DNA from: a candidate division WS6 bacterium OLB20
GTDB lineage: Bacteria > Patescibacteriota > Dojkabacteria > B142 > OLB20
Direction: 5' to 3'
Length of the DNA: 64,000 nt
NCBI GenBank assembly: GCA_001567355.1
Contig: JYNZ01000003.1
Span: forward strand, 678,762 to 742,761
Part shown: positions 1 to 64,000 of the stretch, piece after piece
How positions within the stretch are numbered: the stretch's first letter is position 1
Layout of the letters: the number at the start of each line of letters is the position of its first letter
Position numbers and translations under genes: made by a program
The notes under the pieces: model-generated
Database searches by the model: none
Told to the model about the DNA's origin: nothing
The model's input: the letters and a program-made list of their open reading frames with translations, nothing else

Positions 1-250
1 GATCAGTATAATCCCGTGTGCCGCCGATCGTCTCGATCTCGCTGCGTATTCTGTCTGTTGCCTGACGCAGCAGCAGTACACAGTCATCAAGATCTGCCGT
101 GGAGCGCAGTTCGGGTTTGAGCGAGTAGAGTGTGCTGCCTTCAAATTCGCGGGCAATGAGGCTGACTGATCCGGCCTCGGAAGAGTAGATATCCGGCAGA
201 TTTTCTGCGGTGAGGTCAGCGTTCTGAATTGTGGCTTCAGGACTGAGCAT
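1..250 (-). CDS. hypothetical protein, 3' end truncated by window edge (ATG at 250-248; MLSPEATIQNADLTAENLPDIY...)
   Basis: Open frame on the minus strand running off the window start. No recognisable motif. Confidence 0.3.
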   Translation of the reverse strand, partial: MLSPEATIQNADLTAENLPDIYSSEAGSVSLIAREFEGSTLYSLKPELRSTADLDDCVLLLRQATDRIRSEIETIGGTRDYTD

Positions 251-385
251 TATAGTTTACACAGTAGCGTGCGCTGCCGTTTGTGTAAAGTCCTGCAGCC
301 CTGCCTTGGAAGAGCCGTTTTGCCGGATACCCGCTCATATCTGCAGCACCTGACATCATGTTGCAGACAGGTGTTGTGCCTGCTT

Positions 386-802
386 TTATGAGTAGATATC
401 GCTGACCTGCAGCGGCCTGGTCTCGGTGACCCTGGTCAGCATGGTCAGAAGCGACTGGCGTTTTTTGCGTGGTGACTGCTCGCTGTTGTATCTGGGTTCG
501 TAGAGTTCGATCTCGCGTTCGGCAATCAGGATGGCCTCGCGATCGCTTGAGCAGATCATAAAGCTGAAGTGCGTGACCTCGGAACGTTCAAACTCATCGT
601 ACTCCTCAAGCAGGCGCTCACGCAGGTTGCCGTCATGAGCCATCCCGACCTTCATGATCGGAAAGATGGAAGCTCCGTGCAGGTAAAAGACACCGGCAGA
701 GTCGGGGACAATGTCCTTGATGATGGTTTTATTAAGCGGGATCAGAAGCGTTTGCATGGGTGGCAGGGTAATAAATAAACTTCTGTGTACCCAGTATACC
801 AT
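386..802 (-). CDS. hypothetical protein (138 aa; alternative start M16 at 757)
   Basis: ORF track. Acidic C-terminal half. No family recognised from sequence. Confidence 0.35.
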   Translation of the reverse strand: MVYWVHRSLFITLPPMQTLLIPLNKTIIKDIVPDSAGVFYLHGASIFPIMKVGMAHDGNLRERLLEEYDEFERSEVTHFSFMICSSDREAILIAEREIELYEPRYNSEQSPRKKRQSLLTMLTRVTETRPLQVSDIYS

Positions 803-813
803 TTTGTCTGTTT

Positions 814-1713
814 TTGTATACCATCTGCGTATACCTTTCGGCTATATTTCGGTTGGATGGTAATTGTCCCAGCCATGCGGTACAAATAGGTATGGCATTT
901 GTAACCCTTGGAGGTATCAGGACAAACTACAGCGTACATGGTAACGGCAGACCGCTGATATTTGTACACGGAGCATTTGTCAGCGAGGATATGTGGCTGC
1001 CCCAGATCGCATTTTTTGCTATTCGCGGGTACAAGGTTGTCACATATGATTTGCGTGGCCACGGTAAGACGGATCCGTCACGCAGCGCGTATTCAGTCAG
1101 TGACCTTGCCCATGATCTTGCACTGCTTGTCAGGGCACTGGAGATTAAAGAGTATGACATATGCGGCGTTTCCCTTGGTGGGGCTGTCATTCTGCAGGCC
1201 GTTGCTGAGGGCAGGATCAATCCCCGAAAGGTCATTGTTGCCGATACGATATGTGATCTGCGGGGAGATCGTGATGTGTTTCTGCTCAAGCGGATATTAC
1301 CCCGTATCAGTATGCTGCTGCTTCTCAGGTTCACCAGTCCCTCGTTCTGGCTGACAATACTGCACAGGCTGATACAGATCCACAGTCCTGACTCGCGCAT
1401 GTTCAGCTCGGTCAGCCGGGATTCGCTTGCGCTGTATGTTTCAGAAATGAATAAACAGGGCCTGGTCCAGCTGGTGGATATGCTGTACCGGTTTACGCAT
1501 GTGCCTGCAAAACTGGTCACAAAACCGGTGCTGATCCTCCGCGGTGCAAAAGAATCAGGATTATTTGTGCGGCAGGGGGAACTGCTTAAACAGCGTCTGC
1601 CTGGTCCCGTAACAGAGAAGATCTTTCCGGATTCGGGGCATGACGCCAATCTGATCGAGCCGGATCTGTTTAATCAGACTGTACTTGATTACCTGCAGGC
1701 GCCTGACCTTTGA
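814..1713 (+). CDS. alpha/beta-fold hydrolase
   Basis: HGxxxxxxxW nucleophile-elbow context: FVHGAFVSEDMW, GHGKTD, and GVSLGG (GxSxG) motif typical of alpha/beta hydrolases. Confidence 0.8.
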   Translation: MYTICVYLSAIFRLDGNCPSHAVQIGMAFVTLGGIRTNYSVHGNGRPLIFVHGAFVSEDMWLPQIAFFAIRGYKVVTYDLRGHGKTDPSRSAYSVSDLAHDLALLVRALEIKEYDICGVSLGGAVILQAVAEGRINPRKVIVADTICDLRGDRDVFLLKRILPRISMLLLLRFTSPSFWLTILHRLIQIHSPDSRMFSSVSRDSLALYVSEMNKQGLVQLVDMLYRFTHVPAKLVTKPVLILRGAKESGLFVRQGELLKQRLPGPVTEKIFPDSGHDANLIEPDLFNQTVLDYLQAPDL

Positions 1714-2062
1714 TACGGTGGGCAACCGACGCCGCAAATGCATCCCTGAGCTGATCGATCGTGGCTTCTGATGCCGTGTTAAACAAAACGATCACTGCCT
1801 CAAAGTTCTGTTCAAGATCAGGAAGAAAGCTTTTGATAACCTCGCGTATCAGCCGTTTACCACGGTTGCGGGCGACAGCATTCCCTACCTTTTTGCTGGC
1901 AACAATACCAAAGCGGGGCAGGGCAAGAATGCCCTCGGAAGGGCTGACTTTAACATGGTCGCGGAAATAAATCCGGAAGTATGGCGTGTTGATACGCCGA
2001 CTGTGTTTATAAACTTTGTCGTACTCGTTGGATGTGCGTAACCTGTGGGGCTTGCTCAGCAT
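1670..2062 (-). CDS. rnpA: ribonuclease P protein component
   Basis: Conserved RNR-type motif ...GNAVARNRGKRLIRE..., ~130 aa. Lies immediately downstream of rpmH as in most bacteria. Start taken at the internal Met (MLSKPHRL) abutting the rpmH stop. Confidence 0.8.
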   Translation of the reverse strand: MLSKPHRLRTSNEYDKVYKHSRRINTPYFRIYFRDHVKVSPSEGILALPRFGIVASKKVGNAVARNRGKRLIREVIKSFLPDLEQNFEAVIVLFNTASEATIDQLRDAFAASVAHRIKGQAPAGNQVQSD

Positions 2063-2063
2063 G

Positions 2064-2249
2064 TTACCGGCGTCTTGAGAGGCGCTTGTTCTTGTCAGAA
2101 CGTACCTCGTCAGACACACTTAGACCATCGCGCTTTTTGGTACGGCGTGACTTGAGTACGCGGCGTCCGCCTACGGAACTCATGCGTGCTCTGAAACCGT
2201 GTTTGCGCAGTCTTTTTAGCTTTTTAGGTTGATATACTCTTTTTGGCAT
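2064..2249 (-). CDS. rpmH: 50S ribosomal protein L34 (with ~16-aa basic C-terminal extension)
   Basis: [40 protein letters not shown] matches the canonical L34 sequence MKRTFQPSxxKRxRxHGFRARM...GRxVLxxRRxKGR. Confidence 0.85.
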
Positions 2250-2362
2250 AGCGTTGTAATTTTACCATACCGGAGTGCGTTTGCGCGAGTGGGCAAATGC
2301 GCAAAATACAAAATTTAGGCCTGATTAAGACCTGAAGAGAACGATTTTGCTACAATAAAGCC

Positions 2363-3412
2363 ATGAAAGTTAAATCTGCGTTCCTGAAAGAGGCGTATTT
2401 CTTTGCTCTGATACTGATCCTGCTGATTGCGGTTATCCTGGTGTTTGCTCCGTTTCTAAGCGTTATTGTAGCCGCCTTTATTCTGGTCGAGTTTTTTATG
2501 CCTGTTTACCGGCGTCTCAAAGAGACAGTCTCACCATGGCCGGCATCAATTCTGACCACGCTGATAGCTGTTACCACGGTTGTGCTGCCGCTGGCATTTG
2601 TTTTAATCCTTGCTGCTGCCGAGGCGGTGACCTTTAGTGCCCGGATCGCTGATTTTCTGCGCGACGCAGGGATTGTTGACTCGACAGGTGCGGTAAGCCT
2701 GCTGCCGTTTGCCTATATCTTTGAGGCACTTGATATTGATGTGACAACTATCAGTCTCCGTGACCTTATCATCCAGGCCGGTGCCCAGACCGGACAGCTT
2801 GTCTACGGTCTTGTTTCGGTCGCTATCAATAATTTTGCCAATATTCTGATCAAAGCCTTCTTTATGATCTTTACCATGATCTATCTGTTTGTCGATTATG
2901 ACAGGATAGGGGATGGTATCCGTAAGATCAGTCCGCTTCCTGATGATCTTGAGGACATTTTTGCACAAAAGTTCCGCTCAACCACGCGGGCAGTGATCAA
3001 GGGTACATTTATCATCGCAGCGCTGCAGGCCACATCAGTTGCTATTCCGATGGCACTTATGGGTATTGAGCCGGTAGTGCTCTGGTGGGTGATCATGGTG
3101 GTTGTCAGTGTCATCCCTGTAGGATCGGGTGTTGTCTGGTTTCCTATCGGCCTGTTGCTTATTCTCGCAGGCAGACCGGTCGAGGGTCTGTTCCTGATCG
3201 TCTATTCGGCAGTTATCATCAATGTTGTCGATACCACCTTCAGACCGCGCCTGATCAAGCGCGATACCAATCTGCATCCTGTTATCGCTCTGTTCAGCAT
3301 CCTTGGTGGGCTTAATCTGTTCGGACTGCCCGGCCTTATTTACGGACCGCTGATCGCTGTGTTTTTCCTGACGATCATGGAGGTCTACCGTAAGCGCTAT
3401 CAGACATCATGA
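2363..3412 (+). CDS. AI-2E family transporter (UPF0118/PerM-like permease)
   Basis: 349 aa with ~8 TM segments. C-terminal ...GLPGLIYGPLIAVFF... region typical of the AI-2E/UPF0118 family. Confidence 0.65.
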   Translation: MKVKSAFLKEAYFFALILILLIAVILVFAPFLSVIVAAFILVEFFMPVYRRLKETVSPWPASILTTLIAVTTVVLPLAFVLILAAAEAVTFSARIADFLRDAGIVDSTGAVSLLPFAYIFEALDIDVTTISLRDLIIQAGAQTGQLVYGLVSVAINNFANILIKAFFMIFTMIYLFVDYDRIGDGIRKISPLPDDLEDIFAQKFRSTTRAVIKGTFIIAALQATSVAIPMALMGIEPVVLWWVIMVVVSVIPVGSGVVWFPIGLLLILAGRPVEGLFLIVYSAVIINVVDTTFRPRLIKRDTNLHPVIALFSILGGLNLFGLPGLIYGPLIAVFFLTIMEVYRKRYQTS

Positions 3413-3684
3413 GTATCCTTTCACGCCTTAAACCATCCCGCAATGTCGCAGCCATGCTAATGGTAAGCCTTGTGGTCGCGCTGCTTGTCCTTGCCTACAT
3501 GTTTCTTGTCGGAATACCGATGACTCAGGCACGCAATGCTTACAATAAAGCGCAGATTGCCTACGAGCGGGGAGATTACGATGATTCACGGGAGTACCTT
3601 GATGAGTCCCTTTCCATCTGGGATACACAAGAGGCCCGTGAGCTGCAGGATATGCTTAAAGACGTTCAGAACTCCTCCGAATAG
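3409..3684 (+). CDS. small membrane-anchored protein (one TM, acidic helical tail)
   Basis: ORF with a 4-nt overlap to the upstream gene. One clear TM helix. Confidence 0.4.
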   Translation: MSILSRLKPSRNVAAMLMVSLVVALLVLAYMFLVGIPMTQARNAYNKAQIAYERGDYDDSREYLDESLSIWDTQEARELQDMLKDVQNSSE

Positions 3685-3793
3685 TATTCCGGATCTCTTA
3701 GAATATTACGGGTATAGCTCTTATTCGTGAGTGTACCTTCTGCCTTGCGCGCTCCTGCCAGTTTTCTGACAACAGCAAATGATGTCACAATGA

Positions 3794-4959
3794 TCAGCCT
3801 GCGGCAGCAACGATTACAAGAGTTGTTCTTCCGATTGCGTCTACTGTTTCGTTCTGGCTGATACGGACCGGATCCGCGATCACTTCAGGTACATAGATAG
3901 CAAGCGGACTTGAAAGCTCTGACTGACTGTCCGAGCTGATAGACCGGATTGCATAGTAGTACGTAGTATTGGGGCTGATGCCGGCGTCCTCCATACTAAG
4001 TGTTTCGGCACCAACTCGCTTCACTTCACGGTAGCTTGCGCCCTCATCAGAGCTGCGGTAGAGGATAAAACCGTCAATGCTTTTATCTGTCAGGTTCTTC
4101 CAGGTGATGTGTACTGTCCTGATTACGTCTTCGGGGTTGATCTCAAGGGCCAGAATTGACGGCGGCAGCAGAACATTGCGTGATACGGTGGTGCGCTGTG
4201 CCCCAAGTACATTACTGTCCAGGGATGTTGTAAACGTGCTGTTTCTTGTTGTGGTTTTGTTGCCTGCCGCATCGGTGACCGTTACCTTGTAATGGTACGT
4301 CAGTCCCGGACTCAAGCCGTCAAGCAGGTGTTCATGAAACAGACCCTGCATGTCCACTGTTTCAGTCTCGCCATACCGTGAGGTTTTTCCGTAATCGATA
4401 GTCACTTCCGCGGGTTCGCTCAGTTCCCAGTAAAATTTTACCGACTTGCTGCCGATCTCAAAGATCTCCAGCTGATTAAGTACCGGGTCGGTACTGTCCG
4501 GAACAGTATAGACAAGATCGATAGTGATGTCGCTGAGGGTTACATCTGCATCGGTCTCGAGATCTGATGCCTGCAGCATGATGCCGGCTGCATCACCGCG
4601 CAGCCAGGACTGAACGGTTGCAGTCATATCCTGCAGCTGTTTGGGACCGGCAACACTGAGTGCCTTTGCATCAAGAATGTCCGAGGTCTCCTTGTTCACA
4701 AATCTGAGGATTCCGTTGCTGGTACCCTCCTGAACATAGGTAGCGTTGCTGAACTGATCCGTGCGCTGACGGGAATGGCGAGCACATCAAAGTTGATCTC
4801 TACCAGACTGACATCTCCTGCCTCGCTTCCTGACAGAGCAGCAGTCTGTGGGGATGCTGTGAGTACCTTTGGTGGCGGCACCTCAGACGGCACAGGTGAC
4901 TGAGCCAGCACGCCGGCAGGCAGTAACAGTAATAACAAAGCAGGTAATATCCGGATCAT
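3794..4959 (-). CDS. secreted fibronectin type III (FN3)-repeat protein; signal-peptide exon (4696-4959) and FN3 body (3794-4699) separated by a frameshift in 4699-4786
   Basis: Upstream ORF encodes a signal peptide MIRILPALLLLLLPAGVLAQ. The downstream frame is open through an ~88-nt overlap. Two FN3-like modules (…YHYKVTVTDAAGN…, …YYYAIRSISSD…). Confidence 0.6.
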
Positions 4960-4966
4960 GAGATTA

Positions 4967-5485
4967 TTATACAGGTTGCTCCCGGCGCATGAGCACTTCG
5001 GGGATAACTTTGCCGCCCGGCAGCTCTATCAGATCCTCTTCCAGTTCGCCTATCAGTTCAAACCTGAATTTTGCGTAGTAATCAATTGCCTGCTGGTTGT
5101 AGGCAGCGACATGGACTTCAACAGTGCCCGGACCGATCCATTCCAGCGCCGTCTCCATCAGCCGGCTGCCGATCCCGCCTCCCTGATACTCCGGCAGGAC
5201 ATATGCGGCAAGGATCTGCTGCTTTCCGTCGGCAATCGAGGCAACGATGAATCCGACAACAACGCCGTCGTCGGTTGCAACCCAGGTATGTGTATGATCC
5301 TGGTTTTCAAGATAGGAGCGCTGCTTGGCTATGCCGACCTTTCTGTCCCTGAAGCGTTCGCGGATCAGATCAATGGTGATTCCCAGTCGCTGGTTGGGAT
5401 ACGTGGAAAGCCATGTGGTGGTGCGGACATCAAATATCTGTGCTGCATCTTCAGGCGACGCGTGACGGATTACGATCTCTCGCAT
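4967..5485 (-). CDS. GNAT family N-acetyltransferase
   Basis: Acetyl-CoA binding motif YVLPEYQGGGIGSRLM (R/Q-x-x-G-x-G/A). Confidence 0.8.
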   Translation of the reverse strand: MREIVIRHASPEDAAQIFDVRTTTWLSTYPNQRLGITIDLIRERFRDRKVGIAKQRSYLENQDHTHTWVATDDGVVVGFIVASIADGKQQILAAYVLPEYQGGGIGSRLMETALEWIGPGTVEVHVAAYNQQAIDYYAKFRFELIGELEEDLIELPGGKVIPEVLMRREQPV

Positions 5486-6014
5486 TAGTGGTTATGACTT
5501 CAGTTTCAGTCATAATAACATCCACAGGCTGGTCGTGCGAGTCCGGTGCAAAATCCTCGATCTGCTCACTGAAGCAGAGCCCTATTCGGGTGCTGCGGGG
5601 ATTGATGGCATCAAGAAATCTATCATACCATCCGCCGCCACGGCCGACACGGTATCCGGCGCGCGAAAAGGCCACGCCGGGGAGTATTATCAGGTCGAGT
5701 CGTTCAAGTACTGATGGATCTGCCTCGGCAGGCGGGATTTTAAACGTTCCTGCGCTTGCAAGCTCTTCTACAGACCGTACCTCTCCAACTGCCGGTCTGT
5801 CTACAAACGGCAGCAGCAGGAGCCTCTCAGGGTCGTTAAACAGGGGTCTTGTGTCCACCTCGTGACCGACGGGATAATACAGCAGAACTGTGTGCGCACT
5901 TATATACTCAGGCCGCTGTACAAGTGACTTGATAATCATGCCCGAACGTTCCGTGGCCGTCGACATATCGATCCTGGAAAGGATTTTGTAGCGGAGCAGC
6001 GTTTTTGCCTGCAT
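5451..6014 (-). CDS. 5-formyltetrahydrofolate cyclo-ligase
   Basis: ILPGVAFSRAGYRVGRGGGWYDRFL matches the 5-FCL (MTHFS) signature GxGxGYYDR. 35-nt overlap with the downstream GNAT gene. Confidence 0.7.
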   Translation of the reverse strand: MQAKTLLRYKILSRIDMSTATERSGMIIKSLVQRPEYISAHTVLLYYPVGHEVDTRPLFNDPERLLLLPFVDRPAVGEVRSVEELASAGTFKIPPAEADPSVLERLDLIILPGVAFSRAGYRVGRGGGWYDRFLDAINPRSTRIGLCFSEQIEDFAPDSHDQPVDVIMTETEVITTNARDRNPSRVA

Positions 6015-7202
6015 CTAGCGGAGGTAATCTTTAAGCGCCTGGGCGATCTCGTCGCTTTTCAGGCGTTTGAGTGCTTTAGCCTCGATCTGGCGGATACGTT
6101 CGCGGGTGACCTTGAATTCATGACCCACCTCTTCAAGGGTGCGGGACACGCCATCTTTAAGACCGAATCTGAGCTCAAGTACTTTACGCTCACGGTCGGT
6201 AAGACCGCCGAGAATTTCGGTAATCTGCTTTTTGAGTGATGCCCACGTGGCAATTTCGGACGGGCTGGCTGAAAATTCGTCAGGAATGATGTCTCCCAGC
6301 TTACTGTCTTTTTCTTCGCCGATTGGTGCTTCAAGTGAGGCTGGACGCTGAGCGATGCGGATGATTTCGTTTACCTTTTCGGTATCCATCTCCATCGCGT
6401 CTGCAATCTCCTTGATCTTGGGACGTCTGCCCAGTTTGGCTGCCAGCTGGCTTGATACCTTGCTCAGTTTGTTGATTGTCTCAATCATATGTACCGGTAC
6501 ACGGATTGTACGTGCCTGGTCAGCGATGGCGCGGGTGATAGCCTGGCGGATCCACCAGGTTGCATATGTTGAAAACTTAAAGCCTTTGCGGTATTCAAAC
6601 TTTTCAACTGCGCGCATCAGACCGATGTTGCCTTCCTGGATCAGATCCAGAAGGTCGAGACCGCGTTTGGCGTACTTTTTGGCGATTGATACAACCAGGC
6701 GCAGGTTTGCGGTTGTCAGAAGCTCGCGGGCCTCCTGGTCGCCTTTTTCTATCCGCTTGGCAAGCATAACCTCTTCCTGTGCATTAAGCAGGGGAATGCG
6801 ACCGATCTCATGCAGGTACGCACGAATCGGATCAGTTGAGACATGTGAGCGGATCTTTTTTAAAATACGGACCTTCTGTTCAAACGTCATTCCTTTGCCT
6901 GACGGGTTTGAACGCACCTCAGTTTCTTCTTCGGGGGTTTCATCGGGTTCGATTATCTCGATGTCATCGTCCTGCAGAGTATTAATGATGTATTCAAGCA
7001 GGTTCATGTCTTCCTCGACCTGTGGAAAACGTTCCAGCACCTGGTCCTGAGTCAGGTAACCCTGTCCTTTACCGATATCAACAAGCTCTTTGACGAGTTC
7101 TTTTTTTCTTTTGACTGATGGCCATAGTGGAGTTTCAGATATTAAACGTATTCTGCGTATGTATAATAACGTAGCAGTAGCAATTGTATCATACATATTC
7201 AT
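6015..7202 (-). CDS. rpoD: RNA polymerase sigma factor, sigma-70 family (primary, RpoD-like)
   Basis: Region 2 ([70 protein letters not shown]) and region 4 ([27 protein letters not shown]) are canonical. An acidic region 1.1-like N-terminus is present. Confidence 0.9.
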
Positions 7203-7272
7203 CTTTTATCCGGCTTGAGGCACTGATTGCGGATTTGCTATTATACTAGTAGTTTTTACTGTCCTGCTGCAG

Positions 7273-8178
7273 GTGTCTATCTATAGCTATAAAAAAGCCC
7301 CGGTTCGATACATCCCGAGAGAGGAACGTGTCCTGCCCTCAGAACCCGCACCGGAGCGTGAGATTGTACTCGAATACTCCCCCGAACAGCTGAAGCGTTA
7401 CAAGTCAGGCGTCACCTTGTGGGATATTCTGGCCGGGCTTGCCTCCGAATTTACCGATGCGCTTATCCGTTCGCGTGTTGCCGGACTGCTTGTGCCGGTG
7501 ATCCTGATCCTGTTTGGCGTAAACATCATCTACCGTGAGGTCTGGCCCGAGATAGAGCAGCAGGTAAAGTACGCGCTTGGATACTATGATGTAACAACCG
7601 TTCCACTTGTCGCCGGTGACTATGTTGAGCGTGCTGAATTTCTGTCTAACCCCGGTTCGCGCTACTTTGCAGAACTGTCGGAGGAGGCAGAGGAGGCACA
7701 CGTTCTGATTCCGGATCCGATAAGCAATAACTATCAGGGAAGGTTTAAACTCTCCATTCCAAGCCTGGGTCTTGATGATCTGCCTGTAACTGCAAATGTT
7801 GACAGCGGTGTTCAGGAGACATATGATGCTGTACTCAATTCGGGACTTGCTCACTTTGAAGGCACCGGACTGCCGATATCCAACATTGAGAATAATATTG
7901 TAGTATACGGTCACAGCAGCTCAGGCGATTATTATGAACGTACCGGCGATATCGCAGGTGCCTTTTCTCTCCTGAACAAGATCAAGATCGGTGATGAGAT
8001 AGAGGTTGAGATGGAAGGGCAGATGTACCGTTACAGGGTATACAAGAGCAAGATTGTTCAGCCTGACGATATCTCAATCATCACCGGGCAAAAAGACACG
8101 CGCACGCTTACGCTGTTCACCTGTTTCCCTAATGGTAACAGCGCCAACCGCTTTGTGGCGATCGCCCGGCCTGTGTGA
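7273..8178 (+). CDS. sortase-family transpeptidase
   Basis: N-terminal TM anchor. Catalytic His (VVYGHSS) and TLxTC motif (TLTLFTCFP), then a conserved Arg (ANRFVAIA). Confidence 0.8.
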   Translation: MSIYSYKKAPVRYIPREERVLPSEPAPEREIVLEYSPEQLKRYKSGVTLWDILAGLASEFTDALIRSRVAGLLVPVILILFGVNIIYREVWPEIEQQVKYALGYYDVTTVPLVAGDYVERAEFLSNPGSRYFAELSEEAEEAHVLIPDPISNNYQGRFKLSIPSLGLDDLPVTANVDSGVQETYDAVLNSGLAHFEGTGLPISNIENNIVVYGHSSSGDYYERTGDIAGAFSLLNKIKIGDEIEVEMEGQMYRYRVYKSKIVQPDDISIITGQKDTRTLTLFTCFPNGNSANRFVAIARPV

Positions 8179-9072
8179 TCATTCTCCCGGCGCTTCGTAG
8201 CGGAGCAGAAGCTGTTCAAGCCGCCGCTGGTTCTTTGCCGAAAGCCGGCCCTGTTCTGCCTTCCCTGCAATGTGCCTCACCCCGTGATAGAGCATTCTCA
8301 GCTGGAAGTGTGAATCCATAACCCTGGTGTAGGAACGTAAGACAGCAGACCGGAATATGTCTGGATAGTGGTTAATAAACGTAAAGTCATACGCAGGATC
8401 ATTGATGCGGATATCACCGAAGTCAATCACAGACAATATTCCCGAATCGTCTCTGAGTATGTGTTCCGGCTGCATGTCGGAATGATTAACAACCACCTCA
8501 AATCCGTGCGTTCTCACAGAGTGAATGTAGTCCGCCGTCAGTGAGAGTATCTGTTCCATATATCCCGTTTTCTCAAAAATACCGGTGCGGTTATAACGGT
8601 CTGTCATGTCTGAAATGTAGTCTGCATAGTCAGATGGATCAATGACTTCATACCCGATAGCTGCAACTTCTGCAACGGATAGGCTATGCAGTTCAGTAAG
8701 AAATACACCCAGCTGTCGTGCAATCTCTGTCTGTGCATCGTCTGAAAGTTCTTTAATGGATGCTGGTAATAGTGGTGAACCCTTCAGGTAAGGGTAGGAG
8801 ACAGCTGTAAGTCCGCCAGCAAGTCCGCGGTGTATTTGCATTCGTGGAGTCTGCATGCTGAAAGTGCTGCCGAACTTCTGCAGAAAAGCGTATTCACGTT
8901 CAAGGATCGCACTGCCTTTGTAATTTGCAAACCAGGGCATTCTGACAACCGTTTCATTGGCGATAAACACGACATGGTCAAAGCCCTCGGTATTCGTCTC
9001 CCATTTGCTGATATTGGGAAAGAGCTCCTGTAAAGCCTGCTGATGCAGACTCAGATCGTGTTGTTTTGACAT
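8179..9072 (-). CDS. phosphotransferase (APH/choline-kinase-like) family protein
   Basis: Catalytic-loop motif VVNHSDMQPEHIL (HxDxxxxN) and VIDFGD (DFG) of the aminoglycoside phosphotransferase / eukaryotic-like kinase fold. Confidence 0.7.
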   Translation of the reverse strand: MSKQHDLSLHQQALQELFPNISKWETNTEGFDHVVFIANETVVRMPWFANYKGSAILEREYAFLQKFGSTFSMQTPRMQIHRGLAGGLTAVSYPYLKGSPLLPASIKELSDDAQTEIARQLGVFLTELHSLSVAEVAAIGYEVIDPSDYADYISDMTDRYNRTGIFEKTGYMEQILSLTADYIHSVRTHGFEVVVNHSDMQPEHILRDDSGILSVIDFGDIRINDPAYDFTFINHYPDIFRSAVLRSYTRVMDSHFQLRMLYHGVRHIAGKAEQGRLSAKNQRRLEQLLLRYEAPGE

Positions 9073-9097
9073 GCGCAGGTCGTTAAGATTTCTGGGC

Positions 9098-9153
9098 GGT
9101 TAAGGACATGTAAAGCACATGCATGATAGATGGGGACACCCCTTGGTTCCCCC
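9098..9153. repeat. copy 1 of ~55-nt composite intergenic element (GGTTAAGGA ...~30 nt... GGGGacaCCCCttGGTtCCCCC)
   Basis: Shares ordered sub-motifs with 9669-9721: TTAAGGA, ATGnATGnTA, then G4-5/C4/GGT/C4-5. Confidence 0.5.
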
Positions 9154-9191
9154 TTGATTTCAGTATAGCCGATAGAGTGGTGTAAAGTCCT

Positions 9192-9656
9192 TTACAGAGG
9201 TTTAAGTGTAAAGAGAGCCTGCTGCGCATAAAACCGGATATCATCCTTGAGATCCATCTCTTTGAGCGCCTGTGCATCTACCCAGACAAACTGCTCGCTC
9301 CTGTCGCTTTCTTCCCGGGGATCAACCGCGTCTGTCTCTGACGATGCGAAATATATGAACTCAACATGTTCGTGTGTGTCGCTGATCCGGTGTCTGTTTA
9401 CATAGAGTGGTGGAATGACCTCTGAAGACTGATTGCTGCCGAGCAATGAGGGGCGGGGGTTGTACAGGGTCACTGTAAGTCCTGACTCCTCAAGGCATTC
9501 ACGCAGTGCAGCCTGGGCAGGATCCTCGTCAAGCTCAATATGTCCGGATGGAACGCCCCAGAAGTCATACTTGTCATGATAACGCAGCAGTACTGTACTG
9601 TCGAAAACAACAAACGTGGCAACAGTAAAATCTATGTGATCGTGAATGTGTGGCAT
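9192..9656 (-). CDS. NUDIX hydrolase
   Basis: Nudix box GHIELDEDPAQAALRECLEESGL (Gx5Ex7REUxEExGU). Confidence 0.8.
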   Translation of the reverse strand: MPHIHDHIDFTVATFVVFDSTVLLRYHDKYDFWGVPSGHIELDEDPAQAALRECLEESGLTVTLYNPRPSLLGSNQSSEVIPPLYVNRHRISDTHEHVEFIYFASSETDAVDPREESDRSEQFVWVDAQALKEMDLKDDIRFYAQQALFTLKPL

Positions 9657-9668
9657 CTTCGATCAGGT

Positions 9669-9721
9669 GTTAAGGATTAATTACGAGATGTATGCTAGGG
9701 GGAAGCAACCCCGGTATCCCC
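9669..9721. repeat. copy 2 of ~55-nt composite intergenic element, nested inside a 9-bp inverted repeat (TTAAGGATT 9669-9677 / AATCCTTAA 9756-9764) that also encloses a 12-nt palindrome GCACGTACGTGC (9736-9747)
   Basis: Direct comparison with copy 1. Palindromes read directly from the sequence. Confidence 0.5.
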
Positions 9722-9775
9722 TTACGCACAGTCTAGCACGTACGTGCCTGTTAAATCCTTAATGAAGAATGAAAC

Positions 9776-11005
9776 TCAGTAGTCCTTTTTTCTGCGCAGA
9801 AACGAAGGAGTCTCCAGGTCATCCTCGTCCTCATCGGCCAAAGACGCGCTTGTCCGCTTTGGCTTTGAAACCAGCGGAGGGGGCGACATCAGATCATCTT
9901 CAGAAGAGTCATCGCTGTCATCCATCGAATCATCCAGCACAGGTCGTGCAGGTACCGACTGCTGAGTCGGAGTATAGTTGTCGTTGCTGTACGCACCCTG
10001 TGTCTGCTGAGGTCGTGCCGACTGCCGCATCGGGATTGGAGTCCCTGTTTCGTCAAGGTCAAATCCTGTTGCCAGAACGGTGATCATGATCTCATCCTGC
10101 ATCTCCGGGTCGATATGCGCTCCAAAGATTACATTGGCGTCCGGATCAACAGCCTCTGAGATCAGCTTTGCAGCCTCGTCGATCTCGTACATGGCGAGGT
10201 CCTTGCCGCCGATCACATTAAACAATACGCCGGTGGCACCATTAATGGTCATCTCGAGCAGCGGGCTGTTCATTGCCTGCTTCATGGCTTCTGTTGCGCG
10301 ATCGTCTCCGCTTGCGGTACCCATCCCCATAAGTGCCGTACCTGCATTGCTCATGACAGATCTGACGTCAGCAAAATCAAGGTTGATGATCCCGTGCTGT
10401 GTGATCAGCTGCGAAATGCTTTTGACAGCCTGTGCCAGCACGTCGTCTACCATTCGCATGGCATCGAAAAACGAGATGTTGCGATCGATAACATCAAGCA
10501 GACGCTGGTTGGGGATAACTATCAGTGTGTCGACCTTTTCTTTTATCTGTGTGATACCCTCTAGTGCGACACTCATGCGTCGCTTGCCCTCAAAGTTGAA
10601 CGGTTTTTCGACAATACCCACTGTTAGAGCGCCAAGGTTTTTGGAAATGCCTGCTACAACAGGGCTTGCACCTGTCCCTGTGCCGCCACCCATGCCTGCT
10701 GTGATAAAGACCATATCAGATCCTGCCAGGTTTTCGTGAAGCAGGTCTACGCTTTCTTCAGCTGCCTTGCGTCCGATTTGGGGGTTTCCACCACTGCCGA
10801 GTCCTCTGGTGATTTCTTCACCGATCTTGAGTTTGACCTCGGCGCTGTTATTGGCAAGCGCCTGCGAGTCGGTGTTAACAGCAACAAACTCGACACCTTC
10901 GATGTCGTAGTTCTGGATCATGTTGTTAATCGCATTACCACCAGCGCCGCCTACGCCGACAACTTTTATTCTTGCTACATTTGAGGATTGAGGTTTTACG
11001 AGCAT
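9776..11005 (-). CDS. ftsZ: cell division GTPase FtsZ
   Basis: Tubulin signature GGGTGTGASPVVA, and T7 loop (NxDFAD-like: INLDFADV). Acidic/variable C-terminal linker. Confidence 0.95.
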   Translation of the reverse strand: MLVKPQSSNVARIKVVGVGGAGGNAINNMIQNYDIEGVEFVAVNTDSQALANNSAEVKLKIGEEITRGLGSGGNPQIGRKAAEESVDLLHENLAGSDMVFITAGMGGGTGTGASPVVAGISKNLGALTVGIVEKPFNFEGKRRMSVALEGITQIKEKVDTLIVIPNQRLLDVIDRNISFFDAMRMVDDVLAQAVKSISQLITQHGIINLDFADVRSVMSNAGTALMGMGTASGDDRATEAMKQAMNSPLLEMTINGATGVLFNVIGGKDLAMYEIDEAAKLISEAVDPDANVIFGAHIDPEMQDEIMITVLATGFDLDETGTPIPMRQSARPQQTQGAYSNDNYTPTQQSVPARPVLDDSMDDSDDSSEDDLMSPPPLVSKPKRTSASLADEDEDDLETPSFLRRKKDY

Positions 11006-11101
11006 GGTTCTGGTTACGATGTAATAGTTACAGCCGGGAGTTCGGTCTAGTTAAAAGTGGCAAGAGTCTAGTCTAAAAGATACCAGTGATTTGCGCAATA
11101 A

Positions 11102-12439
11102 TCAAGGCAAAAGGTTACGTATAAAACTGCCAAGGCGCCCTGCAAGACCGCTTCCGCTGCCTGTATTCTTCAGTGATACCTGCTTGCGTGCACCTCCGTA
11201 ACCTTCGTCCATTGCTCCGTAGAGTGCAAGCCCCTGAACAACAGAGTAGGCCGGACTTGAGATCTCATCGACAAGCCCTTCCAGTCCCTTCGGGTAGCCG
11301 ATACGGGCCGGCACACCAAAAACCTTTTTGGCAATAGATGTGATACCGGGAACAAGTGCGGTTCCACCGGTGATTACAACGCCTGCGGGCAGGCGGGTTT
11401 CGTGTCCTGCCTCTTCGACCTGTTTGATTATCAGATCAAACACTTCGCTGAGACGGGCATCGATGATTTCTTCAAACAGTTTGCGCGATATAGTATTCAC
11501 TCCTTCGATCTCCAGTTTACTTACATCAATGATGTCACGTTTCTTTTTTGCAGCAGCAGGTTTCTTCTCTCCATCCTCGTCATCCTGTCCAAGGAGTTTC
11601 TGACGCTTCTGGGTGGCTTCGCTTACGGCAGTTTCTGATTTTGTGTTTTTTATCAATTCTTCAGCATTCAGCTTGATACGTTCCGAGTCCTCAAGAGAGA
11701 CACGCAGACCGATAGCCAGGTCGGATGTCAGATTGGCACCTCCCAGTGGCAGGCTTCCACTGTAGGTGATCGCATCTTCGACAAACGAGGTAATGGATGT
11801 GGTGCCGCCACCGATATCAAGCAGCATGACGCCAAGCTCTTTTTCGGTCGGAGTCAGAACGGCGTTTGAGGCCGCCCAGCCTGTAAATACGATATCGTCA
11901 ACCCTCAGGCCAAGCTGCTGAACGCATTTGACCAGATTATGAAGAGCGGAGGAAGTGGCAGAGATAATGTGCGCATCAACCTCGAGACGCGTTCCGGACA
12001 TTCCGATCGGGTCTTTGATGCCGCCCTGTGCGTCAACTATAAATTCGCGCGGGATAACGTGCAGAATCTCGCGTGAAGGCGGGATCGATACCGTGCGTGC
12101 GCTTTCGATTGCGCGGAATACATCGTCGGCGATGATCTCGTCCTGTGCAACAGCAACAACGCCTTTATTGTTAGTGCTGGTGATGTGTTTTCCGTTTATT
12201 GAGATGTAGACAGAGGAGACGGTGAGACCTGCCATGCGTTCGGCTGCCTCGAGCGATGCGGCAATCGAATTGATCGCGTCGTCAATGTTTACAATCACTC
12301 CTTTTTTGAGACCCTGACTCGGGTATGTTGCTACGCCTATAACTGATGGCGGCTGTCCTTCTTCCAGTGAGGAGATGACCGTCGAAATCTTCGTAGAACC
12401 GATATCAAGAGCAGTAATAATCCTGTTGGCCATGTGCAA
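11102..12439 (-). CDS. ftsA: cell division protein FtsA (actin-like ATPase); probable start at 12433 (MANRII...)
   Basis: ITALDIGSTKISTVI phosphate-1 motif, DIGGGTT phosphate-2 motif, VITGGTALVPG adenosine motif. Lies between ftsQ and ftsZ. Confidence 0.9.
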   Translation of the reverse strand: MHMANRIITALDIGSTKISTVISSLEEGQPPSVIGVATYPSQGLKKGVIVNIDDAINSIAASLEAAERMAGLTVSSVYISINGKHITSTNNKGVVAVAQDEIIADDVFRAIESARTVSIPPSREILHVIPREFIVDAQGGIKDPIGMSGTRLEVDAHIISATSSALHNLVKCVQQLGLRVDDIVFTGWAASNAVLTPTEKELGVMLLDIGGGTTSITSFVEDAITYSGSLPLGGANLTSDLAIGLRVSLEDSERIKLNAEELIKNTKSETAVSEATQKRQKLLGQDDEDGEKKPAAAKKKRDIIDVSKLEIEGVNTISRKLFEEIIDARLSEVFDLIIKQVEEAGHETRLPAGVVITGGTALVPGITSIAKKVFGVPARIGYPKGLEGLVDEISSPAYSVVQGLALYGAMDEGYGGARKQVSLKNTGSGSGLAGRLGSFIRNLLP

Positions 12440-12545
12440 TTACAAATTGTTACTACATTCTAACTAAAAAGCCCCTCACCTACAACAGCCTGACGTTCAG
12501 GTACGGTATTCTATCATGCCCGGACTTGCGTGCATGTACTTCAGA

Positions 12546-13682
12546 TTATTTTACCGATACTTTGCTGGAACTCAAGTCCATTTCAGCGTATTCCTCGCCA
12601 CGGATCCGGAGCTGTTCACTGATGACAGCAAAATCCTCAAGCTGCTCACGGTAATCACGCTGTGTACCCATGGTTACGGTTTTTCCGTTTGTAAATGCAA
12701 GGCTCACAATGTAGGGGCTTTCCCAGGTTACACGTTCGATAATATAGTCGTTCAGACCTGCAAAGAACACGCGAGCTTCGTGTGTAAGTTCGAGCCGTGC
12801 CAGGTCAACCTTGTCGTTTTGCACGTAGGGGTCGTTTGAGTAGACGTACACGCGCGGGAGCCCTGCATACAGCGATTGCGAGGCCTGCCGGGCAAAATTG
12901 CTGTGAATCTCGGAAGCCTTTGCCAGCAGTTCCGAACGGATCTGCTCAAGCGTTGCTATCTTACGGCTCAGAGGTATGCCCGTAAAATCAAAGCTGTCCT
13001 GCGTATCACCCTCAGGGCTGTCCTGATCCACAGGATCATCCTCTGATTCCCGGGGCTGATTCAGATCCAGCCGCATGCGCTGTTTTACATAATCTGCATT
13101 GGGATTACCCAGGCCTTTGATGATATCTATATCCGACTGCGAAAGATTAACCTTGCCTTCCGCGATTATCTCAATCACTGTACCGTCGTCGTCAACGAGG
13201 TAGACACCGTTAAAGTTTATAAGTGTGGTGTTTGGCTGACGTTCACGCAGCATCACCTGCAGTCTGTCGGGCAGAAACTTCTGCACCGAGACCTCTTCAA
13301 AGTACAGATCGGAATTGATCAGGGCTGTTTCGATAGTATCGGTACGTGTCAGAAAAATGTTCTGCTGCATGAACGGTTCAAACCGTGCTGACAGCTCACT
13401 GTCGCTCAGCGTACTGTTGCCGATAAACGCAATCTGTTTAATGCGGAATGTATCAGACGTCAGCAGAGAAGAGACAAGTGCAAGCAGTACAATAACTGCA
13501 GCAGCCCCCAGGGCGGAGAAAATAATGGAACGTTTCTCGCGCAAGGATGCTACTGTTCCCGCAAGTTTTGTAGACTTGCGTCGCCTGACCGTCTGCTCGC
13601 TTGTGCGTCTGAACTCAAACGTCTTGTTGCGGTAGGATGGTCCGGCCTGAGGTTTTGGTTTACGTGCAAAAGGCGGCCTCAT
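12546..13682 (-). CDS. ftsQ: cell division protein FtsQ/DivIB (POTRA domain, single TM)
   Basis: Basic cytoplasmic N-terminus, one TM helix, then a POTRA-like segment (FRIKQIAFIGNSTLSDSEL...). Immediately upstream of ftsA-ftsZ. Confidence 0.65.
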   Translation of the reverse strand: MRPPFARKPKPQAGPSYRNKTFEFRRTSEQTVRRRKSTKLAGTVASLREKRSIIFSALGAAAVIVLLALVSSLLTSDTFRIKQIAFIGNSTLSDSELSARFEPFMQQNIFLTRTDTIETALINSDLYFEEVSVQKFLPDRLQVMLRERQPNTTLINFNGVYLVDDDGTVIEIIAEGKVNLSQSDIDIIKGLGNPNADYVKQRMRLDLNQPRESEDDPVDQDSPEGDTQDSFDFTGIPLSRKIATLEQIRSELLAKASEIHSNFARQASQSLYAGLPRVYVYSNDPYVQNDKVDLARLELTHEARVFFAGLNDYIIERVTWESPYIVSLAFTNGKTVTMGTQRDYREQLEDFAVISEQLRIRGEEYAEMDLSSSKVSVK

Positions 13683-13731
13683 GGCAGTTTATTATAGCGC
13701 AGCTCAGCTGTGTAGACATTTCCGGGCAAAG

Positions 13732-13777
13732 AAAAACCCCGCCAGGTTCTGAATTATGCTCAGAACGACGGGGTTTT
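13732..13777 (-). terminator. rho-independent terminator downstream of rpsO (possibly bidirectional)
   Basis: AAAAA-CCCCGccagGTTCTGAattatgcTCAGAACgaCGGGG-TTTT. Perfect GC-rich stem flanked by an A-run and a T-run. Confidence 0.6.
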
Positions 13778-13794
13778 AGTAGTACCAGTCAGGC

Positions 13795-14063
13795 TTAAGA
13801 AAGGCCAAGTGCCTTTTTAAGCTCTTCAACCGCCTCTTTGCCTTCTTTGTGCTCAAGGTAGGTGAGCAGCCGTCTGCGCTGTCCAACCATTCCAAGCAGA
13901 CCACGGCGTGAGTGGTTGTCTTTTTTGTGCTTCTTAAGGTGGGAGCAAGATCGTCGATCTTTGCCGTCAGGAGTGCAATCTGCACCTGCGGAGAGCCTGT
14001 ATCGCTGTCGCTCGTGCGGAACTTGGCGATAATCTCCTGCTTTTTCTCATTACTGAGAGCCAT
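13795..14063 (-). CDS. rpsO: 30S ribosomal protein S15, interrupted by a 1-nt frameshift near 13938-13952 (CCCACC run)
   Basis: N-terminal frame gives [39 protein letters not shown]. The other frame gives a canonical S15 C-terminus: [48 protein letters not shown]. Span is 269 nt, one base short of 89 aa plus stop. Confidence 0.8.
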
Positions 14064-14157
14064 AGCATGAAACTAATAAATATCTGTAAACTTCAGCTGA
14101 AGGTATGATCTAGCAGCCGAAGTAAAAGTATGAACGTATTATAGCATGAAACAGTAA

Positions 14158-14185
14158 GGGCACAGAAACTCTGTGCCCTCAAAAA
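14158..14185 (-). terminator. candidate terminator hairpin downstream of trxA (GGGCACAGaaactCTGTGCCC)
   Basis: 8-bp perfect stem, 5-nt loop. Weak U-tract on the minus strand. Confidence 0.4.
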
Positions 14186-14202
14186 TCAAGTCCGGGTGGT
14201 GT

Positions 14203-14532
14203 TTACTCCTCGAGCAGTTCTTTCAGTTTGTCCTCAATATCCTCTTCGGGTCTTAAGCCTACCATGGTCTCGACAGCATCACCGCCCTTATAAAAGATCA
14301 GGGTAGGAATGCTCATAACATGATACTGGCTTTGCGTCTCAGGGTTTTCGTCGACGTTGAGCTTGAAAATTCTGACTTTAGGATTGTTGCTGTATCGTTC
14401 TGCGATTGCGTCAATGATCGGACCCTGCACTCTGCACGGACCGCACCATTCTGCCCAGAAGTCTACAATCGTGACACCGTCAAATTCGAGGACTTCTGCT
14501 TGAAAGTCCTGGTCGGTGATAGGTTGTCCCAT
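14203..14532 (-). CDS. trxA: thioredoxin
   Basis: Active site WAEWCGPCR. 109 aa. Confidence 0.9.
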   Translation of the reverse strand: MGQPITDQDFQAEVLEFDGVTIVDFWAEWCGPCRVQGPIIDAIAERYSNNPKVRIFKLNVDENPETQSQYHVMSIPTLIFYKGGDAVETMVGLRPEEDIEDKLKELLEE

Positions 14533-14563
14533 TACTGGAAGGTGCTGAGAATTAAAATACGGG

Positions 14564-14899
14564 TTATTCCTTGGCTGTTTCGTCGCCTGGCTTTTTGTTC
14601 AGGCGTTCGTTTACGCTGCCTTTAAGATCGCTGATCTTAACGGTGATATCATCACGAACTCTGGAGGCCTGATCGTTGACACGGTTAAGAAACGGCTCAA
14701 CGCGTTCCTCCTGAAAGCTGTCGACAGCTTCGAGGCCCTTTTTAAACATTCTGTCGCTTGCCTGTCTTACTTTGCGGCGGGTTGCCTCACCTTTTTGAGG
14801 TGCAAACAGCAGTCCGGCTGCAGCTCCGGCAGCCGCTCCAAGCAGTGCTCCTGCAATAAAACCTGCAATACCTGCTCCTGAGTTATTATTGTTGCTCAT
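14564..14899 (-). CDS. YtxH-like (DUF948-associated) general stress-type protein
   Basis: Gly/Ala-rich N-terminal helix (GFIAGALLGAAAGAAAGLLFAPQKGEATRRK) typical of YtxH proteins. Confidence 0.5.
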   Translation of the reverse strand: MSNNNNSGAGIAGFIAGALLGAAAGAAAGLLFAPQKGEATRRKVRQASDRMFKKGLEAVDSFQEERVEPFLNRVNDQASRVRDDITVKISDLKGSVNERLNKKPGDETAKE

Positions 14900-14923
14900 G
14901 ATAAACGATGTAAAGTATAGATA

Positions 14924-15280
14924 TTATACTCCCGTCTCTTCATCCACTATGTCGGCAAAGTCGTTTTCTGGTTGAGTTTCGGTTTTGCCACGGGATTTAC
15001 GGAAATTTTTTACAAATCCGAAGATTGATGAAAGCGGTTCGACGACTCCGGTTGTAAAGCCGCTAACAGAGTCGACTACACCTTTCAGGCGTCTGCTGAT
15101 ATAGTCGTAGTCATTAACCAGCCGGTCGCTCAGGTCGCCGAATGCCTGCAGTACCTGACGCAGGTCACGGATACTGTCTGCAAATGCACCAAGCAGTCGC
15201 ATACACTGGTAGGTTAAGCCTAAAATGCTTATACTGAAAACTATTACGAGCAGCAGTTTGGCAAAATCGTCAACGCTCAT
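14924..15280 (-). CDS. DUF948-like membrane-anchored protein
   Basis: N-terminal TM then coiled segment. Commonly paired with YtxH-type genes. Confidence 0.45.
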   Translation of the reverse strand: MSVDDFAKLLLVIVFSISILGLTYQCMRLLGAFADSIRDLRQVLQAFGDLSDRLVNDYDYISRRLKGVVDSVSGFTTGVVEPLSSIFGFVKNFRKSRGKTETQPENDFADIVDEETGV

Positions 15281-15381
15281 CTGATATTAGTAATAATGAA
15301 TCTTATCCCGATAAGTATGTCACAAACAGCGCAAATTCGCAATTTACCACGGGGCACGGGCGCCTCGAACACTTACCAGTC

Positions 15382-16128
15382 ATGAGGATCAACTATACCG
15401 TAAAGGGAGAGGGGCCGAGTATGATGCTGCTGCACGGATGGGGCGGGTCGTCTGCCAGTCTCGAGGTGCTCCAGCAGGAACTTGCCGGGATGGGGTTTCA
15501 GGTGTTCAATGTCGACCTCCCGGGGTTTGGACAGAGCGAAATGTCCAAGCCGGTGATGGATCTGGACGACTATGTCGAGTTTCTTCACTCTCTGATTGAC
15601 AAGCTGAATATCTACAAGCCGGTGATAATCGGACATTCGTTCGGGGGGCAGCTGACCATGGCGCATGCCATCAAATATCCGCGTGTGGCATCCAAGCTGG
15701 TGCTGATAAACGCCTCGGGACTTGATCCGAAGAATACCGCCAGAAAGGGATTTTTTCTGGTTGTTTCAAAAGTGTTTGGAACCCTGTTTTCTGTCCCTCC
15801 GCTCAGTTTTGTTAAACCGCTGGTTCGCAGTCTGTACTATAAACTGATTGTCAGAGAGCGTGATTATCTGCAGGCGGGAACGTTACAGGAGACATTGAAA
15901 CGTGTTCTGTCAGAGCATCTCGATGACAGGGTCCGCACTATTGAAGAAGACACGCTTCTTATCTGGGGACAGAATGATACATCGACACCGCTGTGGATGG
16001 GTGAACAACTGCAGGCCAGTATCCCGTCCGCCCGGCTTGAGGTTGTCGAACAGGCCACGCACGGACTGCCGCTTAAGCAGCCCGAGCTTGTCGCAAAGAT
16101 CATTTATACATTTGTACACGCACGCTGA
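15382..16128 (+). CDS. alpha/beta-fold hydrolase
   Basis: MMLLHGWGGSSASL... and GHSFGG nucleophile elbow. Confidence 0.75.
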   Translation: MRINYTVKGEGPSMMLLHGWGGSSASLEVLQQELAGMGFQVFNVDLPGFGQSEMSKPVMDLDDYVEFLHSLIDKLNIYKPVIIGHSFGGQLTMAHAIKYPRVASKLVLINASGLDPKNTARKGFFLVVSKVFGTLFSVPPLSFVKPLVRSLYYKLIVRERDYLQAGTLQETLKRVLSEHLDDRVRTIEEDTLLIWGQNDTSTPLWMGEQLQASIPSARLEVVEQATHGLPLKQPELVAKIIYTFVHAR

Positions 16129-17954
16129 TGGCAATGCTGTATGCGCTGGTTATTTTCTTTTCTCTGCCGGCAGGAGTGTTTATCTTCAAACAGGTGCTGT
16201 GGTTTGTGTACCTCTGGCAGATCAAGGAGTACAGAGTTGACCGCGTTTATGCGCATTACCGTTATGAAGATACTCACAGCGGGCAGCTACTGCTGACCTT
16301 TCTCAAGTTCGGCTGTGCGGTGGTTACGTCTCTGTTTCTGCTTTATCCCGAAAACTCAGTCCTGCTTGCAGGGCCAGTGCTTACGTTTATTCTTTACATC
16401 ATCCTGTTTCAGAACTCACTGCAGGAAGTCATCGGTCACCGGCTGGCGCGTCCTAAAATCAAGAGTGTCCGTAATGCAATCGTTGTTGCCGGTGCGCTTG
16501 TTAGTCTAGTGCTGCCGCTGGCCGTGTTTCTCTGGTGGCTTGCTGATTTCTCCGCCCAGCTCACTCCTGCTGCACAGTCTGCAATGGAGCGCTACCAGTC
16601 GGCCGACTTTTCTGACGTGCTGCCTGATGTGACCGGTGAAGGCGTTGTGACTGTGCCGTTTGCAGTCGTTACGGTGGCGTCCACCGCGCTTGTCGTGCTG
16701 GCTACCGATCTGCTTACCCACCTGATAATTATTATCTGGGTACTGTTAACAGCGCCCCTGGCCGAGTTCAGGCGCAGGTATCTGCGCATGCGGGCTGCTG
16801 CAAAACTGGCCGGCATCCGTCAGACTGGGAAGCTGAAGGTTATCGCAGTAACAGGCAGTTACGGCAAGACGACGACCAAGGAACTGCTGTATCAGCTGCT
16901 GTCGCAGAAGTACAAGACGGTTAAAACCCCCGAAAACAAAAACACAGCGGTCGGTGTAGCAATGACGGTACTGACTGACCTGCATGAGGACACAGAGGTG
17001 TTTATCGCCGAGATGGGAGCCTACCGTAAAGGAGAGATCAGAGATGCCACAGAAGTAGCGCCTCCTGATGTCAGCATTGTCACTGCAGTTGGAGAACAGC
17101 ACCTGGCTCTGTTCGGTTCGGTCGAAAACATCTTTCATGCCAAGTACGAGATTGTGGCAGGACTTCGCGAGGGAGGGCTGGCTGTGCTGAACGGGGATAA
17201 CGAATACTGCATGCGCATGGCTGAGCAGACTGATCACCGGACGGTACTGTACTTTACTGTTCAGGGTGATGCGGTCACTGCCGCAGAGGTCACCCCGCCA
17301 CAGCATCGTGATCAGGACAGGCTTCCTGCTGATCATCATGTGTATGCTTATGATATACAAAAGACAGGTAAGGGTCTCGACTTTCAGCTCCGCTACAGAA
17401 AAGAGGAGTACACTGTCAATACTCCATTCAAGGCCAGGCACGATATCTCAAATCTGCTTGCTGTAATGATCTCAATGACAGAGATCGGACTGAGTATGGC
17501 TGAGGTTGTCCGCCTGATAAATACAACAAAAGACCTGAGTGTGCCGTATCTTAATACACACGAGGGAGTTGCAGGCAGTGTGATTATTGATGACGGATAC
17601 AATGCCAATCTGCCTGCATTTCTTGATGCGCTTCAGTACACCAAAGACTATGCCGCAAAAGGCAAACGCTGGCTGATGACGGAAGGACTGATTGAACTGG
17701 GAACTGTGCGGGATACCAGGTACAAAGAGCTTGCCCGCAAGATTACAGAGACTGTTGATGGTATGATTACATCCGATAAGCATCTGGCCGCTGCGGTAAC
17801 AAATGCACAGGAGGACTTTATTGTATGCTTTGCCGATACAGATCAGGGCTTTCTTAATCATTACATAGATCTGGTAAACGAAGGTGACGTTGTGCTTGTC
17901 GAGGGGCGTCTGTCACCAGAGGTGGAGAGGGGAATCATCAAACGGGCTCAATGA
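16128..17954 (+). CDS. murF: UDP-N-acetylmuramoyl-tripeptide--D-alanyl-D-alanine ligase (MurF) with an ~230-aa N-terminal polytopic membrane extension
   Basis: Mur ligase P-loop VIAVTGSYGKTTTKEL. MurF-specific DDGYNANLPAF (DDSYNANP) motif. C-terminal Mur ligase domain. Residues 1-230 contain ~5 hydrophobic helices. Confidence 0.8.
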   Translation: MAMLYALVIFFSLPAGVFIFKQVLWFVYLWQIKEYRVDRVYAHYRYEDTHSGQLLLTFLKFGCAVVTSLFLLYPENSVLLAGPVLTFILYIILFQNSLQEVIGHRLARPKIKSVRNAIVVAGALVSLVLPLAVFLWWLADFSAQLTPAAQSAMERYQSADFSDVLPDVTGEGVVTVPFAVVTVASTALVVLATDLLTHLIIIIWVLLTAPLAEFRRRYLRMRAAAKLAGIRQTGKLKVIAVTGSYGKTTTKELLYQLLSQKYKTVKTPENKNTAVGVAMTVLTDLHEDTEVFIAEMGAYRKGEIRDATEVAPPDVSIVTAVGEQHLALFGSVENIFHAKYEIVAGLREGGLAVLNGDNEYCMRMAEQTDHRTVLYFTVQGDAVTAAEVTPPQHRDQDRLPADHHVYAYDIQKTGKGLDFQLRYRKEEYTVNTPFKARHDISNLLAVMISMTEIGLSMAEVVRLINTTKDLSVPYLNTHEGVAGSVIIDDGYNANLPAFLDALQYTKDYAAKGKRWLMTEGLIELGTVRDTRYKELARKITETVDGMITSDKHLAAAVTNAQEDFIVCFADTDQGFLNHYIDLVNEGDVVLVEGRLSPEVERGIIKRAQ

Positions 17955-18976
17955 ACATAACTGTCGGAGTAATAACAGAAAAATCTGTCTGGGAGGGTTT
18001 TCTCGGTGACTCCGGCCTGGCACATTCGTTTTTTCAGTCATGGAACTGGGGGCAGTTTGAACGCTCACTTGGCAAGACAATCCACTACCTTGGATTTTAT
18101 CAGCTGGATTCACTGCTTGCTGTGGCGCTTGTTACTGAGGTTGATGCCCGCAGAGGCCGGTTTCTGCACGTACGCAACGGTCCCGTGCTTGACTGGCGAC
18201 AAGCTTCCATGGCAAAGGCCATACTTGCAGAACTCGAACAGTTTGCGCGATCTGTCAGCTGTGATTACCTGCGCATCAGCCCGCTTGTGCCACCGGCAGG
18301 GCAGCAGGAGCGTCTCGTACGTATGAGCGGGTTTGTCGACAGTCAGATGCATGATGTTGATGCTGAGATAACCTGGATGCTTGACCTGAGACAGCCAGAG
18401 GAGAAAATACTGGCAGAAATGCGGAAAAACACCCGCTACTACATCCGCAAAGCAGAGCGTGATGGCGTCACCATAGAGGTGACGACCGATCCGGAACGGA
18501 TTGACGACTTCTGGCCCATATATCAGGATACGATCAGGCGCCAGAAATGGAGCGCCTACAGCAAGGAGTACATCCGCAGTGAGTTTGAGCAGTTTGTTAA
18601 AGACGGCTCTGCAGCGCTGTTTCTTGCCCGATACGAAGACAGGTGGATCGCTGGTGCAATCTTTATCTACTACAACGGCCAGGTCTATTATCATCATTCG
18701 GGCAGCCTGACAGAATATCGAAAGATCACAGCCCCGTATCTTCTGCAGTGGGAGTCAATCCGCGAGGCAAAAAGACGCGGCATGGATACTTACAACTTCT
18801 TTGGCATAGCCAGAACGGATGACGAGACGCACCCCTGGCACGGTCTGACATTCTTTAAAAAAGGCTTTGGCGGATATGAGCAGGTGTGGATGCATGCGAA
18901 AGATAAGCCGCTCAGGCTGCGCTACTGGATTACACATCTCTACGAACGCTACGAGCGTAATCGCCGCGGCTACTGA
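17951..18976 (+). CDS. FemAB-family peptidyltransferase (peptidoglycan branch/cross-bridge aminoacyl transferase)
   Basis: GNAT-like tandem fold signature of FemABX proteins (…YYIRKAERDGVTIE…, …FFKKGFGG…). 4-nt overlap with murF. Confidence 0.65.
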   Translation: MNITVGVITEKSVWEGFLGDSGLAHSFFQSWNWGQFERSLGKTIHYLGFYQLDSLLAVALVTEVDARRGRFLHVRNGPVLDWRQASMAKAILAELEQFARSVSCDYLRISPLVPPAGQQERLVRMSGFVDSQMHDVDAEITWMLDLRQPEEKILAEMRKNTRYYIRKAERDGVTIEVTTDPERIDDFWPIYQDTIRRQKWSAYSKEYIRSEFEQFVKDGSAALFLARYEDRWIAGAIFIYYNGQVYYHHSGSLTEYRKITAPYLLQWESIREAKRRGMDTYNFFGIARTDDETHPWHGLTFFKKGFGGYEQVWMHAKDKPLRLRYWITHLYERYERNRRGY

Positions 18977-20769
18977 AGATCATAATGATAGACTCCCGGC
19001 GGGAGGTAGATTTCTCTCCCTTTAAACACGCTGCTGTGCTGACGTCTGATCAGCAGCCTGATGTCGGTGCCAGGTACCAGCAGGCCCTCGTATTCGCGCT
19101 CGGAGAGCGTGGGCGGGTGGTCGGTTACCGCCGTCAGTGTCAGAAGCTCTGAACCGGTGCATCCGTCAGCTTTGCAGCTGAAACCGACATTTTCAGCCGA
19201 ACCGGGCATAGCCCCGCGGTAGACGGTACCTCCGCTCAGTACAAAAACCTCAATTGCTGTCTCTGGCTCATGCGAAAGCTGCTGTGGTTTTAATACTTTA
19301 AAGTGAATGTCATTTACATCCCGTGTATCAAGTCTGTAGACGTAGTCGCCTGCTCCCGCAAGCAGTCCGAGCAGACTGTTGCCTCCTGACGCGTTGCCGT
19401 AGACTGCCCGTACCCAGCCAAGCGGAAACTCGCTCGAGCGTAGCAGGTCAAAATGAAAGCGGTACATGTCAAAGGCAGTATAGTACCCGCTTGTCGTCAG
19501 TCTGCCGACAGGCGTAAACCGGTACATCCCTGTCAGAACCAGCGTCCAGCTCAGCAGAAATATAAGCAGCGCAAGTGCAGTGCGTCTGCTGCGCAGGCGC
19601 AGTGAACTGATCCTGACCAGCACTTCAGCCATGCCGGGAACACAGAAGGCGGCAGCAACAATCATAAATCTGCTGCCGAATGACGCCCCGCCTGCCCAGG
19701 ACGGCCAGAATCCGAAAATCAGAGCTGTACCGAAAACAGTGGCAAGGCCGAGCACCGCAATGATCCTCTTGCGGCGCAGCAGCAGCACAAGTCCGGCCAG
19801 CGCAAACAGCATCACAGGTGAAAACACGAGCCACCCGTGATGCGGGCTGGCCAGCACGTCAAAAAAATGAAAGGCTCCCAGGCTGAATGTTTCTCCACGT
19901 ATTGTGCTGTAACCCGACGCAACGGGTGAACCATACGACTCGAGGTTGTATAGCATCCAGACGATGAGAGCGGGAACGGTACTTGCGATCATGGCGCAGG
20001 CATCCCTGAACCTTCGTTTTGATAACAGATACAGCCCCTGTATCACTGCCGGGATAACGCTGGTTGGCCGGACAATAAAGGCAATACTGCCTGCCAGCCC
20101 CATCAGTGCAGCAAAGCGCATGCGCGGCCGTGCGAGGTATCGTGCGAGTGCATAGAGACCAAGTGAGACTGCAAACAGTTCGTAGGTGTGCGTATATGTT
20201 GGCAGCAGCATTACATACCAGATTGCAAATGAGCTGCTGTATACGATAGCTGTTGCCGCCGCACTGATCTTCTCTGTGTAGCCCAGTTCACGCATTGCCT
20301 TGTAGAGGAGTACAAGGGTTGCAAAACCCGTGACAGCTGCAGTAAGCAGGATCATGATTCCGTCGGTTAGCGGATGACCGTTAAATGCCATGAAGTAGTC
20401 AGTGTAGACATCGCTGTCGCCTGCCAGAATCTGGCCGATCGCAATTCCCGGAAGCAGAAACAGGGATGTTCCCGGGGAGCAGACAGTCGCGTAGCGTCCG
20501 TTAAATTCGGTGATCACATGCCCTTTGTAATCAAAGTATTCGGGCTCGACCGGAGACGTAAAACTGCCATGGTCGGTCAGTGAACGGGCGATGTGATAGT
20601 AGCAGTAGCCGTCAGCATACACAAACGGTACTCCGTTGCTGAATAAAAGCCCCGCAAATACTGCCGCTGTAACTGCAAGCCATGCTGCAGGGCGGGATGC
20701 CAGTTTCAGGATACGTTCTCTCATGAATAGCTGCTGTAGCGGATATGTATCTGAGATGATAGAATACAA
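18970..20769 (-). CDS. polytopic membrane protein, GT-C (PMT/ArnT-like, GT39/GT83) glycosyltransferase candidate
   Basis: ~11 TM helices in the first 430 aa. C-terminal soluble domain. Resembles dolichyl-phosphate-mannose protein mannosyltransferase-type enzymes. Confidence 0.45.
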   Translation of the reverse strand: MYSIISDTYPLQQLFMRERILKLASRPAAWLAVTAAVFAGLLFSNGVPFVYADGYCYYHIARSLTDHGSFTSPVEPEYFDYKGHVITEFNGRYATVCSPGTSLFLLPGIAIGQILAGDSDVYTDYFMAFNGHPLTDGIMILLTAAVTGFATLVLLYKAMRELGYTEKISAAATAIVYSSSFAIWYVMLLPTYTHTYELFAVSLGLYALARYLARPRMRFAALMGLAGSIAFIVRPTSVIPAVIQGLYLLSKRRFRDACAMIASTVPALIVWMLYNLESYGSPVASGYSTIRGETFSLGAFHFFDVLASPHHGWLVFSPVMLFALAGLVLLLRRKRIIAVLGLATVFGTALIFGFWPSWAGGASFGSRFMIVAAAFCVPGMAEVLVRISSLRLRSRRTALALLIFLLSWTLVLTGMYRFTPVGRLTTSGYYTAFDMYRFHFDLLRSSEFPLGWVRAVYGNASGGNSLLGLLAGAGDYVYRLDTRDVNDIHFKVLKPQQLSHEPETAIEVFVLSGGTVYRGAMPGSAENVGFSCKADGCTGSELLTLTAVTDHPPTLSEREYEGLLVPGTDIRLLIRRQHSSVFKGREIYLPPGVYHYDLQ

Positions 20770-20787
20770 ACGTTAATCACGCAACCA

Positions 20788-22281
20788 ATGAATCACGTTC
20801 GAACCCGTTTTGCACCCAGTCCTACAGGTTTTCTTCATATCGGAGGAGTACGTACAGCAATGTACGCATTCGCTCTTGCAAAGAGACACGGAGGCCAGTT
20901 TCTTCTCCGGGTCGAGGACACAGACCAGACAAGGTTTGTTGAAGGCGCGGAAGATGTGATCTTCAGTGTCCTTGACCAGTTTGGCCTGACACCGGACGAA
21001 AGTGATCGCCATGGTGGAGATAAAGGACCATATCGCCAGTCAGACAGGCTGGATATCTATAAAAAATACGCCGAGCAGCTTGTTGAGCAGGGAGACGCGT
21101 TCTACAGCTTTGAGTCAAAGGAGGAGCTTGCAGAGCACCGCCGTGTGGCAGAAGCAAACAAAGAACGTTTTGCCTACCGGTCTCCCTACCGCGATCTTCC
21201 GCTGGAAGAGGCAAAAAAGAGGATTGCAGCCGGAGACGAGTATGTGATCAGACAGAAAATGCCTGCAGGTCAGGGGATCATCTTTGAAGATGCGCTGCAG
21301 GGGACAATGAAGTTTACGACGGATGATGTCGATGACGGTATTCTGCTTAAATCGGACGGTTTCCCGACCTATCACCTGGCAGTGGTCGTTGATGATCATC
21401 TGATGGAAGTGTCGCATGTGTTCAGAGGTGTGGAATGGATTCCAAGTATCCCCAAGCATGTGCTGCTCTATAAAGCATTTGGCTGGGAGATGCCGGTTTT
21501 TGCTCACCTTTCACTGATACTTGACCCAGGAGGAGGAAAACTGTCAAAACGCAAAGGTGCCGTTGCTGCAGATGAGTTTCTCAAAGAAGGTTACCTGCCA
21601 CAGGCACTGCTTAACTTTCTGATGCTGCTTGGATGGTCCTCGCCGCAGGAGCGTGAGCATGGTGAATCCGAGCGTGAGTTCTTTTCGATGCAGGATTTTG
21701 TGGAGCAGTTTGATATCTCCGACCTTAACAAGAGCAGTCCGGTGTTTAACCGCGAAAAGCTGCTCTGGTTTAATCAGCAGTATCTTCAGCAGCTGTCGCC
21801 CGACCTGTTTGTGCGCGCATTTACAGACTGGGTTGACCACTACGGCGATGACGAGACATTTAAACAGCAGCTGGTTGCGGCAGGACCTGAAAAGGTGCAG
21901 AACATGCTTGTGCTTGAACAGACAAGGGTAAAAACACTTGCCGAAATACCAGCCACGCTGCAGTTTTATTTTAACGAGCCCGGCACGGTCAGTTTTGCCG
22001 AGGTAAAACAGCTTAAAAATCTGACAGACGAGCAGGTTGCCGGTGTCTATCGCGATTTTCTTGCGGAGCTTTCCCGCCAGGAGTCGGTAAGCTCGTGGGG
22101 ACATGAAGCATGGGAGCAGTCGGTACGAACGATTGCTGAAAGGCACGATGTAAAAGCCGGTTCGGCATTTATGGCACTCAGGATCGCAGTCACCGGTTCA
22201 CCGTTTTCGCCACCTCTTTTTGAGGTGATGGAGATTCTGCAAAAGGATACAATACAGGAACGAATTCAACGCTATCTTTAA
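20788..22281 (+). CDS. gltX: glutamyl-tRNA synthetase
   Basis: HIGH motif (SPTGFLHIGGVRTA) and KMSKS variant (KLSKRKG). Class I Glu/Gln-RS catalytic core. Confidence 0.9.
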   Translation: MNHVRTRFAPSPTGFLHIGGVRTAMYAFALAKRHGGQFLLRVEDTDQTRFVEGAEDVIFSVLDQFGLTPDESDRHGGDKGPYRQSDRLDIYKKYAEQLVEQGDAFYSFESKEELAEHRRVAEANKERFAYRSPYRDLPLEEAKKRIAAGDEYVIRQKMPAGQGIIFEDALQGTMKFTTDDVDDGILLKSDGFPTYHLAVVVDDHLMEVSHVFRGVEWIPSIPKHVLLYKAFGWEMPVFAHLSLILDPGGGKLSKRKGAVAADEFLKEGYLPQALLNFLMLLGWSSPQEREHGESEREFFSMQDFVEQFDISDLNKSSPVFNREKLLWFNQQYLQQLSPDLFVRAFTDWVDHYGDDETFKQQLVAAGPEKVQNMLVLEQTRVKTLAEIPATLQFYFNEPGTVSFAEVKQLKNLTDEQVAGVYRDFLAELSRQESVSSWGHEAWEQSVRTIAERHDVKAGSAFMALRIAVTGSPFSPPLFEVMEILQKDTIQERIQRYL

Positions 22282-24026
22282 TGAGGAGAGTCCTGATCAC
22301 TGCCTTCCTGATCCTGATCGGGATGGTCGGCACAGCCCAAAATGTTTCTGCACAGCAATCCTTTCGCGGTGGCGTGCGCTTTGACGTGCGGATACAGGAA
22401 GCCGGGACAGCAGCAGTCACTCAGGAGATCGATCTGATCAACACCTCAGGACAATACCTGATCTCATCCTACACGCAGACATTTCCTTTCAGCATTGATT
22501 CACTTGCCGTGACTATGGACGGCACAAGGCTCTCAGCCGTTCAGGAGGGAAACAGGGTGACAGTCACACTGGGGCAGAAGTCTGTCCGGCTTAATCAGCG
22601 CGGCACAATCCGGCTTGAGTACCGTGTTTCTGATCTGGTGGTTGCAAGCGGTCCCATGCACGAGATCACCTGGCCGCAATTTGAATTTGGTTTTCCTACT
22701 GATGATTTCAGAGTCAGCCTTTATTACCCGGAGTCATGGGGTGAGGTCACGTGGTCTGCGGCAGAGTATGAGAATGCAACCGGCAGGTTCGGGTACAAAG
22801 GGGTTATGGTAAGGTCGCCGCAACCGTTGTATCTGGTCACCGGGTCTTACAGTGCTCTGACTTTTGATGCCGCTTACGCTCTGACGCACGGTGCAGATTC
22901 CGAACAGCTGCTGAGAATAGCGCTGCCGGACACGCGCCTGGGATCGTTTGATCTTGGTACGGTTACATTTGCTGAACGGGGTATTGTCGAAGAGAGCGGA
23001 CAGAGGTTTCTGGTCGTCAGAGTTCCGGAACGCACAAGAAAAGAAGGAACGATTGCAGGCAGCTGGAAACCTTCATCAGAACCTGCACTCCCCGAAGAGA
23101 CAGATCTCGGGACCACCCAGGCTGATATTGCTTTTCTTGAACTGCCCGAAGGTTACACGGAGGACAGAATTTATGATGATCTGCAGCGTCGTCTCACTCC
23201 CGCCACAAAGTACCTTCTGATAAACCGCTTCAGCATTACCGATACTGTCAAAAGCAGAGCCCACACACCACTTGATTACGCGCAGGTATATACGGCTGCC
23301 TACCGTTCACGCGGGATACCGGCATACACAGTCTACGGCCTTACGCGGTTTCCACAATCCGGGGATTTTGTCTGGCACGTCTGGGTGATGGTCAGGCGTG
23401 ACGGAGAGTGGATCAGTCAGGATCCGTATATGCAGGACCTGCTGGGGTATGACTATCGAAATTCGGTGAGTCCGTTTCATATACCCTGGACTATCCTTGG
23501 CAGCGAGACCGACCCCGCGACGCTTGGTGTGACATCAATTGACCCGGCTTCTGTTGCAAAATTCTCGGATGATCTGCAGCCTTTTGAACACACATTCGCA
23601 GCGGAGGTTCAGCTGCAGCTTAAGGGAGAGGCATACTCAGGCAGGCCGCTTCCACTTACCGTGCTTGTCGTAAATACGGGCACCGATGCTGTGCGGATCA
23701 GTTCGATCGAGATAGAAGGCGCAGAGCTGCCAAGGGATCTGTACGAGCAGCAGCTTCTGCTGCCGGGCACCGTCATCGAAGTTCCTGTCCTGAATCTGGC
23801 AGTTGACGATCCCTTCTTTTCTGGCGTAAAGACGCTGGCCGGCACGGCGATTATTTACACTGATGAAGAGACCCTCGACGTCCCGCTTGAACTGACCGTG
23901 GCAATGGTTGTCGATTACCGCACATTGGGCTTGAACCTGACGGTTGTACTGCTTATGATAGTTGCGCTGACCACCGGTCTGCGCAAAGGAATAATCAAAG
24001 TACCGCGCCGCCGCCGCAAGACGTGA
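22281..24026 (+). CDS. secreted transglutaminase-like domain protein (apparent Cys->Tyr substitution at the catalytic position); C-terminal TM + Arg-rich tail
   Basis: Signal peptide. Core …DYAQVYTAAYRSRGIPAYTVYG…HVWVMV…WISQDPY… matches the TGase-like C-H-D scaffold except for the nucleophile. C-terminal …VVLLMIVALTTGLRKGIIKVPRRRRKT. Confidence 0.5.
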   Translation: MRRVLITAFLILIGMVGTAQNVSAQQSFRGGVRFDVRIQEAGTAAVTQEIDLINTSGQYLISSYTQTFPFSIDSLAVTMDGTRLSAVQEGNRVTVTLGQKSVRLNQRGTIRLEYRVSDLVVASGPMHEITWPQFEFGFPTDDFRVSLYYPESWGEVTWSAAEYENATGRFGYKGVMVRSPQPLYLVTGSYSALTFDAAYALTHGADSEQLLRIALPDTRLGSFDLGTVTFAERGIVEESGQRFLVVRVPERTRKEGTIAGSWKPSSEPALPEETDLGTTQADIAFLELPEGYTEDRIYDDLQRRLTPATKYLLINRFSITDTVKSRAHTPLDYAQVYTAAYRSRGIPAYTVYGLTRFPQSGDFVWHVWVMVRRDGEWISQDPYMQDLLGYDYRNSVSPFHIPWTILGSETDPATLGVTSIDPASVAKFSDDLQPFEHTFAAEVQLQLKGEAYSGRPLPLTVLVVNTGTDAVRISSIEIEGAELPRDLYEQQLLLPGTVIEVPVLNLAVDDPFFSGVKTLAGTAIIYTDEETLDVPLELTVAMVVDYRTLGLNLTVVLLMIVALTTGLRKGIIKVPRRRRKT

Positions 24027-24086
24027 GTGCTTGTTTTACAGTGCTTATGCAATGCCATATACTACTAACAGTATTAACTGCCCGTA

Positions 24087-26860
24087 ATGTCCGAACCGAA
24101 ACGCTATGTAATCAGTTTAAGTCAGATCCAGGGTCAGCCTGGTGAACTCGTCGGCGATCGCATTCTGCTGCTTAATGAGGTAGATAAACTCGGTGTGCCG
24201 ATACCCACGACGTTTGTAATCACATCGCAGGCGTTTGATGACTTTATAGTGGCCGCAGACCTCGTCAGTTACATCTCCGAACGTATCAATAACGTAGATT
24301 ACACAAAACAGCGGCAGATCAAGCAGAACGCAAGAGAGATCCGGGAGGCGATAATGCGCTCGCCGATGCCCGATATCATAGCCCAGCCTATCGAAAAGGC
24401 ATACTCAGGTATGGGGGGAATGTTTGAGTCGTTTGTGAGTATCAAAACCTCGCCACCGCGTCCCGAACTCAACGAAGTGAATTACGGAGATCGTTTTGTG
24501 CTCGATAATATCAAAGGCACACATGATGTGTTTGCTGCCGTCAAGCAGGCGTGGGCAGAACTGTTTACCGAGGAGGCACTGATTTTTCGCGCATCAGTTG
24601 CGTATGAAGGGTCAATCACCATGGCCGTTGCAATCCAGAAGCTTGTACAGGCAGAGGTCTCAGGCCTGGTGCATACCAAAAGTCCTGCCAGTGAGGGCGA
24701 AATGGAAATTCAGGCTGTCCTGGGACTGTTTGAGGGCGTAGATCGTCTGCAGCTTGTACCCGAAAGCTATTTTTACAACCCCAAAGAGGAAGAGATTACC
24801 GATAAGAAACTTGCCCCGCAGCGTCAGATGCTGGTCCGAAAAGGCAGAGCGGATACCGCAAATGCACTTGCAGAAGTCCCGATCTCAAAGAACTGGCAGG
24901 AGCAGCAGAAGCTTGATGACCGTTTTATTGTCAATCTTGGCAGGATCGGCTCATCCTTGAAAAGTCTCTACGGGGCAGATCTGATCATCGAGTTTGCCTA
25001 CGAGGCGGGGCGTGTTTACATTATGTCGATCATCACCGAGGAGGAGTCACTTGCGCAGCGGGCTACGCTGGAGATTGTAAAAGAAGAGGCGCGACCCATT
25101 CAGGAGTTATATCCGGAACGTCCGGATCTTAAAAAAGGACCGAATGATGCAAACCTGGCACGCATTGAGGGGCACCAGGTCGAAGAGGAGGAACAGCGCG
25201 ATCTCAGTAACCTGGCGCTCGTTGTTGATGAGGAGGAGCGTGAGGAAAAACTCAATCTGATAGCCAACGTCGGACCCGACGACTCGCCTGAACAGCAGAA
25301 GGCTGAGCTGGCAAGGCCTGCGGTCGGACCTTCCGAGGCAGAGCAGAAGGTCGAGCTGACCAGGACCAAGGCAGCACCAGAGGATAAACCGGTTGATGTC
25401 CAGATCTCGCGCCCGCACAGTCCGGTTCAGCAGCCAGTGTCCCAGCCGGGGGTTGAGGTGCACGGACAGGAGGTTGTTGTTGATATCAAACCCTTAACAG
25501 TCCTGGAAAAAATTCTCGGTGGTGTCGGATTCGGCAGTACAGTTCAGTTCGGGCTTGTCCACTTTGTTATGGAGGATACTGACTGGCTCGGTCTGACCGG
25601 TGATGAGATCCTGGTTATTAAAAAGCTCGACGAAAAACGGCTGAAGGAGATCAACAGTGTGCGTGCGGTTGTCCTTGAGGAGCCGCTGCGCGAGGAGCAG
25701 CTGCAGCTCATTAAGGTGCCTGTCATCCATGCTGTAAAAAAATGCCCGTGACGTATTGCGCGAAAATGAAGTAGTAACTATCGACGCACAGCACGGTGAG
25801 GTGCTGCTTGGTGCAGGTAAAAAGCCTGATGATGAGGTTAAGGGGGTCGAGCAGACTGAGGAGCAGCCGTCGCTGGTCGATCCGTTCCCGGTAATCTCAG
25901 AGGCTGATATCATCACAAAAGAAAAAAGACGAGCGTGATCCGGTCCAGACAGGCAGCAGTTTCTGGCAGATACTTGATCCGGCAAAACCGTCAGTTGATG
26001 CATCGCAGTCAGAGGGAGTGGTTGTTGATATGAACGACTTTTACCTCCACGCATCAGTCAATCCCGAGTATCTGCTGGGTGAACCCGAACACAAGCGTTC
26101 ATTTATCAAAGAGGTCGTTGCTCATCTCAAACCGCTGCTTGAACTGCTTGAGAACAAAACCGTTCTTCTCAAGGCGCACGATCTTGATTATGAACATCTC
26201 AGCAAGCTGCAGGGTAATCAGAGCATTGACTTTAACACAAGGCACTTGAGCGGAGCAGGCAAGTTTGTTGCCAATCCCAAACTGCTTGAACTTGAACTTG
26301 AGATTCTGGCGATTCTGCGCAACCGCGAATCACTCAGGAACATCTGGCTTGCTGTCCCGAATGTAAACAGTGCAGATGAACTCACCGAGGTAAAAAAGAT
26401 CATCTCCTCATATGGCTTCAGGCGGTCATCAACATTCAAGCTGTATGCCCTGATAACAAGACCGCTCGGAATGCTTTCGCTTAAGACCATTGTTGACCAC
26501 GAGATTGATGCCGTCGGTCTGGATATCGATAGAATACTGGATAACCTCTTTGGCGATGCGGATTATACGATGACAACGGATATTGCCACCTTTCTGGGCT
26601 GGGCTGTACGCACAATCAACTCCAATAAGTCCCGACCTGTTCTTATGAACCGCAAGCACGATATTGATAAGGAAACTCTGCAGCTGATGGTCGAAAAAGG
26701 TCTGACCGAATTTATCGTCCCCCAGAAGGATCTCTACCAGTCACGACTGCTTGTCTCCAGTATTGAGATCACCAAGGTAACAAAAAGAAGAAACGCGGCA
26801 GAAAGAAGAAAGAGATCGACTACGGATTCTGATATAAATAGGTATGCGTTTTCTGTATAA
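24087..26860 (+). CDS. PEP-utilising enzyme family protein (PPDK_N ATP-grasp domain + long acidic low-complexity insert + phospho-His swivel domain + PEP-utilisers C-terminal TIM-barrel-like domain), split into three ORFs by single-base frameshifts at A7 (25736-25742) and A6 (25922-25927)
   Basis: N-terminus matches the pyruvate phosphate dikinase PEP/pyruvate-binding domain (…VAIQKLVQAEVSGLVHT…). The junction reads …VIHAVKK/NARDVLRENEVVTIDAQHGEV across the A-run (compare TSHAAIVARELGIPAVVG…VTVDG). The third piece has an …LAVPNVNSADELTEVKKII… signature like iMIPMV..eE..e.k. Confidence 0.55.
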
Positions 26861-29800
26861 TCACTGCATAGGCCAACAAGGAATGGATTTTTTGCGACAA
26901 CAGATCATATATCTGCTCGTTCTGATTGTGCTTTTTCAAGGTGTAGTTCTGCTTCCTGCTGCCGGTGTTCAGCCCGCAGAAGCCCAGTCGGTTGAGCGCG
27001 CGCGACAGATGCTTGATACAGATCAGGAGTATGATCTTTCTGCCGTTTTTGTGAAGTACCGTGACGACGAACGTCCGCGCCTGATGCGTGTTGATCCAAA
27101 TGATCGTGCACGTTTCTCGACAGCTGAAGCAGAGATATATTCTGCAGCTCAGATAGAAGAGAAAAAGGGTCAGCTGGAGCGCACTATTGCCCGTCTGCTT
27201 GAGGATCCCCAAGTCGAACATGTCCAGCCCCAGTTTATCTACGAGATCGAGGCATGGACAAACGGTCCGACCCAGGATACACCAAATGATTTTGACACAA
27301 CATCTCCGTTCAATCACTGGTATTACGACAAATCTAAACTGCGCGAGCTCTGGGATGACCAGAACTGTGCCACGGGTGGAGGAACCTGCGGAGGCAGCAG
27401 TAATGTGACTGTTGCGGTGATCGATACAGGTCTCGCATTTGAAAATTACAACAGCCCCTGGGGTGATAACTTCCGCGTAAATCAGGTCCTCGCAAGTTCG
27501 ACTGCGACAGCAGCATCAACCGGAAATAACCTTGTTGCGTCATCGGCGATATTTGTCCCTTCGATGGTCGGCAGGCTGATTTATAACGGTGCGGATGACA
27601 CGTATGCTGAGATCACTGCTGTAGGAGGCAATCCGTCCTCATCAGCAACAGTCGAGCTGTACCCCTCCGGCAGTCCGATAGGCGAGACTTTTGATAATGA
27701 TGCGATCGACGTTCTGGGAACAGGCAGTGACATGTTTACATACGGTGCTCCTGTAGATGATGCTGAAGCACTGCCAATGATCAATATGTATAAAAACGAG
27801 CTTGAGATTCCGAACAATGGGCTCGATGACGATGATAACGGCTACATCGATGATGTTTTTGGCGTAAACACAGCTGATTATATTTACTGTAACTTTATTG
27901 CAAGCTGCAGTGCTGCAGAAGAGCGCAGCATCGGTCATCCTAACGATGACGGCGGCCACGGCACATTTGTCAGCGGGCTGATTGCTTCAATTGTAGATAA
28001 TAACTTCGGCAGTGTTTCTCCTGCACAGAACGTATCGCTGATGCCTATCAAGGCTTCGTTTTTTCATTCGCGTTCTCTCGGTTCACTTGAGATATGGTAT
28101 GCCGTTGATTATGCTGTCACGCATGGTGCAGACGTGATCAATATGAGTTTCTCGGGTCCTGCAGAAGACCCCGGACTGACAGAAAAAATCGCCTGGGCAA
28201 ATGACAATGGGGTCACCGTTGTCGCTGCGACAGGCAACTCCGCGGCAGCTGTTGAATGGCCCTCCAAAGCCGCCGGCGCTATCGCTGTCGGTGCTGCAAA
28301 ACCAAATGATGAACGTGCGTTTTATTCCAACTACGGCCCGGAGCTGGATGTTGTCGCGTATGTGGGTAATGGTGCAGGTGTCGGCGATACAGCCTACCAG
28401 CGATCCTATACCTGCTTCTTCGCGAGTCCCAACTGCTATACCAGCAACCAGTACAATTCATTCTCAAACGGTTACGGCATCGGTACTTCATATGCGTCTC
28501 CGCAGGTTGCTGCTCTTGCCGCGCTGCTGCGTTCGGCCAAGCCAGCGATTACACCGGACGGGATCAGGGCAAGCATCAGACAGTATGCTATGGATATCGG
28601 CACTCCGGGATTTGACAACGAGACCGGGTACGGTGCTATCGATTTTCAGGCAACATACAACGGTGTTCTGAATAATGTTGCTCCATCATTTCAGATATCA
28701 GAGCCGAACGGTCTGGCGGACAATGCTGATATGTCGTTTACCCTGAGCTGGACAGATTCAGATCCTGATGATGATGCCCGTATCACACTGTACAGGGATA
28801 CAAACGACAGCGGATTTGACGGGGTACCGATAGAGGAATGTTCCAACATGTCAGAAAATTCGGCAACGGACAGCTGTAATTTTGACACCCGCGGTCTGCC
28901 GGCGGGCAGCTATTACATATACGGATGCATCAGTGACCAGATCAATGCCCAGTCTGCGACTACGGCAGCGGGCCTGTAACTGTGTCACATACAGTCATCC
29001 GTGACTACGGAAAACTCGGTGTCTCGACAACACCGGTCAGAGTCAATTTTAATCAGACGTTTACCGGACCTCCGATTGTACATGCGACAGTTACAGCCGA
29101 ATATGGCGGTGACATGGTCTATGTAAATGTCACAAACATCACCAATACCGGATTTACAGTGGCCCTGCAGGAGAACACACTGAGCGGATATAACGGTCTG
29201 CATTTTCTCGAAGAGGTGAGCTGGTACGCAGTGTCAGCGATCAGCGCCAGTGAAAAGGTGGGCGCGACAATTCTTAATACTGAATGGAAGCAGATAACAT
29301 TTGATTCGGCGTTCGGTTCGGTACCAAAGGTGTTCGCCTTTGTACAGTCAGAAAACGGCGCTGACCTGGTGTATGCTGATATCCGCAACCGTACCGTCAG
29401 CGGTTTTGAGATGCGACTCGAGGAGCCACTGCCGTATGACGGCACTCACACAAACGAGACAGTCGGATGGATTGCGTTTGTAACTCACCCTCTGGGTACC
29501 GTGCAGTCCGGCACGGCGACCGGAGACAGCAACTGGACTCCGGTCAGTTTTCCTGTCGCATTTGCGGATCCGCCCGTGCTTATCTCGGATATTGTTACTG
29601 AGAACGGTTCTGACCAGGCGATAGTTGATATCCGTAACCTCACGGGAACCGGTTTTGAGTTCAGAATCGAAGAGGATCCGTTTACCCATAATGTCGCGCA
29701 TTTTGATGAGACAGTCAGCTGGATGGCGGTCACCCGGACAGCTCCTTCAAGTGTGTTCGAGAAGATTTCGTTAAACCATGAGTGGACGTATGTTCCATTT

Positions 29801-30547
29801 ATGGATGTCTTTGAGAACACTCCGTATGTATTTGCAGATGTATCAACCGAGAGCGGCAGCGATACAATCGAGGTTGATATCCGGGGCGTCTCTCCCGTCG
29901 GGTTCAGCGCCCGCATCGAAGAGGATACAAGAGGCGGCTGGGATGGAACGCACAATCTGATCGAGACTATCTCGATCACTGCTGTTGACCCGGTAGTAAG
30001 TCCCTACGACACAGGAACGGTTAACCTGGCAAATAATGACACATGGGTTCCGGTTAATTTTGGTGGTGTGTACGCCCAGCCGCCCAACGTATTTGCGATG
30101 ATACAGACAGAGTTCGGTGGAGACACAGCAGAGATTGATATCCGTAATGTCACAACAACAGGCTTTGAGATCCGGCTTGAAGAGGATGTGCTCTTAGGCT
30201 GGGATGGTTTTCATGCATCAGAGCAGGTGGCATGGATGGCGCTGGACAGTACAACTCCGTTGACAGGGCAGACCGGAAGACTCGTGATAGACCAGACGGT
30301 AGCAAAAAACCAGGTCTGGCATAATGTCACATTCCCGTCACCGTTTTCTGCAGTACCGAATGTTCTTGTTGAGATCAATTCCGAGAATGGTGGTCATACT
30401 GTGCAGGCGGACATCCGCAATCTGACTGTAGGCGGATTCCAGGTCAGGCTCGAAGAGGAGCCGAATATCTATGACGGGACCCACATCCCCGAAACTGTTG
30501 TCTGGTTTGCAAACGGTAACACTTATTCTATTACTCTTTCTCCCTGA
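26844..30547 (+). CDS. secreted subtilisin-like (S8) serine protease fused to six tandem lectin-like (H-type-lectin-like) ~85-aa repeats; split by a frameshift in 28937-28976 (CCC run 28948-28950). Likely true start at 26883 (MDFLRQQ…)
   Basis: S8 catalytic triad motifs VAVIDTGLAF (Asp), HGTFVSGLIAS (His), GTSYASPQVAALAALL (Ser). Signal peptide. The repeat consensus is W..V.F...F...P.V.A.IQTENGGD.A.VDIRN.T.TGF..R.EED…dG.H..E.V.W.A. Homology with the downstream paralog runs straight across the stop. Confidence 0.75.
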
Positions 30548-33500
30548 TGAAGTATCTCTACGCGCTGCTTTCGTTTCTGATGATCGTACCTTTTGTACCA
30601 GTGACAGAGGTCAGGGCGCAGAGTGAGGAGGCTTCCGGTTCAGAGTTTTCAATCTCGTCTGCTCCGGCCGGCGCCGAGAAAAGTCTGGACAGTTTTGTCG
30701 TTACATTCAAGGATGAGCGCGGTTCAAAAGCCGTACACTTAAGTGGTGATGTTCCGGATACCCTGCGTACCAGTGAGACGCCGGGGTTTTTTGCAGCAGC
30801 GATGGAGTCGGGACTGGAGCGCAAGATGGACGAATACCGCAGGCGTGACGATGTTGCTTCTGTTCAGCCGAACTACATTTACAGAACAGCAGCCTGGAAG
30901 GTCGACTTTGCAAATGAAGTTGCCAACCCCTGGGATTATGGAATGGGTCCCGACGGGAACAGCCCGCTGTCAGGACAGCACTGGTACTACGAGCTCGGCG
31001 GAATCCGGGGTATGTGGTACGAGCAGGGGTGTGGAATGGGTGACCCCGACTGCGGTGGTGACCCGGATGTGACGGTTGCCGTGATCGACACGGGACTGGC
31101 ATTTGAAACTTACACAGCTCTTCTGCGAGGAGACTCTTATGCTCCCTTCCCCGGAATGTTTGACGGTGCCAAGAGGATAAGCCTGTATGAGAATATCGGT
31201 GAGGAGCCGACCGATCCTTCACCAAACAAAAATGTCAACAAGGTTGATGATGACAGCAACGGCTATCGCGATGACTACAATGGTCTGGATGCATGGGTAT
31301 ATGACTTCTGTTATCCGGTTGAGGTTGATGACCCGCCATGCACAAACCAGGAGTGGGGAGACGAGGGCCACCCGAATGATGATGTCGGGCACGGCACATT
31401 TGTAACTGGCCTCATAACAACACTGATTGATGATAATAACAACAGTCCTGTCGACTACGACAACAGTATCTCACCTGCTCACAATGTGACGATACTTCCA
31501 ATCAAGGCCAATTTTCCGCAGAGCAATTCGTTCTCGACATCCAGTCTGATCGCGGCAATAGATTACGCAATCTATGCGGATGCTGATGTGATCAACATGA
31601 GCCTGTCAGGCGGTATTGATGACAGCGCTCTGCATGCAAAGATTCAGGAGGCCGACAGCGCAGGTATTCTGGTGGTGGCAGCTTCGGGTAACAATAATTC
31701 TGCAGTAGGTTATCCTGCCCGCTACTCTGAAGTATTTGCGGTCGGTGCCGTCAACAGTAACAAATCACGTTCCTGCTACTCAAACTATGGAGCCGAGCTG
31801 GATGTTGTCGCCTATGTCGAGGATGGCGATGATACGTTCAGCTGCTACAGCGCCTCACGGACATTTGGAAAAGGAACGGCTGTCTGGCAGGGCAGTTTCC
31901 CCTGCTTCTTCAGCGATACGTGCGACGGCCTTGGCGGGGACTTTCTTAACTTTTCGATGGGACACGGTGTCGGGACATCCTTTGCAGCTCCCCAGGTGGC
32001 GGCGCTTGCTGCCGTGATACTCTCGTTTGAACCTGGCTTTTCAAATGCTCAACTGAGATCATACATCGAGGACAACGCAGACAACAGTGTCGGAATTGCC
32101 GGTGATGATGTGCTGACAGGACAGGGTGCCATTAATTTCAATGATGTGATGGAGGATATTAACGGCCTGCAGGGTGACGGCGTTCCATCCATTACAGTCA
32201 CTGATCCGGTTGGTGATAATGACAGCGCTGATACAACCTACACTGTAACCTGGGACGGAACCGATCCTGATACAGCAGAAGGCAGTATGCGCCTTAATTT
32301 CTTCCTCGACTCCGACACAAGCATGGTGTCATATATCGCCCCCCTGCCGGGATGTCAGGATGCCGATATTTCAACCGTATTAGGTTCGGGGCAGACATGT
32401 ACTGCCAATCTTTCCGGTTTTCCGAATGGTACGTATTATCTGCTCGGCTGCATCCGTGACGCATTCAGTACAAGCTGTGACCACAGCGGTTCGCTGACCG
32501 TCGGTAATTCTGATGTATCTGACAGCGGAATCACCATGGCTACAGTTGACGGCTGGAAGACGGTGAATTTTTCAACTTCATTTTCAACACCACCCGTTGT
32601 GATTGCAAACGTCTCAGACGAATACGGATCTGATATGGTCTATGTCGAAGTCCGCAATGTCACGACCGGCAGTTTTGAGGTGCTGCTCCGGGAGAACACA
32701 CGGACGGGATACAATAATCTGCACACACCGGAGGAGGTAAGCTGGTTTGCTGTTCAAAACTCCACAGACGAGATCCAGGTCGGCACCGTCGATATCGAAC
32801 GCAACCTTTCGGGCTTCAATCCTGACGGCTGGATCTGGGTTGATTTTCCGGTTGCATTTGCGACAACACCTGATGTGTACGTTACTGCCCAGGAGCAGGC
32901 TGGCGGGGATCTTGAATACGCTGACATCCGTAACGTCTCCACAACACGGTTTCAGATCCGTATGGAGGAGGCACCCGGCTATGACGGCAATCACTGGCCT
33001 GAGACATACGGATGGGTAGCCATGGAAAGTTATTCAGGCGCTGATCGCTCGGGGACCCTTTCTGCCGTAAATCACAACTGGCAGACAGTTACGTTCTCTC
33101 CGGCACTTACATATCTTCCAGCGGTCATTGCCGAAATCCAGTCAGAGAACGGCGGTGACAGCGCGCAGGTTGATATCCGTAACCTGTCCAGTACAGGATT
33201 CCAGATCAGGGTCGAAGAGGATCCGCTTTATTATGATCCCTTTCACGCGAACGAGCAGATCAAATGGTTTGCAATTGAACAGACACCTGATCTTTCATAC
33301 CTGCTGGGGACAACTTCTGTAACGCACAATAAAAACACTGTTGTGTTCGATAAGCCGTTCCCGGTCACACCAGCCATCATTGCAGACATTCAAACCGAAA
33401 ACGGCGGTGACACATCCGAGGTCGATATCCATCAGGTCTGGCGTGGAGCGTTTACGCTCAGGATTGAAGAAGACCCGAAACTGTGGGATGGCGGACATAC

Positions 33501-34094
33501 AGCAGAGACCGTCGGATATCTGGCCTATCCGCTGATGGATACCGCTGATAATCAGGAGATATACAGCGGGACCGAATTCGGATTTACGTCTGCCAATCAG
33601 AACTGGGTTCCAGTCACCTTTGAAAGCTCGTTCTCTTCGGTCCCGAAAATTTTTGCCACAATCCAGACTGAATTTGGCAGTGATACCGCAGAGGTCGACA
33701 TACGTAATATTACACAGACAGGTTTTGAAGTGAGGGTCGAGGAGGATGTGTTTGCAGGCTGGGATGGCAATCATGCCTTTGAGCGTATTGCATGGGCAGC
33801 GTTCGAAACACCGTTCAACGGTGATGCAGGGCTTGTGAGTCTTGAGCTCACCGGTATCGGTAATAACAGATGGGTTACCCTTGACGGGTCGACGACCCTG
33901 ATGCGTATGGACCCTTTGGCAGTGCGCCGGTTATCTTTTACGAGGTAAACTCCGAAAACGGCGGTCAGACCATCCAGGGTGACATCAGAAACGTCGGGCA
34001 GACATCGGTTGACGTATCGGTAGAAGAGGAGCGCAACTATGATCAGGTTCACTTCAGTGAGGATCTGGTCTGGTGGGCACTGATGGTTATTTAG
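30547..34094 (+). CDS. second paralogous S8 subtilisin / six lectin-like repeat protein (~1180 aa); last repeat displaced by a frameshift in 33885-33945
   Basis: Same S8 motifs (VAVIDTGLAF, HGTFVTGLIT, GTSFAAPQVAALAAVI). After the annotated stop, a further repeat (…FGSAPVIFYEVNSENGGQTIQGDIRNVGQTSVDVSVEEERNYDQVHFSEDLVWWAL) reads in the +2 frame to 34094. Confidence 0.75.
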
Positions 34095-34112
34095 ACAGTT
34101 AGATGAGGGGAT

Positions 34113-35654
34113 ATGACACAAAAGCAGACAATCACAGCAGCTGTCTGTGCCATCTGCACAGTCATATCCCTGGTGGTCTTCGCAGGACAGCGGCACACTG
34201 AGCCGGATGTGTCAGACAGGACGACTGAAACAGTCACCACAGATGATCCCGTTGCAGCTGACAGCAGTAAGATCGCCGGAACTTCGGCTACTGTAACTGT
34301 AACGGCAAGTGTAACTCCCGAGGTCTCACAGGCTGCAGAGGTAACCCGGAGACCCGTAGTCCCGCAGGGAGCAGAACGGACGCCGCAGAGAATCACGCCA
34401 CCTGTCCAGACTACTGACACAGGCAGCGGATCTGACACCAGCTATTCTCTCGGATCGCTCAGCGGCAGGAGGATTCATCAGTTCAGCTTTTCACAGCCGT
34501 TTACCGCTCTTGGTTTTTCATGGTCGGATGGTTCGTTTGAGTATTCCCTTGACGGTGTAGTTTTTAAGAGTCCATCTTTCAGCGATGAGCACAGGCCTGA
34601 CGGGGGAACCTACAAAAAGGCGAGTGATCTGATCTTTACTGACCGGTCACTGTCACAGCTGTTTATACGAGCTGATCAGGTACAGGGACTTGAGGTTCAT
34701 ACGATCCAGCCTGAAGCAGCTTCAGTACAGACAGCTGCCGCGACACAGAATTACACAGGAGCTCTGTTTACAACGCAAAATATCATTTCGAGAGAAAACT
34801 GGGGTGCCGATGAAAACCTTGCACCCTGGAATCCACGCTACGGTCCCGTAAGCAGACTGATTGTACATCACACTGCCGGATCTAATACTGCTACCGACTG
34901 GGCGGCAGTTGTACGGTCGATTTTCACGTATCACGCTGTATCACTGGACTGGGGTGATATCGGCTATAACTACCTGATTGATCCCAATGGAGTCGTTTAC
35001 GAAGGACGAAAAGGAGGAGACGGTGTGACAGCAGCGCACGCGTATCTGCATAATTACGGCAGCATCGGGATCTCTATGATAGGTACGTATTCCGACGGAC
35101 TGCCGACCGATGCCGCGCGGGCATCCCTGCGCAGGCTGCTTGCCGAAAAGGCCGAGGTACATAATCTCCCGCTTGCATGGGCCTCCACGGTTTACGGACA
35201 TCGCGATTTTAACAGTACCAGCTGTCCCGGAACGACACTGTACAACCAGATGCCTGTACTAACCGCAGCAGCAGATGGTGAACGTCTTGCAAATATGACG
35301 GATGTAGCAGCTGCCACTGAGGCAACAGAGGACGCCTTTGCAGACTGGTTTGCACAGACAGGACAGACGTACGGGGATCTGATCGTCACGTTCAATTACC
35401 CTGTAAGCAGTCCGCCATCGACGATAGCTGCACTCATTCCACCATACAGCGGAATAGAGGTCAGGGGGGTCGGCGGCAACAAAGCATACCTCAGGCTTAA
35501 CCGATATTATGACGAACTGGGTGAACCGATGCTGTTCCGCACCAGGTTTCTGCATACGTATTTCTCACTGAGACCTGATGTGACGTCGGTTGAGATATCG
35601 GGTGAGTATACAATCCTGCCGATTACTGTTGACCAGACTGGACAGGGGAACTGA
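34113..35654 (+). CDS. membrane-anchored N-acetylmuramoyl-L-alanine amidase (Amidase_2 / PGRP domain) with ~230-aa N-terminal extracellular region
   Basis: IVHHTAGS…DWGDIGYNYLIDPNGVVYEGRKGG…AAHA…YGSIGISMIG…GHRDF…TSCPG is the Amidase_2/PGRP zinc-amidase signature. N-terminal TM. Confidence 0.8.
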   Translation: MTQKQTITAAVCAICTVISLVVFAGQRHTEPDVSDRTTETVTTDDPVAADSSKIAGTSATVTVTASVTPEVSQAAEVTRRPVVPQGAERTPQRITPPVQTTDTGSGSDTSYSLGSLSGRRIHQFSFSQPFTALGFSWSDGSFEYSLDGVVFKSPSFSDEHRPDGGTYKKASDLIFTDRSLSQLFIRADQVQGLEVHTIQPEAASVQTAAATQNYTGALFTTQNIISRENWGADENLAPWNPRYGPVSRLIVHHTAGSNTATDWAAVVRSIFTYHAVSLDWGDIGYNYLIDPNGVVYEGRKGGDGVTAAHAYLHNYGSIGISMIGTYSDGLPTDAARASLRRLLAEKAEVHNLPLAWASTVYGHRDFNSTSCPGTTLYNQMPVLTAAADGERLANMTDVAAATEATEDAFADWFAQTGQTYGDLIVTFNYPVSSPPSTIAALIPPYSGIEVRGVGGNKAYLRLNRYYDELGEPMLFRTRFLHTYFSLRPDVTSVEISGEYTILPITVDQTGQGN

Positions 35655-36504
35655 TCTTATTAGGAACGTTGTAGTCCCAGAAGCGGGCATTCTGATTAAA
35701 CGCCTGATCCTCAAAATTGCGGAAGTAAACTATCTCGTACTCCGGTGATACTTTTATCTGAACTATGGTTTCAACCAGCTGGTTGAATTCATTAACCTTT
35801 TCGCTGCGTGCGGTCAGGATGCGTACCTGCGAGACACCACGCTGCTCGTACTCTGATGTTATTGTCTGCTGCTGCTGCAGCAGGTCAACAATATCCAGAA
35901 GCTCTGTCTGACCTGAGGGTGTGACGGTCCTTGTCTCCCATACTGGCGACCCCGAGGGTGATGAATTGAAGTACTGGCGGTTGCCGATGGTAATGGTGGC
36001 GCTTGCGCCGTTAAAGGTATACAGCTCCGGGCAGTTGGGGGGAAAGTAACGTGCCGTGTATTTTTTGTCAGGTGCGATGCCTTCGTTATAGTACCCGTAG
36101 CAGGTTGTGGACCGCAGGTCACTGTAGTCGCCCGACGCTTTGTAATAGGTTACGGCCTGTAATTCCTGTTTAAGTGTATTCAGAAAATCGCGTGCTTCGC
36201 AGTCCTGAAAACATTTCAGTAGACGTGCACGCTCCTCGTCGGGAGACTCGGTTACGATCGGTGTTGCTGTCGCGGTTGCTGTGGCTGTCGGAGTCGGAAC
36301 AACAGGTGCAGGAGTGCTGCGCTGTGAAAGAGCGCCGATAACACCGCACAGCAGAAGAACGTTACCGATGGCACTGAAGATCAGCAGTGATTTCAGATAC
36401 GACGGATCGTTGAAAATGCTTTTAAGCGTAATTCCCCCTCCTGTAGAAGGTCCCAGGATCTGTTGCTGAATTACGGGATCGGTAACCGGAGCACTAGCAG
36501 CCAT
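35623..36504 (-). CDS. hypothetical membrane-anchored extracytoplasmic protein (Thr/Pro/Ala linker, several Cys)
   Basis: ORF with one TM helix. No family recognised. Confidence 0.4.
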   Translation of the reverse strand: MAASAPVTDPVIQQQILGPSTGGGITLKSIFNDPSYLKSLLIFSAIGNVLLLCGVIGALSQRSTPAPVVPTPTATATATATPIVTESPDEERARLLKCFQDCEARDFLNTLKQELQAVTYYKASGDYSDLRSTTCYGYYNEGIAPDKKYTARYFPPNCPELYTFNGASATITIGNRQYFNSSPSGSPVWETRTVTPSGQTELLDIVDLLQQQQTITSEYEQRGVSQVRILTARSEKVNEFNQLVETIVQIKVSPEYEIVYFRNFEDQAFNQNARFWDYNVPNKISSPVQSGQQ

Positions 36505-36636
36505 AGTGTTTGTTATTTGATCCTAGTCTATCAGAATGATGGAAAGGGTTACAATGTCACCCTGTAAAAATTACAGCGATCTTTCCAGACTATTTCACGG
36601 TACGGTCACTGCCGTGAGAAGTATGATAGCAAGTTT

Positions 36637-39549
36637 GTGACTTGTCCTGAGTACGGCGTTCCTGTAAGCGCTGTTCTTTACTATACTGGTTATGTGAAAA
36701 CGAAAAAAACTGTCCAGGAACGAGACACCGGTTTAGATATGGCACGCGGCATTGCTGTGCTGCTTATGCTGTTTGCCCACAGTGTAGTATTCTTCAACTT
36801 CAATCAGAATCCGCTGTTGCGGATCATCGGTCAGTTCGGGGATATCGTTGTATTTTCAACATTTCTGTTTATCTCGGGTGCGGTTTCTTATGTCGCCTAT
36901 CTTTCAGTATCAGAAACAACCTGGAAGCAGAAGCGGGGCAGACTGCTCGCCAGGGCAGGACGTCTGCTGCTTGTATACTACCTTATCGGGATAATCGGCA
37001 GCTACAAGTACTGGCAGGGTCTGCCGGTCACCTCATTACCCCGGATACTCTTTGAGATACTCACGTTTACGCAGGTTCCCTCATACAGCGAATTCCTGAT
37101 CCCGTTTATTCTTTATGCGGTACTGTTTCTGTTCTTCCGCGGTCTGTACCGTGCAGCTGCAGAGAGTACCTGGATGGCTGTTCTGGTTAGTGTTATCGCA
37201 TACTCACTCGGCAGTATCATTCATGCGACAGTCACGCAGCTGCCTGCAGGGTTTTATACATCGTTCATTGCCGGATATTCTGACTGGTTCAGGTTCCCTG
37301 TTCTCCAGTATACGCCAGTACTGATAGCGGGCATGTACTGGAGTGCTCGTACAAAATCAGCAACTGCTGCAGGAAAGGCATGGCTGGCATTTATCTGGAC
37401 AGCCATGTGGGTGTTTATCATTATCGCATTCAATTTTAATGCCTACACGACGTCGGCTGACACAGTGGTCTATGAGCCGGGTATCTACTACTATCGCTGG
37501 CCGCCGTCAATCCAGTTTCTGATAATCGGGATTGCCTTCGCCTCTCTGGCGATGCTCGTGGTACAATTAGTCAGATCGATAGACAGGGCAGGCGTTGTAC
37601 AAGGTCCGTTGACTTTTATCGGAGCCAACGCATTCGGGTTTTATTTCTATCACATTGTTCTGCTGTACCTCTACAGGTTTGCGTTCAACAGAAGAATTGA
37701 AAACCCTTTTGCAGTAGTCGCACTCTGGCTCCTGCTTGTAGCGTTCTGCACAGCCCTGATATACCTTGTCCGTATCCTGCACTACCGTCTGCATATTGAT
37801 AAGCTACATACACGTATGAGCGAGCTGCTTAAGGGAAGAAAATCTGTTCTGCTTGTTGCTGCTGCAGCACTGTTCTTTTTACTGGTCTTTTCCTTTAATA
37901 CGATCGCGACAACAGCACCCAGATTTGAACAGGCATTCCCTCCAACTGATCCGGAGGTTGAAGGTATCTTCTTACGCACTGCAAATCCTGTCTGGTGGGA
38001 CAGCACCTACAAGTATCACCGCCGGCTCACGATCGAAAATAATAATGCCGATGTCACTGCACAGCGTGATACGCAGGCAGAGTTCAGTTTTGACCACTCA
38101 GCACTCGTAGAGCAGGGTAAAAGCCTTGCTGATGGTAGCGATCTGCGACTGATTTACTTCACGGGTGAAGGCTACCGCGTACTTTCTGCTGCTGCCTCAG
38201 GACTTAATACTTCTCAAGCCGTTATCCGTTTTCCGCTTGTCCTTGAGGTACCGCCGCTGACATCTGATGATTATTATTTCCTGTACTACGGCAATGACAG
38301 TGTATTGAGCGCGTTTAGCGAGATTCCGCAGAACGCGGCAGCACAGGTGGGGACTGTACTCGGTGAAGAAAAAGTAGCAGCTATCACTGTCTCGCTCCCG
38401 CGAAAGTGGCTGCTGCGGGGACAGGGGCTTACCGAAGAGCACACGCAGATGCCATTTACCGTTGATCTTGGTGACATCAACATCAGCGGTGATGAGGTCA
38501 GGGTTGCTGTACAGGGCCGAGAGATTAAATCGCTGACTGCCTCCAGGACAAGGGACAATCTCTTCACTGTGATGCTTGACGGCAGTGATTTTCAGCCCGG
38601 CAGGTATACACTTGTGGCCAGCACTCCTGATGGTGCGTTTGAGAGCGCAACGACAGAGTTTAATGTCTCCTATCCGCTCTATGTGACCTGGAGCATCGAC
38701 TATGAGGGTTTTGATGTCAGCAAGCAGTACCTTGATGCGATGATCGCTATATCGGAGAAGTACGACATGCCGGTTACACACCTGTTCAATCCACGTATCT
38801 TTATTGCCGGTGAAGTCAGCAGGGCTCGTGCGTCAGAACTTGTAGCCTGGGTCCTTAACCGCGAAACGCAAGGAGATGAGATCGGACTGCATCTTCACAT
38901 GCACACCGACATGGTCCGCGCTGCCGGTCTGACTCCCCATGAGGAGCCACGGTGGGGCGGTCGTGTTAACGGTCATGATGTTCTGACAACAAACTATAAT
39001 TACCAGGAGTTTGATCAGCTGATCAAATGGAGTCTTGATCAGTTCTCAAAAAACGGTCTTCCCAGACCGATCACCTTCAGAGCTGGCGGGTGGTTTATTG
39101 ATGAGGAAAATCTGCAGGTCCTTGCCGATAACGGTTTCAGAGTTGACACATCGGGACGTGAGTTTCTGATTTACGGTCCCAATGAGATCCCTCATGTCTG
39201 GAATCTTGAGATCACAACCCGGCCGTTTAAACCGTCAGTTAGCGACCAGAACTCGGATACACCTCCTCAGATTGATATCTGGGAATTCCCTAACAACGGA
39301 CTTGATTCCACCAACAACCCGGGTAGTTTCCTTATTGACCGGTTTAATGCAAACTATACGGGCGGAACATTACGCGAGGCACAGACTGTATCGTATATGA
39401 GTCACCCGCACTGGTTTAATATCTACGATAATCCTAAAATGTATGCACTGCTGGATCATGTCGAGAATTTTGCATTCAAGAACGACAAGGGTCCCGTACT
39501 ATATGTTACACACGAACAGGCCCTCAGGGGCTGGGAACTCCCGACATAA
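36637..39549 (+). CDS. fusion protein: acyltransferase-3 (OafA/YrhL-like, ~10 TM) N-terminal domain + beta-rich middle region + CE4/NodB-like polysaccharide deacetylase-like C-terminal domain
   Basis: DMARGIAVLLMLFAHS…GDIVVFSTFLFISG (Acyltransferase_3 start). C-terminal WSIDYEGFD / HLHMHTD / ITFRAGGW resemble CE4 motifs TFDDG / HxxxH / RxPxG. Confidence 0.55.
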   Translation: MTCPEYGVPVSAVLYYTGYVKTKKTVQERDTGLDMARGIAVLLMLFAHSVVFFNFNQNPLLRIIGQFGDIVVFSTFLFISGAVSYVAYLSVSETTWKQKRGRLLARAGRLLLVYYLIGIIGSYKYWQGLPVTSLPRILFEILTFTQVPSYSEFLIPFILYAVLFLFFRGLYRAAAESTWMAVLVSVIAYSLGSIIHATVTQLPAGFYTSFIAGYSDWFRFPVLQYTPVLIAGMYWSARTKSATAAGKAWLAFIWTAMWVFIIIAFNFNAYTTSADTVVYEPGIYYYRWPPSIQFLIIGIAFASLAMLVVQLVRSIDRAGVVQGPLTFIGANAFGFYFYHIVLLYLYRFAFNRRIENPFAVVALWLLLVAFCTALIYLVRILHYRLHIDKLHTRMSELLKGRKSVLLVAAAALFFLLVFSFNTIATTAPRFEQAFPPTDPEVEGIFLRTANPVWWDSTYKYHRRLTIENNNADVTAQRDTQAEFSFDHSALVEQGKSLADGSDLRLIYFTGEGYRVLSAAASGLNTSQAVIRFPLVLEVPPLTSDDYYFLYYGNDSVLSAFSEIPQNAAAQVGTVLGEEKVAAITVSLPRKWLLRGQGLTEEHTQMPFTVDLGDINISGDEVRVAVQGREIKSLTASRTRDNLFTVMLDGSDFQPGRYTLVASTPDGAFESATTEFNVSYPLYVTWSIDYEGFDVSKQYLDAMIAISEKYDMPVTHLFNPRIFIAGEVSRARASELVAWVLNRETQGDEIGLHLHMHTDMVRAAGLTPHEEPRWGGRVNGHDVLTTNYNYQEFDQLIKWSLDQFSKNGLPRPITFRAGGWFIDEENLQVLADNGFRVDTSGREFLIYGPNEIPHVWNLEITTRPFKPSVSDQNSDTPPQIDIWEFPNNGLDSTNNPGSFLIDRFNANYTGGTLREAQTVSYMSHPHWFNIYDNPKMYALLDHVENFAFKNDKGPVLYVTHEQALRGWELPT

Positions 39550-39555
39550 TCTGAT

Positions 39556-41652
39556 ATGACAGCAAGACTATTCATCGATAACGGAATAGACTTTGAGTAT
39601 ATGATTCTGCTTGCAGGAGGACTTATTCTGCTGCTCATTATTCTGAATGTACTTGTTCTGCTGAGACGCTATCTGCACACAAGGGGCAGAACGCTGACTC
39701 CCGTTTTCCTCCGTTCTGTCAGGCAGGCGTTCAAGAACATCCTTCGCAGAGCAGTGCCGGCAGTCGTCCGCAGGCGCAGAAGCGGAATTTTGCGCGGTAC
39801 GGTCGTTGTGATAAACAGTTTTGCTGCTGCTGTTCTGATGGTTGCCCTGTTTGATCTGTTTCAGGGGCCGGGCATACGAGGTCACTATCCGGCAGTTGAA
39901 GGAAAGCTGCAGAATTATGAAGAACCGATCACAATTGAGTTTGACCGTGCGGTTGATACCACTGAATTCCAGCCCTATATCTTCCCCGAGATTGATGGTG
40001 AATGGCGGGCCGAGCCCGAATATGACTGGATGCCGGGGATCAAGCGCAAGGTGGCGTTTTATCCGAAAGAGTCGATGTTTCCGGGTAAGGTGTTTATCTA
40101 CTATGCAGAGGTTACTGACAGTCTGAAACTTCAGGAGAAGTGGGAATACGGTATCAATGCCTACAGTGTTCCGGTGCCGGCAGTCAGCAGTGTCTCCCCT
40201 GAAAAGGGTTCTGAAGATGTCGGTGTTGACCGCGAGCTGCAGTTTTATCTGGATAACGAGACCGGCGACTTTATCGAATGGAGCTTTGAAATTTCGCCCG
40301 ATGTATCAACCCAGCTGTACCAGTCTGATGCAAAGACAATTAACGTGCGGTTTGAGTCACTGCTGGCACAGAATACTGAGTACTCCTACAAGCTACGCAG
40401 AACTCCGGTCCGGTACCGTCTGGATAGCGGAGAGGTGATAGACCGTGGAGAAACATCCGTCGCCACAGAAGGATCATTTAAAACCGTTAAGGAACCGCTG
40501 CTTGAATCGATCCACCCGAGCGGTGAGGGTGTTTACATTACTGATTCGATCAAGGTTGTTTTTGATCAGGAGATGGAGCAGCAGTCGGCACAGGAGGCGT
40601 TCCGTATCGCGCCTGAGGTTGCAGGTACGTTTTCATGGGAAGACAGCAGGACGATGATTTATGACCCCGGGCAGAACCTCGCAAAGGAAACAAAGTATAC
40701 CGTAACCTTAAAACAGGGGATTCGCAGTCTTAAGGGTGGTTTTACCGGCAAGGATGTAACGCATGAGTTTACAACGATCGGGGCGGTCACAGCAGGATTT
40801 TCACCGGGCGGCAGCAGTGTGGATACGGCTGCCAACATCTCTGTCTATTTCAATCAGCCGGTTGATAAGGCCAGTGCCGAGTCAAAGTTTTCGATATCGC
40901 CGTCGGTACCCGGTTCAATCTCCTGGAACGGTAACACACTGACATTTAATCCATCCTCTGATCTTGCGTTTTCAACCGTCTATACTGTCAGGGTTGATGC
41001 AGGTGTAAAAAGCATTAACGGCATCGACTCGCGCACGCAGTTCAGCAGGTCGTTTACAACCGAGGCACAGGTGTTCCGTCTTAATGTGCCGGTGTATTAT
41101 CAGAGCCTGAGGTTCTCCTGCAATCTGGTTGCCGCGCGGATGGCTCTGGCTTATCGAGGGATTTCTGTCTCGACACTTGGTGCTCATTCGCAGATAGCAA
41201 AAGACAACACACCATGGAATCCGGATGCGAATACATGGGGCAATCCGCATGCGGGTTATGTGGGCGATATCTATGGCAACCAGGAGGGATACGGTGTCTA
41301 CTGGGGACCGCTGTCCAGCTGGATGTCTGGATACAGATCCAACGCTGTCAGAGTAGGCTGGAGCAGAACGCAGATGCTGCAGGCTGTGCAGGCGGGTAAC
41401 CCCGTGATCATCTGGGCACATAACGGTTACTCAGGCTCAGGTGCAAACAGGTCGTGGACGACGCCTGGCGGCACAAATATTTACGCGATCCAGGGAATGC
41501 ATTCCTATGTGGTTGTAGGCTGGGTTGGACCGATCGACAATCCCTCACAGATTATCCTTAATGACCCCAACCGTGGTCGCTGGACGATCTCTACAGGCTA
41601 CTTCGACGCACTCTGGTCATACTTCGGCAGAGCATCGGTCGTTGTCTACTGA
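39556..41652 (+). CDS. membrane-anchored protein with bacterial Ig-like (SbsA-type) repeats and a C-terminal peptidase C39-like domain
   Basis: N-terminal TM helices. Repeated ~90-aa Ig-like segments (…VSSVSPEKGSEDV…, …IHPSGEGVY…, …FSPGGSSVDTAANISVYF…). C-terminal VPVYYQSLRFSCNLVAARMALAYRG…NPVIIWA…MHSYVVVGW…DPN (Cys/His of the C39-like fold). Confidence 0.6.
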   Translation: MTARLFIDNGIDFEYMILLAGGLILLLIILNVLVLLRRYLHTRGRTLTPVFLRSVRQAFKNILRRAVPAVVRRRRSGILRGTVVVINSFAAAVLMVALFDLFQGPGIRGHYPAVEGKLQNYEEPITIEFDRAVDTTEFQPYIFPEIDGEWRAEPEYDWMPGIKRKVAFYPKESMFPGKVFIYYAEVTDSLKLQEKWEYGINAYSVPVPAVSSVSPEKGSEDVGVDRELQFYLDNETGDFIEWSFEISPDVSTQLYQSDAKTINVRFESLLAQNTEYSYKLRRTPVRYRLDSGEVIDRGETSVATEGSFKTVKEPLLESIHPSGEGVYITDSIKVVFDQEMEQQSAQEAFRIAPEVAGTFSWEDSRTMIYDPGQNLAKETKYTVTLKQGIRSLKGGFTGKDVTHEFTTIGAVTAGFSPGGSSVDTAANISVYFNQPVDKASAESKFSISPSVPGSISWNGNTLTFNPSSDLAFSTVYTVRVDAGVKSINGIDSRTQFSRSFTTEAQVFRLNVPVYYQSLRFSCNLVAARMALAYRGISVSTLGAHSQIAKDNTPWNPDANTWGNPHAGYVGDIYGNQEGYGVYWGPLSSWMSGYRSNAVRVGWSRTQMLQAVQAGNPVIIWAHNGYSGSGANRSWTTPGGTNIYAIQGMHSYVVVGWVGPIDNPSQIILNDPNRGRWTISTGYFDALWSYFGRASVVVY

Positions 41653-42716
41653 TGCAGCGGCCGCATGGTGTGCTTTTGCTGCTCCTTGTACTGACTGCTT
41701 CACTTCTGCTGTTCTGGAACCTGGAAGAAGCGCCTCTTGAACGCTGGGATGAACTGACAAATATCAACGTCGTTCAGGAAACACGCTCCGGCGGGCATCT
41801 GCTGCCTGTGCTTGGCGGCAAACCGTTTCTCGAAAAACCTCCGCTCTGGTATCTGCTTACATCTGCTCTGACATCGTTTACCGGTGACCATCTGTTCTGG
41901 TATCGCTCGGTCAGCGCATTTTCCGGTCTCGGATGTGTCCTGCTGCTGGTTCTGATTGTGAAGCGTACACATGATATTGCTTCGGGGCTGGCTTCGGGAT
42001 TTACTTTGCTCTCTGTAGTCCATCTGTTTGTCCCGTCCGTGGCCGGACTGTTCTCGTCTCATACATTCCGCAGCGCAGACCTTGACGCATTGCAGCTGTT
42101 TCTGCTGTGCGCAGCCTGGTTTGTGTTTCGGAGCGAACACAAACGTAAAATTGCGTTCACATCAATCCTGATCGGTTGCGCGTATCTGGTCAAGGGGCCG
42201 CTTGCTCTGGGGCTGCTCGGTGTCTGTGTATTTACTCTGTATCGCAGAAGGGCAGAGCTAAGGACTTTCGCCGAGTTGGTACTTCCGGCTGCGGTGCTGG
42301 CCGGACTCTGGTTCTGTCTGATGTTCAAGTACACTTCGGGTGGTATATGGGATTCATACATACTCTACCATCAGCTCGCAAGAATCTCGGGGATAGAAAT
42401 GCACGTAGAGCCTGTGTGGTTTTATATCCTGATACTTGCTCATCCGCTGACCAACCCTGCCGCCTTGCCTGCGGGGATTGCATGGCTGCGGTCACTAAAG
42501 TCCGGGTCGCTGGCAGCTGTCTCTGCAGCGGCTCTGCTGGCAGGACTGAGTTTCATTCTGACAAAGCTGTCTTGGTACGTTTTCCCGGTGTATATTCTGC
42601 TGGCACTGATCACCGGCAGAATGTATCGCCAGTTTGCTCTGCCCTTACAGATCCTGCTCTATGTCGCTGTTGCCGCCGGGATTCTTCAGTCGCTCTGGTA
42701 CGTTATCCGGTTGTAA
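41652..42716 (+). CDS. GT-C glycosyltransferase, ArnT/PMT (GT83/GT39)-like N-terminal membrane domain
   Basis: …DELTNINVVQETRSGGHLLPVLGGKPFLEKPPLWYLLTSA… matches the first periplasmic loop of the ArnT/PMT family. ~9 TM. Confidence 0.6.
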   Translation: MQRPHGVLLLLLVLTASLLLFWNLEEAPLERWDELTNINVVQETRSGGHLLPVLGGKPFLEKPPLWYLLTSALTSFTGDHLFWYRSVSAFSGLGCVLLLVLIVKRTHDIASGLASGFTLLSVVHLFVPSVAGLFSSHTFRSADLDALQLFLLCAAWFVFRSEHKRKIAFTSILIGCAYLVKGPLALGLLGVCVFTLYRRRAELRTFAELVLPAAVLAGLWFCLMFKYTSGGIWDSYILYHQLARISGIEMHVEPVWFYILILAHPLTNPAALPAGIAWLRSLKSGSLAAVSAAALLAGLSFILTKLSWYVFPVYILLALITGRMYRQFALPLQILLYVAVAAGILQSLWYVIRL

Positions 42717-43845
42717 TCTCGCCCTTCGCGTTTGTGGTCAGGTTGATAACCTGTGGCGCTGACGGTCGCTGCATCAGATAAAGAACGAGCGCTGCAAGCA
42801 TGGTAATCAGACTGGCAAACATCAGGCCGAATCCAAGCGGCTGATTTGTGTTTACACTGATATCGGCATCTGCAGCAGACTGCGGAGCAAGGGCAGGCGC
42901 AAAAGGCAGTGTAAACAGATCTTCTGATATTTCGCCGTCCTCGCCGGAGTAGGTCATTGTCACATTGTAGTCACGTGCCGACAGGGTTGAGGTGTCAACA
43001 TCAATCATCCAGAAACCCGCGGCGTCCGGTACTGTTGTATATACAACAGCATCATCGGTATCAAGTGCGATGGTGAGCAGACTGCTTACGCTGCTGCGAC
43101 CGCTTAAAATAAGTACCTCGGGCACGGTCTTCGGGACTGAGGCCGGAGGATAGATCAGTCCGTCAACCTCAACAAACTCATAAAATGCCTGACGCGCTGC
43201 ACCTGTCAATAATCCCTGGATTGTAACCTGCACTGGTACGGACCGTCCTGACTCTCCTGCGGTATTTACTGCGCTCACTTCATAGGTCGGCGTAGTGCCA
43301 GCTGCCCGACCTGTGTCGGTAAAAAATGGAAACCGTGTCTCGGCAACCAATTCACTATCTCTGTAAACCCTGTAAGTGGTCACCCCATCCTGCGGCAGCC
43401 AGTTCAGATCAGTAAAACCCTCACCGACAAAGCTCTGCGTCAGACCTGCGGGGGCCACGGGTGCAGCCTCGCCGCTTACAGCTATGGTCAGGGCGCTGCG
43501 TTTCAGACCGCTTTCCTGCCAGACTGCGTAAAGTATCCGGGATTGCTCCGCGGTAAATGACAGTGCGACCGGTTGATTTTCAATCTCTGCTGAACGAATG
43601 GTCCCGTCTGCGCTTTCCACAACAACACCGCAGCACCAGACCTCGGAACTCCCGCGGGTAAGTTCCAGAGTAACCTCGTCACCTTTTGCAACGGTAAACG
43701 AATCAGGTGAAAATGAACCCGCGCGCTGAGATATATCACCTGTCGACACAGTTACCTGTAACAGTTGCTCCTCAGCCGAAACGGCGGACGGCACTGAAAA
43801 CAGCGCCGCAAAAGTCATGATTGTAGCCAGAATGTACTTACTCAT
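42703..43845 (-). CDS. secreted/cell-surface protein with FN3-like domain and C-terminal TM anchor
   Basis: Signal peptide MSKYILATIMTFAALFSVPSAVSA. FN3-like …GVTTYRVYRDSELVAETRFPFFTDTGRAAGTTPTYEVSAVNTAGESG. C-terminal hydrophobic segment. Confidence 0.5.
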   Translation of the reverse strand: MSKYILATIMTFAALFSVPSAVSAEEQLLQVTVSTGDISQRAGSFSPDSFTVAKGDEVTLELTRGSSEVWCCGVVVESADGTIRSAEIENQPVALSFTAEQSRILYAVWQESGLKRSALTIAVSGEAAPVAPAGLTQSFVGEGFTDLNWLPQDGVTTYRVYRDSELVAETRFPFFTDTGRAAGTTPTYEVSAVNTAGESGRSVPVQVTIQGLLTGAARQAFYEFVEVDGLIYPPASVPKTVPEVLILSGRSSVSSLLTIALDTDDAVVYTTVPDAAGFWMIDVDTSTLSARDYNVTMTYSGEDGEISEDLFTLPFAPALAPQSAADADISVNTNQPLGFGLMFASLITMLAALVLYLMQRPSAPQVINLTTNAKGEITTG

Positions 43846-43894
43846 AGGGCAGAGTTGTACTAGTATAGTATGTAATTATTATTGGTGTGACAAT

Positions 43895-44524
43895 ATGCGT
43901 GTGACGAGGAATGAGACACTTCTCAGACAGCTGACATCAAACAAAGTTATCTGGCTGCTGACACTGTCAGACATTTTTACCTGGGGAAGCTACTACATCA
44001 TCAGTACCATTGCCGGTATATATCTTGCGGGCAGGCTCGGTGTCAATGCTGTCGAAATCATCGGGATCGGTACTGCAGTCTACTTCGTATGCAGGGCTGT
44101 GTTTCAGATCCCGGTAGGTATTATTACCGACAGGCTGGAACGAGACCGTGATGAGGTCCTTATCCTTGCGATCGGGAGCATTCTCATGGGAATGTCGTTT
44201 GTGATGTATCCGCTCATTGACAGGCCGATTTCGTATTTCTTCCTGCAGTTTCTGTTTGGACTTGGTACTGCAATGAATTTGAATACCTGGCGCAAGCTGT
44301 TTGCTAAAAACCTGCAGAAGAACAACGAGGGCAAAGAGTACGGTATGTATGAAGTATTCATGAGTATGGCGATAGCCGCATTCAGCTGGGTCGCAGGTCT
44401 GGTTGCCGGTGCAGGGGGTATTTACTTTGATCTTGTTATGATAGCCGTTGGTATTACCATGATGCTCAGCTTCGGATGGGCGCTTCTGATTCTTACTATC
44501 CGTGACAGAAAGTCGCAGGACTAG
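43895..44524 (+). CDS. small 6-TM MFS-like membrane protein (half-size)
   Basis: GIITDRLERDRDEV resembles the MFS loop motif G-x-x-x-D-R-x-G-R-R. ~6 hydrophobic helices. Confidence 0.35.
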   Translation: MRVTRNETLLRQLTSNKVIWLLTLSDIFTWGSYYIISTIAGIYLAGRLGVNAVEIIGIGTAVYFVCRAVFQIPVGIITDRLERDRDEVLILAIGSILMGMSFVMYPLIDRPISYFFLQFLFGLGTAMNLNTWRKLFAKNLQKNNEGKEYGMYEVFMSMAIAAFSWVAGLVAGAGGIYFDLVMIAVGITMMLSFGWALLILTIRDRKSQD

Positions 44525-44594
44525 GTATGCAGAATCCGGCGTGTCAGTTTCCCCTTTGCCCTGAGATAGGCTACTATATACAGAAGTACGTACA

Positions 44595-46343
44595 ATGAAA
44601 GGACGCCGAATCTTCACAACGCTGCTTGTTTTTATGCTGCTTGGTCTCTCTGCTGCAGCTATTTTCATTGGTGTACAGTTGCAGCAGACAGGTGACACAA
44701 CCCCCGATGATACTTCGGCTGCCTGTGTTCCCGGAACAATGATCTGCAATGGTGACAGTCTGGGTACTGTCTGCGGTCAGGGGGGATCCGACTGGGGTAT
44801 TGTCTGCGGAAGTAACGGACAGTGGGACCGGAACACCTGTACCAAGCGTGATGCGTGTGCACGGCGTGACCTCTATACCGGGCGTTCCTGCGCTGATCTT
44901 GTCCGGTTCAGCTGCGGAGAAAACGGCCGGGGAGAATTTGTCGGCTGTAACACCTCAGGGCAGAACTGCTTCTGCCGCAGAACCGATGTCAACTATACAC
45001 CCCAGACTGGAGCATGTAACGTAAGCTGCTGCGCCCGCCAGGGTAATAATCCGGGCGGTAATACCGGATACAGTGGTATCACCGTCACCTGCCTTGACGA
45101 AATCCTTGACGGTCTGGGTCGGGCTGACTCCTGCGGAGCGCGCGTCACCAGTGGCGGCTCAACGCCAACCCCGACTCCGGGAACCTGCAGCTGTTCACAG
45201 GGTTACAATTACTGCGGTGTGGCAATCCCCCCGGGACAGACTTACTGCGGGTACCAGGTCTGCGGACGTGACGGCAGAATGTATACCTGTAATTCAAGCG
45301 GGTGGACTGCAGGCGGAACCTGTTCGATGCAGTGCGACAATCCCACGCCGACCTATACGCCGCCGGTCACAACTCCACCATCTTACAGCTGTCCCAGACA
45401 TCCGAACACTCAGTTCTGGGTCGGATGCCGTGGTGAGCCATACTCAGGCTGCGGTGGACTCAGTGGCTGGATCAGTGGAAGTGATGTGACAAGACGCAAC
45501 CCGAGACCGCAGTTCTATCTGGATATCAACTGCTTTGCAGAGCAGAACGGACGTATTGACGGAGCATACACAAACGCCTACGTAGAGCTGCGCCGTAACG
45601 GTCAGCTGGTGCGGACATTCAACGACTGGAACGTCCGTGATTATCTGATAACTGACTACGGCAGTTATTCTGCACGCTGCATTGACAGATCAGACGCATC
45701 GTGCGGTGATACCGACGGTTTCGCGATCAATGCACCGCCACCGACAACCATTCCGCCGTCACCGTCACCCACATTTACGCCGACGAACACGCCGACAAAT
45801 ACGCCGACAAATACACCGACCAATACGCCAACCAACACACCGACGGCTACCAGTACACCAACGGCAACGCCTACACCTACAAACACACCGACAAATACGT
45901 ACACACCGACACCGACTCCATCTGTTACAACAACCATTGTGGAGACGGTCACCCCGACACCAACGCCGTCACCGACGACTCCTCCCGGATTCCTCGAGTG
46001 TTATGAGACAGGATGCGACAGTGCACCATGTGTCATCGGGCTTGTGTGTCAGAACAACCGCTGCGTGAATCCGCAATACCCTGACAGTCCTGTATGTAAG
46101 CCAGGTGTCGTGACAACAATCCCGCCGACCGCCCTGATCAGTGACACTGCTGACCGTATTCTGCTTGGTACCATACTGCTGATAGCAGCAATCTGGGGGT
46201 ACATTGCCGGTGCATACCAGACGGTCGGCAATGCTGTCTGGTTGAATGTTTTACGGCCCGGGCTTGCAAAGGCCGTACCGTCATACGGCCAGAAGCAGTA
46301 TGAGCAGGAGGCCTCGGAGCGCCTGAAACCTGAAGACGACTAG
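44595..46343 (+). CDS. Cys-rich surface protein with Pro/Thr-repeat stalk and C-terminal TM anchor
   Basis: N-terminal signal-anchor …[16 protein letters not shown]… and >40 Cys in the first 380 aa. (PTNT)n stalk. Hydrophobic C-terminal segment [18 protein letters not shown]. Confidence 0.6.
45777..45850 (+). repeat. 12-nt tandem repeat (CCGACAAATACG)n encoding PTNT linker
   Basis: ~6 direct copies with minor variation, inside CDS 44595-46343. Confidence 0.7.
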
Positions 46344-46348
46344 CCTGT

Positions 46349-47311
46349 ATGGAAAACCGACGAACCCTCATAATTGCCTTGTTTCTCGCAACCGCAGTTC
46401 TTGGCGCGTTGTCAATCTTTCTTGGAGTTCAGCTTCAGCAGAATCAGAACACTACACCGGATCCGGCTGCTGCTGCGTGTCCGATCGGTAAAGTCCGCTG
46501 CAGGACTGATAACCCCGGCATCTGTCCCGGACTGCATCCCAGTGACGGAAACCCAGCGATTGATGCGATGGTGGGTCAGCTATGCGGTGACGGTGTCAAC
46601 TGGGGTGGCTGCACCTATTTTGACGCATGTGCTCCTCAGGTCAGTGATGACGTTACCGCCTGTGCAGGTGATTATCCCGCTGTGTCAACGCGGATTATCA
46701 GGTTGAGCAGCGGTGAGCCAGACCGCGGGTCATTTGTTGGATGTGACTATTCAATTCAGCCGGGGGTGGGATACAATTGCTTCTGTCCGGAAAATGTCAG
46801 TGTCCGACAGCCGTTCACTGTGGGAACTGTCAACTGTTTTGAGGACCGCAACAGCGATTCATGTAATGCCCGTGAGATGACCCCTACTGTAACAAATACA
46901 CCAACCAGTACGCCCACAAATACGCCTACTAGCACGCCCACAAATACCCCAACCAGTACGCCGACCAATACTCCAACCAGCACGCCGACAAGTACACCCT
47001 CAGCAACACCAAGTGCTACCGCCTCCCCGACGCTGACACCAACCGCATCACCATCGGCAACGGTGACACCGACAAATACGCCAACACCAACAAACACAGC
47101 GACGCCGACTCCAACACCGTCGGTGACCACTACAACAGTAGAGACGTTTACACCGACGCCGACTCCTTCTGTTACGGTTACGCTGCCGCCAACCGCTATC
47201 GGTGACGGACCGCAGGGTATACTGGCTGGACTGCTGCTGCTGGGACTGGGACTGTGGCTGTATATCTCAGGCGGTGCAGATATTGTTCTCAGGCGCGCAC
47301 GGGGTTATTGA
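46349..47311 (+). CDS. paralogous Cys-rich Pro/Thr-repeat surface protein with sorting-signal-like C-terminus (LPPTAIGDG + hydrophobic segment + RRARGY)
   Basis: Shares the N-terminal …[17 protein letters not shown]…AAACP… and the C-terminal …[11 protein letters not shown](I/T)VET(V/F)TPTPTPS… with the upstream gene. Confidence 0.6.
46897..46998 (+). repeat. 30-nt tandem repeat encoding ([10 protein letters not shown])n linker
   Basis: ~3.5 direct copies, inside CDS 46349-47311. Confidence 0.7.
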
Positions 47312-48348
47312 GCTTTATAGGTCTGATTAAGCCATCCAAGCCAGTGCTGCCAGATCTCGCGGGGCACTCCGTCATTCTCTCTGAGAGCGAGTGAGTCAAA
47401 GATCTGAAACCCTGATCCCGAAGAAACGCCATTTTCCCAGTGGTAGGGATCGTTCAGCATCAGCCAGTTGACGAAAACGGTCTCAGTAGGTGAGAGCAGT
47501 TGCTGCAGCCGTTTAAGATAGATAACCTGTTCCTCTGGAGAACCGGTATAGTTCTGATCGTTCAGAAACTGCAGATCCTTTCCGTAGCTCTCGCGTGCGG
47601 GCCAGCCGGTCTCTGTGATAGCCAGCGGCTTGCCGGTTGCAGTCGCAGTCAGAAAGTAGTCGTCGGGAATATCTTGCGGATCTTTGTACTGTAAATGCGG
47701 ATAGACTGTAAGCCCTACTGCATCAATGTGTCCACTGACAAGGCCTAGAAGTTCTGTTTGCTCCGTTGTGCCGTTTTCGCCCATAAGCGTCGCACGACCG
47801 GTGAGTGCGTCGTACTGAAATGTCGTGTATATGGTCCTGTCAGAGAATTCTTCTTTCAGGGCCGTGTAGATCTCTGTGTATGCCTCAAAGAATTCAAGAT
47901 AGTTGTCGGGATGTGAAAACTCAAACAGATTAACCTCGTTACCGACTGAAAGATGGGTGATCTGTGGATACTCCTGTAAAAGAGTGGAAGCAGTTTTCAG
48001 GTAATCATTCCTGCGAGACCGCCAGTCTTCAGGCGACTGAAATCCGAGTACCAGTTCAATATCAAGATCTGTTTTTGCTGCCGCATCTCTGATGAGACCG
48101 GTATCCTGCCAGTCAACGTGGATACCGTACAGCTCCGATGCGGATTCGATATCAGGCCAGAACGCCTGAGCTGCATCAGATGTATATGACGGAAACCCTG
48201 CCGGAGCAAAACCGCTGATGCCGATCAGGTAGGATCGGGTGCCCGGTGGTATTACCGAAGGATCCTCAGGAGCAAGTTTTGGCACAGGTGCTTTACATGC
48301 CTGCAGGGCACAGGCTGCTATCAGTAGAGACAGAAGCAGCTTTTTCAT
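47305..48348 (-). CDS. lipoprotein, glycoside hydrolase clan GH-A (GH5-like) candidate
   Basis: Lipobox signal [25 protein letters not shown] (acid/base NE) and LAITETGW (nucleophile E) motifs spaced as in (beta/alpha)8 GH-A enzymes. Confidence 0.55.
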
Positions 48349-48424
48349 ATGTGTTCCGCTGATATTCTCTACTGTAGCATACAGCTTGACTGGAATCACG
48401 GATTACCATACGCTAAAAGCATAC

Positions 48425-48718
48425 ATGGAAGAAACTGATCTGACCTCAAAAATTGCAGGCATCCTGCGCGAATGCGGAGATGCCCATCATGAGTTCGAAC
48501 AGAACGAACTTCAGGGTAAACGCGATGAATCCTGGCCGGCGTGGTATGCCAAATATCTGCTGGAGCATGGTATGGATGAACTGTTTGAAGAACAGGTCAG
48601 CCCAGCCGATCTTGAGTCCACACTTCTTGAGGCGGCCGGTTCGTTTGAAGGAATAAAAGATGATACCCGGACATGGGATCAGTACTACGCCCAGGCGATT
48701 ACTGAGCAATTTACCTGA
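48425..48718 (+). CDS. small acidic hypothetical protein (MEETDLTSKIAGILRECGDAHHEFEQ…WPAWYAKYL…)
   Basis: ORF with the start chosen outside the overlap with the convergent gene. Confidence 0.3.
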   Translation: MEETDLTSKIAGILRECGDAHHEFEQNELQGKRDESWPAWYAKYLLEHGMDELFEEQVSPADLESTLLEAAGSFEGIKDDTRTWDQYYAQAITEQFT

Positions 48719-48731
48719 TCAGATACAATCA

Positions 48732-49574
48732 ATGCCTGTTAAAAAACACAAGGATATTGACCTGGGTCGTTCACTTAAAAGCTTTTTCGAGCTGCCTGAC
48801 TGGCAGGAGCGCACACTGTTCATCGGCGGACTGTTTGTAGGCCTGATGCTTCTGTATGTGCTGTTTCTCGTCACAATGTTTATCCCGCTGATTGGTATCA
48901 TTGCCTCGTGCTGTTTTCTGGTTATGTTTCCGCTGGTTTCCATGGCAGTCAATTTTTATGTGGATGGTTACAGAACAGAACTGACAGATGCGCTTGTTGC
49001 AGGAAAGACAGCAGACAGCGTGAGGGTCAGCGGCAACTATCAGGAACGCATTATTACCGGATTTAAGCTGGGTGTCTCCAACCTGATTTATAATATTCCC
49101 CTTATACTTCTATATGTGGTCGGGTACGTCATGCTTATTGCCCCCGTTTTTGCAGTCAGCATTGGCTCGGCAGCAAATGATGAATTGAGTGGTCTGGCTA
49201 TGCTGACGCTACTGTCAACGACGCTGATGTTCTATGTCTTTATTCTGATCGGCTGGTTCTGGCAGATAGTTCAGATGTATCTGATATACCCTGTGATGTT
49301 TATTTTCTTCAGAAAGGAACGTTCAATCAGGGATGCGCTGCGAGTGAGGAAAATGGTCTCCTTTGTCCGGAACAACTACATGAACGTCCTGATCTATTCA
49401 CTTGTCATGCTCGGCATTGCGCTTCTTTTTGGAATGGCCATGATGGTTTCTGTTCTTCTGGTCTTCCTCTGCATCGGAATCATCATTGCCCCGGTTGTAT
49501 TTGCTGTCGGTACAACATATACAATACATCTGCAGGCGGACATGCTGGCCCAGATGGAGCGAAACTCCCGCTGA
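48732..49574 (+). CDS. polytopic membrane protein (possibly DUF4013-like)
   Basis: ~6 TM helices after a short N-terminal cytoplasmic segment. Confidence 0.4.
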   Translation: MPVKKHKDIDLGRSLKSFFELPDWQERTLFIGGLFVGLMLLYVLFLVTMFIPLIGIIASCCFLVMFPLVSMAVNFYVDGYRTELTDALVAGKTADSVRVSGNYQERIITGFKLGVSNLIYNIPLILLYVVGYVMLIAPVFAVSIGSAANDELSGLAMLTLLSTTLMFYVFILIGWFWQIVQMYLIYPVMFIFFRKERSIRDALRVRKMVSFVRNNYMNVLIYSLVMLGIALLFGMAMMVSVLLVFLCIGIIIAPVVFAVGTTYTIHLQADMLAQMERNSR

Positions 49575-49614
49575 GAGACGAATCCAGACGTTCTTCGCAC
49601 ATTCTGAAGGCCAC

Positions 49615-51426
49615 TCAGGGTGGATCGCTGGTACTGCAGGATGCATTAATATCATAGATCCTGTAATAATCCGAGCTGTCCGAAAACAGTTTTACAAAGT
49701 TATCTTCAAAATAGCGCAGATCCACGGGTGTCTCGAGATATGTGTCAGGAAACTTAGTCACGATGATGTAACTCAGACTGTAGTGCTGTGCGATCTGGCA
49801 CACAAACTCCTTCGGCTGTGTGCCCCTGGTTATCTGGCGCATCAGCTCAAGTCTGCCGAGTGTGTCGTACCCGAGCGACCAGTTGATGTACTGCGGACCA
49901 AAAAATAACTTGCGTCCGGTCGACATGACAGGGTTGAAGTCCGCTGTGACATTCATAAACCGGGCATCTCTTGGCGTATTGTCTTTGATCCAGACAGCTG
50001 TGTCGCTGGCTTCGATGTCAGCAAGCATATGCCTGTTGGCATTAACAACCGGCCAGAGATCAAAAAATCCTCCGAGCGTGACACAGACAAGCAGCACAAT
50101 AAATGCCGGTGCTCTTTTGAGGGTCAGCAGTCTTACGAGGAAGACTGCAGCATAGACTGACCAGACGACAATCACGTAATTGATAAATTTATGGTTCGTG
50201 GACGGATCACGGGCAAAGATAAACAGATTGGCTATGATGAACATGATAACGGCACTGACAAACGGTACCCGCTCAAGCACAAGTATCTGTCGTAACAGAT
50301 CAATAAGTCTTGCCCGCATGGTTTTGCCCGCAGGCCTATGAAAACGCCTGATCAGTATAAATCCTGCAAATGCCAGCAGTGGCAGGATACCGATATTCAG
50401 AATCCAGTAAACCAGCCAGCGTGCAAAATCGCCCTGTACAAAGGGAAATTCCACCCATTCAGTTCCGTAGTAGATAAATCCGGGTTGCAGTTTAAACGCT
50501 GACCCTCCTGAGATCGCCGAGCTGGAAATAAATGTTATTGCAGTCAGTGATACGGCTACAGCGGTACAGACAAAAAATGTCAGCTGCGCCCAGTTCTTCT
50601 TATGAAGAATATGCTCAATGATATTAATTCCAAGCAGAACAAACAGAACCATTAAAACAGCCTGATTGATCCACGACAGCATCAGGGTGAGAACAATGGC
50701 AACTGCCTTATTGGTCCGGGAATGCTTCAGATTCATGAACAGAAACACAAGACCCAGAAGCAGAAAAGAGAATGCGAGATGCCGCTGATGCAGAAACACG
50801 TTCAGGCTCCAGAATGCGCTGATGACATGGTTATCATAGGGACCGAACGAGCCGAAATTCTGATTTGTAACTATGTCCTGCACTGTTTTCAGTCCAAGAT
50901 GATCGGGATGCAGGTAGTAGTACCATGACCAGGATGGGTTAAACAGTATCAGCAGCACAGCGGTCACTCCTGCAGCGATACGTCTGCCAAGCCTGAGTGC
51001 TGCAAAATACGCGAGCAGCAGCATTCCTGCAAAACCGATGATACTGAGCAGGTTGATCGCAATATCAATGCGGATACCTGTCATCTCAAGCAGGGCAGCA
51101 AGAAAGTAAAATCCGAAGTGGTAACGGATCAGTTCGCCGGTAAATGTGGGCGATTCAAGCGACCAGTTGTACCCCTCTGAAAACGAGCGAATCAGCGGGT
51201 AGTGACCGGTAAAATCGCTCCATATGGTCTGGCTGAGGATGATATGGTTGTCGCTGTAACTCATCGTCGTGAGCATCAGATATGCTGCCGGCAGCACGCA
51301 GACAAGCACACCGGTAAAGACGGCGCGATAGCGGCGGACAAGTTTCAGGCTAGAGCGTAACCAGTCAATCATGTACAATACTGCTAGGTTCAAATTCACC
51401 CTATCAAAAACGCATGAAACTTTCAC
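49615..51426 (-). CDS. large polytopic membrane protein with C-terminal extracytoplasmic domain (GT-C-like glycosyltransferase candidate)
   Basis: ~12 TM helices followed by a ~150-aa soluble domain. Confidence 0.4.
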   Translation of the reverse strand: MKVSCVFDRVNLNLAVLYMIDWLRSSLKLVRRYRAVFTGVLVCVLPAAYLMLTTMSYSDNHIILSQTIWSDFTGHYPLIRSFSEGYNWSLESPTFTGELIRYHFGFYFLAALLEMTGIRIDIAINLLSIIGFAGMLLLAYFAALRLGRRIAAGVTAVLLILFNPSWSWYYYLHPDHLGLKTVQDIVTNQNFGSFGPYDNHVISAFWSLNVFLHQRHLAFSFLLLGLVFLFMNLKHSRTNKAVAIVLTLMLSWINQAVLMVLFVLLGINIIEHILHKKNWAQLTFFVCTAVAVSLTAITFISSSAISGGSAFKLQPGFIYYGTEWVEFPFVQGDFARWLVYWILNIGILPLLAFAGFILIRRFHRPAGKTMRARLIDLLRQILVLERVPFVSAVIMFIIANLFIFARDPSTNHKFINYVIVVWSVYAAVFLVRLLTLKRAPAFIVLLVCVTLGGFFDLWPVVNANRHMLADIEASDTAVWIKDNTPRDARFMNVTADFNPVMSTGRKLFFGPQYINWSLGYDTLGRLELMRQITRGTQPKEFVCQIAQHYSLSYIIVTKFPDTYLETPVDLRYFEDNFVKLFSDSSDYYRIYDINASCSTSDPP

Positions 51427-52136
51427 GCAACGCCACGCTGAAAATCCACTACCTGCTGGACCAGTTCTGCCCGCCGGTTGTGCGTGACTCAGGTGCGTTT
51501 ATCGCGCTGCCGTTCAGAATGCTCTTTGGCAGCAGATCGCGGTACTTCAAAGAATTCAAGGAAAAAAATCCCCGGTACAGCGCAGAGGATTACCGTGAGG
51601 TCTACCGGGCGGTAGATGAAGTGCTGATCCAACGCCCCACAGATCTGAACACAGAGTGTATAGAGGCAATCACATCGAGCCTCGCGGGAGAGTCGGTACT
51701 TGATGTCGGTTGCGGAAGGGGACTGCTTGCCGGTGTTATCAGTAACACCCACCAGGTTACCGGTCTTGATATGCTTATTTCGGACGAGATACGTTCGCTG
51801 TATCCTGCAGTAACCTTTGTCGAGGGGTTTATTGAGGACCTGCCGTTTGAAGATAATGCATTTGATACCGTCGTGTGCACGCATACGCTCGAGCATGTCC
51901 AGAATCTGTTTCTGGCTATATCAGAGCTTAGACGGGTGGCGGCGCAACGTCTGATCATTGTTGTCCCCAGACAGCGTCCCTACCGCTATACGTTTGATCT
52001 GCATCTGCATTTCTTCCCCTACGAACACTCCCTGCTCAATCTGATCGGGCCTGGATACGACAACAGCTGCATTACGGTAGGTGGTGATCTGTTTTATACC
52101 GAAAACGTTACTGCTCAGGCTCAGGCGAAGGAGTAA
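51414..52136 (+). CDS. class I SAM-dependent methyltransferase
   Basis: Motif I VLDVGCGRGLLAG, and post-I acidic residue. FDTVVCTHTLEHV. Confidence 0.75.
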   Translation: MKLSRNATLKIHYLLDQFCPPVVRDSGAFIALPFRMLFGSRSRYFKEFKEKNPRYSAEDYREVYRAVDEVLIQRPTDLNTECIEAITSSLAGESVLDVGCGRGLLAGVISNTHQVTGLDMLISDEIRSLYPAVTFVEGFIEDLPFEDNAFDTVVCTHTLEHVQNLFLAISELRRVAAQRLIIVVPRQRPYRYTFDLHLHFFPYEHSLLNLIGPGYDNSCITVGGDLFYTENVTAQAQAKE

Positions 52137-53685
52137 TATCCAGTACCGTATTAATCTCTTCCAGTGTTACATTCCCGCCAGCTCTGATCCTGGCTATAAA
52201 ACGTTCAAAAGCCCGGGCGCGTTCCTCTTCACCCTCGGTCAGACTGAACAGGCGCTGCATCTTATCATGCGAGTAGATAAAATTCGGGTCTTTTGTGAGT
52301 GACAGGTAAAACTGGTCAAAGGCCTCCTGATAACGCCCCTGCATAGCATACAGATTCCCCAGATTGTGCCTCGTCTGCGGATAGTCATCTCTTAATTCGA
52401 TTGCGCGTTCGTACGCTTCGATCGCTTTGTCGTGCTGTCCGGTTCTGGAATAAATGTTGGCAAGATTGTTCCAGATCCGCGCCGAGTCTGTGGTGTAACC
52501 AAGCTCATTACGGTAAAACTCTGCAGGATCTCCCCACTGTGCGGCCCGCACATATGTCCTCAGACCGAGAAGAGCGAGCAGCAGAATAAAAAGGATCATG
52601 ACCCATTCCTTTGCATGGAGCCGGTCAAGTACCAGTGCAGCCAGAATGGCCAGGCCTGTCATCGGTACGTACAGCCAGTGCTCGAGGTAGTAGGCATTAA
52701 GCGGGACAATTCCCGTGTACGGAAGCATCGGTATCACAATAAAGGCAATCGCTGTCAGCAGCTTTCTGTTGCCTGCTCTGGCAGCTGCAGTAGCCGCTAT
52801 GCCTGTGAGTGCAATCGCAAGCAGTCCGAACATTCCTCTGACTGATTCAAGCGAGTATGCGGTGTTGAGAGGCTTCTCGTAGTAGAGATCACGAGGGAAA
52901 ATAACCAGTACAAAGTAGTCCCAGACAGAACTGATAAATGTGGTAATGCGCACCAGCATGTTTGTGGAATATGCCGATTCCTCCTGAGCAAGTCCAAATG
53001 TTCCGGCAAAGTTGAAAACGGTAAACTTCAGCACAAGGTAGCTGATGCTCAGCAGTATTGTGGCGGCAACTGCAGCCATACGCATGCGGAACTCACTGTC
53101 ATCACGGTCGCGCCAGTAGATTGCTGCCAGGACAAAAACAAGCGGTCCGGCAATGATAAAGCTCTCCTTGGCCAGCATTGCGAGCAGAAACAGAAGCAAT
53201 GCGCCACCATAGCGAAGCAGGGGACGATGATGCGCAAAACGCTGATGGAAGAGTACCAGAATACCCGAAAGCAGCAGAAACAGTCCAAGCGGATCAGCAA
53301 GTCCCGAGATATATGCGACCGCCTGTACCTGAACCGGATGCACCAGAAACAGAAGCGCTCCGGCAAGTGACGCTTCGCGGCGGATACCGGTGTTTCTTAT
53401 CAGTGCATAGACGAGAACACTGTTCATTCCGTGCAGTACTATCGGGACAAGATGGTACGGCAGTGTGCTTGTCAGCTGAAACATACTGAATATGATTGTG
53501 TAGATGACCATCTGCAGGGGACGGAAGAAGTTGCCGTCGTTAATAAAAGCTCCGGAATCGATACTGCTGGAGAAAAACTGCGGAATGTTACCAAGAGACC
53601 GAATCAGTTCGTTGCGCTCGATGAGCAGCTCATCGTCAAAGATAAACGCTCCACCAAGAACACCGCTGTAGACCAGAAACCCCAC
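52108..53685 (-). CDS. TMTC-like GT-C glycosyltransferase (polytopic membrane domain with N-terminal FIFDDE motif) + C-terminal TPR repeats
   Basis: GGAFIFDDELLI near the N-terminus, ~11 TM helices. C-terminal TPRs (WNNLANIYSRTGQHDKAIEAYERAIEL…HNLGNLYAMQGRYQEA). Confidence 0.55.
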   Translation of the reverse strand: MGFLVYSGVLGGAFIFDDELLIERNELIRSLGNIPQFFSSSIDSGAFINDGNFFRPLQMVIYTIIFSMFQLTSTLPYHLVPIVLHGMNSVLVYALIRNTGIRREASLAGALLFLVHPVQVQAVAYISGLADPLGLFLLLSGILVLFHQRFAHHRPLLRYGGALLLFLLAMLAKESFIIAGPLVFVLAAIYWRDRDDSEFRMRMAAVAATILLSISYLVLKFTVFNFAGTFGLAQEESAYSTNMLVRITTFISSVWDYFVLVIFPRDLYYEKPLNTAYSLESVRGMFGLLAIALTGIAATAAARAGNRKLLTAIAFIVIPMLPYTGIVPLNAYYLEHWLYVPMTGLAILAALVLDRLHAKEWVMILFILLLALLGLRTYVRAAQWGDPAEFYRNELGYTTDSARIWNNLANIYSRTGQHDKAIEAYERAIELRDDYPQTRHNLGNLYAMQGRYQEAFDQFYLSLTKDPNFIYSHDKMQRLFSLTEGEEERARAFERFIARIRAGGNVTLEEINTVLDITPSPEPEQ

Positions 53686-53905
53686 TGCAAGTAAGATTGC
53701 GACAACTCTGCCTGGAGTCAGCCAGGAATCGGCACCGGGTTTGTTTTTTCTGTTCTTCTTTTTTTGATGACATAGTTCATACTAGTCCAATAGCGGCAAC
53801 CGGGCAACAAAGAAAGTCTACCGAAATTAAAGCGAAACTATACGAATCTATCCCCTTTGAACAGGCAATTTTGTTATATTAATTGCAAGAAAACAAGCAT
53901 CGATT

Positions 53906-53926
53906 TATACTCTGCGCAAGAGTATA
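53906..53926. promoter_or_regulatory. perfect 8-bp inverted repeat TATACTCT-gcgca-AGAGTATA in divergent promoter region
   Basis: Palindrome seen in the 324-nt AT-rich intergenic region between the TMTC-like gene (-) and PBP1A (+). Confidence 0.35.
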
Positions 53927-54010
53927 TTCCCTTATAGACCTGCGAACAGACTCAGACTTGTATCGCTATTATAGCGTCAGGATCGTTTTGTCCGAATTGC
54001 CCGCCAGAAT

Positions 54011-56193
54011 ATGTACCAGACCAGAATAAGCCTAAAAAAACGACGTATCAGCAGCGGATCAGGCAGATCAGTCAGATCGGGCCGTGCTCTGCGCGTCCGG
54101 CGCAGAATGCGCAGACGTGAAGTCAGAAACAGTGTTTTTGCCGGTTTCAGCGTGACTGCGGTTGCCGGCTTTTGCATGTCGCTTGTGGCTGGTCTGTTTC
54201 TGCTGTCGTTTCTTCAGGTCGTGTCCCAGGATCTGCCCACGCCCGAAAAACCTTTTGGAAAAAAAGCTACAACAAGCGAAATCTACGACCGAAACGGCAA
54301 TATCCTGTATCGGGTTTTTGACGATGAGGACAGAGATCCTGTCCGGTTAAACGAGGTCCCGCCGCTCGTCAAGTGGGCATTCATTGCGGCCGAAGATGCG
54401 ACATTTTATGAGCATCACGGCATAGACCCCGCAGCAATGGCTCGCTGTGCGCTCAGGATGCTGGATGGAGACGACAACATCTGCGGTGGTTCAACCATTA
54501 CGCAGCAGCTGATCAAAAAGACTGCACTGACAGACGAGGTAAATATGGAGCGTAAGCTGAAAGAGATCATCCTGGCGCTTAAGATCGAGCAGGACCGTTC
54601 AAAAGATGAGATTCTCGAGATGTATCTGACAGTTGTGCCCGAAGGCAGCAATATTTATGGCATAACCCGGGGATCTCAATTTTACTTCGGCAAGGATCTG
54701 GACGAGCTGTCACTTGCCGAGATCTCAATCCTTGCTTCAATCCCGCAGAATCCAAGCAGGCTGTCCCCGACAAAATCACTTGTTCCGGAGAAAGCGCAGG
54801 CCCTGCTGCGTGAGAGGCAGCTCTACGTTCTTGATCAGATCGAAAAAAACATGGATCGCATCAACAGTGCCGCCTACCAGGATACTGGTTCTGATAAGCC
54901 GCTGGTGACTGCGGAGATGATCGAAGAGGCGAGAGGTGAAAAACTGGTCTTTAAACAGCCGCGCTTTGAGATCAATGCACCACATTTTGTCTTTTACGCT
55001 CAGCAGCTGCTGCAGGAGCGCGGATACAATAATGGCAAGCCCTTTGATCTGTCGGAGATTGAGACAGAAGGTCTGCGGATCTACACCACACTTGATATGG
55101 AGCATCAGCGTGTGGCTGAGGATCAGGTGCGTAAAGCCGTCGACAGATACGGCACACGCTATGGAGCAGATAACGCCGCAATGGTATCACTGGATCCGGA
55201 CACCGGAGAAGTGCTTGCCTATGTCGGATCATACAACTACTTCGGTGAGGCAAAGCCGGCCGGGTGCCGTCTGGGGCAGACATGCACCTTTGAGCCACAG
55301 GTCAGTGTTCCGGGCACCCTGCAGTCATACGGATCTACTCTGAAACCGATAATCTACTATAAAGCATTTATGGACGGGCTGATTGAGGCCGACAGCGTCA
55401 TTCCCGATGTGCCCATCCAGATCGGCTCCTATAAACCCAAAATTACGAGGGCAGGTTTTACGGACTCAAAAGCGCCCGCTGGATGCTGATCAACTCGCGC
55501 AACATTCCGGCAATAATGCTGACTGACCAGATCGGAACACAAAATGTTGTTGCAGAACTGCAGAAATGGGGTTACACAACATTTGATGATCCAAACCGCT
55601 TTGGGCCTGCAATCTCGGTTGGCGGCGGTGACGTGAGGCTGATCGAACATGCTCAGGCGTATGCTGTGTTTGCCAGCGGCGGGATGTACAATCGGCATGA
55701 GGTTATCAGCAGAATTGAAGATGTTGATGGCAATGTGTTGTACGAATACAAGCCCCAGCCACAGCAGATAGCAGACCCTCGCGGGATCTACCTGGTTAAC
55801 GATATTCTTAACGGCAAAAAGGGTGGTGTCGGATATAGCTTTGACGGACGCGATATTGCCGGAAAAACCGGAACATCAGAGAAACAGACCGAAACACTCT
55901 TTGTGACGTATACACCTGAAATCGTTGCAATCGGATGGCTCGGCAATAATACAAACAAGGGTATGGTCTATGGTGCAACAGGCTATACGTCTGCCAGGCC
56001 ATGGGTCTCGGAGTACGTCCAGCGCATGGGAGACAAAATTCCTGCCACCGCATTTAAACGTCCTGAAGGTGTCTACTATAACAGTAAGGGCCACCTTGCA
56101 ATCCGGGGCATCGCAGCACCGCTAAAAGTGAGCGTCCCCCGTCAGTACCGGCCGGGCGATGTCTTAAGTCTCGACAGCCACTACGCACGCTGA
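54011..56193 (+). CDS. class A penicillin-binding protein (transglycosylase + transpeptidase; PBP1A-type), split by a 1-nt frameshift at 55436-55442 (CCCAAAA)
   Basis: GT51 motifs (AAEDATFYEHHGID, GGSTITQQL). Transpeptidase SxxK (GSTLKP), SxN (reads ...PQNYEGRFYGLKSARWMLINSRNIPAI across the shift), KTG (IAGKTGTSE). Confidence 0.85.
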
Positions 56194-56250
56194 TCGTGTT
56201 GCCTCACAACTCCTGATGCTATATGCTTAAGCTGTAAACTGTATCATCCG

Positions 56251-58817
56251 ATGCCTCTGATCCTGATCGTTTGTTCGACAATCCTTATTCTAGGTGCTGC
56301 CGCTGTCTTAGCCGGCAGATACTTTTATCTTCGCAGCAGTATTAACGAGGAGCTGCTTGAGCAGGTAGTGCTTCTGATCTCGGTACCGACAAAAAACGAC
56401 AAGACTCCTCTGGCTGCTGAACAGCTGTTTCAGTCGCTGCACGGTATCCTCCGCGAATCTGGCAAGGCATCAAGTCAGTACTCGTTTGAAATTATTGCCA
56501 CTCAGTCGGGCATCTTTTTTATTGCAGTGTGCCCGAGGCGTTACCGCGAGTTTTTAGAAAATCAGATTTACTCGCAGTATCCCCAGGCCCAGATCAGGCA
56601 GATTCAGGATTATGCCGCTGCACAAAAACATACAAGCATGCCATACGCCGCATCAGAGCTTGGACTTGGCCGGGAGTTCTATCTGCCGATCAAAACATTT
56701 ACAAACTTCACCGTTGATCCTCTTGCATCAATTACCGGTGCTGTTTCAAAACTCTCTCCTGGTTACGAAGCATGGATACAATTGATTGCGCGCCTATCGG
56801 TAACAGCTGGCAGGACCGCGGCAAAAAATTTGTTAACCACATGAAGGCAAGAACAGACTCGGAGGGTAAAAAAATCCAGCTCGAGTCAGGAGAAAGTGCT
56901 GAGTTGCGCGAGGTTGAAACAAAAAACTCCAAGGTCGGATTTCAGTTTGTCGTCCGGCTGATGGTACTTGGACCTGATAAATTAATTGCTCAGCAGATCC
57001 TCGAGGACATTGAGGCATCGTATAAGCAGTTTCAGACCGGTCAGTTTAATTCTCTGGTCAAAAAAAAGGAGAAAAAGGGGATGCTGCGTCCGGTCATGCG
57101 CCTATTATTCGGACGCAGACGAACAGAACGGCTTGATCTGCGGTCCAAATACAAGCTGCGGTTTCTCGATGAGAGAAGTGACGATGTGATTAATACAGAG
57201 GAGCTTGCGTCACTCTACCATCTGCCGAACGAAACAGTGGAAACCCCAAATATAGTCTGGGCGAAGTCCAGAAAACTCGAATTTCCGAAAAATCTGCCAT
57301 TTAACCAGGGCCGTATTTTTGCAAAAACTGACTACAGAAACCTTGAAGTGCCCTTTGGCATTAGGGATATGGATCGCAGACGCCACATGTATATTCTCGG
57401 AAAAACAGGCAGCGGTAAATCAACCCTGCTTAAGAACATGATTATCGCTGATATCCGTGAAGGCAAGGGACTGGCTGTAATTGATCCTCATGGAGATCTT
57501 GTGGAGGACGTCCTCAGATATACACCGCTCGAGCGCGCAAATGACATTGTCTACCTGGATCCGTCCGATATGATGTTTCCGATTGGTATCAACATGCTTG
57601 ATCTTAAGGAGTCCGAAACTATCGAGCTCCTGTCTGACGGAATTGTTTCGGTTTTTAAGCGGTATTTTGACTCCTGGGGTCCGAGGCTGCAATACATACT
57701 TACAAACACAATTCTCACGCTGCTGCATTGTCAGAACGTATCACTGCTGGCTGTCCAGCGTATTCTGGTTGACGAAAACTACCGCACGTTTCTGCTGAAA
57801 CAGGTTAAAGATCCGTTTCTTGTCCAGTTCTGGGAGAAAGAGTTTGCCGACATGGCCAAAAACCCCAGAATGCTGACCGAGGCGATTGCTCCGATCCAGA
57901 ATAAAGTAGGACGCTTTCTTAACTCGCCCATGGTCAGAAACATGGTCGGACAGGTCAAGTCCCGGGTTGACCTGGAGGATATCATGAACAGCGGTAAGGT
58001 GCTGCTGGTCAATCTATCCCAGGGTAAGATCGGTGAGGAAAACTCGTCTCTCCTTGGAGGAATGCTGGTGACCCGTCTTTACACAAACGCGATGCAGCGT
58101 GCACGTATGGCTGAGTCAGAGCGGCGCGACTTTTACGTCTATGTTGATGAGTTCCAGAACTTTGCTACTGATTCGTTTGCAAAGATCCTGTCAGAGGCAC
58201 GCAAGTACGCACTTAACCTTGTAGTGACGCACCAGTATGTTGATCAGATTTCAGAAGAGCTGCAATCTGCAATATTCGGTAATGTCGGCACCATGCTCAA
58301 TTTTGTGGTCGGTCAGGCTGATGCTGCAAGGCTTGCAAAGGAGTTTGAGCCGTATCTTGACAGCGAGGATCTGGTTAATCTGGAACGCCACGCGCTGTCG
58401 ATAAAACTTATGGTTGACGGTACGCAAAGTGTACCGTTTACAGCAAAGTCACTTGCACCGTTTCATCTGGAGCTCGGTTTTCAGGAGCAGATCAAAGAGG
58501 CATCACGTTCTAACTACGCCACTGAACGTGCTGTTATTGAGGAGAAACTCAATAAATGGTCACTGCAGCGATACAACAGTAAGGGTAACCTTATTCAGGA
58601 CGGTGGTCGCGAACAGAACGACAGACCTGCTAAAAAACAAGATGACACTAAGCAGAACGCAGGCAAGGCTTCGGAAGACGATCCCCGTAGTGAAGAAACC
58701 CCTTCCACCGGGAAGAAGCCCAGGGCAGATAAGTCGCCAGAACCGGAGAAGCCCGGACAGAACAAGAATACGAAACCCGTAAACGATGAGTCCAGCGGGA
58801 GTGCCGTTGAACCCTAG
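56251..58817 (+). CDS. membrane-anchored P-loop ATPase of the VirD4/TraD/TrwB-HerA (FtsK-HerA superfamily) type, with K/E/D/P-rich disordered C-terminal tail; N-terminal TM module and ATPase separated by a 1-nt frameshift at A6 run 56823-56828
   Basis: Walker A HMYILGKTGSGKSTLL. Walker B FYVYVDEFQNFA. C-terminal ARKYALNLVVTHQYVDQIS…GNVGTMLNFVV matches the coupling-protein/HerA arginine-finger region. Reading through the A-run gives …AAKKFVNHMKARTD…. Confidence 0.55.
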
Positions 58818-58891
58818 CGTGCGAGTTCTTTTCTGACCGGTTTTTCTGGTGTACAATACGCCTGTATCAGATTAGCTGTTAACCCGTTTCT

Positions 58892-59827
58892 ATGTCAGAC
58901 TTAAAAGTGTTTGCCCATCTTAACCCCGATACAGACTCAACGGTAGCGCCGATTGCATATGCCTGGTTTCTTAATGATTTCCTTGAGATTCCTGCTGCAG
59001 CGTTTTGTGACTGGAGATCTGAATAAAGAGACAGCATTTTGTGCTGGAGCATTTTTGGAGTAGATGTTCCGGATACTATTCTCGAGCTTGAAGAAGGTGA
59101 TGAAGTTGTCATCCTTGATACAAACAACCCTGAGGAGCTTCCGAAAGGGATCGATAAGGCAGATATCGTCGAGATCATTGATCATCATAAGCTTGTTGGT
59201 GGTCTCTCAACAGAGAGTCCGCTGTCTGTGACAATGCGTCCTCTTGGCAGTACATCAACAATAGTCTGGCAGCTGATTGACGAGTACGAAGAGGTTGAGG
59301 TTCCTGCTGACATGGCAGGACTTATGCTTGCCGGCATACTGAGTGATACGCTTAACTTCACCAGCCCGACAACTACAGAGGATGACAAGGAAGCTGCTGC
59401 TGAGCTTGCAGAAATTGCAGGAAAAGATATTAACAGTCTGGCAGACAAAATGTTCGCAGCAAAATCAGACCTTTCGGGAATGGATACTGCCGCAATCCTG
59501 ACGATGGACAGCAAGGTGTTTGATCTCGGTGGCAAGGTACGGGTCTCTGTCCTTGAGACAACTGACCCTCAAGTGGCAAAAGATATGACTGATGATCTCA
59601 AGACCGGCATGGAGAAGATGACAGCTGATGAGGGTCTTGATCATATGTTCTTCTTTATCGTTGACATACTTAACAGTGAGGCCTTTCTGCTTGCCTCGTC
59701 AGATGAGGCCCGTGCAGCTGCAGAAAAAGCCTTTGAAGGGACATTTGAAGGAGACTATTTGCGTCTGCCTGGTGTTGTATCCCGTAAGAAGCAGATGATC
59801 CCTGCACTCGAGGGCGTACTTAAGTAA
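58892..59827 (+). CDS. ppaC: manganese-dependent inorganic pyrophosphatase (family II, DHH-DHHA2), with two compensating 1-nt indels in T-runs (59003-59006 and 59052-59056)
   Basis: MSDLKVFAHLNPDTDSTVAPIAYAW… (DHH motif I). …VEIIDHHKL… (DHH). …GLMLAGILSDTLNFTSPTTT…, C-terminal DHHA2 …GVVSRKKQMIPALEGVL. A short segment (VTGDLNKETAFCAGAF) reads in another frame. Confidence 0.8.
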
Positions 59828-59948
59828 ACGTCTATTGCGCATAGCAAACCCCGCTTTGGATCCCTAACCGGATTTCTGAAGGCGGGGTTTTTTGTTATCT
59901 CAGTCTTCGATACCTGTACCGTATGTCGCGAGATGCAGTCTGACCGCA

Positions 59949-60479
59949 TCAGCCATCACAAAAAAACTCGATGTGCAGATTTGCTCTCTGGCGTATTGTT
60001 TCGCCAGGTGCGCTTCGCTCCTGCACAGGCTGAACGGTGTTGAGAATGCTGACGTTGTGTTCGGGTACGACCTTTTCAAATGTCTGCCGGTGCAGGGGTC
60101 GGTATGCCATGTTGAACAGACTCATTCCACGCTCGGCTACGCCCAGCATCTGCTTTTGCACAGGGCTCATACGATACTTCCGGTCAATCTCTCCGTCTAC
60201 TGGACTAAGGGGCATACCAATGCCGTTAAGATCCAGCGAGTGAATGGTATCAGGCAGTGTATAGTCAAATCTCCGCTGCCGCATATCGATCGTATAGCGC
60301 CCCTCTGACGGGTTACCTGTGTAGGTAACATCTGTGGTGATGAGTGTAGCCGGATTATGGTGGCTGATCATGATTGCGCCAGGTTGATCCCTTACGATTG
60401 TAAGGTTGTCGTACCTGCCTGACGAGATCGCCTGCATCAGCTCCGCCGATACTGTATTGTCATGCTCTGCTGCTGTCAT
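59949..60479 (-). CDS. hypothetical protein
   Basis: ORF, no recognised motif. May be the second half of one gene with 60521-61135. Confidence 0.3.
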   Translation of the reverse strand: MTAAEHDNTVSAELMQAISSGRYDNLTIVRDQPGAIMISHHNPATLITTDVTYTGNPSEGRYTIDMRQRRFDYTLPDTIHSLDLNGIGMPLSPVDGEIDRKYRMSPVQKQMLGVAERGMSLFNMAYRPLHRQTFEKVVPEHNVSILNTVQPVQERSAPGETIRQRANLHIEFFCDG

Positions 60480-60520
60480 GGTGGTATGGATAATCGAATG
60501 GATTATAACACCATAAAGGC

Positions 60521-61135
60521 TCAGGCACGTACGCCAAGCATCCGGCTGATTGAGTCATTGATCGCAGCAACGCTCGTTATGACAGGGTAGAGTTCGTCGT
60601 CAGCCCCTCGATCAGTCATATCCCATGGCCGTTGCAGAAAATCATAAAACGGTGATAACTCGCCAGGGTTTTTTGCCCTTGAAAACTCATGCAGATCACC
60701 ATCAAGCGCACCAAGGAGCATACCCATGTATCTGTTCTCAACTCCTCCGACAACGTAGCCGTTGGCTATATGTTCCGGGGCATATCCGGTCTGCTGATAA
60801 AAGGCTCGCAATACAGCTGCAGTCTGGGGAGCGATCTCCCCGGTCTGCTGCTTGTCGGCATGCACGGTAGCCAGGATACGCAGCTGGTCCTCCATTTGCA
60901 GGAATGATGTTCCGCGTTCAAAATTACACAGCCAGTTCTTGCCGGCTCTTGCTATATCCACGTTCGGTGTGTACAGCGGAATGCGCATGGTGTCACCGGT
61001 CCGGTACATCCATGTGTTGTAGCCGAGCGGGTCGATACCCGAAACAAGCTTAGATGACATGCCCTCAATTTTGGGAGCAGCATTTGCTATCTGCAATGCT
61101 AAACTAAGGAGCCGTCTTTGTCTGATGTCTTCCAT
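60521..61135 (-). CDS. hypothetical protein
   Basis: ORF, no recognised motif. Confidence 0.3.
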   Translation of the reverse strand: MEDIRQRRLLSLALQIANAAPKIEGMSSKLVSGIDPLGYNTWMYRTGDTMRIPLYTPNVDIARAGKNWLCNFERGTSFLQMEDQLRILATVHADKQQTGEIAPQTAAVLRAFYQQTGYAPEHIANGYVVGGVENRYMGMLLGALDGDLHEFSRAKNPGELSPFYDFLQRPWDMTDRGADDELYPVITSVAAINDSISRMLGVRA

Positions 61136-61197
61136 ATTAGGTATGTAACAATGTCTGTGAGTATAGCAGAATTGTCCGAAATATCAAAAGAAAACAC

Positions 61198-61225
61198 CTG
61201 TGTCCATATAGTGTCCGTTATAATA
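61198..61225. promoter_or_regulatory. 10-bp perfect inverted repeat ATAGTGTCCG-ttataata-CGGACACTAT (with upstream direct repeat of GTGTCC) in long noncoding region upstream of histidine kinase
   Basis: Palindrome seen directly. Lies in the 612-nt ORF-poor region 61136-61747. Confidence 0.4.
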
Positions 61226-61747
61226 CGGACACTATCTTCTTTCGTATAGGGACGTCTGGATAATAGTGTTCCCGTGGAGCATATCCCTTCAGATATGAAT
61301 GGAAATCTCACTGCAGCTGGTTCCATAAATCCACCATGGAAGATGCGGAGGCTGAATCGACGCAGCTCAGACTGCGTGAGGTCTATCCTTCCGACCGGAC
61401 AAACCGCCTGTTCGAGTTGGGTGTTAGTAAGAAAACACACTGCGCGGACTTTTCACAACGGGGGTGTGAGCATCAGAAGATCACCGTGCAGCTATGAACT
61501 CATCTGACTGACGATCAGATCGTGAAGAAGGCTGAGTGCGGGCATAACATACGCAGGTATTTATCAAATATACAGTATCTTCAGAAAGGTGTTGCACTAT
61601 GGCCTGATAGGCTTGCTTGTTTTTTTTGTTTTCACAATAACCTGCTTCCTGACAAAGCCAGTGAACGCAATTACAAGACATTCGCCGCTATCTGACAGTA
61701 GCGTCGAGACGGGATTAACACTATACTTGTGCTAGACATTCTGCCCA

Positions 61748-63820
61748 ATGAACAGTTCCCGACGCACAATTTATGTATTTTTCGCATTCACACTGGTTGT
61801 CTTTACGTTTGTGTTTGCCTTTCGTGCGTATAATTCGTATGAGGGCTTTAGGCGGCTGGAGCGATTACTGGAGATTGAGCAGCAGTCGTTACTGCTTGAC
61901 TCTACTGTGGAATATACAGACGAGATAACTCAGGAATTCGGCCACCTGGAAAGCTTTCTTAGGGTAATGACGCTGACGAACCGGGTCGTGACCGCTAGTG
62001 ATGATTGCGACCTGTTTTTACGGGATGCACTGGTAGATGGGGGAACAATTGCTGCAGCATTATTCAGAACAGATATCACGGGTGCTGTTGTATGTGCATC
62101 AGACGAATCAACTGCTGTTTCTGTTCCCGGTTTGCCGTTTGACTTTGCAGCTGCGAATGTAGAGTCAATCCTGCGCATTGCATATCAGTCAGATCAAAGT
62201 GATACCACACAGATTTTTGTAAGTGTTCCTGTCCTGGATACCGAAGGAGATCAGATCGGTGCTCTGACTGCAGTAGTATTCCCCGAACTGTTCCGTGACT
62301 TCCTTTCAATACCTCCTGACAGGCATGTTCATGAGGTGCATTCAACGCAGATTGTTGATGGGGATCATACTGTTGTTTACCACACAAATCCGGCATACCA
62401 CGGCATGTCAATCCAGTCAATTGAGGCTGGCATCCCGCAGGACATCATCGGCAGATTACGTTCGGCTCTTGAAAACAGACAGTCAGGAGTCTTTAGAGGT
62501 GCAGACAAGTACCAACTGGTTGCAGTATCAGTCGCAGATATCATTGCTGGTGAGCATTATGCTGTCGTCTTGCATGCCACTGCTGATTCACTCAATCCTG
62601 ACCAGTGGAATGTGGCCGAGACTGCCAGGACAACAGGTATTCTGGAGATAATAATAAACACGGCAGTGTACATTGCTGGTGTCATGGTAATTCTGCTGCT
62701 TATGCGGAATGCCCTGAAGCGAGAGTTCGAACATGGCGCGCAGCAATCAGAAAAGGACCGCCAGATTCGTTCAACCCAGCAGCAACTATCCGAAATTGCT
62801 GAACGACTACCGCTGGGACTTGTTCTTTTCAGCAATAAATCAGGAGGATCAAAGGTAACCGCTGCAAATCCAGCTGCGCAGAAGATGCTGTCGCGTGTTC
62901 GACCGGTCCTGACTGGAAGATCCCTGCTGCAGATTTTCCGGGACGAGACATTATCAAATGCTGTCGAACGGCTTGCCAGAGGCAGCGAACACGAAGAAGT
63001 TGAGCTTAAGGTTCCCCTTGATACCGACATGATTGTTTATACCGCCAGGCTCTTCCCGACCGGCATGGAGGGGTTTGCAATGCTGCTCAGTGACGTGACA
63101 CAAGCCTACAACGAACGCGAGAGTCTGAGACGTCTCAGGGATCTTAAATCCAACTTCATGACTGTGATATCGCATCAGATGAGGACCCCACTTAATGCAA
63201 TTAACTGGCTCCTGGAGGCCAATCTTAAGGATGGCGTCTATACTCTGGATTCGTCTGTTGCCGGCACCATCGCAGAATCAGTCCGTTTTATGGAAACCAT
63301 CATCAATGACTTTATCCTGCTGCTTGAACTGCTTGAGGATGAGGTACATATAGAAAAACAAACAGTCGATATCACCAAGATCGTTGCAGATATTGCCACA
63401 GAACTCTCGGATAAATACGCAGACAAGGCTGTCTCACTTGAGATCTACGCACCTGAGGTCGTTGAAGTTGATGGTGACCTGTATAAACTTACCAGAGCTA
63501 TAGCGCATCTTATCGGTAACGCATTCCTCTACACCAAAAGTACCGTAAAAATACGGGTTGTAAAGAGCAGTTCCTACGCACGTTTGAGTGTCGAGGATGA
63601 CGGTATCGGTATTCCTGAGCAGGCAATCGAATATCTGTTTGAACCGTTCTTTCGAGCGAGTAATGCAGTGCTTGTTGATCCGGACAGAACAGGTATGGGG
63701 CTTCCTATCCTTAAAGGTGTAATTGATGCACACGCGGGCACAGTTGAGGTAACCAGCAAAGAGGGGGAATGGACAAAGGTGGTCATTACAATGCCTACTA
63801 CTCCCTCTCTTACTATCTAA
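61748..63820 (+). CDS. sensor histidine kinase (N-terminal TM, extracytoplasmic sensor domain, second TM, PAS-like, HisKA, HATPase_c)
   Basis: H-box FMTVISHQMRTPLNAI, N box (HLIGNAF), and G1/G2 boxes (VEDDGIGIP…GMGLPILKG). Confidence 0.8.
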   Translation: MNSSRRTIYVFFAFTLVVFTFVFAFRAYNSYEGFRRLERLLEIEQQSLLLDSTVEYTDEITQEFGHLESFLRVMTLTNRVVTASDDCDLFLRDALVDGGTIAAALFRTDITGAVVCASDESTAVSVPGLPFDFAAANVESILRIAYQSDQSDTTQIFVSVPVLDTEGDQIGALTAVVFPELFRDFLSIPPDRHVHEVHSTQIVDGDHTVVYHTNPAYHGMSIQSIEAGIPQDIIGRLRSALENRQSGVFRGADKYQLVAVSVADIIAGEHYAVVLHATADSLNPDQWNVAETARTTGILEIIINTAVYIAGVMVILLLMRNALKREFEHGAQQSEKDRQIRSTQQQLSEIAERLPLGLVLFSNKSGGSKVTAANPAAQKMLSRVRPVLTGRSLLQIFRDETLSNAVERLARGSEHEEVELKVPLDTDMIVYTARLFPTGMEGFAMLLSDVTQAYNERESLRRLRDLKSNFMTVISHQMRTPLNAINWLLEANLKDGVYTLDSSVAGTIAESVRFMETIINDFILLLELLEDEVHIEKQTVDITKIVADIATELSDKYADKAVSLEIYAPEVVEVDGDLYKLTRAIAHLIGNAFLYTKSTVKIRVVKSSSYARLSVEDDGIGIPEQAIEYLFEPFFRASNAVLVDPDRTGMGLPILKGVIDAHAGTVEVTSKEGEWTKVVITMPTTPSLTI

Positions 63821-63884
63821 GGATGTGAAAATAACTGCAATATATGGTTTACTGTAACCATATATTAGCAACAGATTTATGTTC

Positions 63885-64000
63885 AAACGAGCGATAGTGT
63901 CTGCCCTTGGCGTTTTTGCCCTGGCAGCATGTACGTCTATTCCCGGACTGGGTGGCTTTTCACAGCTGGGCAGTCAGCAGGAGATCGACAGTTTTCTTTC
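63885..64000 (+). CDS. lipoprotein, N-terminal fragment (runs off window end)
   Basis: MFKRAIVSALGVFALAACTS: lipobox LAAC. Confidence 0.4.

Follow-up and report, generated by a model that had tools for sequence, protein, structure and literature searches.

Frame changes within genes are known from several described systems. In real gene decay, nonsense mutations, deletions and insertion elements are mixed, genes carry several lesions each and core genes are spared. Efficient transcriptional slippage needs runs of about 8-9 nt or more, and slippage rescue occurs at poly(A) tracts in some endosymbionts. A phase-variable contingency tract is usually 7-8 nt or more, lies in a surface or restriction gene and is present at both lengths in the population. 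On the technical side, the high-frequency indels of the Ion Torrent PGM were described as "insertions of A/T or deletions of C/G" that arise at one per 1-2 kb and cause frameshifts in assemblies (Bragg et al. 2013, PMC3623719). The 64,000-nt stretch analyzed here (the window) lies on a 744,746-bp contig of the MAG "candidate division WS6 bacterium OLB20", and its gene fragments were exact matches to GenBank KXK27057-KXK27093. As a result of the analysis, 13 single-base indels, comprising five insertions and eight deletions, were identified across eight genes of the window.

Frame breaks in eight genes

The gene for a secreted FN3-domain protein (3666..4959, minus strand), which also has a signal peptide and, at its C-terminus, a membrane anchor, carried two breaks. 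After two 1-nt insertions, its product of 431 aa aligned end to end with P0334, an orthologue of 434 aa read from a single ORF (60% identity). Indel 1 is one missing nucleotide in the coding-strand GGC at 3797..3799 (minus strand; G3 to G2 or C2 to C1), and had been missed in the sequence-only reading. The frame -2 ORF ended in ...VIVAAAG*, while the anchor and tail of the orthologue carried on in frame -1; the repair restored the membrane anchor and tail TRNILRDPEYYSEEF, identical to the C-terminus of P0334. Indel 2, also one missing nucleotide, was placed by orthologue HSPs at 4739..4741 (minus strand; repaired on the plus strand as GG to GGG or T to TT). The frame -3 HSP ended at 4741 in three of five orthologues (P0334, P0374 and P0414), and the frame -2 HSP started at 4741 (P0334), 4738 (P0370, P0374 and P0414) or 4732 (P0454). 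The break previously proposed within 4699-4786 is thus real, but the run at its site is only 1-2 nt long.

The rpsO gene for ribosomal protein S15 (13795..14063, minus strand) was annotated as a 95-aa frameshifted product, KXK27057. Indel 3, identified by three-frame reading, by repair and by a PDB alignment that ran through the site without a gap, is one C missing from a coding-strand CCC (plus-strand GGG) at 13941..13943 (minus strand). The repaired S15 of 89 aa matched positions 1-79 of 81 of Pfam Ribosomal_S15 in one stretch (102 bits) and aligned with solved S15 chains over 1-88, with a gap-free junction and one 1-residue gap about 30 residues downstream. The class A penicillin-binding protein gene (54011..56193, plus strand), annotated as KXK27088 and KXK27089, lacked one nucleotide in CCCAAAA at 55436..55442 (indel 9, plus strand), as located by three-frame reading, repair and alignment to solved PBPs, which was gap-free over SYKPKNYEGRFYG. 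In the repaired protein, the Pfam Transpeptidase domain formed a single stretch (390-635) spanning the junction. Extension of A4 to A5 yields PKN, as PBP1a 3udf has, and is slightly preferred to extension of C3 to C4.

The PEP-utilising (PPDK_N) enzyme gene (24087..26832, plus strand) contained three breaks and was annotated as KXK27067, a 60-aa ORF and KXK27069. Its repaired product of 914 aa aligned from end to end with P0251, a Dojkabacteria orthologue of 909 aa encoded in a single ORF (55% identity). Indel 4 is one extra A (observed A7, true A6) at 25736..25742 (plus strand), where the upstream-frame orthologue HSP stopped at 25736 and the next-frame HSP began at 25741-44; a weak Pfam PEP-utilizers match spanned this junction. 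Indel 5, one extra nucleotide, fell in a variable linker and was located by ORF bounds alone, the stop codons of the two frames confining it to 44 nt at 25895..25938 (plus strand). The next-frame orthologue HSP resumed at 25937-43, and the extra base most likely belongs to the A6 at 25922-27. Indel 6, also absent from the earlier list, is one missing A (observed A5, true A6) at 26782..26786 (plus strand), recognized from orthologue C-termini: the frame-shifted HSP KKKRGRKKKEIDYGF matched the C-termini of P0251 and P0252, and after repair the true C-terminus read KKKKRGRKKKEIDYGF, with a tail collinear with both. The exposure by homologues of these two further C-terminal breaks, in the FN3 protein and the PEP enzyme, bore out the earlier warning of possible hidden errors in further genes.

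Immediately downstream were two paralogous genes for S8 peptidases with H-type-lectin repeats, whose repaired products aligned only with each other. Gene 1 (26844..30547, plus strand; annotated as KXK27070 and KXK27071) lacked one nucleotide within 28937..28976 (indel 7, plus strand), an interval set by the ORF overlap, with CCC at 28948-50 or the TCTGC just after it as candidate sites. The paralogue alignment placed this indel between ...INA and CDYGSG, and the same break was present in a contig of the raw run SRR1797697. Residues 22-1223 of the repaired product (1234 aa) aligned with repaired paralogue 2, junction included. Gene 2 (KXK27072; 30547..34094, plus strand) was annotated without its last lectin repeat and lacked one nucleotide within 33885..33945 (indel 8, plus strand; ORF overlap bounds), with GGG at 33886-88 and CCC at 33896-98 and 33912-14 as candidates. 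Its repaired product (1182 aa) regained the final repeat FGSAPVIFYEVNSENGG, matching the end of paralogue 1.

The VirD4/TrwB-like DUF8128 ATPase gene (56251..58817, plus strand) was annotated as a 197-aa ORF and a 658-aa ORF, whereas more than 100 of its relatives were single proteins of about 800 aa that covered 95-100% of the repaired query; identity with P0132 was 68%. A tblastn frame change placed indel 10, one missing C (observed CC, true CCC), at 56793..56794 (plus strand), where eight homologues switched frame to give LIARPIGNSWQ. The frame +1 HSP ended at 56793 in six of the eight, and the frame +3 HSP started there in three. The true site thus lies 30 nt upstream of the A6 (56823-28) to which the break had been assigned.

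The ppaC gene for a family II (DHH) inorganic pyrophosphatase (58892..59827, plus strand) was annotated as a 44-aa ORF and the 262-aa KXK27093. Instead of the two compensating T-run indels proposed for it, three extra T were found on the plus strand: indel 11 at 59003..59006 (GCG TTTT GTG to GCG TTT GTG), indel 12 at 59037..59040 (GCA TTTT GTG to GCA TTT GTG), which the earlier list lacked, and indel 13 at 59052..59056 (CAT TTTTT GGA to CAT TTTT GGA). With these removed from the two T4 and the T5, the gene read AAFVTGDLNKETAFVLEHFGVDVP and was collinear with 12 homologues, all of which share an F-[VIL]-L-x-x-F motif. This motif was restored only by removing the T at 59037-40, and P0027 has FVLEHF, identical to repaired ppaC. 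A repair with two indels needed a gap and lost this conserved motif. The repaired product of 310 aa covered Pfam DHH positions 4-125 of 125 plus DHHA2, and showed 66% identity with P0012 end to end. The three T over-calls lie within 54 nt, and stop codons occupy the intermediate frames.

Kind and run context of the lesions

All eight genes were broken by frame changes, and each became one intact gene once the single-base edits were made, as the sequence-only reading had held. Each of the 13 lesions is a 1-nt indel, mended by one base added or removed beside an identical base. Among the eight genes, no adjacent fragments were separated by an in-frame stop, and no nonsense codons, larger deletions or insertion elements were found as lesions. 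The targets included long genes and core genes alike (those for S15, PBP1A and pyrophosphatase), in agreement with the earlier statement that essential genes are affected and that insertions and deletions both occur. That reading had counted at least ten frameshifts; its breaks are real and nine of its ten intervals hold a true site, but the total is 13, and its text scrambled the pairing of genes with coordinates (rpsO, 13795-14063(-); ppaC, 58892-59827(+); FN3 protein, 3666-4959(-)).

For six repaired products, external comparison gave matches that ran across the breaks, to single-ORF orthologues, to solved structures or to Pfam profiles; in four, the match to an orthologue was end to end, at 55-68% identity. 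In every relative examined, the affected genes were single ORFs, with no shift in the orthologues of four of them (ppaC, the VirD4-like gene and the genes for the PEP enzyme and FN3 protein). No intact near-identical allele of the broken genes was found among about 15 billion proteins, an observation that speaks against an artefact.

The claim that almost all breaks occur in homopolymers of 3-7 nt held in part. Seven of the 13 indels were in a named run of this length (the run at the second PEP site being assigned from ORF bounds only), only one of which is a 7-nt run; three were in runs of at most 2 nt, two (in the S8 genes) in intervals that contain C3/G3 runs and allow no exact placement, and one in either C3 or A4. 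In all, ten could be assigned to runs of at least 3 nt. All five insertions lengthened runs whose repaired length was at least 3 nt. A random insertion would extend such a run with p ~0.046, and five in a row with ~2e-7. Furthermore, all insertions were of A/T, and C/G was lost in three of the 4-5 deletions with a nameable base, in runs of 2-3 nt; for this bias, Fisher p was 0.048-0.083, a weak test on small numbers, although its direction is that of the PGM pattern. Only two of the 60 runs of at least 6 nt in the window were affected. The 58 unaffected long runs, together with several sites in runs of 1-3 nt, also tell against an artefact, and fit the high-frequency-indel type better than simple homopolymer error.

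Source data and later assemblies

According to the source paper of OLB20, the genome was obtained from 400-bp Ion Torrent PGM reads only, assembled with CLC and SPAdes, and its authors reported "persistent frameshifts, common in IonTorrent data". The platform is thus flow-based, one of the two kinds (flow-based or long-read) to which the homopolymer signature had been attributed. Reads assigned to the WS6-1 bin numbered 2,268-25,795 per library; in total, some 85,000 reads with a length of ~300 bp, spread over 1.4 Mb, correspond to ~18x.

Logan contigs, which are assemblies of SRA runs, were compared with the window. The 2015-era contigs of SRR1797700 and SRR1797697, runs that we infer to belong to PRJNA274364 from accession era and organism, agreed with the window over 2,464 bp apart from three +1 homopolymer indels (G6 to G7, T3 to T4 in TCG TTTT GTG, and T4 to T5). 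Each of these is an additional frameshift absent from the MAG, and the T3 to T4 change before GTG has a context identical to that of two ppaC sites.

Assemblies from three later runs (SRR29904083/84/86), the only further ones of this organism, matched the window at 100.000%, gap-free, over 1-6108 and 10776-64000, including all 13 indels and every homopolymer. SRR29904086 contributed a 59,899-bp contig and SRR29904084 contigs of 12.5 and 3.8 kb; SRR29904083 contributed short contigs, whose identity to the window is known for gene products only. No original library exceeds ~5.5x for OLB20, so a 60-kb k-mer contig cannot come from one of them, and the three runs therefore represent a different, deeper dataset. 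The platform and BioProject of these runs were searched for and not found. Were their reads both accurate and independent of the deposited sequence, the frameshifts would be real. The exact reproduction of every frameshift speaks against an artefact and stands as a caveat; presumably, the later runs do not constitute an independent accurate measurement.

Origin of the frame breaks

The broken genes are very probably a sequencing artefact, namely single-base errors in a low-coverage Ion Torrent metagenome assembly, and not gene decay; we infer that each of the 13 sites is itself an error. The 13 indels would be PGM consensus errors, both miscalled homopolymer lengths and high-frequency indels, that survived in the ~18x MAG of a WS6/Dojkabacteria bacterium from the Olburgen anammox reactor. 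The real S15, PBP1A, pyrophosphatase and other genes of the organism would be intact, and the gene caller would have split them over a single surplus or missing base at each site of the deposited sequence. The finding would then be an ordinary data-quality problem. Besides the platform, the low depth, the additional indels in the 2015-era contigs, the base bias and the single ORFs in relatives, further features count for an artefact: the lesion spectrum, with 1-nt indels only and full-length similarity in both halves of every gene to orthologues (54-68% identity) or to solved structures; the targets, which are blind to function; and the clustering in ppaC, since technical error can cluster locally, while three independent mutations in an otherwise pristine gene are very unlikely.

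Real mutations, by which about one gene in seven (eight of ~55 here), including those for S15, PBP1A and pyrophosphatase, would have been lost recently through replication slippage in a decaying lineage, are an unlikely origin. Contigs separately assembled from the three later runs do repeat every indel exactly, genuine slippage also favours homopolymers, mismatch repair is absent from many CPR bacteria, and a Dojkabacteria relative has a split prs gene in its MAG and two Logan runs. Nevertheless, none of the 13 lesions is a nonsense mutation or a deletion beyond 1 nt, the genes are otherwise pristine and full length against orthologues, core genes among them, and three insertions fall inside 54 nt of ppaC. 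Real mutations would also demand an error-free 18x Ion Torrent assembly over 64 kb, from a platform known for exactly such errors, as the authors stated.

It is highly improbable that the frameshifts are real and bypassed at expression, with programmed ribosomal frameshifting or transcriptional slippage yielding full-length proteins. The later runs reproduce them, and +1 slippage is conceivable at the five insertion sites, all of them A or T runs; yet the orthologues are unshifted at these places with nothing conserved, the runs are short (2-7 nt), GCGCGCC-TATC, GCT CCC ACC and similar sites are not slippery, and ppaC would need three successive bypass events. There is equally little to expect from population heterogeneity, that is, phase variation or mixed alleles of which the assemblies took the out-of-frame one. 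Homopolymer tracts are classic contingency loci, and three of the broken genes, those of the FN3 protein and both S8-lectin proteins, have secreted or surface products, but housekeeping genes (rpsO, ppaC and the PBP gene) are also affected, known phase-variable tracts are much longer, the in-frame allele is absent from the databases searched, and three later assemblies share the allele of the MAG at all 13 sites.

Compared with pseudogenisation in reductive genomes, such as Mycobacterium leprae and recent insect symbionts, this locus shares adjacent gene fragments and homopolymer indels; unlike in real decay, every lesion here is a 1-nt indel, and the S15, PBP1A and PPase genes are hit. The prfB +1 and dnaX -1 frameshifts and endosymbiont slippage likewise change frame within a functional gene, sometimes at a homopolymer. 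However, those sites are conserved among orthologues and come with long A/T tracts or with defined elements that are slippery or stimulatory; no such feature is seen here, where orthologues are unshifted. PGM errors (Bragg et al. 2013, PMC3623719) differ in being mostly run-specific, whereas those here were retained when six runs were pooled into one consensus, and they recur in the later runs; long runs were mainly under-called there, while the A7 and A6 sites here are over-calls. In both cases, single-base indels occur roughly once every few kb of reference, tend to add A/T or remove C/G, often where a run is 2-3 nt long, and produce assembly frameshifts on the same platform.

Frame breaks and their repair

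A three-frame reading of every interval flagged in the sequence-only reading confirmed true frame changes within recognisable genes; its pairing of genes with coordinates was wrong, and the actual layout differs. Altogether, 8 of ~55 genes were found to carry 13 single-base indels, of which 5 are insertions and 8 are deletions, and no in-frame stop replaced a frame change between any pair of fragments. Breaks confined to the C-terminal tail cannot be seen without orthologues; two such breaks were found here. Once repaired, the FN3, PEP, ppaC and VirD4-like proteins aligned end to end with their orthologues.

The single break in rpsO (13795-14063, minus strand) was repaired by adding one C to CCC at 13941-43 (coding strand). 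The resulting 89-aa protein matched Pfam Ribosomal_S15 in a single stretch (positions 1-79 of 81) and was aligned over residues 1-88 with solved S15 chains, with an ungapped junction. Similarly, one base added to CCCAAAA at 55436-42 in the class A PBP gene (54011-56193, plus strand; one break) brought the transpeptidase domain into one Pfam stretch (390-635). The repaired PBP aligned with solved PBPs ungapped, and its "PKN" was also present in the PBP1a structure 3udf. For ppaC (58892-59827, plus strand), comparison with 12 homologues (best 66% identity) favoured the removal of three extra T (T4 59003-06, T4 59037-40 and T5 59052-56) over the two-indel model proposed earlier, which was dropped. 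The corrected reading is FVTGDLNKETAFVLEHFGVDVP; the motif F-[VIL]-L-x-x-F was found in all 12 homologues, one of which carried the identical FVLEHF. In the VirD4/TrwB-like DUF8128 ATPase gene (56251-58817, plus strand; one break), tblastn with eight homologues (55-68% identity) placed the frame switch at 56793, so that the lost base is one C of CC 56793-94 ("LIARPIGNSWQ"), and the A6 run originally named for this gene was ruled out. A scan of genome contigs with the VirD4-like protein recovered Gracilibacteria and Peribacteria alone, at 28-37% identity, without OLB20 itself, and gave no help with localisation. Synteny with the closest Dojkabacteria relative (P0132, loci L020-L022) was not conserved, so no PBP or ppaC orthologue DNA was available there.

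Orthologues also located the breaks in the remaining genes. P0251, a single-ORF Dojkabacteria orthologue (909 aa, 54%), placed two shifts of the PEP-utilising enzyme (24087-26832, plus strand; three breaks) at A7 25736-42 and within 25895-25938. It further showed a third, an A absent from A5 26782-86, whose repair restored the conserved C-terminus KKKKRGRKKKEIDYGF. The FN3-domain secreted protein (3666-4959, minus strand; two breaks) had its already noticed break located at 4739-41 by orthologues (P0334, 60%), which showed a second at 3797-99; repair of the latter yielded a membrane anchor and tail TRNILRDPEYYSEEF. The repaired products of the tandem S8-peptidase/H-lectin genes (26844-30547 and 30547-34094, plus strand) aligned with each other over ~1,200 residues, covering both junctions.

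Several other arrangements were considered and rejected as breaks. The adjacent ORF trio in successive frames at 59949-61440 (minus strand), suspected of two further frameshifts, reads as distinct small genes, each with its own start; the gene caller reported two genes, and no evidence of a break was found. The half-size MFS_1 transporter at 43817-44524 (209-235 aa, about six helices) lacked a second half in every frame. Same-frame neighbours one stop apart (36637-39549 / 39556-41652, 14564-14899 / 14924-15280 and PBP / VirD4), considered as nonsense lesions, were independent genes with their own starts. The L34 gene rpmH (2064-2249, minus strand) encodes 17 extra C-terminal residues running into the rnpA start; this extension may be natural, or may reflect another unnoticed indel near the stop. 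In the closest relative (GCA_046753765.1; Logan SRR29324593/94), PRPP synthetase was called as two ORFs of 199 and 94 aa with a 4-nt overlap (L020 12415-13295, L021 9810-10690 and L022 4354-5234), possibly another frameshift, this time in a genome that another project produced.

Some of these and neighbouring genes have distinctive architectures. The "PEP synthase" at 24087-26832 combines a PPDK_N domain with a long acidic linker and only a weak mobile-domain match, and its last ~300 aa have no Pfam family. Full-architecture relatives among ~15 billion proteins were limited to P0251 and P0252, so the enzyme looks Dojkabacteria-specific. The S8-lectin pair (26844-34094) consists of tandem secreted paralogues of ~1,200 aa each (36.5% identity over the alignment), in which a subtilisin-like S8 peptidase is followed by about six H-type-lectin-like repeats, an unusual architecture in a CPR bacterium. 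Adjacent genes at 44595-46343 and 46349-47311 encode Cys-rich paralogues in which long Pro/Thr repeats are combined with a C-terminal anchor; the gene caller applied to the Logan contigs missed the second one and instead called a 124-aa opposite-strand ORF. Just outside the window, ~2.5-0.9 kb upstream, Tox-REase-9, DUF4304 and CdiI-like genes form a small cluster (L006 3897-5511) that resembles a polymorphic toxin/immunity module.

Provenance and sequencing runs

The gene fragments exactly matched GenBank proteins KXK27057-KXK27093 of OLB20, encoded on a 744,746-bp contig. In the supplementary read counts of the source paper, Speth et al. 2016 (PMC4821891), bin WS6-1, which we infer from the contig size to be OLB20, has ~85,000 reads of ~300 bp over 1.4 Mb, corresponding to a depth of ~18x in total and at most ~5.5x per single library; bin WS6-2 would be still shallower. 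OLB20 itself was absent from the genome-contig scan results obtained with peptides of its own VirD4-like protein. The MAG seems to be missing from the GTDB species-representative collection, perhaps through quality-filter failure.

Two 2015-era runs, SRR1797700 and SRR1797697, presumably from the source project, contained short contigs of the OLB20 organism in their Logan assemblies. Relative to the window, the SRR1797700 contig (1,249 bp) had G7 for G6 and TCG-TTTT-GTG for TCG-TTT-GTG, and the SRR1797697 contig (1,215 bp) had T5 for T4. Every one of these differences is an extra frameshift not in the MAG, and the lengthening of T3 to T4 ahead of GTG occurs in a context identical to two ppaC sites. 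The MAG's break in the first S8-lectin gene was present in the SRR1797697 contig too.

The same fragment proteins as in the window were carried by Logan contigs of later runs: SRR29904086 (59,899 bp), SRR29904084 (12.5 and 3.8 kb) and SRR29904083 (short contigs, identity known at the product level only). Contig DNA of SRR29904086 and SRR29904084 was 100.000% identical to the window, gap-free, over 1-6108 and 10776-64000. A 60-kb k-mer contig is impossible from an Ion Torrent library of at most 5.5x, so these three runs represent a later, deeper dataset; the literature gave neither platform nor project for them. Contigs of two different runs stop at the same spots (6082-6108, ~10690 and ~14462), which fall on ultra-conserved coding motifs, namely sigma-70 region 4 of rpoD, ftsZ GGGTGTG and thioredoxin (trx) WCGPC. 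Ends at such motifs point to a complex sample and not to low depth, and the shared stops are probably graph branches from k-mers common to other community members. In other datasets among ~15 billion proteins, nothing was closer than ~66-67% identity to the OLB20 pyrophosphatase and VirD4-like genes, so the organism has otherwise been seen in the original project only.

Sequencing artefact or mutation

The 13 indels are in all probability an artefact of sequencing and assembly and not a biological feature; frame breaks of this type are already acknowledged in general terms by the genome's own authors. Real mutation of any kind is unlikely, although SRR29904086 and SRR29904084 reproduce the window DNA exactly over the spans they cover. 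Every lesion is a 1-nt indel in a gene that is otherwise whole, with full-length similarity to orthologues, and S15, PBP1A and pyrophosphatase are among those affected. The three ppaC insertions lie within 54 nt and the intermediate frames contain stop codons, which makes a compensated allele impossible; the orthologues carry no shift, which also excludes conserved programmed frameshifting. Moreover, real mutation would demand an error-free 18x Ion Torrent assembly over 64 kb, together with 13 pure-indel knock-outs, core genes included, that mimic the known errors of the platform.

It is very improbable that the later runs are real, accurate and independent and that the indels are therefore true. 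A CPR bacterium would then have kept single-base frameshifts unchanged for years in about one gene in seven, S15, PBP1A and pyrophosphatase among them, requiring very rapid decay or pervasive recoding; were the data independent and accurate, the frameshifts would be biologically remarkable. The other reading of the later runs is that they are no independent measurement; their reads could, for example, have been generated from the deposited assembly or filtered by comparison with it.

The worth of the artefact reading lies in data hygiene, as a warning on the OLB20 record. Through GenBank, UniProt and clustered protein databases, the MAG supplies truncated and chimeric "proteins", such as a 95-aa S15 ending in nonsense residues, PBP1A and the PEP enzyme each in pieces, and a pyrophosphatase truncated at its N-terminus. 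Extrapolated at ~1 indel per 5 kb, around 250 breaks may be present across the entire 1.4-Mb genome, which makes pseudogene counts, completeness estimates, metabolic reconstructions and family alignments using this MAG unsafe.

Homopolymer context and the Ion Torrent error profile

Runs of at least 3 nt cover 14% of the window and those of at least 4 nt cover 5%. All five insertions lengthened runs with a repaired length of at least 3 nt (chance ~0.046 each), and deletions occurred in shorter runs (C3, C2, G2 or C1, A5, C3 or A4). The earlier statement that almost all breaks lie in 3-7-nt homopolymers was thus roughly correct but overstated, given these deletions and the fact that only 2 of 60 runs of at least 6 nt were affected. 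The two longest homopolymers, A8 57060-57067 and T8 61620-61627, left the frame undisturbed; the former lies within the VirD4-like gene, where homologue HSPs pass through unbroken. Runs of this length without a frame problem are striking in Ion Torrent data and may stem from correction by the authors. Long runs in general are largely clean, as would be expected if the authors' corrector fixed obvious homopolymers and left short-run errors.

Inserted bases were A or T in 5 of 5 cases, and C or G was lost in 3 of the 4-5 deletions with a nameable base. According to Bragg et al. 2013 (PMC3623719), cited by the MAG authors, the PGM over-calls short homopolymers and makes "high-frequency indel" errors approximately once per 1-2 kb of reference. 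These are mostly single-base, "most commonly insertions of A/T or deletions of C/G", often occur in 2-3-nt runs and give assembly frameshifts. The bias in the window towards A/T insertion and C/G deletion (Fisher p ~0.05-0.08) is only suggestive of this PGM signature.

Follow-up and report, generated by a model that had tools for sequence, protein, structure and literature searches.

The DNA analyzed, hereafter the window, is a stretch of 64,000 nucleotides from candidate division WS6 (Dojkabacteria) bacterium OLB20, an uncultured member of the candidate phyla radiation. Three adjacent genes in the order S8A-S8B-amidase were found on its forward strand. The stop of gene 1 and the start of gene 2 overlap as TGATG, the ATG of gene 2 sharing bases with the TGA of gene 1, and the gap between gene 2 and the amidase gene is only 18 nt; the block looks co-transcribed, and it is conserved in Dojkabacteria. 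The raw ORFs were 26844..28979 (711 aa), 28982..30547 (521 aa), 30547..33948 (1133 aa) and 34113..35654 (513 aa). After restoration of a single missing base in each protease gene, S8A is 1234 aa and S8B 1182 aa long, in agreement with an earlier sequence-only reading of this DNA that had described tandem paralogous S8 giants of ~1230 and ~1180 aa. The elements that this reading had named were all found where it had placed them. All three block proteins carry an N-terminal hydrophobic segment. The features are as follows:

26844..30547, + strand: gene 1 (S8A), secreted subtilase with six H-type lectin repeats (ORFs, frame analysis, Pfam)
27399..28634, + strand: Peptidase_S8 catalytic domain of gene 1, aa 186-597 (Pfam, 1.4e-38)
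28950..28956, + strand: gene 1 frameshift, one base missing near 28952-28955; its correction joins the first two ORFs
28991..30544, + strand: six-repeat H-type lectin array of gene 1, corrected aa 717-1234
30547..34094, + strand: gene 2 (S8B), paralogous secreted subtilase with six H-type lectin repeats (ORF, frame analysis)
31066..32124, + strand: Peptidase_S8 catalytic domain of gene 2, aa 174-526 (Pfam, 3.8e-40)
32512..34091, + strand: six-repeat H-type lectin array of gene 2 (frame analysis, repeat HMM)
33886..33888, + strand: gene 2 frameshift, one base missing in a GGG run
34113..35654, + strand: membrane-anchored PGRP-type N-acetylmuramoyl-L-alanine amidase, 513 aa (Pfam, PDB, ortholog alignment)
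34839..35231, + strand: Amidase_2 catalytic domain, aa 243-373 (Pfam, 1.4e-19)
35370..35612, + strand: amidase C-terminal beta-alpha-beta-beta-alpha-beta domain (AF2, pLDDT 82.8)

Frameshifts in the protease genes

In gene 1, restoring CAG|GTC (GG read as G) yielded NAQVCDYGSG, a sequence that fits the family consensus NxxVCxYSxG. In gene 2, the GGG run is probably GGGG in the organism; past the run, the ORF enters the sixth repeat (33888-34091), which is out of frame with the first five, and ends at 34094. An intact ortholog of gene 1 in L002 (1227 aa) aligned from 26883 in two frames, and since the ortholog alignment begins there, Met14 at 26883 is probably where gene 1 truly starts.

IonTorrent PGM reads underlie the OLB20 genome, whose authors remarked on frameshifts that persisted in it (PMC4821891). 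Because the window also contains a class A PBP gene and a PPDK_N-like gene that are split likewise, and the reads are IonTorrent reads, both frameshifts are most likely homopolymer errors rather than biology, and the two "split" genes should be annotated with caution. If the locus were instead decaying, both protease genes would be true OLB20 pseudogenes, as would the PPDK_N-like gene upstream of them, each inactivated by a frameshift; the four frameshifts within 24-34 kb and the truncated 1133-aa product in the deposited annotation fit such a locus. We consider this very unlikely, given that the frame is open past each shift with all family-invariant residues retained, that both sites are short homopolymers in an assembly with acknowledged frameshifts, that the class A PBP gene split in the same way lies elsewhere in the window, and that the orthologs are all intact.

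Subtilase domains of S8A and S8B

The two proteases share one layout: a signal peptide, a propeptide-like region, the S8 domain, a linker domain of ~100 aa and six H-type lectin repeats. The intermediate domain that had been put at ~90 aa is thus present, but its size is ~100-110 aa. Peptidase_S8 (PF00082) matched S8A and S8B with 133 and 138 bits, respectively (cut-off 21.8), as expected from the subtilisin domains first proposed. The S8 motifs of gene 1 are VIDTG, GHGTF, ATGNS and GTSYASP; VIDTG, GHGTF, SGN and GTS occur in both genes. The Asp-His-Ser triad and the oxyanion Asn were assigned to D181, H282, S478 and N382 (gene 2 numbering) and were invariant in an 8-sequence family alignment. 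The sequence-only reading had considered that the triad might prove inactive after frameshift correction; the triad is complete, and both S8 domains look active by their residues. The solved structures nearest to the S8B catalytic domain were those of subtilisin DY and BPN' (about 1e-23). The gene 2 product was 100% identical to P0001, a database protein of OLB20 that bears the name "Subtilisin DY". The proteins already have database entries under the name "S8 family serine peptidase".

H-type lectin repeats

Exactly six repeats per protease were detected by the repeat HMM, with a period of 83-102 aa and per-repeat E values of 1e-25 to 2e-36. The H_lectin model (PF09458) matched S8A with E = 5.3e-29 (100.6 bits) and S8B with E = 6.9e-21 (74.6 bits; cut-off 24). 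All three models suggested earlier (H_lectin, Peptidase_S8 and Amidase_2) were matched above cut-off. A precomputed PF09458 match was present in 16/16 close homologs, and 14 of 15 full-length homologs had an array of six repeats that reached the C-terminus. The AF2 model of the six-repeat array had pLDDT 88.9 and pTM 0.83; Foldseek gave matches to SLL-2, HPA and HAA with a probability of ~1, and the repeat has the six-stranded beta-sandwich fold of HPA and discoidin. The comparison of a predicted structure with known lectins, proposed in the earlier reading as a check, therefore gave a lectin fold rather than the non-lectin fold that would have spoken against it, and the six tandem H-lectin-like repeats seen in each protease were borne out by PF09458, the repeat HMM and Foldseek together.

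At the sequence level, the match between the repeats and solved H-type lectins was marginal (E ~0.9) and confined to the repeat's N-terminal half, so that the residues by which HPA binds GalNAc could not be mapped onto the repeats. Pro, Glu and His are invariant in every repeat, and a Glu is kept in at least 90% of them; placing these residues on the HPA site was not possible from this match. Sugar binding by the repeats is putative.

Repeat counts of 3, 6, 9 or 12 were found in 81% of 142 related array proteins. Among 73 six-repeat proteins, which are distant relatives, the identity between repeat i and repeat i+3 was 58-64%, compared with 28-33% for other pairs. The occurrence of repeats mostly in threes suggests single-chain pseudo-trimers, and the six lectin domains are most likely packed as two of them, a model drawn from the pTM and the repeat statistics. 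Tandem H-lectin arrays on secreted hydrolases are common in metagenomes, and related arrays are borne by S8, C25, M10 and M12 peptidases and by GDSL lipases, which speaks for the array as a targeting module. The threes in the arrays of environmental bacteria point to an uncharacterized single-chain pseudo-trimeric lectin design on many secreted hydrolases.

The membrane-anchored amidase

The amidase comprises a single N-terminal hydrophobic segment (TM, aa 4-22), a variable linker rich in Thr, Ser, Pro and Val, an N-domain (aa ~105-200), the Amidase_2 domain and a C-terminal domain (aa ~420-500); the N-domain and the C-terminal domain were both conserved in the ortholog alignment. PF01510 matched with 71 bits (cut-off 26). 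PGRP structures in the PDB matched as well as 1.9e-23, with HHTAG, GYNY and GHRD..CPG aligned; compared with PGRP 4z8i, HH(T/S)AG, (G)YN and GHRD...CPG are kept, which include the zinc ligands His, His and Cys and the catalytic Tyr. The next gene after the proteases had been read as a PGRP/Amidase_2 zinc amidase with an N-terminal TM, and the Pfam match, the conserved His/Tyr/His/Cys residues and the TM segment all uphold this assignment.

The C-terminal domain retrieved generic ferredoxin-like folds in Foldseek, with the subtilisin prosegment 1spb_P at rank 33, and the order of its secondary-structure elements matches that of subtilase propeptides. By hhalign, it matched the region that lies between amidase and S8 in 17 fusion proteins (probability 79%, E 1.5e-5); hhalign against S8 N-terminal regions gave no significant match, and a search of the block proteins with Pfam I9 gave no match. 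With a generic fold and this hhalign probability, the domain is possibly a subtilase-propeptide-like module.

Conservation, fusion proteins and genomic context

The S8A-S8B-amidase order, with intact genes, was found in at least five other Dojkabacteria assemblies (L002, L003, L004, L005, which is a complete genome, and L006) and in an ENA contig, and this synteny is kept although S8B of the window shares no more than ~38-45% identity with the homologs that they encode. Among the 120 S8 homologs listed, 18 carried Amidase_2 in the same protein; the amidase lay ~172 residues upstream of the S8 Asp in 17/17 fusions in which both motifs could be located. Two proteins (P0243 and P0015) combine amidase, S8 and six lectin repeats in a single chain, and the OLB20 amidase domain is 44% identical to that of P0015. 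The order in such fusions of related Dojkabacteria is TM, N-domain, amidase, putative propeptide, S8 and six lectins. These amidase-S8-lectin fusions indicate that amidase and protease serve one job, and they are a clear genetic argument for joint work of the two enzymes. The comparison of neighborhoods in related genomes proposed earlier thus showed the block to recur, and together with the single-polypeptide fusions it supports the claim of one functional module.

The block adjoins genes for GluRS, a transglutaminase-like protein, a PPDK_N-like protein and an acyltransferase. The wider neighborhood is rich in genes for the organism's own wall and division, including FtsQ/A/Z, Mur ligase, FemAB, class A PBP, an O-acyltransferase (Acyl_transf_3), sortase and a PMT_2-like glycosyltransferase. 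One fusion version (L001) lies in an unrelated neighborhood, next to MutS, SelR and MscL. The C-terminal modules vary among paralogs of the family: H_lectin, FG-GAP/VCBS and PF18885.

Proposed function and alternatives

We favor, at about an even chance, the reading that the block is a lectin-guided module for degrading cell envelopes, with the wall of another cell as the favored target. Both subtilases would be exported by Sec signal peptides and mature by removal of the N-terminal propeptide. With an Ig-like spacer presumed between the subtilase and the six lectin domains, the array would dock the protease multivalently on a glycan-decorated surface, such as a wall polysaccharide, a teichoic-acid-like polymer or a glycoprotein layer. 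The zinc amidase, predicted to be active, would be held on the producer surface by its TM anchor and long flexible linker and would remove stem peptides from peptidoglycan, and protease and amidase would have one substrate in common. The fusion protein may process itself at the propeptide, which would give precisely the two types of protein that OLB20 makes from separate genes. The target might be the wall of a host cell, with this bacterium of reduced genome attached to it, or that of dead cells in the granule; the envelope would be opened, and peptides and wall fragments would be freed. We know of no host for Dojkabacteria. In Saccharibacteria, lectin-like pilins and host wall polysaccharides have been implicated in host binding (PMC11623550).

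The own-wall and division neighborhood and the tethering of the amidase to the producer membrane count against a foreign wall as target, and remodeling of the organism's own wall fits these two features equally well. Amidase and lectin-anchored proteases would then act on the peptidoglycan and wall proteins of the Dojkabacteria themselves, possibly in daughter-cell separation, wall turnover or surface-protein processing, and the arrays would bind an own wall glycopolymer by analogy with the wall-binding repeats of Gram-positive autolysins. Vertical inheritance and a fixed chromosomal position across several genomes agree with such a role. We hold it to be possible but on balance doubtful, because the proteases lack an anchor and are released, the diversification of C-terminal binding modules among paralogs is a pattern commoner for varied external targets, the nearest bacterial or phage structural relatives of the repeat are receptor-binding tips that recognize other cells, and the L001 fusion stands outside this neighborhood.

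Use of the proteases as feeding enzymes, tethered to glycoproteins or exopolysaccharide of a biofilm or granule matrix and unrelated to the amidase, is improbable. It would suit an organism of the anaerobic granule core with limited biosynthesis (PMC4821891), and H-lectin arrays do occur on many kinds of secreted hydrolase, lipases and metallopeptidases among them; yet the recurrent amidase-S8 fusion, constant in spacing and order, and the conserved adjacency of the two genes argue that the amidase belongs to the same function as S8. A prophage tail-fiber region, in which the repeats would mark receptor-binding proteins of phage or tailocin origin, is the least probable source of the block: the neighbors are housekeeping and envelope genes with none of phage type nearby, GC content is level throughout the region, the N-terminus carries a Sec signal peptide and a subtilase, and the locus is syntenic between species. 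A phage tail fiber or tailocin origin is effectively excluded by this gene context.

How bacteria of the candidate phyla radiation recognize and exploit other cells is, to our knowledge, largely obscure beyond the cultured Saccharibacteria. Under the preferred reading of a module directed at another cell's envelope, the block is a concrete, conserved candidate for this step in Dojkabacteria, and the lectin array could be used as a probe for its glycan and hence possibly for the host. More speculatively, and we advance it only tentatively, the six-repeat arrays may be two covalent pseudo-trimers that mimic the hexameric snail agglutinin, a widespread bacterial glycan-targeting module that in Dojkabacteria directs a protease-plus-amidase weapon at wall glycans of one specific host cell. 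If true, it would be both a host-range determinant and a feeding device of this uncultured lineage.

Comparison with known systems

The block is an uncharacterized variant of known enzyme kinds; our literature search found no description of the S8-six-lectin architecture or of a subtilase partnered with or fused to an amidase. In proposed function alone, it resembles the wall hydrolases of the predatory or epibiotic bacteria Vampirococcus and Bdellovibrio, which belong to different enzyme families and for which no lectin-array targeting has been described. The secreted peptidoglycan hydrolases of Vampirococcus were likewise proposed to be used by a reduced-genome bacterium on the envelope of another cell (PMC8080830). 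The receptor-binding foot domains of R-type pyocin fibers, phage tailspikes and phage fibers (PA0620, LKA1 gp49, AP22 gp53 and phi297) occupy a C-terminal tip position, as the repeats do here, and were proposed to recognize surface glycans of the target bacterium (PMC6363177); the tailspike foot is moreover coupled to an envelope-degrading enzyme, as is proposed for the arrays of the OLB20 proteases. These feet, however, are homotrimers with one domain per chain on a virion or tailocin, whereas OLB20 encodes a tandem array on a Sec-secreted chromosomal subtilase.

The H-type lectins (Helix pomatia agglutinin, discoidin I/II and coral SLL-2) share the PF09458 model with the repeats, matched here above cut-off, and work as trimers or a hexamer; the OLB20 arrays appear to consist of triplets. 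The known members are free, single-domain, oligomerizing subunits from an animal or slime mold, in contrast to six domains in one protease-attached chain of a candidate-phyla-radiation bacterium with marginal sequence likeness to the solved ones. Secreted multidomain subtilases (MEROPS S8A; subtilisin DY/BPN' and fervidolysin-like enzymes) share with the OLB20 proteases the S8A domain, a signal peptide, an N-terminal pro-region and C-terminal accessory domains; the OLB20 proteases differ in that their accessory module is a six-fold H-lectin array and that a peptidoglycan amidase accompanies their family or is fused to it. The amidase has the zinc ligands and catalytic Tyr of PGRP and T7-lysozyme-type amidases, its best matches being catalytic animal PGRPs, but it differs from them in its membrane anchor, long linker and extra conserved N- and C-domains, and in sister lineages, members of its family precede a subtilase within one fusion protein.

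Reconstruction of the protease genes

The genome of OLB20, of the lineage Dojkabacteria (candidate phyla radiation), came from an anammox reactor. Four raw ORFs were found across the block:

26844..28979 (+), 711 aa, first part of protease gene 1 (S8A)
28982..30547 (+), 521 aa, second part of gene 1, with six repeats
30547..33948 (+), 1133 aa, protease gene 2 (S8B) as called
34113..35654 (+), 513 aa, membrane-anchored amidase

Three-frame translation showed that the first two ORFs are a single gene, broken near 28952-28955, where GCISDQINAQS in one frame is followed by CDYGSGPVTV in the next, paralleling GCIRDAFSTSCDHSGSLTV of gene 2. Adding a base back as CAG-GTC restored NAQVC, the family consensus. 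Gene 2 runs past a GGG run (33886-33888) into a complete repeat 6 and ends at 34094. The corrected products have 1234 aa (gene 1) and 1182 aa (gene 2), in agreement with the approximately 1230 and 1180 aa estimated in the sequence-only reading. The gene 2 product is 100% identical to an OLB20 protein named 'Subtilisin DY' at NCBI.

Both break sites resemble one-base under-calls within short homopolymers. The OLB genomes are IonTorrent PGM assemblies, whose authors mention 'persistent frameshifts, common in IonTorrent data' (PMC4821891), and other genes of the window are split as well. The PPDK_N-like gene directly upstream of gene 1 (24087-26860) lies in three frames (24087-25736, 25744-25836, and 25943-26812), while its orthologs in related loci are intact single ORFs of 865-909 aa. 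The frame of a class A PBP (54011-56193) is broken at about 55483-55489, probably by another IonTorrent indel, into two fragments with the following Pfam matches:

54011..55489, PBP fragment 1, Transgly and Transpeptidase positions 2-76
55483..56193, PBP fragment 2, Transpeptidase positions 99-265

The orthologs of genes 1 and 2 in the syntenic loci are all intact (1113-1231 aa). Given the homopolymer sites, the read type, the other split genes and these orthologs, the protease frameshifts are most likely sequencing errors, and real pseudogenisation of the two genes is very improbable. Programmed frameshifting was rejected, as a slippery heptamer is absent at both sites and the orthologs are in frame.

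Domains of the two proteases

Peptidase_S8 was matched in gene 1 (1.4e-38) and gene 2 (3.8e-40) by Pfam, and the nearest solved structures were subtilisin DY and BPN'. Asp181, His282, Asn382, and Ser478 (gene 2 numbering) do not vary across the family alignment. Each protease begins with a hydrophobic signal-like segment; in gene 1, the ortholog alignment starts at Met14 (26883). A region of about 100 aa ending in V..VQP.YIY separates the signal from the catalytic domain; it had no match in the Pfam search, and its sequence pattern is typical of subtilase pro-regions. C-terminal to the catalytic domain, both proteases carry a Cys-containing spacer domain of about 100-110 aa, in which the Pfam search again gave no match. 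The S8 domain is about 60 aa longer in gene 1 (27399-28634, 412 aa matched) than in gene 2 (31066-32124, 353 aa), the extra length being an insertion rich in Ser, Thr, and Ala that lies between the catalytic Asp and His. A sortase signal is absent from the C-termini of both proteins.

Each protease contains exactly six repeats with a period of 83-102 aa, each detected by the repeat HMM at E-values of 1e-25 to 2e-36. One Pro, one Glu, and one His occur without exception in the 80 aligned family repeats, and a second Glu is retained in at least 90% of them. Pfam matched H_lectin in gene 1 (5.3e-29) and gene 2 (6.9e-21) and, more weakly, Gp53-like_C of phage tail fibres. The 521-aa six-repeat ORF was modelled by AlphaFold2 with six strands per repeat (pLDDT 88.9, pTM 0.83), and Foldseek with this model gave a probability of about 1 to coral SLL-2, Helix pomatia agglutinin (HPA), and Helix aspersa agglutinin, and likewise to the feet found on phage tailspikes and R-pyocin fibres. 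Profiles of 12 and 80 repeats searched against PDB sequences gave marginal HPA matches (E about 0.9) in the N-terminal half only. The H-type lectin likeness first noticed from the sequence is borne out by the Pfam matches and by the solved lectins found with Foldseek, and these same Foldseek matches place the repeats in a lectin-like rather than a non-lectin fold. We infer that the repeats would bind sugars.

Distribution and architecture of the lectin arrays

A genome scan of GTDB species representatives with an alignment of eight sequences detected full-length proteins with S8 and six lectin repeats only in Dojkabacteria (loci L005, L006, and, partially, L007). The S8 domain by itself is widespread across Dojkabacteria, including some genomes labelled Saccharibacteria or 'bacterium', and further S8 paralogs carry FG-GAP/VCBS or PF18885 modules instead of lectins.

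The six repeats end exactly at the C-terminus in 14 of 15 full-length homologs. Repeats at the same position of different proteins share 39-43% identity, compared with 29-38% for different positions, so the array is ancient, with no homogenisation under way. When the array was searched by phmmer against the full protein library, 3193 cluster representatives were matched at E <= 1e-3, 175 of them at E <= 1e-30. Among the 142 proteins retrieved beyond the first homolog search (P0241-P0382), the repeats numbered three (19 proteins), six (77), nine (18), twelve (1), or other values (27), so that 81% had a multiple of three. Across 73 proteins with six repeats from outside the Dojkabacteria family, repeats i and i+3 were 58-64% identical and all other pairs 28-33%, indicating duplication in units of three repeats (triplets). 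H-type lectins described so far are trimeric, as are the phage and pyocin feet, and HPA forms a hexamer (PMC6363177). Most simply, a pseudo-trimer would be made up of three tandem domains, and an array of six would hold two; the high pTM of the six-repeat model agrees with this.

The array partners in 36 sampled proteins comprised S8, C25, M10, and M12 peptidases, GDSL lipases, RTX, PKD, and other repeats; Desulfoplanes formicivorans contributes one named array protein, a GDSL esterase. Tandem H-type lectin arrays are widespread, and their repeat counts and identities point to the triplet (pseudo-trimer) as a building block on many kinds of secreted hydrolases.

The amidase

The third gene product matched Amidase_2 at aa 243-373 (1.4e-19, Pfam), and its best solved relatives were animal PGRPs (1.9e-23). 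In the alignment with PGRPs, the three Zn ligands (His, His, and Cys) and the catalytic Tyr were matched within the motifs HHTAG, GYNY, and GHRD...CPG. Beyond a single TM segment (aa 4-22) come a variable linker rich in Thr, Ser, Pro, and Val, a conserved N-domain, the catalytic domain, and a C-domain that is also conserved; the orthologs (478-519 aa) have the same modules. The C-domain (35370-35612, aa ~420-500) was modelled as beta-alpha-beta-beta-alpha-beta (pLDDT 82.8), for which Foldseek returned generic ferredoxin-like folds only, with a subtilisin prosegment at rank 33. Comparison of the C-domain with S8 N-terminal pro-regions by hhalign was not significant. The post-amidase region of the stand-alone orthologs is colinear with the amidase-to-S8 interdomain (pro-) region of amidase-S8 fusion proteins (hhalign probability 79%, E 1.5e-5), so the stand-alone amidase resembles the portion of a fusion that reaches from the N-terminus to the propeptide. 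On moderate evidence, the C-domain may represent either a propeptide-like remnant or a module that acts in trans.

Linkage of the three genes

The stop codon of gene 1 and the start codon of gene 2 overlap in TGATG, and 18 nt separate the end of gene 2 from the amidase. The co-oriented run is closed by a convergent gene overlapping the 3' end of the amidase. This gene (35623-36504, -; 32-nt overlap) encodes a protein of 293 aa that has a single TM segment and a linker rich in Pro, Thr, and Ala; it had no match in the Pfam search and is conserved at the same position in all syntenic loci.

The order GluRS, transglutaminase-like, PPDK_N-like, S8A, S8B, amidase, reverse ~290-aa membrane protein, Acyl_transf_3 was found in full in four loci of other Dojkabacteria (L002, L003, L004, and L005, the last in complete genome CP129475.1), and up to the reverse gene in L006 and one ENA contig. 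In L002-L004, synteny extends via Big_5/Peptidase_C39_2 to PMT_2, whereas L005 stops short of those genes. The order is kept although S8B of the window is only ~38-45% identical to its homologs in those loci. Identity between S8A proteins (53-58%) exceeds that between S8A and S8B (~40%), defining two separate orthologous lineages and thus an old duplication with both copies retained.

Amidase_2 was present in the same protein in 18 among the 120 S8 homologs listed, and its CPG motif lies ~172 residues N-terminal of the S8 Asp in all 17 fusions with both motifs located. Protein P0243 (1497 aa) combines Amidase_2, S8, and six lectin repeats on a single chain. P0015 (L001 9427-13951) has the same layout, and its amidase domain shares 44% identity with the one encoded in the window. 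It is annotated without its N-terminus; an upstream ORF encodes a TM segment and N-domain, and a stretch of N (scaffold gap) just before the amidase domain parts the two, so the real P0015 is about 1500 aa long, like P0243. The spacing, synteny, fusions, and colinearity all argue for a single three-gene module.

Genomic neighbourhood

A division and wall cluster (6015-18976) encodes sigma-70, sortase, FtsZ, FtsA, an FtsQ-like protein, a 608-aa Mur ligase, and a FemAB-family transferase. Downstream of the block, envelope genes conserved in most syntenic loci (36637-42716) include those for a 970-aa Acyl_transf_3/OpgC-like O-acyltransferase with DUF2334, a 698-aa Big_5 and Peptidase_C39_2 protein, and a PMT_2-like glycosyltransferase ortholog without a Pfam match in the window. 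A VirD4/TrwB-like coupling ATPase (56772-58817; DUF87, TrwB_AAD_bind) adjoins a DHH/DHHA2 ORF (59039-59827) that has a TTG start and is matched from Pfam model position 41 only; this ORF, too, may be truncated or frameshifted. A prophage origin of the lectin-proteases was rejected because of the gene context. Searches of the 64,000-nt window for tRNAs and Rfam families gave no match, and the promoter/terminator scan gave no signal above chance.

Proposed function and comparison with known systems

The best-supported interpretation is that the block encodes a lectin-guided envelope-degrading module, in which multivalent lectin arrays would dock the secreted subtilases onto a glycan-bearing cell surface and the surface-tethered amidase would cut peptidoglycan stem peptides. 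We favour a foreign target, the wall of a host or of dead cells, at about an even chance. Such a target is suggested by the release of the proteases, the swapping of binding modules in the family, and the recognition of other cells by the repeat's nearest relatives in bacteria and phages. The membrane anchor of the amidase and a neighbourhood full of the organism's own division and wall genes are instead consistent with remodelling of its own wall, which we regard as a serious though less likely alternative.

Literature searches, including those on PF09458 in bacteria and on CPR lectin/amidase/subtilisin combinations, found no description of the architecture, of S8 joined to an H-type lectin array, of amidase-S8 fusions, or of triplet-based single-chain H-lectin arrays. 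The constituent families are all well known, and databases already contain the proteins under generic names. For Saccharibacteria, too, it has been proposed that host wall glycans are recognised in a lectin-like manner (PMC11623550).

What the first reader, a model, noticed from the sequence alone, without database searches (positions are those of the whole stretch)
44595..47311. Two tandem paralogous Cys-rich Pro/Thr-repeat surface proteins with conserved N-terminal GVQLQQ anchor and sorting-signal-like C-terminus
Both start with a basic N-terminus, a hydrophobic helix and the motif (I)FLGVQLQQ, then a Cys-dense domain (many disulfides likely). A (PTNT)/([10 protein letters not shown]) stalk encoded by nucleotide tandem repeats follows, then a shared …[21 protein letters not shown]… segment and a C-terminal hydrophobic helix. 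The second copy ends LPPTAIGDG + hydrophobic + RRARGY. This is the architecture of a sortase sorting signal with a non-canonical motif, and a sortase gene is present at 7273-8178. They may be substrates of that sortase or a lineage-specific adhesin family.
Basis: seen in the sequence. Interest (0 to 1): 0.55.

Follow-up and report, generated by a model that had tools for sequence, protein, structure and literature searches.

The report
Dojkabacteria surface proteins with LPxTA sortase signal
Two neighbouring genes of an uncultured ultra-small bacterium (WS6/Dojkabacteria OLB20) encode cysteine-rich surface proteins whose tails carry a lineage-wide, uncatalogued variant of the signal that Gram-positive bacteria use to fasten proteins to their cell wall.

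Summary
Two co-oriented ORFs, 5 bp apart, lie at 44595-46343 (P1, 582 aa, 36 Cys) and 46349-47311 (P2, 320 aa, 12 Cys). They share an N-terminal leader and a homologous Cys-rich domain. Both have Pro/Thr stalks encoded by 12/24/48-nt tandem repeats. Both end in (I/L)PPTA, a hydrophobic helix and a tail. The window comes from candidate division WS6 (Dojkabacteria) bacterium OLB20.

The C-terminus is not a local oddity. A profile of it finds 122 protein clusters with unrelated passenger domains, almost always at the extreme C-terminus. The consensus is [LI]PxTALISDExDR, then a TM helix, then a tail of about 43 aa. P, T and A are nearly invariant. No Pfam or NCBIfam model covers it.

The sortase at 7273-8178 is intact (His, TLFTC Cys, Arg). 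It belongs to a Dojkabacteria-wide orthologue group that always sits between rpoD and ftsZ, near a Mur ligase and FemAB.

Best reading (about 0.62): P1 and P2 are wall-anchored, adhesin-like substrates of this housekeeping sortase, cleaved at T|A. This is inferred and has not been shown. The long conserved cytoplasmic tail of P1-type signals is atypical and keeps a "permanent membrane anchor" rival alive.

I rate it a new variant of a known kind, of moderate interest.

The parts
44595..46343 (+). P1 gene, 582 aa, 36 Cys. It is a multi-domain surface protein with the long-form LPxTA sorting signal.
   Evidence: ORF. A 39%-identical orthologue occupies the same tandem position in L002/L001. The gene is called as 582 aa in an independent assembly, L023.
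44595..44723 (+). P1 N-terminal leader (aa 1-43): MKGRR, a hydrophobic helix, IFIGVQLQQ, then [12 protein letters not shown] directly before Cys44.
   Evidence: Sequence. It matches the lineage consensus found in 80 of 108 full-length family members. AF2 models a helix over aa 2-32. Cleavage after A43 is inferred only.
44724..45143 (+). P1 Cys-rich domain A (aa 44-183), homologous to the N-domain of P2.
   Evidence: Alignment z = 27.9. phmmer hits to L002 orthologues, P0003 and P0097. No Pfam, NCBIfam or PDB match. AF2 confidence is low.
45180..45344 (+). P1 Cys-rich domain B (aa about 196-250). It is absent from P2.
   Evidence: It resembles a domain of a third tandem gene in the related locus L001 7071-8312 (phmmer 3e-7).
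45387..45749 (+). P1 domain C (aa about 265-385), a predicted Ig-like beta-sandwich with 6 Cys.
   Evidence: AF2 pLDDT is 74-93 over aa 290-390. Foldseek against PDB gives only generic Ig-like, adhesin or CBM sandwiches, none with E <= 1e-3. The domain is conserved in P0001, P0002 and the L002 540-aa protein.
45729..45980 (+). P1 Pro/Thr stalk (PTNT repeats). It includes the conserved island [10 protein letters not shown].
   Evidence: TRF period 12/24 arrays at 45776-45844 and 45873-45895. The island is shared with P2 and P0008 at the protein level, at 65% nucleotide identity.
45990..46097 (+). P1 six-Cys 'knot' [28 protein letters not shown], directly upstream of the sorting motif.
   Evidence: The same module lies before the signal in P0019 (same genome), P0006, P0015, P0029 and in L021, L019 and L020.
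46119..46157 (+). P1 sorting motif [13 protein letters not shown] (aa 509-521). The predicted sortase cleavage is T512|A513.
   Evidence: It matches the family logo [LI]PxTALISDExDR derived from 113 sequences. The cleavage site is inferred by analogy with LPXTA sortase signals (PMC8225981).
46158..46340 (+). P1 C-terminal TM helix (aa about 522-541) and 41-aa cytoplasmic tail (G..VW, then ..QYEQE..). The tail is net acidic.
   Evidence: Hydropathy 2.32. AF2 models helices at 520-537, 540-560 and 562-576. Tail features are conserved across the family: median 43 aa, G..xW in 74/121, F[EDQ]x near the end in 92/121.
46349..47311 (+). P2 gene, 320 aa, 12 Cys: leader + domain A + PT stalk + short-form LPxTA signal.
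   Evidence: ORF. It has a 50%-identical orthologue, P0003, E = 5e-64. One public gene call replaced it with an antisense 124-aa ORF.
46349..46477 (+). P2 N-terminal leader (aa 1-43): MENRR, a hydrophobic helix, IFLGVQLQQ, then [12 protein letters not shown] before Cys44.
   Evidence: P2 narrowly misses the search pattern I used for the leader, but it aligns with the consensus.
46478..46873 (+). P2 Cys-rich domain A (aa 44-175).
   Evidence: phmmer hits to P0003 (7e-45), P0118 (1e-44), P0097 (1.5e-23) and the L002 540-aa protein (3e-24). Twelve Cys are invariant in the alignment. The fold is not predictable (pLDDT about 35-65).
46874..47182 (+). P2 Pro/Thr stalk ([10 protein letters not shown] repeats) with the island [10 protein letters not shown].
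   Evidence: TRF period 12/24/48 arrays at 46891-46998, score up to 158.
47183..47308 (+). P2 sorting signal: LPPTA (aa 279-283), IGDGPQ spacer, TM helix (aa about 290-310) and basic tail [10 protein letters not shown].
   Evidence: AF2 models a helix at 288-306. Its orthologue P0003 keeps the full LPATALISDSSDR, so in P2 only LPxTA has been retained. Other short-form examples occur in L012 (LPHTA..RRVAVKEN).
7273..8178 (+). Sortase, the candidate processing enzyme (301 aa). It has a conserved cytoplasmic N-terminus, a TM helix at aa about 70-87, and catalytic H214, C284 (TLFTC) and R293.
   Evidence: PF04203 E = 3.5e-21. It is below all NCBIfam class cut-offs. The nearest PDB entry is the class C sortase 8t28, 3.5e-14. 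It is 100% identical to the WS6 OLB20 sortase, with about 120 full-length orthologue clusters. The catalytic residues are invariant. The rpoD | srt | ftsZ position is conserved.
17951..18976 (+). FemAB-family gene downstream of a Mur ligase (16128-17954). This is context: it could build a peptidoglycan cross-bridge, the usual sortase acceptor.
   Evidence: PF02388 E = 7.8e-46. The same Mur ligase-FemAB pair lies near the sortase in L024 and L025. Its role as acceptor-builder is inferred.

Best explanation
P1 and P2 are a co-transcribed pair of secreted, disulfide-rich, adhesin-like surface proteins of the CPR bacterium WS6/Dojkabacteria OLB20.

Proposed steps:
1. Each protein is exported through Sec by a lineage-typical N-terminal leader.
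2. Its Cys-rich and Ig-like domains fold outside the cell. The even Cys counts suggest that all cysteines are disulfide-bonded.
3. The C-terminal TM helix holds the protein in the membrane, so that the conserved (L/I)PxTA motif, about 9 residues outside the membrane, is presented to the membrane-anchored housekeeping sortase (7273-8178).
4. The sortase cleaves between Thr and Ala and transfers the protein to a peptidoglycan precursor, possibly a FemAB-built cross-bridge.
5. The Pro/Thr stalk next to the anchor spans the wall and holds the N-terminal domains outward.

Shown here: the architecture, the family-wide conservation of LPxTA at the C-terminus of unrelated passengers, an intact sortase in the same genome, and its lineage-wide conservation.

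Inferred: export, disulfides, T|A cleavage, the wall acceptor, and the adhesive function.
For: (1) Tripartite signal. Both proteins end in (I/L)PPTA + hydrophobic helix + tail. They are the only such ORFs in the window.

(2) The signal behaves like a sorting domain.
- A profile search finds 122 clusters (15 at E <= 1e-10) of 72-846 aa, matched almost always at the extreme C-terminus.
- Passengers are diverse: mostly no Pfam domain, but DUF11 in 8, DUF7927 in 5, Laminin_G_3 in 1, plus weak RrgB-type isopeptide-domain hits. These are types common in Gram-positive wall proteins.

(3) The logo is constrained: P 113/113, T 108/113, A 110/113. Short-form variants (P2; L012 LPHTA; L009 LPKTA) keep only LPxTA + TM + basic residues. 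This shows that the pentapeptide is the constrained core.

(4) LPXTA is an established sortase motif (class D; B. anthracis SrtC cleaves LPNTA after T; PMC8225981).

(5) The sortase has an invariant His/Cys(TLFTC)/Arg triad and an N-terminal TM anchor. Its orthologues are found wherever Dojkabacteria are named. The signal is likewise found in Dojkabacteria genomes. Both occur in the OLB20 genome, 37 kb apart in this window.

(6) Cell-wall context. The sortase sits between rpoD and ftsZ-ftsA-ftsQ, with Mur ligase and FemAB nearby, in four genomes.

(7) A PT-rich stretch directly upstream of the anchor, with the functional domains N-terminal to it, is the standard layout of wall-anchored adhesins (established knowledge).

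(8) CPR bacteria are enriched in sortases and in MdbA-like disulfide oxidoreductases (PMC6744442).
Against: - No experiment or proteomic evidence for cleavage is available.
- The sortase does not reach the cut-off of any curated class: best 68 bits against 160 for class C, and 62 against 165 for class D. Specificity is therefore not predictable from sequence.
- P1-type signals have features foreign to classical sorting signals: a strongly conserved LISDExDR after the scissile site, and a conserved cytoplasmic tail (median 43 aa, up to more than 100 aa) that is mixed-charge or acidic. This suggests the C-terminal part has a function of its own and may be retained.
- No substrate gene lies next to a sortase gene in any locus examined.
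- A lineage-restricted signal and a lineage-restricted sortase would co-occur even without a functional link.
- No curated LPXTG-anchor model matches at significance.
Confidence: 0.62

Rival explanations
1. Permanent membrane anchoring. The proteins are never cut by sortase. The C-terminal TM helix plus conserved cytoplasmic tail (and perhaps the uncleaved N-terminal helix) keep them in the membrane. On this reading, LPxTALISDExDR is a juxtamembrane structural or interaction motif, and the tail binds a cytoplasmic partner.
For: Tail and spacer are conserved well beyond what a discarded sorting peptide needs: LISDExDR nearly invariant, G..xW in 74/121, F[EDQ]x near the end in 92/121, and 20/121 tails longer than 70 aa. 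P1's tail is net acidic rather than basic. AF2 models the tail as helices.
Against: Near-invariance of exactly L/I-P-x-T-A is hard to explain otherwise. Short-form members (P2, P0003, L012) lack the tail yet keep LPxTA + TM + basic residues, which is a textbook sorting signal. An intact sortase is conserved in the lineage, and no other candidate substrates were seen in the window.
Confidence: 0.2
2. The signal is read by a different sorting machine, such as a rhomboid-type or other intramembrane protease or an unknown lineage-specific enzyme. The resemblance to LPXTA is then coincidental.
For: The extended conserved motif and tail resemble the dedicated signal/enzyme pairs of exosortase or rhombosortase systems more than generic LPXTG signals. 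A rhomboid gene lies next to rpoD-sortase in one relative (L026). The sortase class is undefined.
Against: No PEP-CTERM, GlyGly-CTERM or similar model matches. In those systems the motif abuts the TM helix, whereas here it sits about 9 residues outside, as in sortase signals. No candidate enzyme is conserved next to the substrate genes: the neighbours are an MFS fragment, a GH-like lipoprotein and DUF4013, and they differ between L001/L002 and L021.
Confidence: 0.08
3. Sortase-built polymer. The proteins are subunits of a sortase-assembled fibre or of head-to-tail linked chains rather than individually wall-anchored adhesins.
For: The nearest solved sortase is class C, the pilus-assembly class. 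There are weak RrgB isopeptide-domain hits in 3 family members. The genes are in tandem arrays (two here, three in L001, four in L011). Some family members carry LPxTG just after the N-terminal helix, which after cleavage would expose an N-terminal Gly nucleophile.
Against: There is no pilin motif and no sortase in the gene cluster. The sortase is a single housekeeping-type gene next to rpoD/ftsZ. P1 and P2 themselves lack an N-terminal LPxTG. Class C membership is not met (68 against 160 bits).
Confidence: 0.06
4. P2 is not a real gene but a chance ORF through a PT-coding repeat. One public gene call prefers the antisense ORF 46756-47130.
For: The gene caller used for L023 called a 124-aa antisense ORF and no P2.
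Against: P2 has a 50%-identical orthologue over 314 aa, in the same tandem position. It has a non-repetitive N-domain with 12 invariant Cys conserved in four relatives. It also has both targeting signals. The antisense ORF is pure GV repeat.
Confidence: 0.01

Closest known systems
Gram-positive cell-wall sorting signal (LPXTG + hydrophobic domain + charged tail; TIGR01167 / PF00746) with a housekeeping sortase
   Same: A pentapeptide with invariant P and T, about 9 residues before a C-terminal TM helix. A secretion signal at the N-terminus. A Pro-rich wall-spanning region next to the anchor. A single membrane-anchored sortase with the His-Cys(TLxTC)-Arg triad encoded away from its substrates. 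P2 also has the short basic tail.
   Different: Position 5 is Ala, not Gly. In most members the following eight residues (LISDExDR) are conserved. The tail is long (median 43 aa), conserved, and mixed-charge or acidic. Curated anchor models do not match. The host is a CPR bacterium whose wall chemistry is unknown.
Class D sortase system of Bacillus (SrtC with BasH/BasI, LPNTA; B. subtilis YhcS with YhcR/YfkN)
   Same: An LPxTA pentapeptide with cleavage after Thr (PMC8225981). The window's sortase gives partial hits to the class D and SrtD (LPxTATN-specific) models.
   Different: The sortase scores 62 bits against a cut-off of 165 for class D, and scores slightly higher on class C. The Bacillus enzymes serve one or two sporulation-linked substrates, whereas here the enzyme looks like the general sortase of the lineage, with many substrates. 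There is no sporulation context.
Dedicated C-terminal sorting domains paired with lineage-specific enzymes (PEP-CTERM/exosortase, GlyGly-CTERM/rhombosortase, PGF-CTERM/archaeosortase)
   Same: A short signature, a TM helix and a charged region at the extreme C-terminus of many otherwise unrelated secreted proteins within one lineage. The genes are often in tandem paralogous arrays.
   Different: The signature is a sortase-type LPxTA placed outside the membrane rather than abutting it. No exosortase or rhombosortase models or signals were detected. The enzyme present is a classical sortase.
Pro/Thr-linker, Cys-rich secreted proteins (for example cellulase PT linkers and DUF11/CARDB-type surface repeats)
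   Same: PT stalks encoded by short tandem DNA repeats. Ig-like beta-sandwich domain C. Some family members carry DUF11 domains.
   Different: Domains A and B and the six-Cys knot have no detectable relatives outside a handful of Dojkabacteria sequences. No catalytic or carbohydrate-binding family could be assigned.

Membership tests
Sortase enzyme (PF04203) - ORF 7273-8178 | Match to the sortase domain above Pfam's gathering score | tested here: met
   75.7 bits against a cut-off of 26.6, E = 3.5e-21.
Sortase enzyme (PF04203) - ORF 7273-8178 | Catalytic His, Cys within TLxTC, and Arg | tested here: met
   YGH214S, TLFTC284 and R293 are invariant in 14 orthologues.
Sortase enzyme (PF04203) - ORF 7273-8178 | Assignment to one of the curated classes A-F (NCBIfam cut-offs) | tested here: not met
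   Class C 68.0 against 160; class D 62.3 against 165; SrtD 61.4 against 140; class E 47.3 against 160; class F 11.8 against 166. The class is undefined.
Sortase cell-wall sorting signal (LPXTG-type) | Pentapeptide L/I-P-x-T-[G/A] near the C-terminus | tested here: met
   IPPTA (P1 aa 509-513) and LPPTA (P2 aa 279-283). Family logo: P 113/113, T 108/113, A 110/113.
Sortase cell-wall sorting signal (LPXTG-type) | Hydrophobic membrane-spanning segment within about 10 residues after the motif | tested here: met
   Kyte-Doolittle 17-mer maxima of 2.32 (P1) and 2.20 (P2). AF2 models helices there.
Sortase cell-wall sorting signal (LPXTG-type) | Short, positively charged tail at the extreme C-terminus | tested here: inconclusive
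   P2 meets it ([10 protein letters not shown]). P1 does not: its tail is 41 aa with 5 K/R and 6 D/E. The family median is 43 aa.
Sortase cell-wall sorting signal (LPXTG-type) | N-terminal secretion signal | tested here: inconclusive
   A basic n-region and a 22-aa hydrophobic helix are present. The candidate AxA-like site (SAA|C, AAA|C) lies about 16 residues after the helix, so cleavage is uncertain. No signal-peptide predictor was available.
Sortase cell-wall sorting signal (LPXTG-type) | Match to curated anchor models (PF00746, TIGR01167) | tested here: not met
   No hit for P1 or P2 at E <= 1. Among 114 family members, only 2 hit TIGR01167, at 0.055.
Sortase cell-wall sorting signal (LPXTG-type) | A sortase encoded in the same genome | tested here: met
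   The sortase lies 37 kb upstream in the same window.
Sortase cell-wall sorting signal (LPXTG-type) | Cleavage after Thr and amide linkage to peptidoglycan | not testable with these tools
   This needs biochemistry or proteomics.
Class D LPXTA system (Bacillus SrtC type) | Class D sortase plus LPxTA substrates, linked to sporulation | tested here: not met
   The motif is met, but the sortase is below the class D cut-off. It sits in a division/cell-wall core locus, and there are many substrates.
Bacterial lipoprotein (lipobox) | [LVI][ASTVI][GAS]C at the end of the signal-peptide h-region | tested here: not met
   Cys44 is preceded by SAA or AAA and lies about 16 residues beyond the helix. Cys totals are even (36, 12), and lipidation of one Cys would leave an odd number. 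Most family members have no Cys at that position.
Type IV pilin-like N-terminus | G|(F/M)TLxE prepilin cleavage motif before the hydrophobic helix | tested here: not met
   The leaders read [11 protein letters not shown].. and [11 protein letters not shown].., with no such motif.
PEP-CTERM / GlyGly-CTERM / other exosortase-type signals | Signature motif abutting the TM helix, and a match to NCBIfam sorting-domain models | tested here: not met
   No such models were hit by P1 or P2. One family member gave a chance-level PEP-CTERM hit at 0.016.

The most novel reading that the evidence does not exclude
The Dojkabacteria signal may be more than a variant pentapeptide. It could be a two-sided sorting module in which the conserved post-cleavage segment (ALISDExDR + TM + conserved cytoplasmic tail) has its own function. 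Candidate functions are docking on the sortase's equally conserved cytoplasmic N-terminus (M.LY.YKKAPVK ... TLWDI), or acting as a membrane-retained 'C-peptide' that reports surface-protein processing.

In a subset of family members the same sortase might also remove the N-terminal anchor, at an LP(Q/E)TG site that sits exactly where P1 and P2 have TPDD/TPDP. That would make sortase act at both ends of its substrates, and it could allow head-to-tail ligation.
Probability: 0.12. Interest if true: 0.75.

Novelty: new variant of a known kind. Interest (0 to 1): 0.45.

Why it matters
CPR/Patescibacteria are thought to live attached to other microbes, and their surface proteins are the likely tools of host recognition. 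Almost none of these proteins can be annotated.

Sortases are known to be enriched in CPR (PMC6744442), but I found no description of their substrates or recognition motif in this lineage.

A defined signal, [LI]PxTALISDExDR + TM + tail, would let one list the wall-anchored proteome of Dojkabacteria straight from metagenomes. It would flag P1, P2 and about 120 other clusters as candidate adhesins. It would also give a concrete peptide for testing a CPR sortase in vitro.

The unusually conserved cytoplasmic tail is a feature that classical sortase biology does not explain.

Practically, P2-type genes can be lost in automated annotation because the PT repeat offers a competing antisense ORF.

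Tried and rejected
- BLASTP of P1 against P2 with compositional adjustment found nothing. A shuffle-controlled Smith-Waterman alignment was needed instead.
- Pfam and NCBIfam gave no hit for either protein.
- A PDB sequence search gave only a low-complexity PT-linker hit (8zvk_A).
I used a back-translated DNA pattern instead. Four of its 14 loci were chance matches in unrelated bacteria.
- I looked for a sortase next to substrate genes in 23 loci, and for substrates next to three sortase orthologues. None was found.
- Exact look-ups of P1 and P2 in the protein collection found nothing, so I could not see how GenBank annotates them.
- Strain comparison of repeat number: the only other assembly of this locus (L023) is identical over 3.1 kb, so it is uninformative.
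- The promoter and terminator scan showed nothing notable around the pair.
- Lipoprotein and prepilin readings of the N-terminus were considered and rejected (see the membership tests).
- Literature searches for CPR or Dojkabacteria sortase motifs found only general statements.


Full report
**What is there**

P1 is at 44595-46343 (582 aa) and P2 at 46349-47311 (320 aa). They lie on the same strand, 5 bp apart, so they are very probably co-transcribed.

Both begin with a basic stretch, a hydrophobic helix of about 22 residues and I-F-(I/L)-G-V-Q-L-Q-Q. In the six-frame translation of the whole window, that hexapeptide pattern occurs only at these two places.

The first about 180 residues are truly homologous. 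The alignment scores 207, against 36.8 +/- 6.1 for shuffles (z = 27.9). Default BLASTP failed to report this.

P1 has 36 cysteines and P2 has 12. Both counts are even, as expected if all are paired.

The Pro/Thr stalks are encoded by tandem DNA repeats of period 12/24/48. They contain a shared island, [11 protein letters not shown](I/T)VET(V/F)TPTPTPS. It is 65% identical at the DNA level, so it is kept by selection on the protein rather than by recent gene conversion.

P1 carries extra modules:
- a second Cys-rich segment;
- a domain of about 120 residues that AlphaFold models with confidence as an Ig-like beta-sandwich (pLDDT 74-93; no specific PDB match);
- a six-Cys knot (LECYETGC...[10 protein letters not shown]...YPDSPVCKP) directly before the C-terminal signal.

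No Pfam, NCBIfam or PDB family matches either protein.

**Source and relatives**

The sortase ORF of the window is 100% identical to the sortase of candidate division WS6 (Dojkabacteria) bacterium OLB20, a member of the Candidate Phyla Radiation.

Homologues of the passenger domains are very rare: three hits among 5.8 billion clusters. One related organism (L001-L003) has the same tandem pair. Its 540-aa protein is 39% identical to P1, and its 304-aa protein is 50% identical to P2. A third gene of the same kind lies upstream.

In another relative (L021) the flanking genes are syntenic, but the P2 slot holds a different passenger with the same two targeting signals. A further locus (L011) has four such genes in a row. 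The region therefore behaves as a variable surface-protein array.

**The C-terminal signal**

Comparing the C-termini of these proteins showed a common module on unrelated passengers.

A profile of eight C-termini was searched exhaustively against 1.84 billion representatives. It found 122 clusters at E <= 1e-3, of which 15 were at E <= 1e-10. The proteins are 72-846 aa long, and the match is almost always at the extreme C-terminus.

The logo from 113 sequences is (T/C)-[L72/I25]-P113-x-T108-A110-L93-I87-S89-D106-E60-x-D111-R97. A TM helix follows, then a tail with a median of 43 residues. The tail often contains G..xW just after the helix (74/121) and F-(E/D/Q)-x near its end (92/121).

A back-translated DNA pattern recovered the motif in Dojkabacteria genomes, including a complete 1.17-Mb genome. 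It also hit Microgenomates OLB22, one MAG labelled Saccharibacteria, one labelled Deltaproteobacteria (possibly a mis-binned contig), and several unclassified MAGs. Four further matches were chance hits.

The OLB20 genome itself encodes at least a third carrier, P0019 (KXK26877.1). It has the same six-Cys knot and the motif [13 protein letters not shown].

P2, its orthologue's relatives and some others show a short form, for example LPHTA + TM + RRVAVKEN in L012. In the short form only LPxTA, the helix and a few basic residues remain. This points to the pentapeptide as the constrained core. My profile was built mainly from long-tail members, so the share of short-form signals is underestimated.

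No curated model covers the signal. Pfam's Gram_pos_anchor and TIGR01167 do not match at significance in any of 114 members.

**The enzyme**

ORF 7273-8178 is a sortase (PF04203, E = 3.5e-21). It has an N-terminal cytoplasmic segment, one TM helix and a catalytic domain with His214, Cys284 (TLFTC) and Arg293. All three residues are invariant in 14 orthologues.

It reaches no NCBIfam class cut-off. The nearest solved structure is a class C enzyme.

About 120 full-length orthologue clusters (41-83% identity) exist, and those that carry a name are labelled WS6 or Dojkabacteria.

In the window and in three other genomes the gene sits between rpoD and ftsZ-ftsA-ftsQ. Two of those three also have the Mur ligase plus FemAB pair close by, and the third shows a Mur ligase only. 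In the window, FemAB is at 17951-18976 (E = 7.8e-46). This looks like a housekeeping sortase embedded in the division and cell-wall core, not a pilus-cluster enzyme.

No substrate gene is adjacent to a sortase in any locus I fetched.

**Mechanism proposed**

- Export via Sec using the N-terminal leader (inferred).
- Oxidative folding outside the cell (inferred from even Cys counts and from the reported enrichment of MdbA-like oxidoreductases in CPR; PMC6744442).
- Retention by the C-terminal helix.
- Recognition of (L/I)PxTA by the sortase, cleavage after Thr, and transfer to a peptidoglycan precursor. This is inferred by analogy with LPXTA and LPXTG systems (PMC8225981).
- The PT stalk then spans the wall and displays the Cys-rich and Ig-like domains, which are plausibly adhesive.

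I put this reading at about 0.62.

**What does not fit neatly**

Classical sorting signals have no conservation after the scissile bond, and their tails are short and basic. Here LISDExDR and a long tail are conserved, and P1's tail is net acidic. Either the C-terminal remnant has a function, or these proteins stay in the membrane (rival, about 0.2). A different processing enzyme (about 0.08) or sortase-built polymers (about 0.06) cannot be excluded.

**The N-terminal motif**

A few members instead have ordinary AxA signal peptides. One protein with the leader has no C-terminal signal: a 354-aa protein in the complete Dojkabacteria genome whose sequence suggests a foldase, though I did not test that. 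The leader is therefore a general export signal of these bacteria, not part of the sortase signal.

Whether it is cleaved is open. The conserved Pro...Ala lies about 16 residues beyond the helix, which is far for signal peptidase I. Lipoprotein and prepilin readings fail (see the membership tests).

**Comparison with known systems and novelty**

Functionally this is a sortase/LPXTA-type anchoring system. It is not a member of the class D Bacillus system, because the class cut-off is not met and the context differs. It is not captured by any curated anchor model.

I file it as a new variant of a known kind. It is a lineage-specific, extended LPxTA sorting domain in a CPR phylum, with P1 and P2 as two carriers whose passenger domains are otherwise unknown.

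Interest is moderate (0.45). The biology is expected in outline, since CPR are known to be sortase-rich. However, the motif, its conserved tail and the resulting catalogue of candidate adhesins appear undescribed, and they are directly testable.

Noticed in passing
Family members P0017, P0031, P0037, P0067, P0073, P0075, P0076, P0082, P0085; L011 1547-2761, 2830-4032, 4038-4835 (all minus strand): A canonical LP(Q/E/T)TG motif sits at residues 34-38, immediately after the N-terminal helix. This is the same position where P1 and P2 have TPDD/TPDP. It occurs in 9 of 111 full-length members at that position, against 2 occurrences in about 40,000 other residues. A sortase site at the N-terminal end of a sortase substrate would be unusual.
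   Followed up: partly
window 46756-47130 (-), inside P2; L023 6219-6593: The PT repeat of P2 offers an antisense 124-aa Gly/Val-repeat ORF. The gene caller used for an independent assembly of the same strain called that ORF and missed P2 entirely. PT-stalk surface proteins may be systematically under-annotated.
   Followed up: partly
window 47305-48399 (-), overlapping the end of P2 by 7 bp: A convergent gene encodes a lipoprotein-like protein ([11 protein letters not shown]) with GNEVN and TETGW motifs, which are reminiscent of clan A glycoside hydrolases (from memory, not tested). It has no Pfam or PDB hit. It is conserved next to the surface-protein array in L021, together with a DUF4013 membrane protein (window 48660-49574).
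   Followed up: partly
window 6015-13682 and 16128-18976; L024, L025, L026: The sortase is locked in a conserved core arrangement across Dojkabacteria: rpoD | sortase | ftsZ-ftsA-ftsQ, with a Mur ligase nearby. A FemAB gene follows the Mur ligase in the window, L024 and L025, but was not seen in L026. In the window an APH-family kinase gene and a NUDIX gene are inserted between the sortase and ftsZ.
   Followed up: yes
window 45900-45960 (P1) and 47100-47160 (P2); P0008: A conserved non-repetitive island, PSVTTT(I/T)VET, lies inside the PT stalks. It is kept at the protein level despite 65% DNA identity, and it is also present in an unrelated metagenomic fragment. Its function is unknown; it might be a recognition or modification site.
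   Followed up: partly
window 26844-33948 (+): A cluster of large secreted proteins: two S8 subtilases (one with C-terminal H-type lectin domains) and a protein with an H-type lectin plus a phage tail-fibre gp53-like C-terminal domain. These look like further cell-surface or host-interaction candidates.
   Followed up: no
window 42703-43845 (-): Another surface-type protein. It has a classical AxA signal peptide, weak cupredoxin-like and other sub-threshold domain hits, and a C-terminal TM helix but no LPxTA motif. So not every C-terminally anchored protein here uses the signal.
   Followed up: no
window 43817-44524 (+); L001 5414-7060: The MFS transporter ORF directly upstream of P1 is only 235 aa, about half a normal MFS protein. 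In the syntenic relative, only a 197-aa ORF at this position hits MFS, preceded by two short ORFs with no Pfam match. It is possibly a decaying gene or a split transporter.
   Followed up: no
L021 4425-5801 (-) compared with window 46349-47311: In a syntenic relative the P2 position is occupied by a 458-aa protein (P0011) with a completely different passenger but the same leader and C-terminal signal. This suggests cassette-like turnover of surface proteins at this locus.
   Followed up: partly
window 56772-58817 (+): A VirD4/TrwB-type coupling-protein ATPase (DUF87, TrwB_AAD_bind). This hints at a type IV secretion or conjugation-like element near the end of the window.
   Followed up: no
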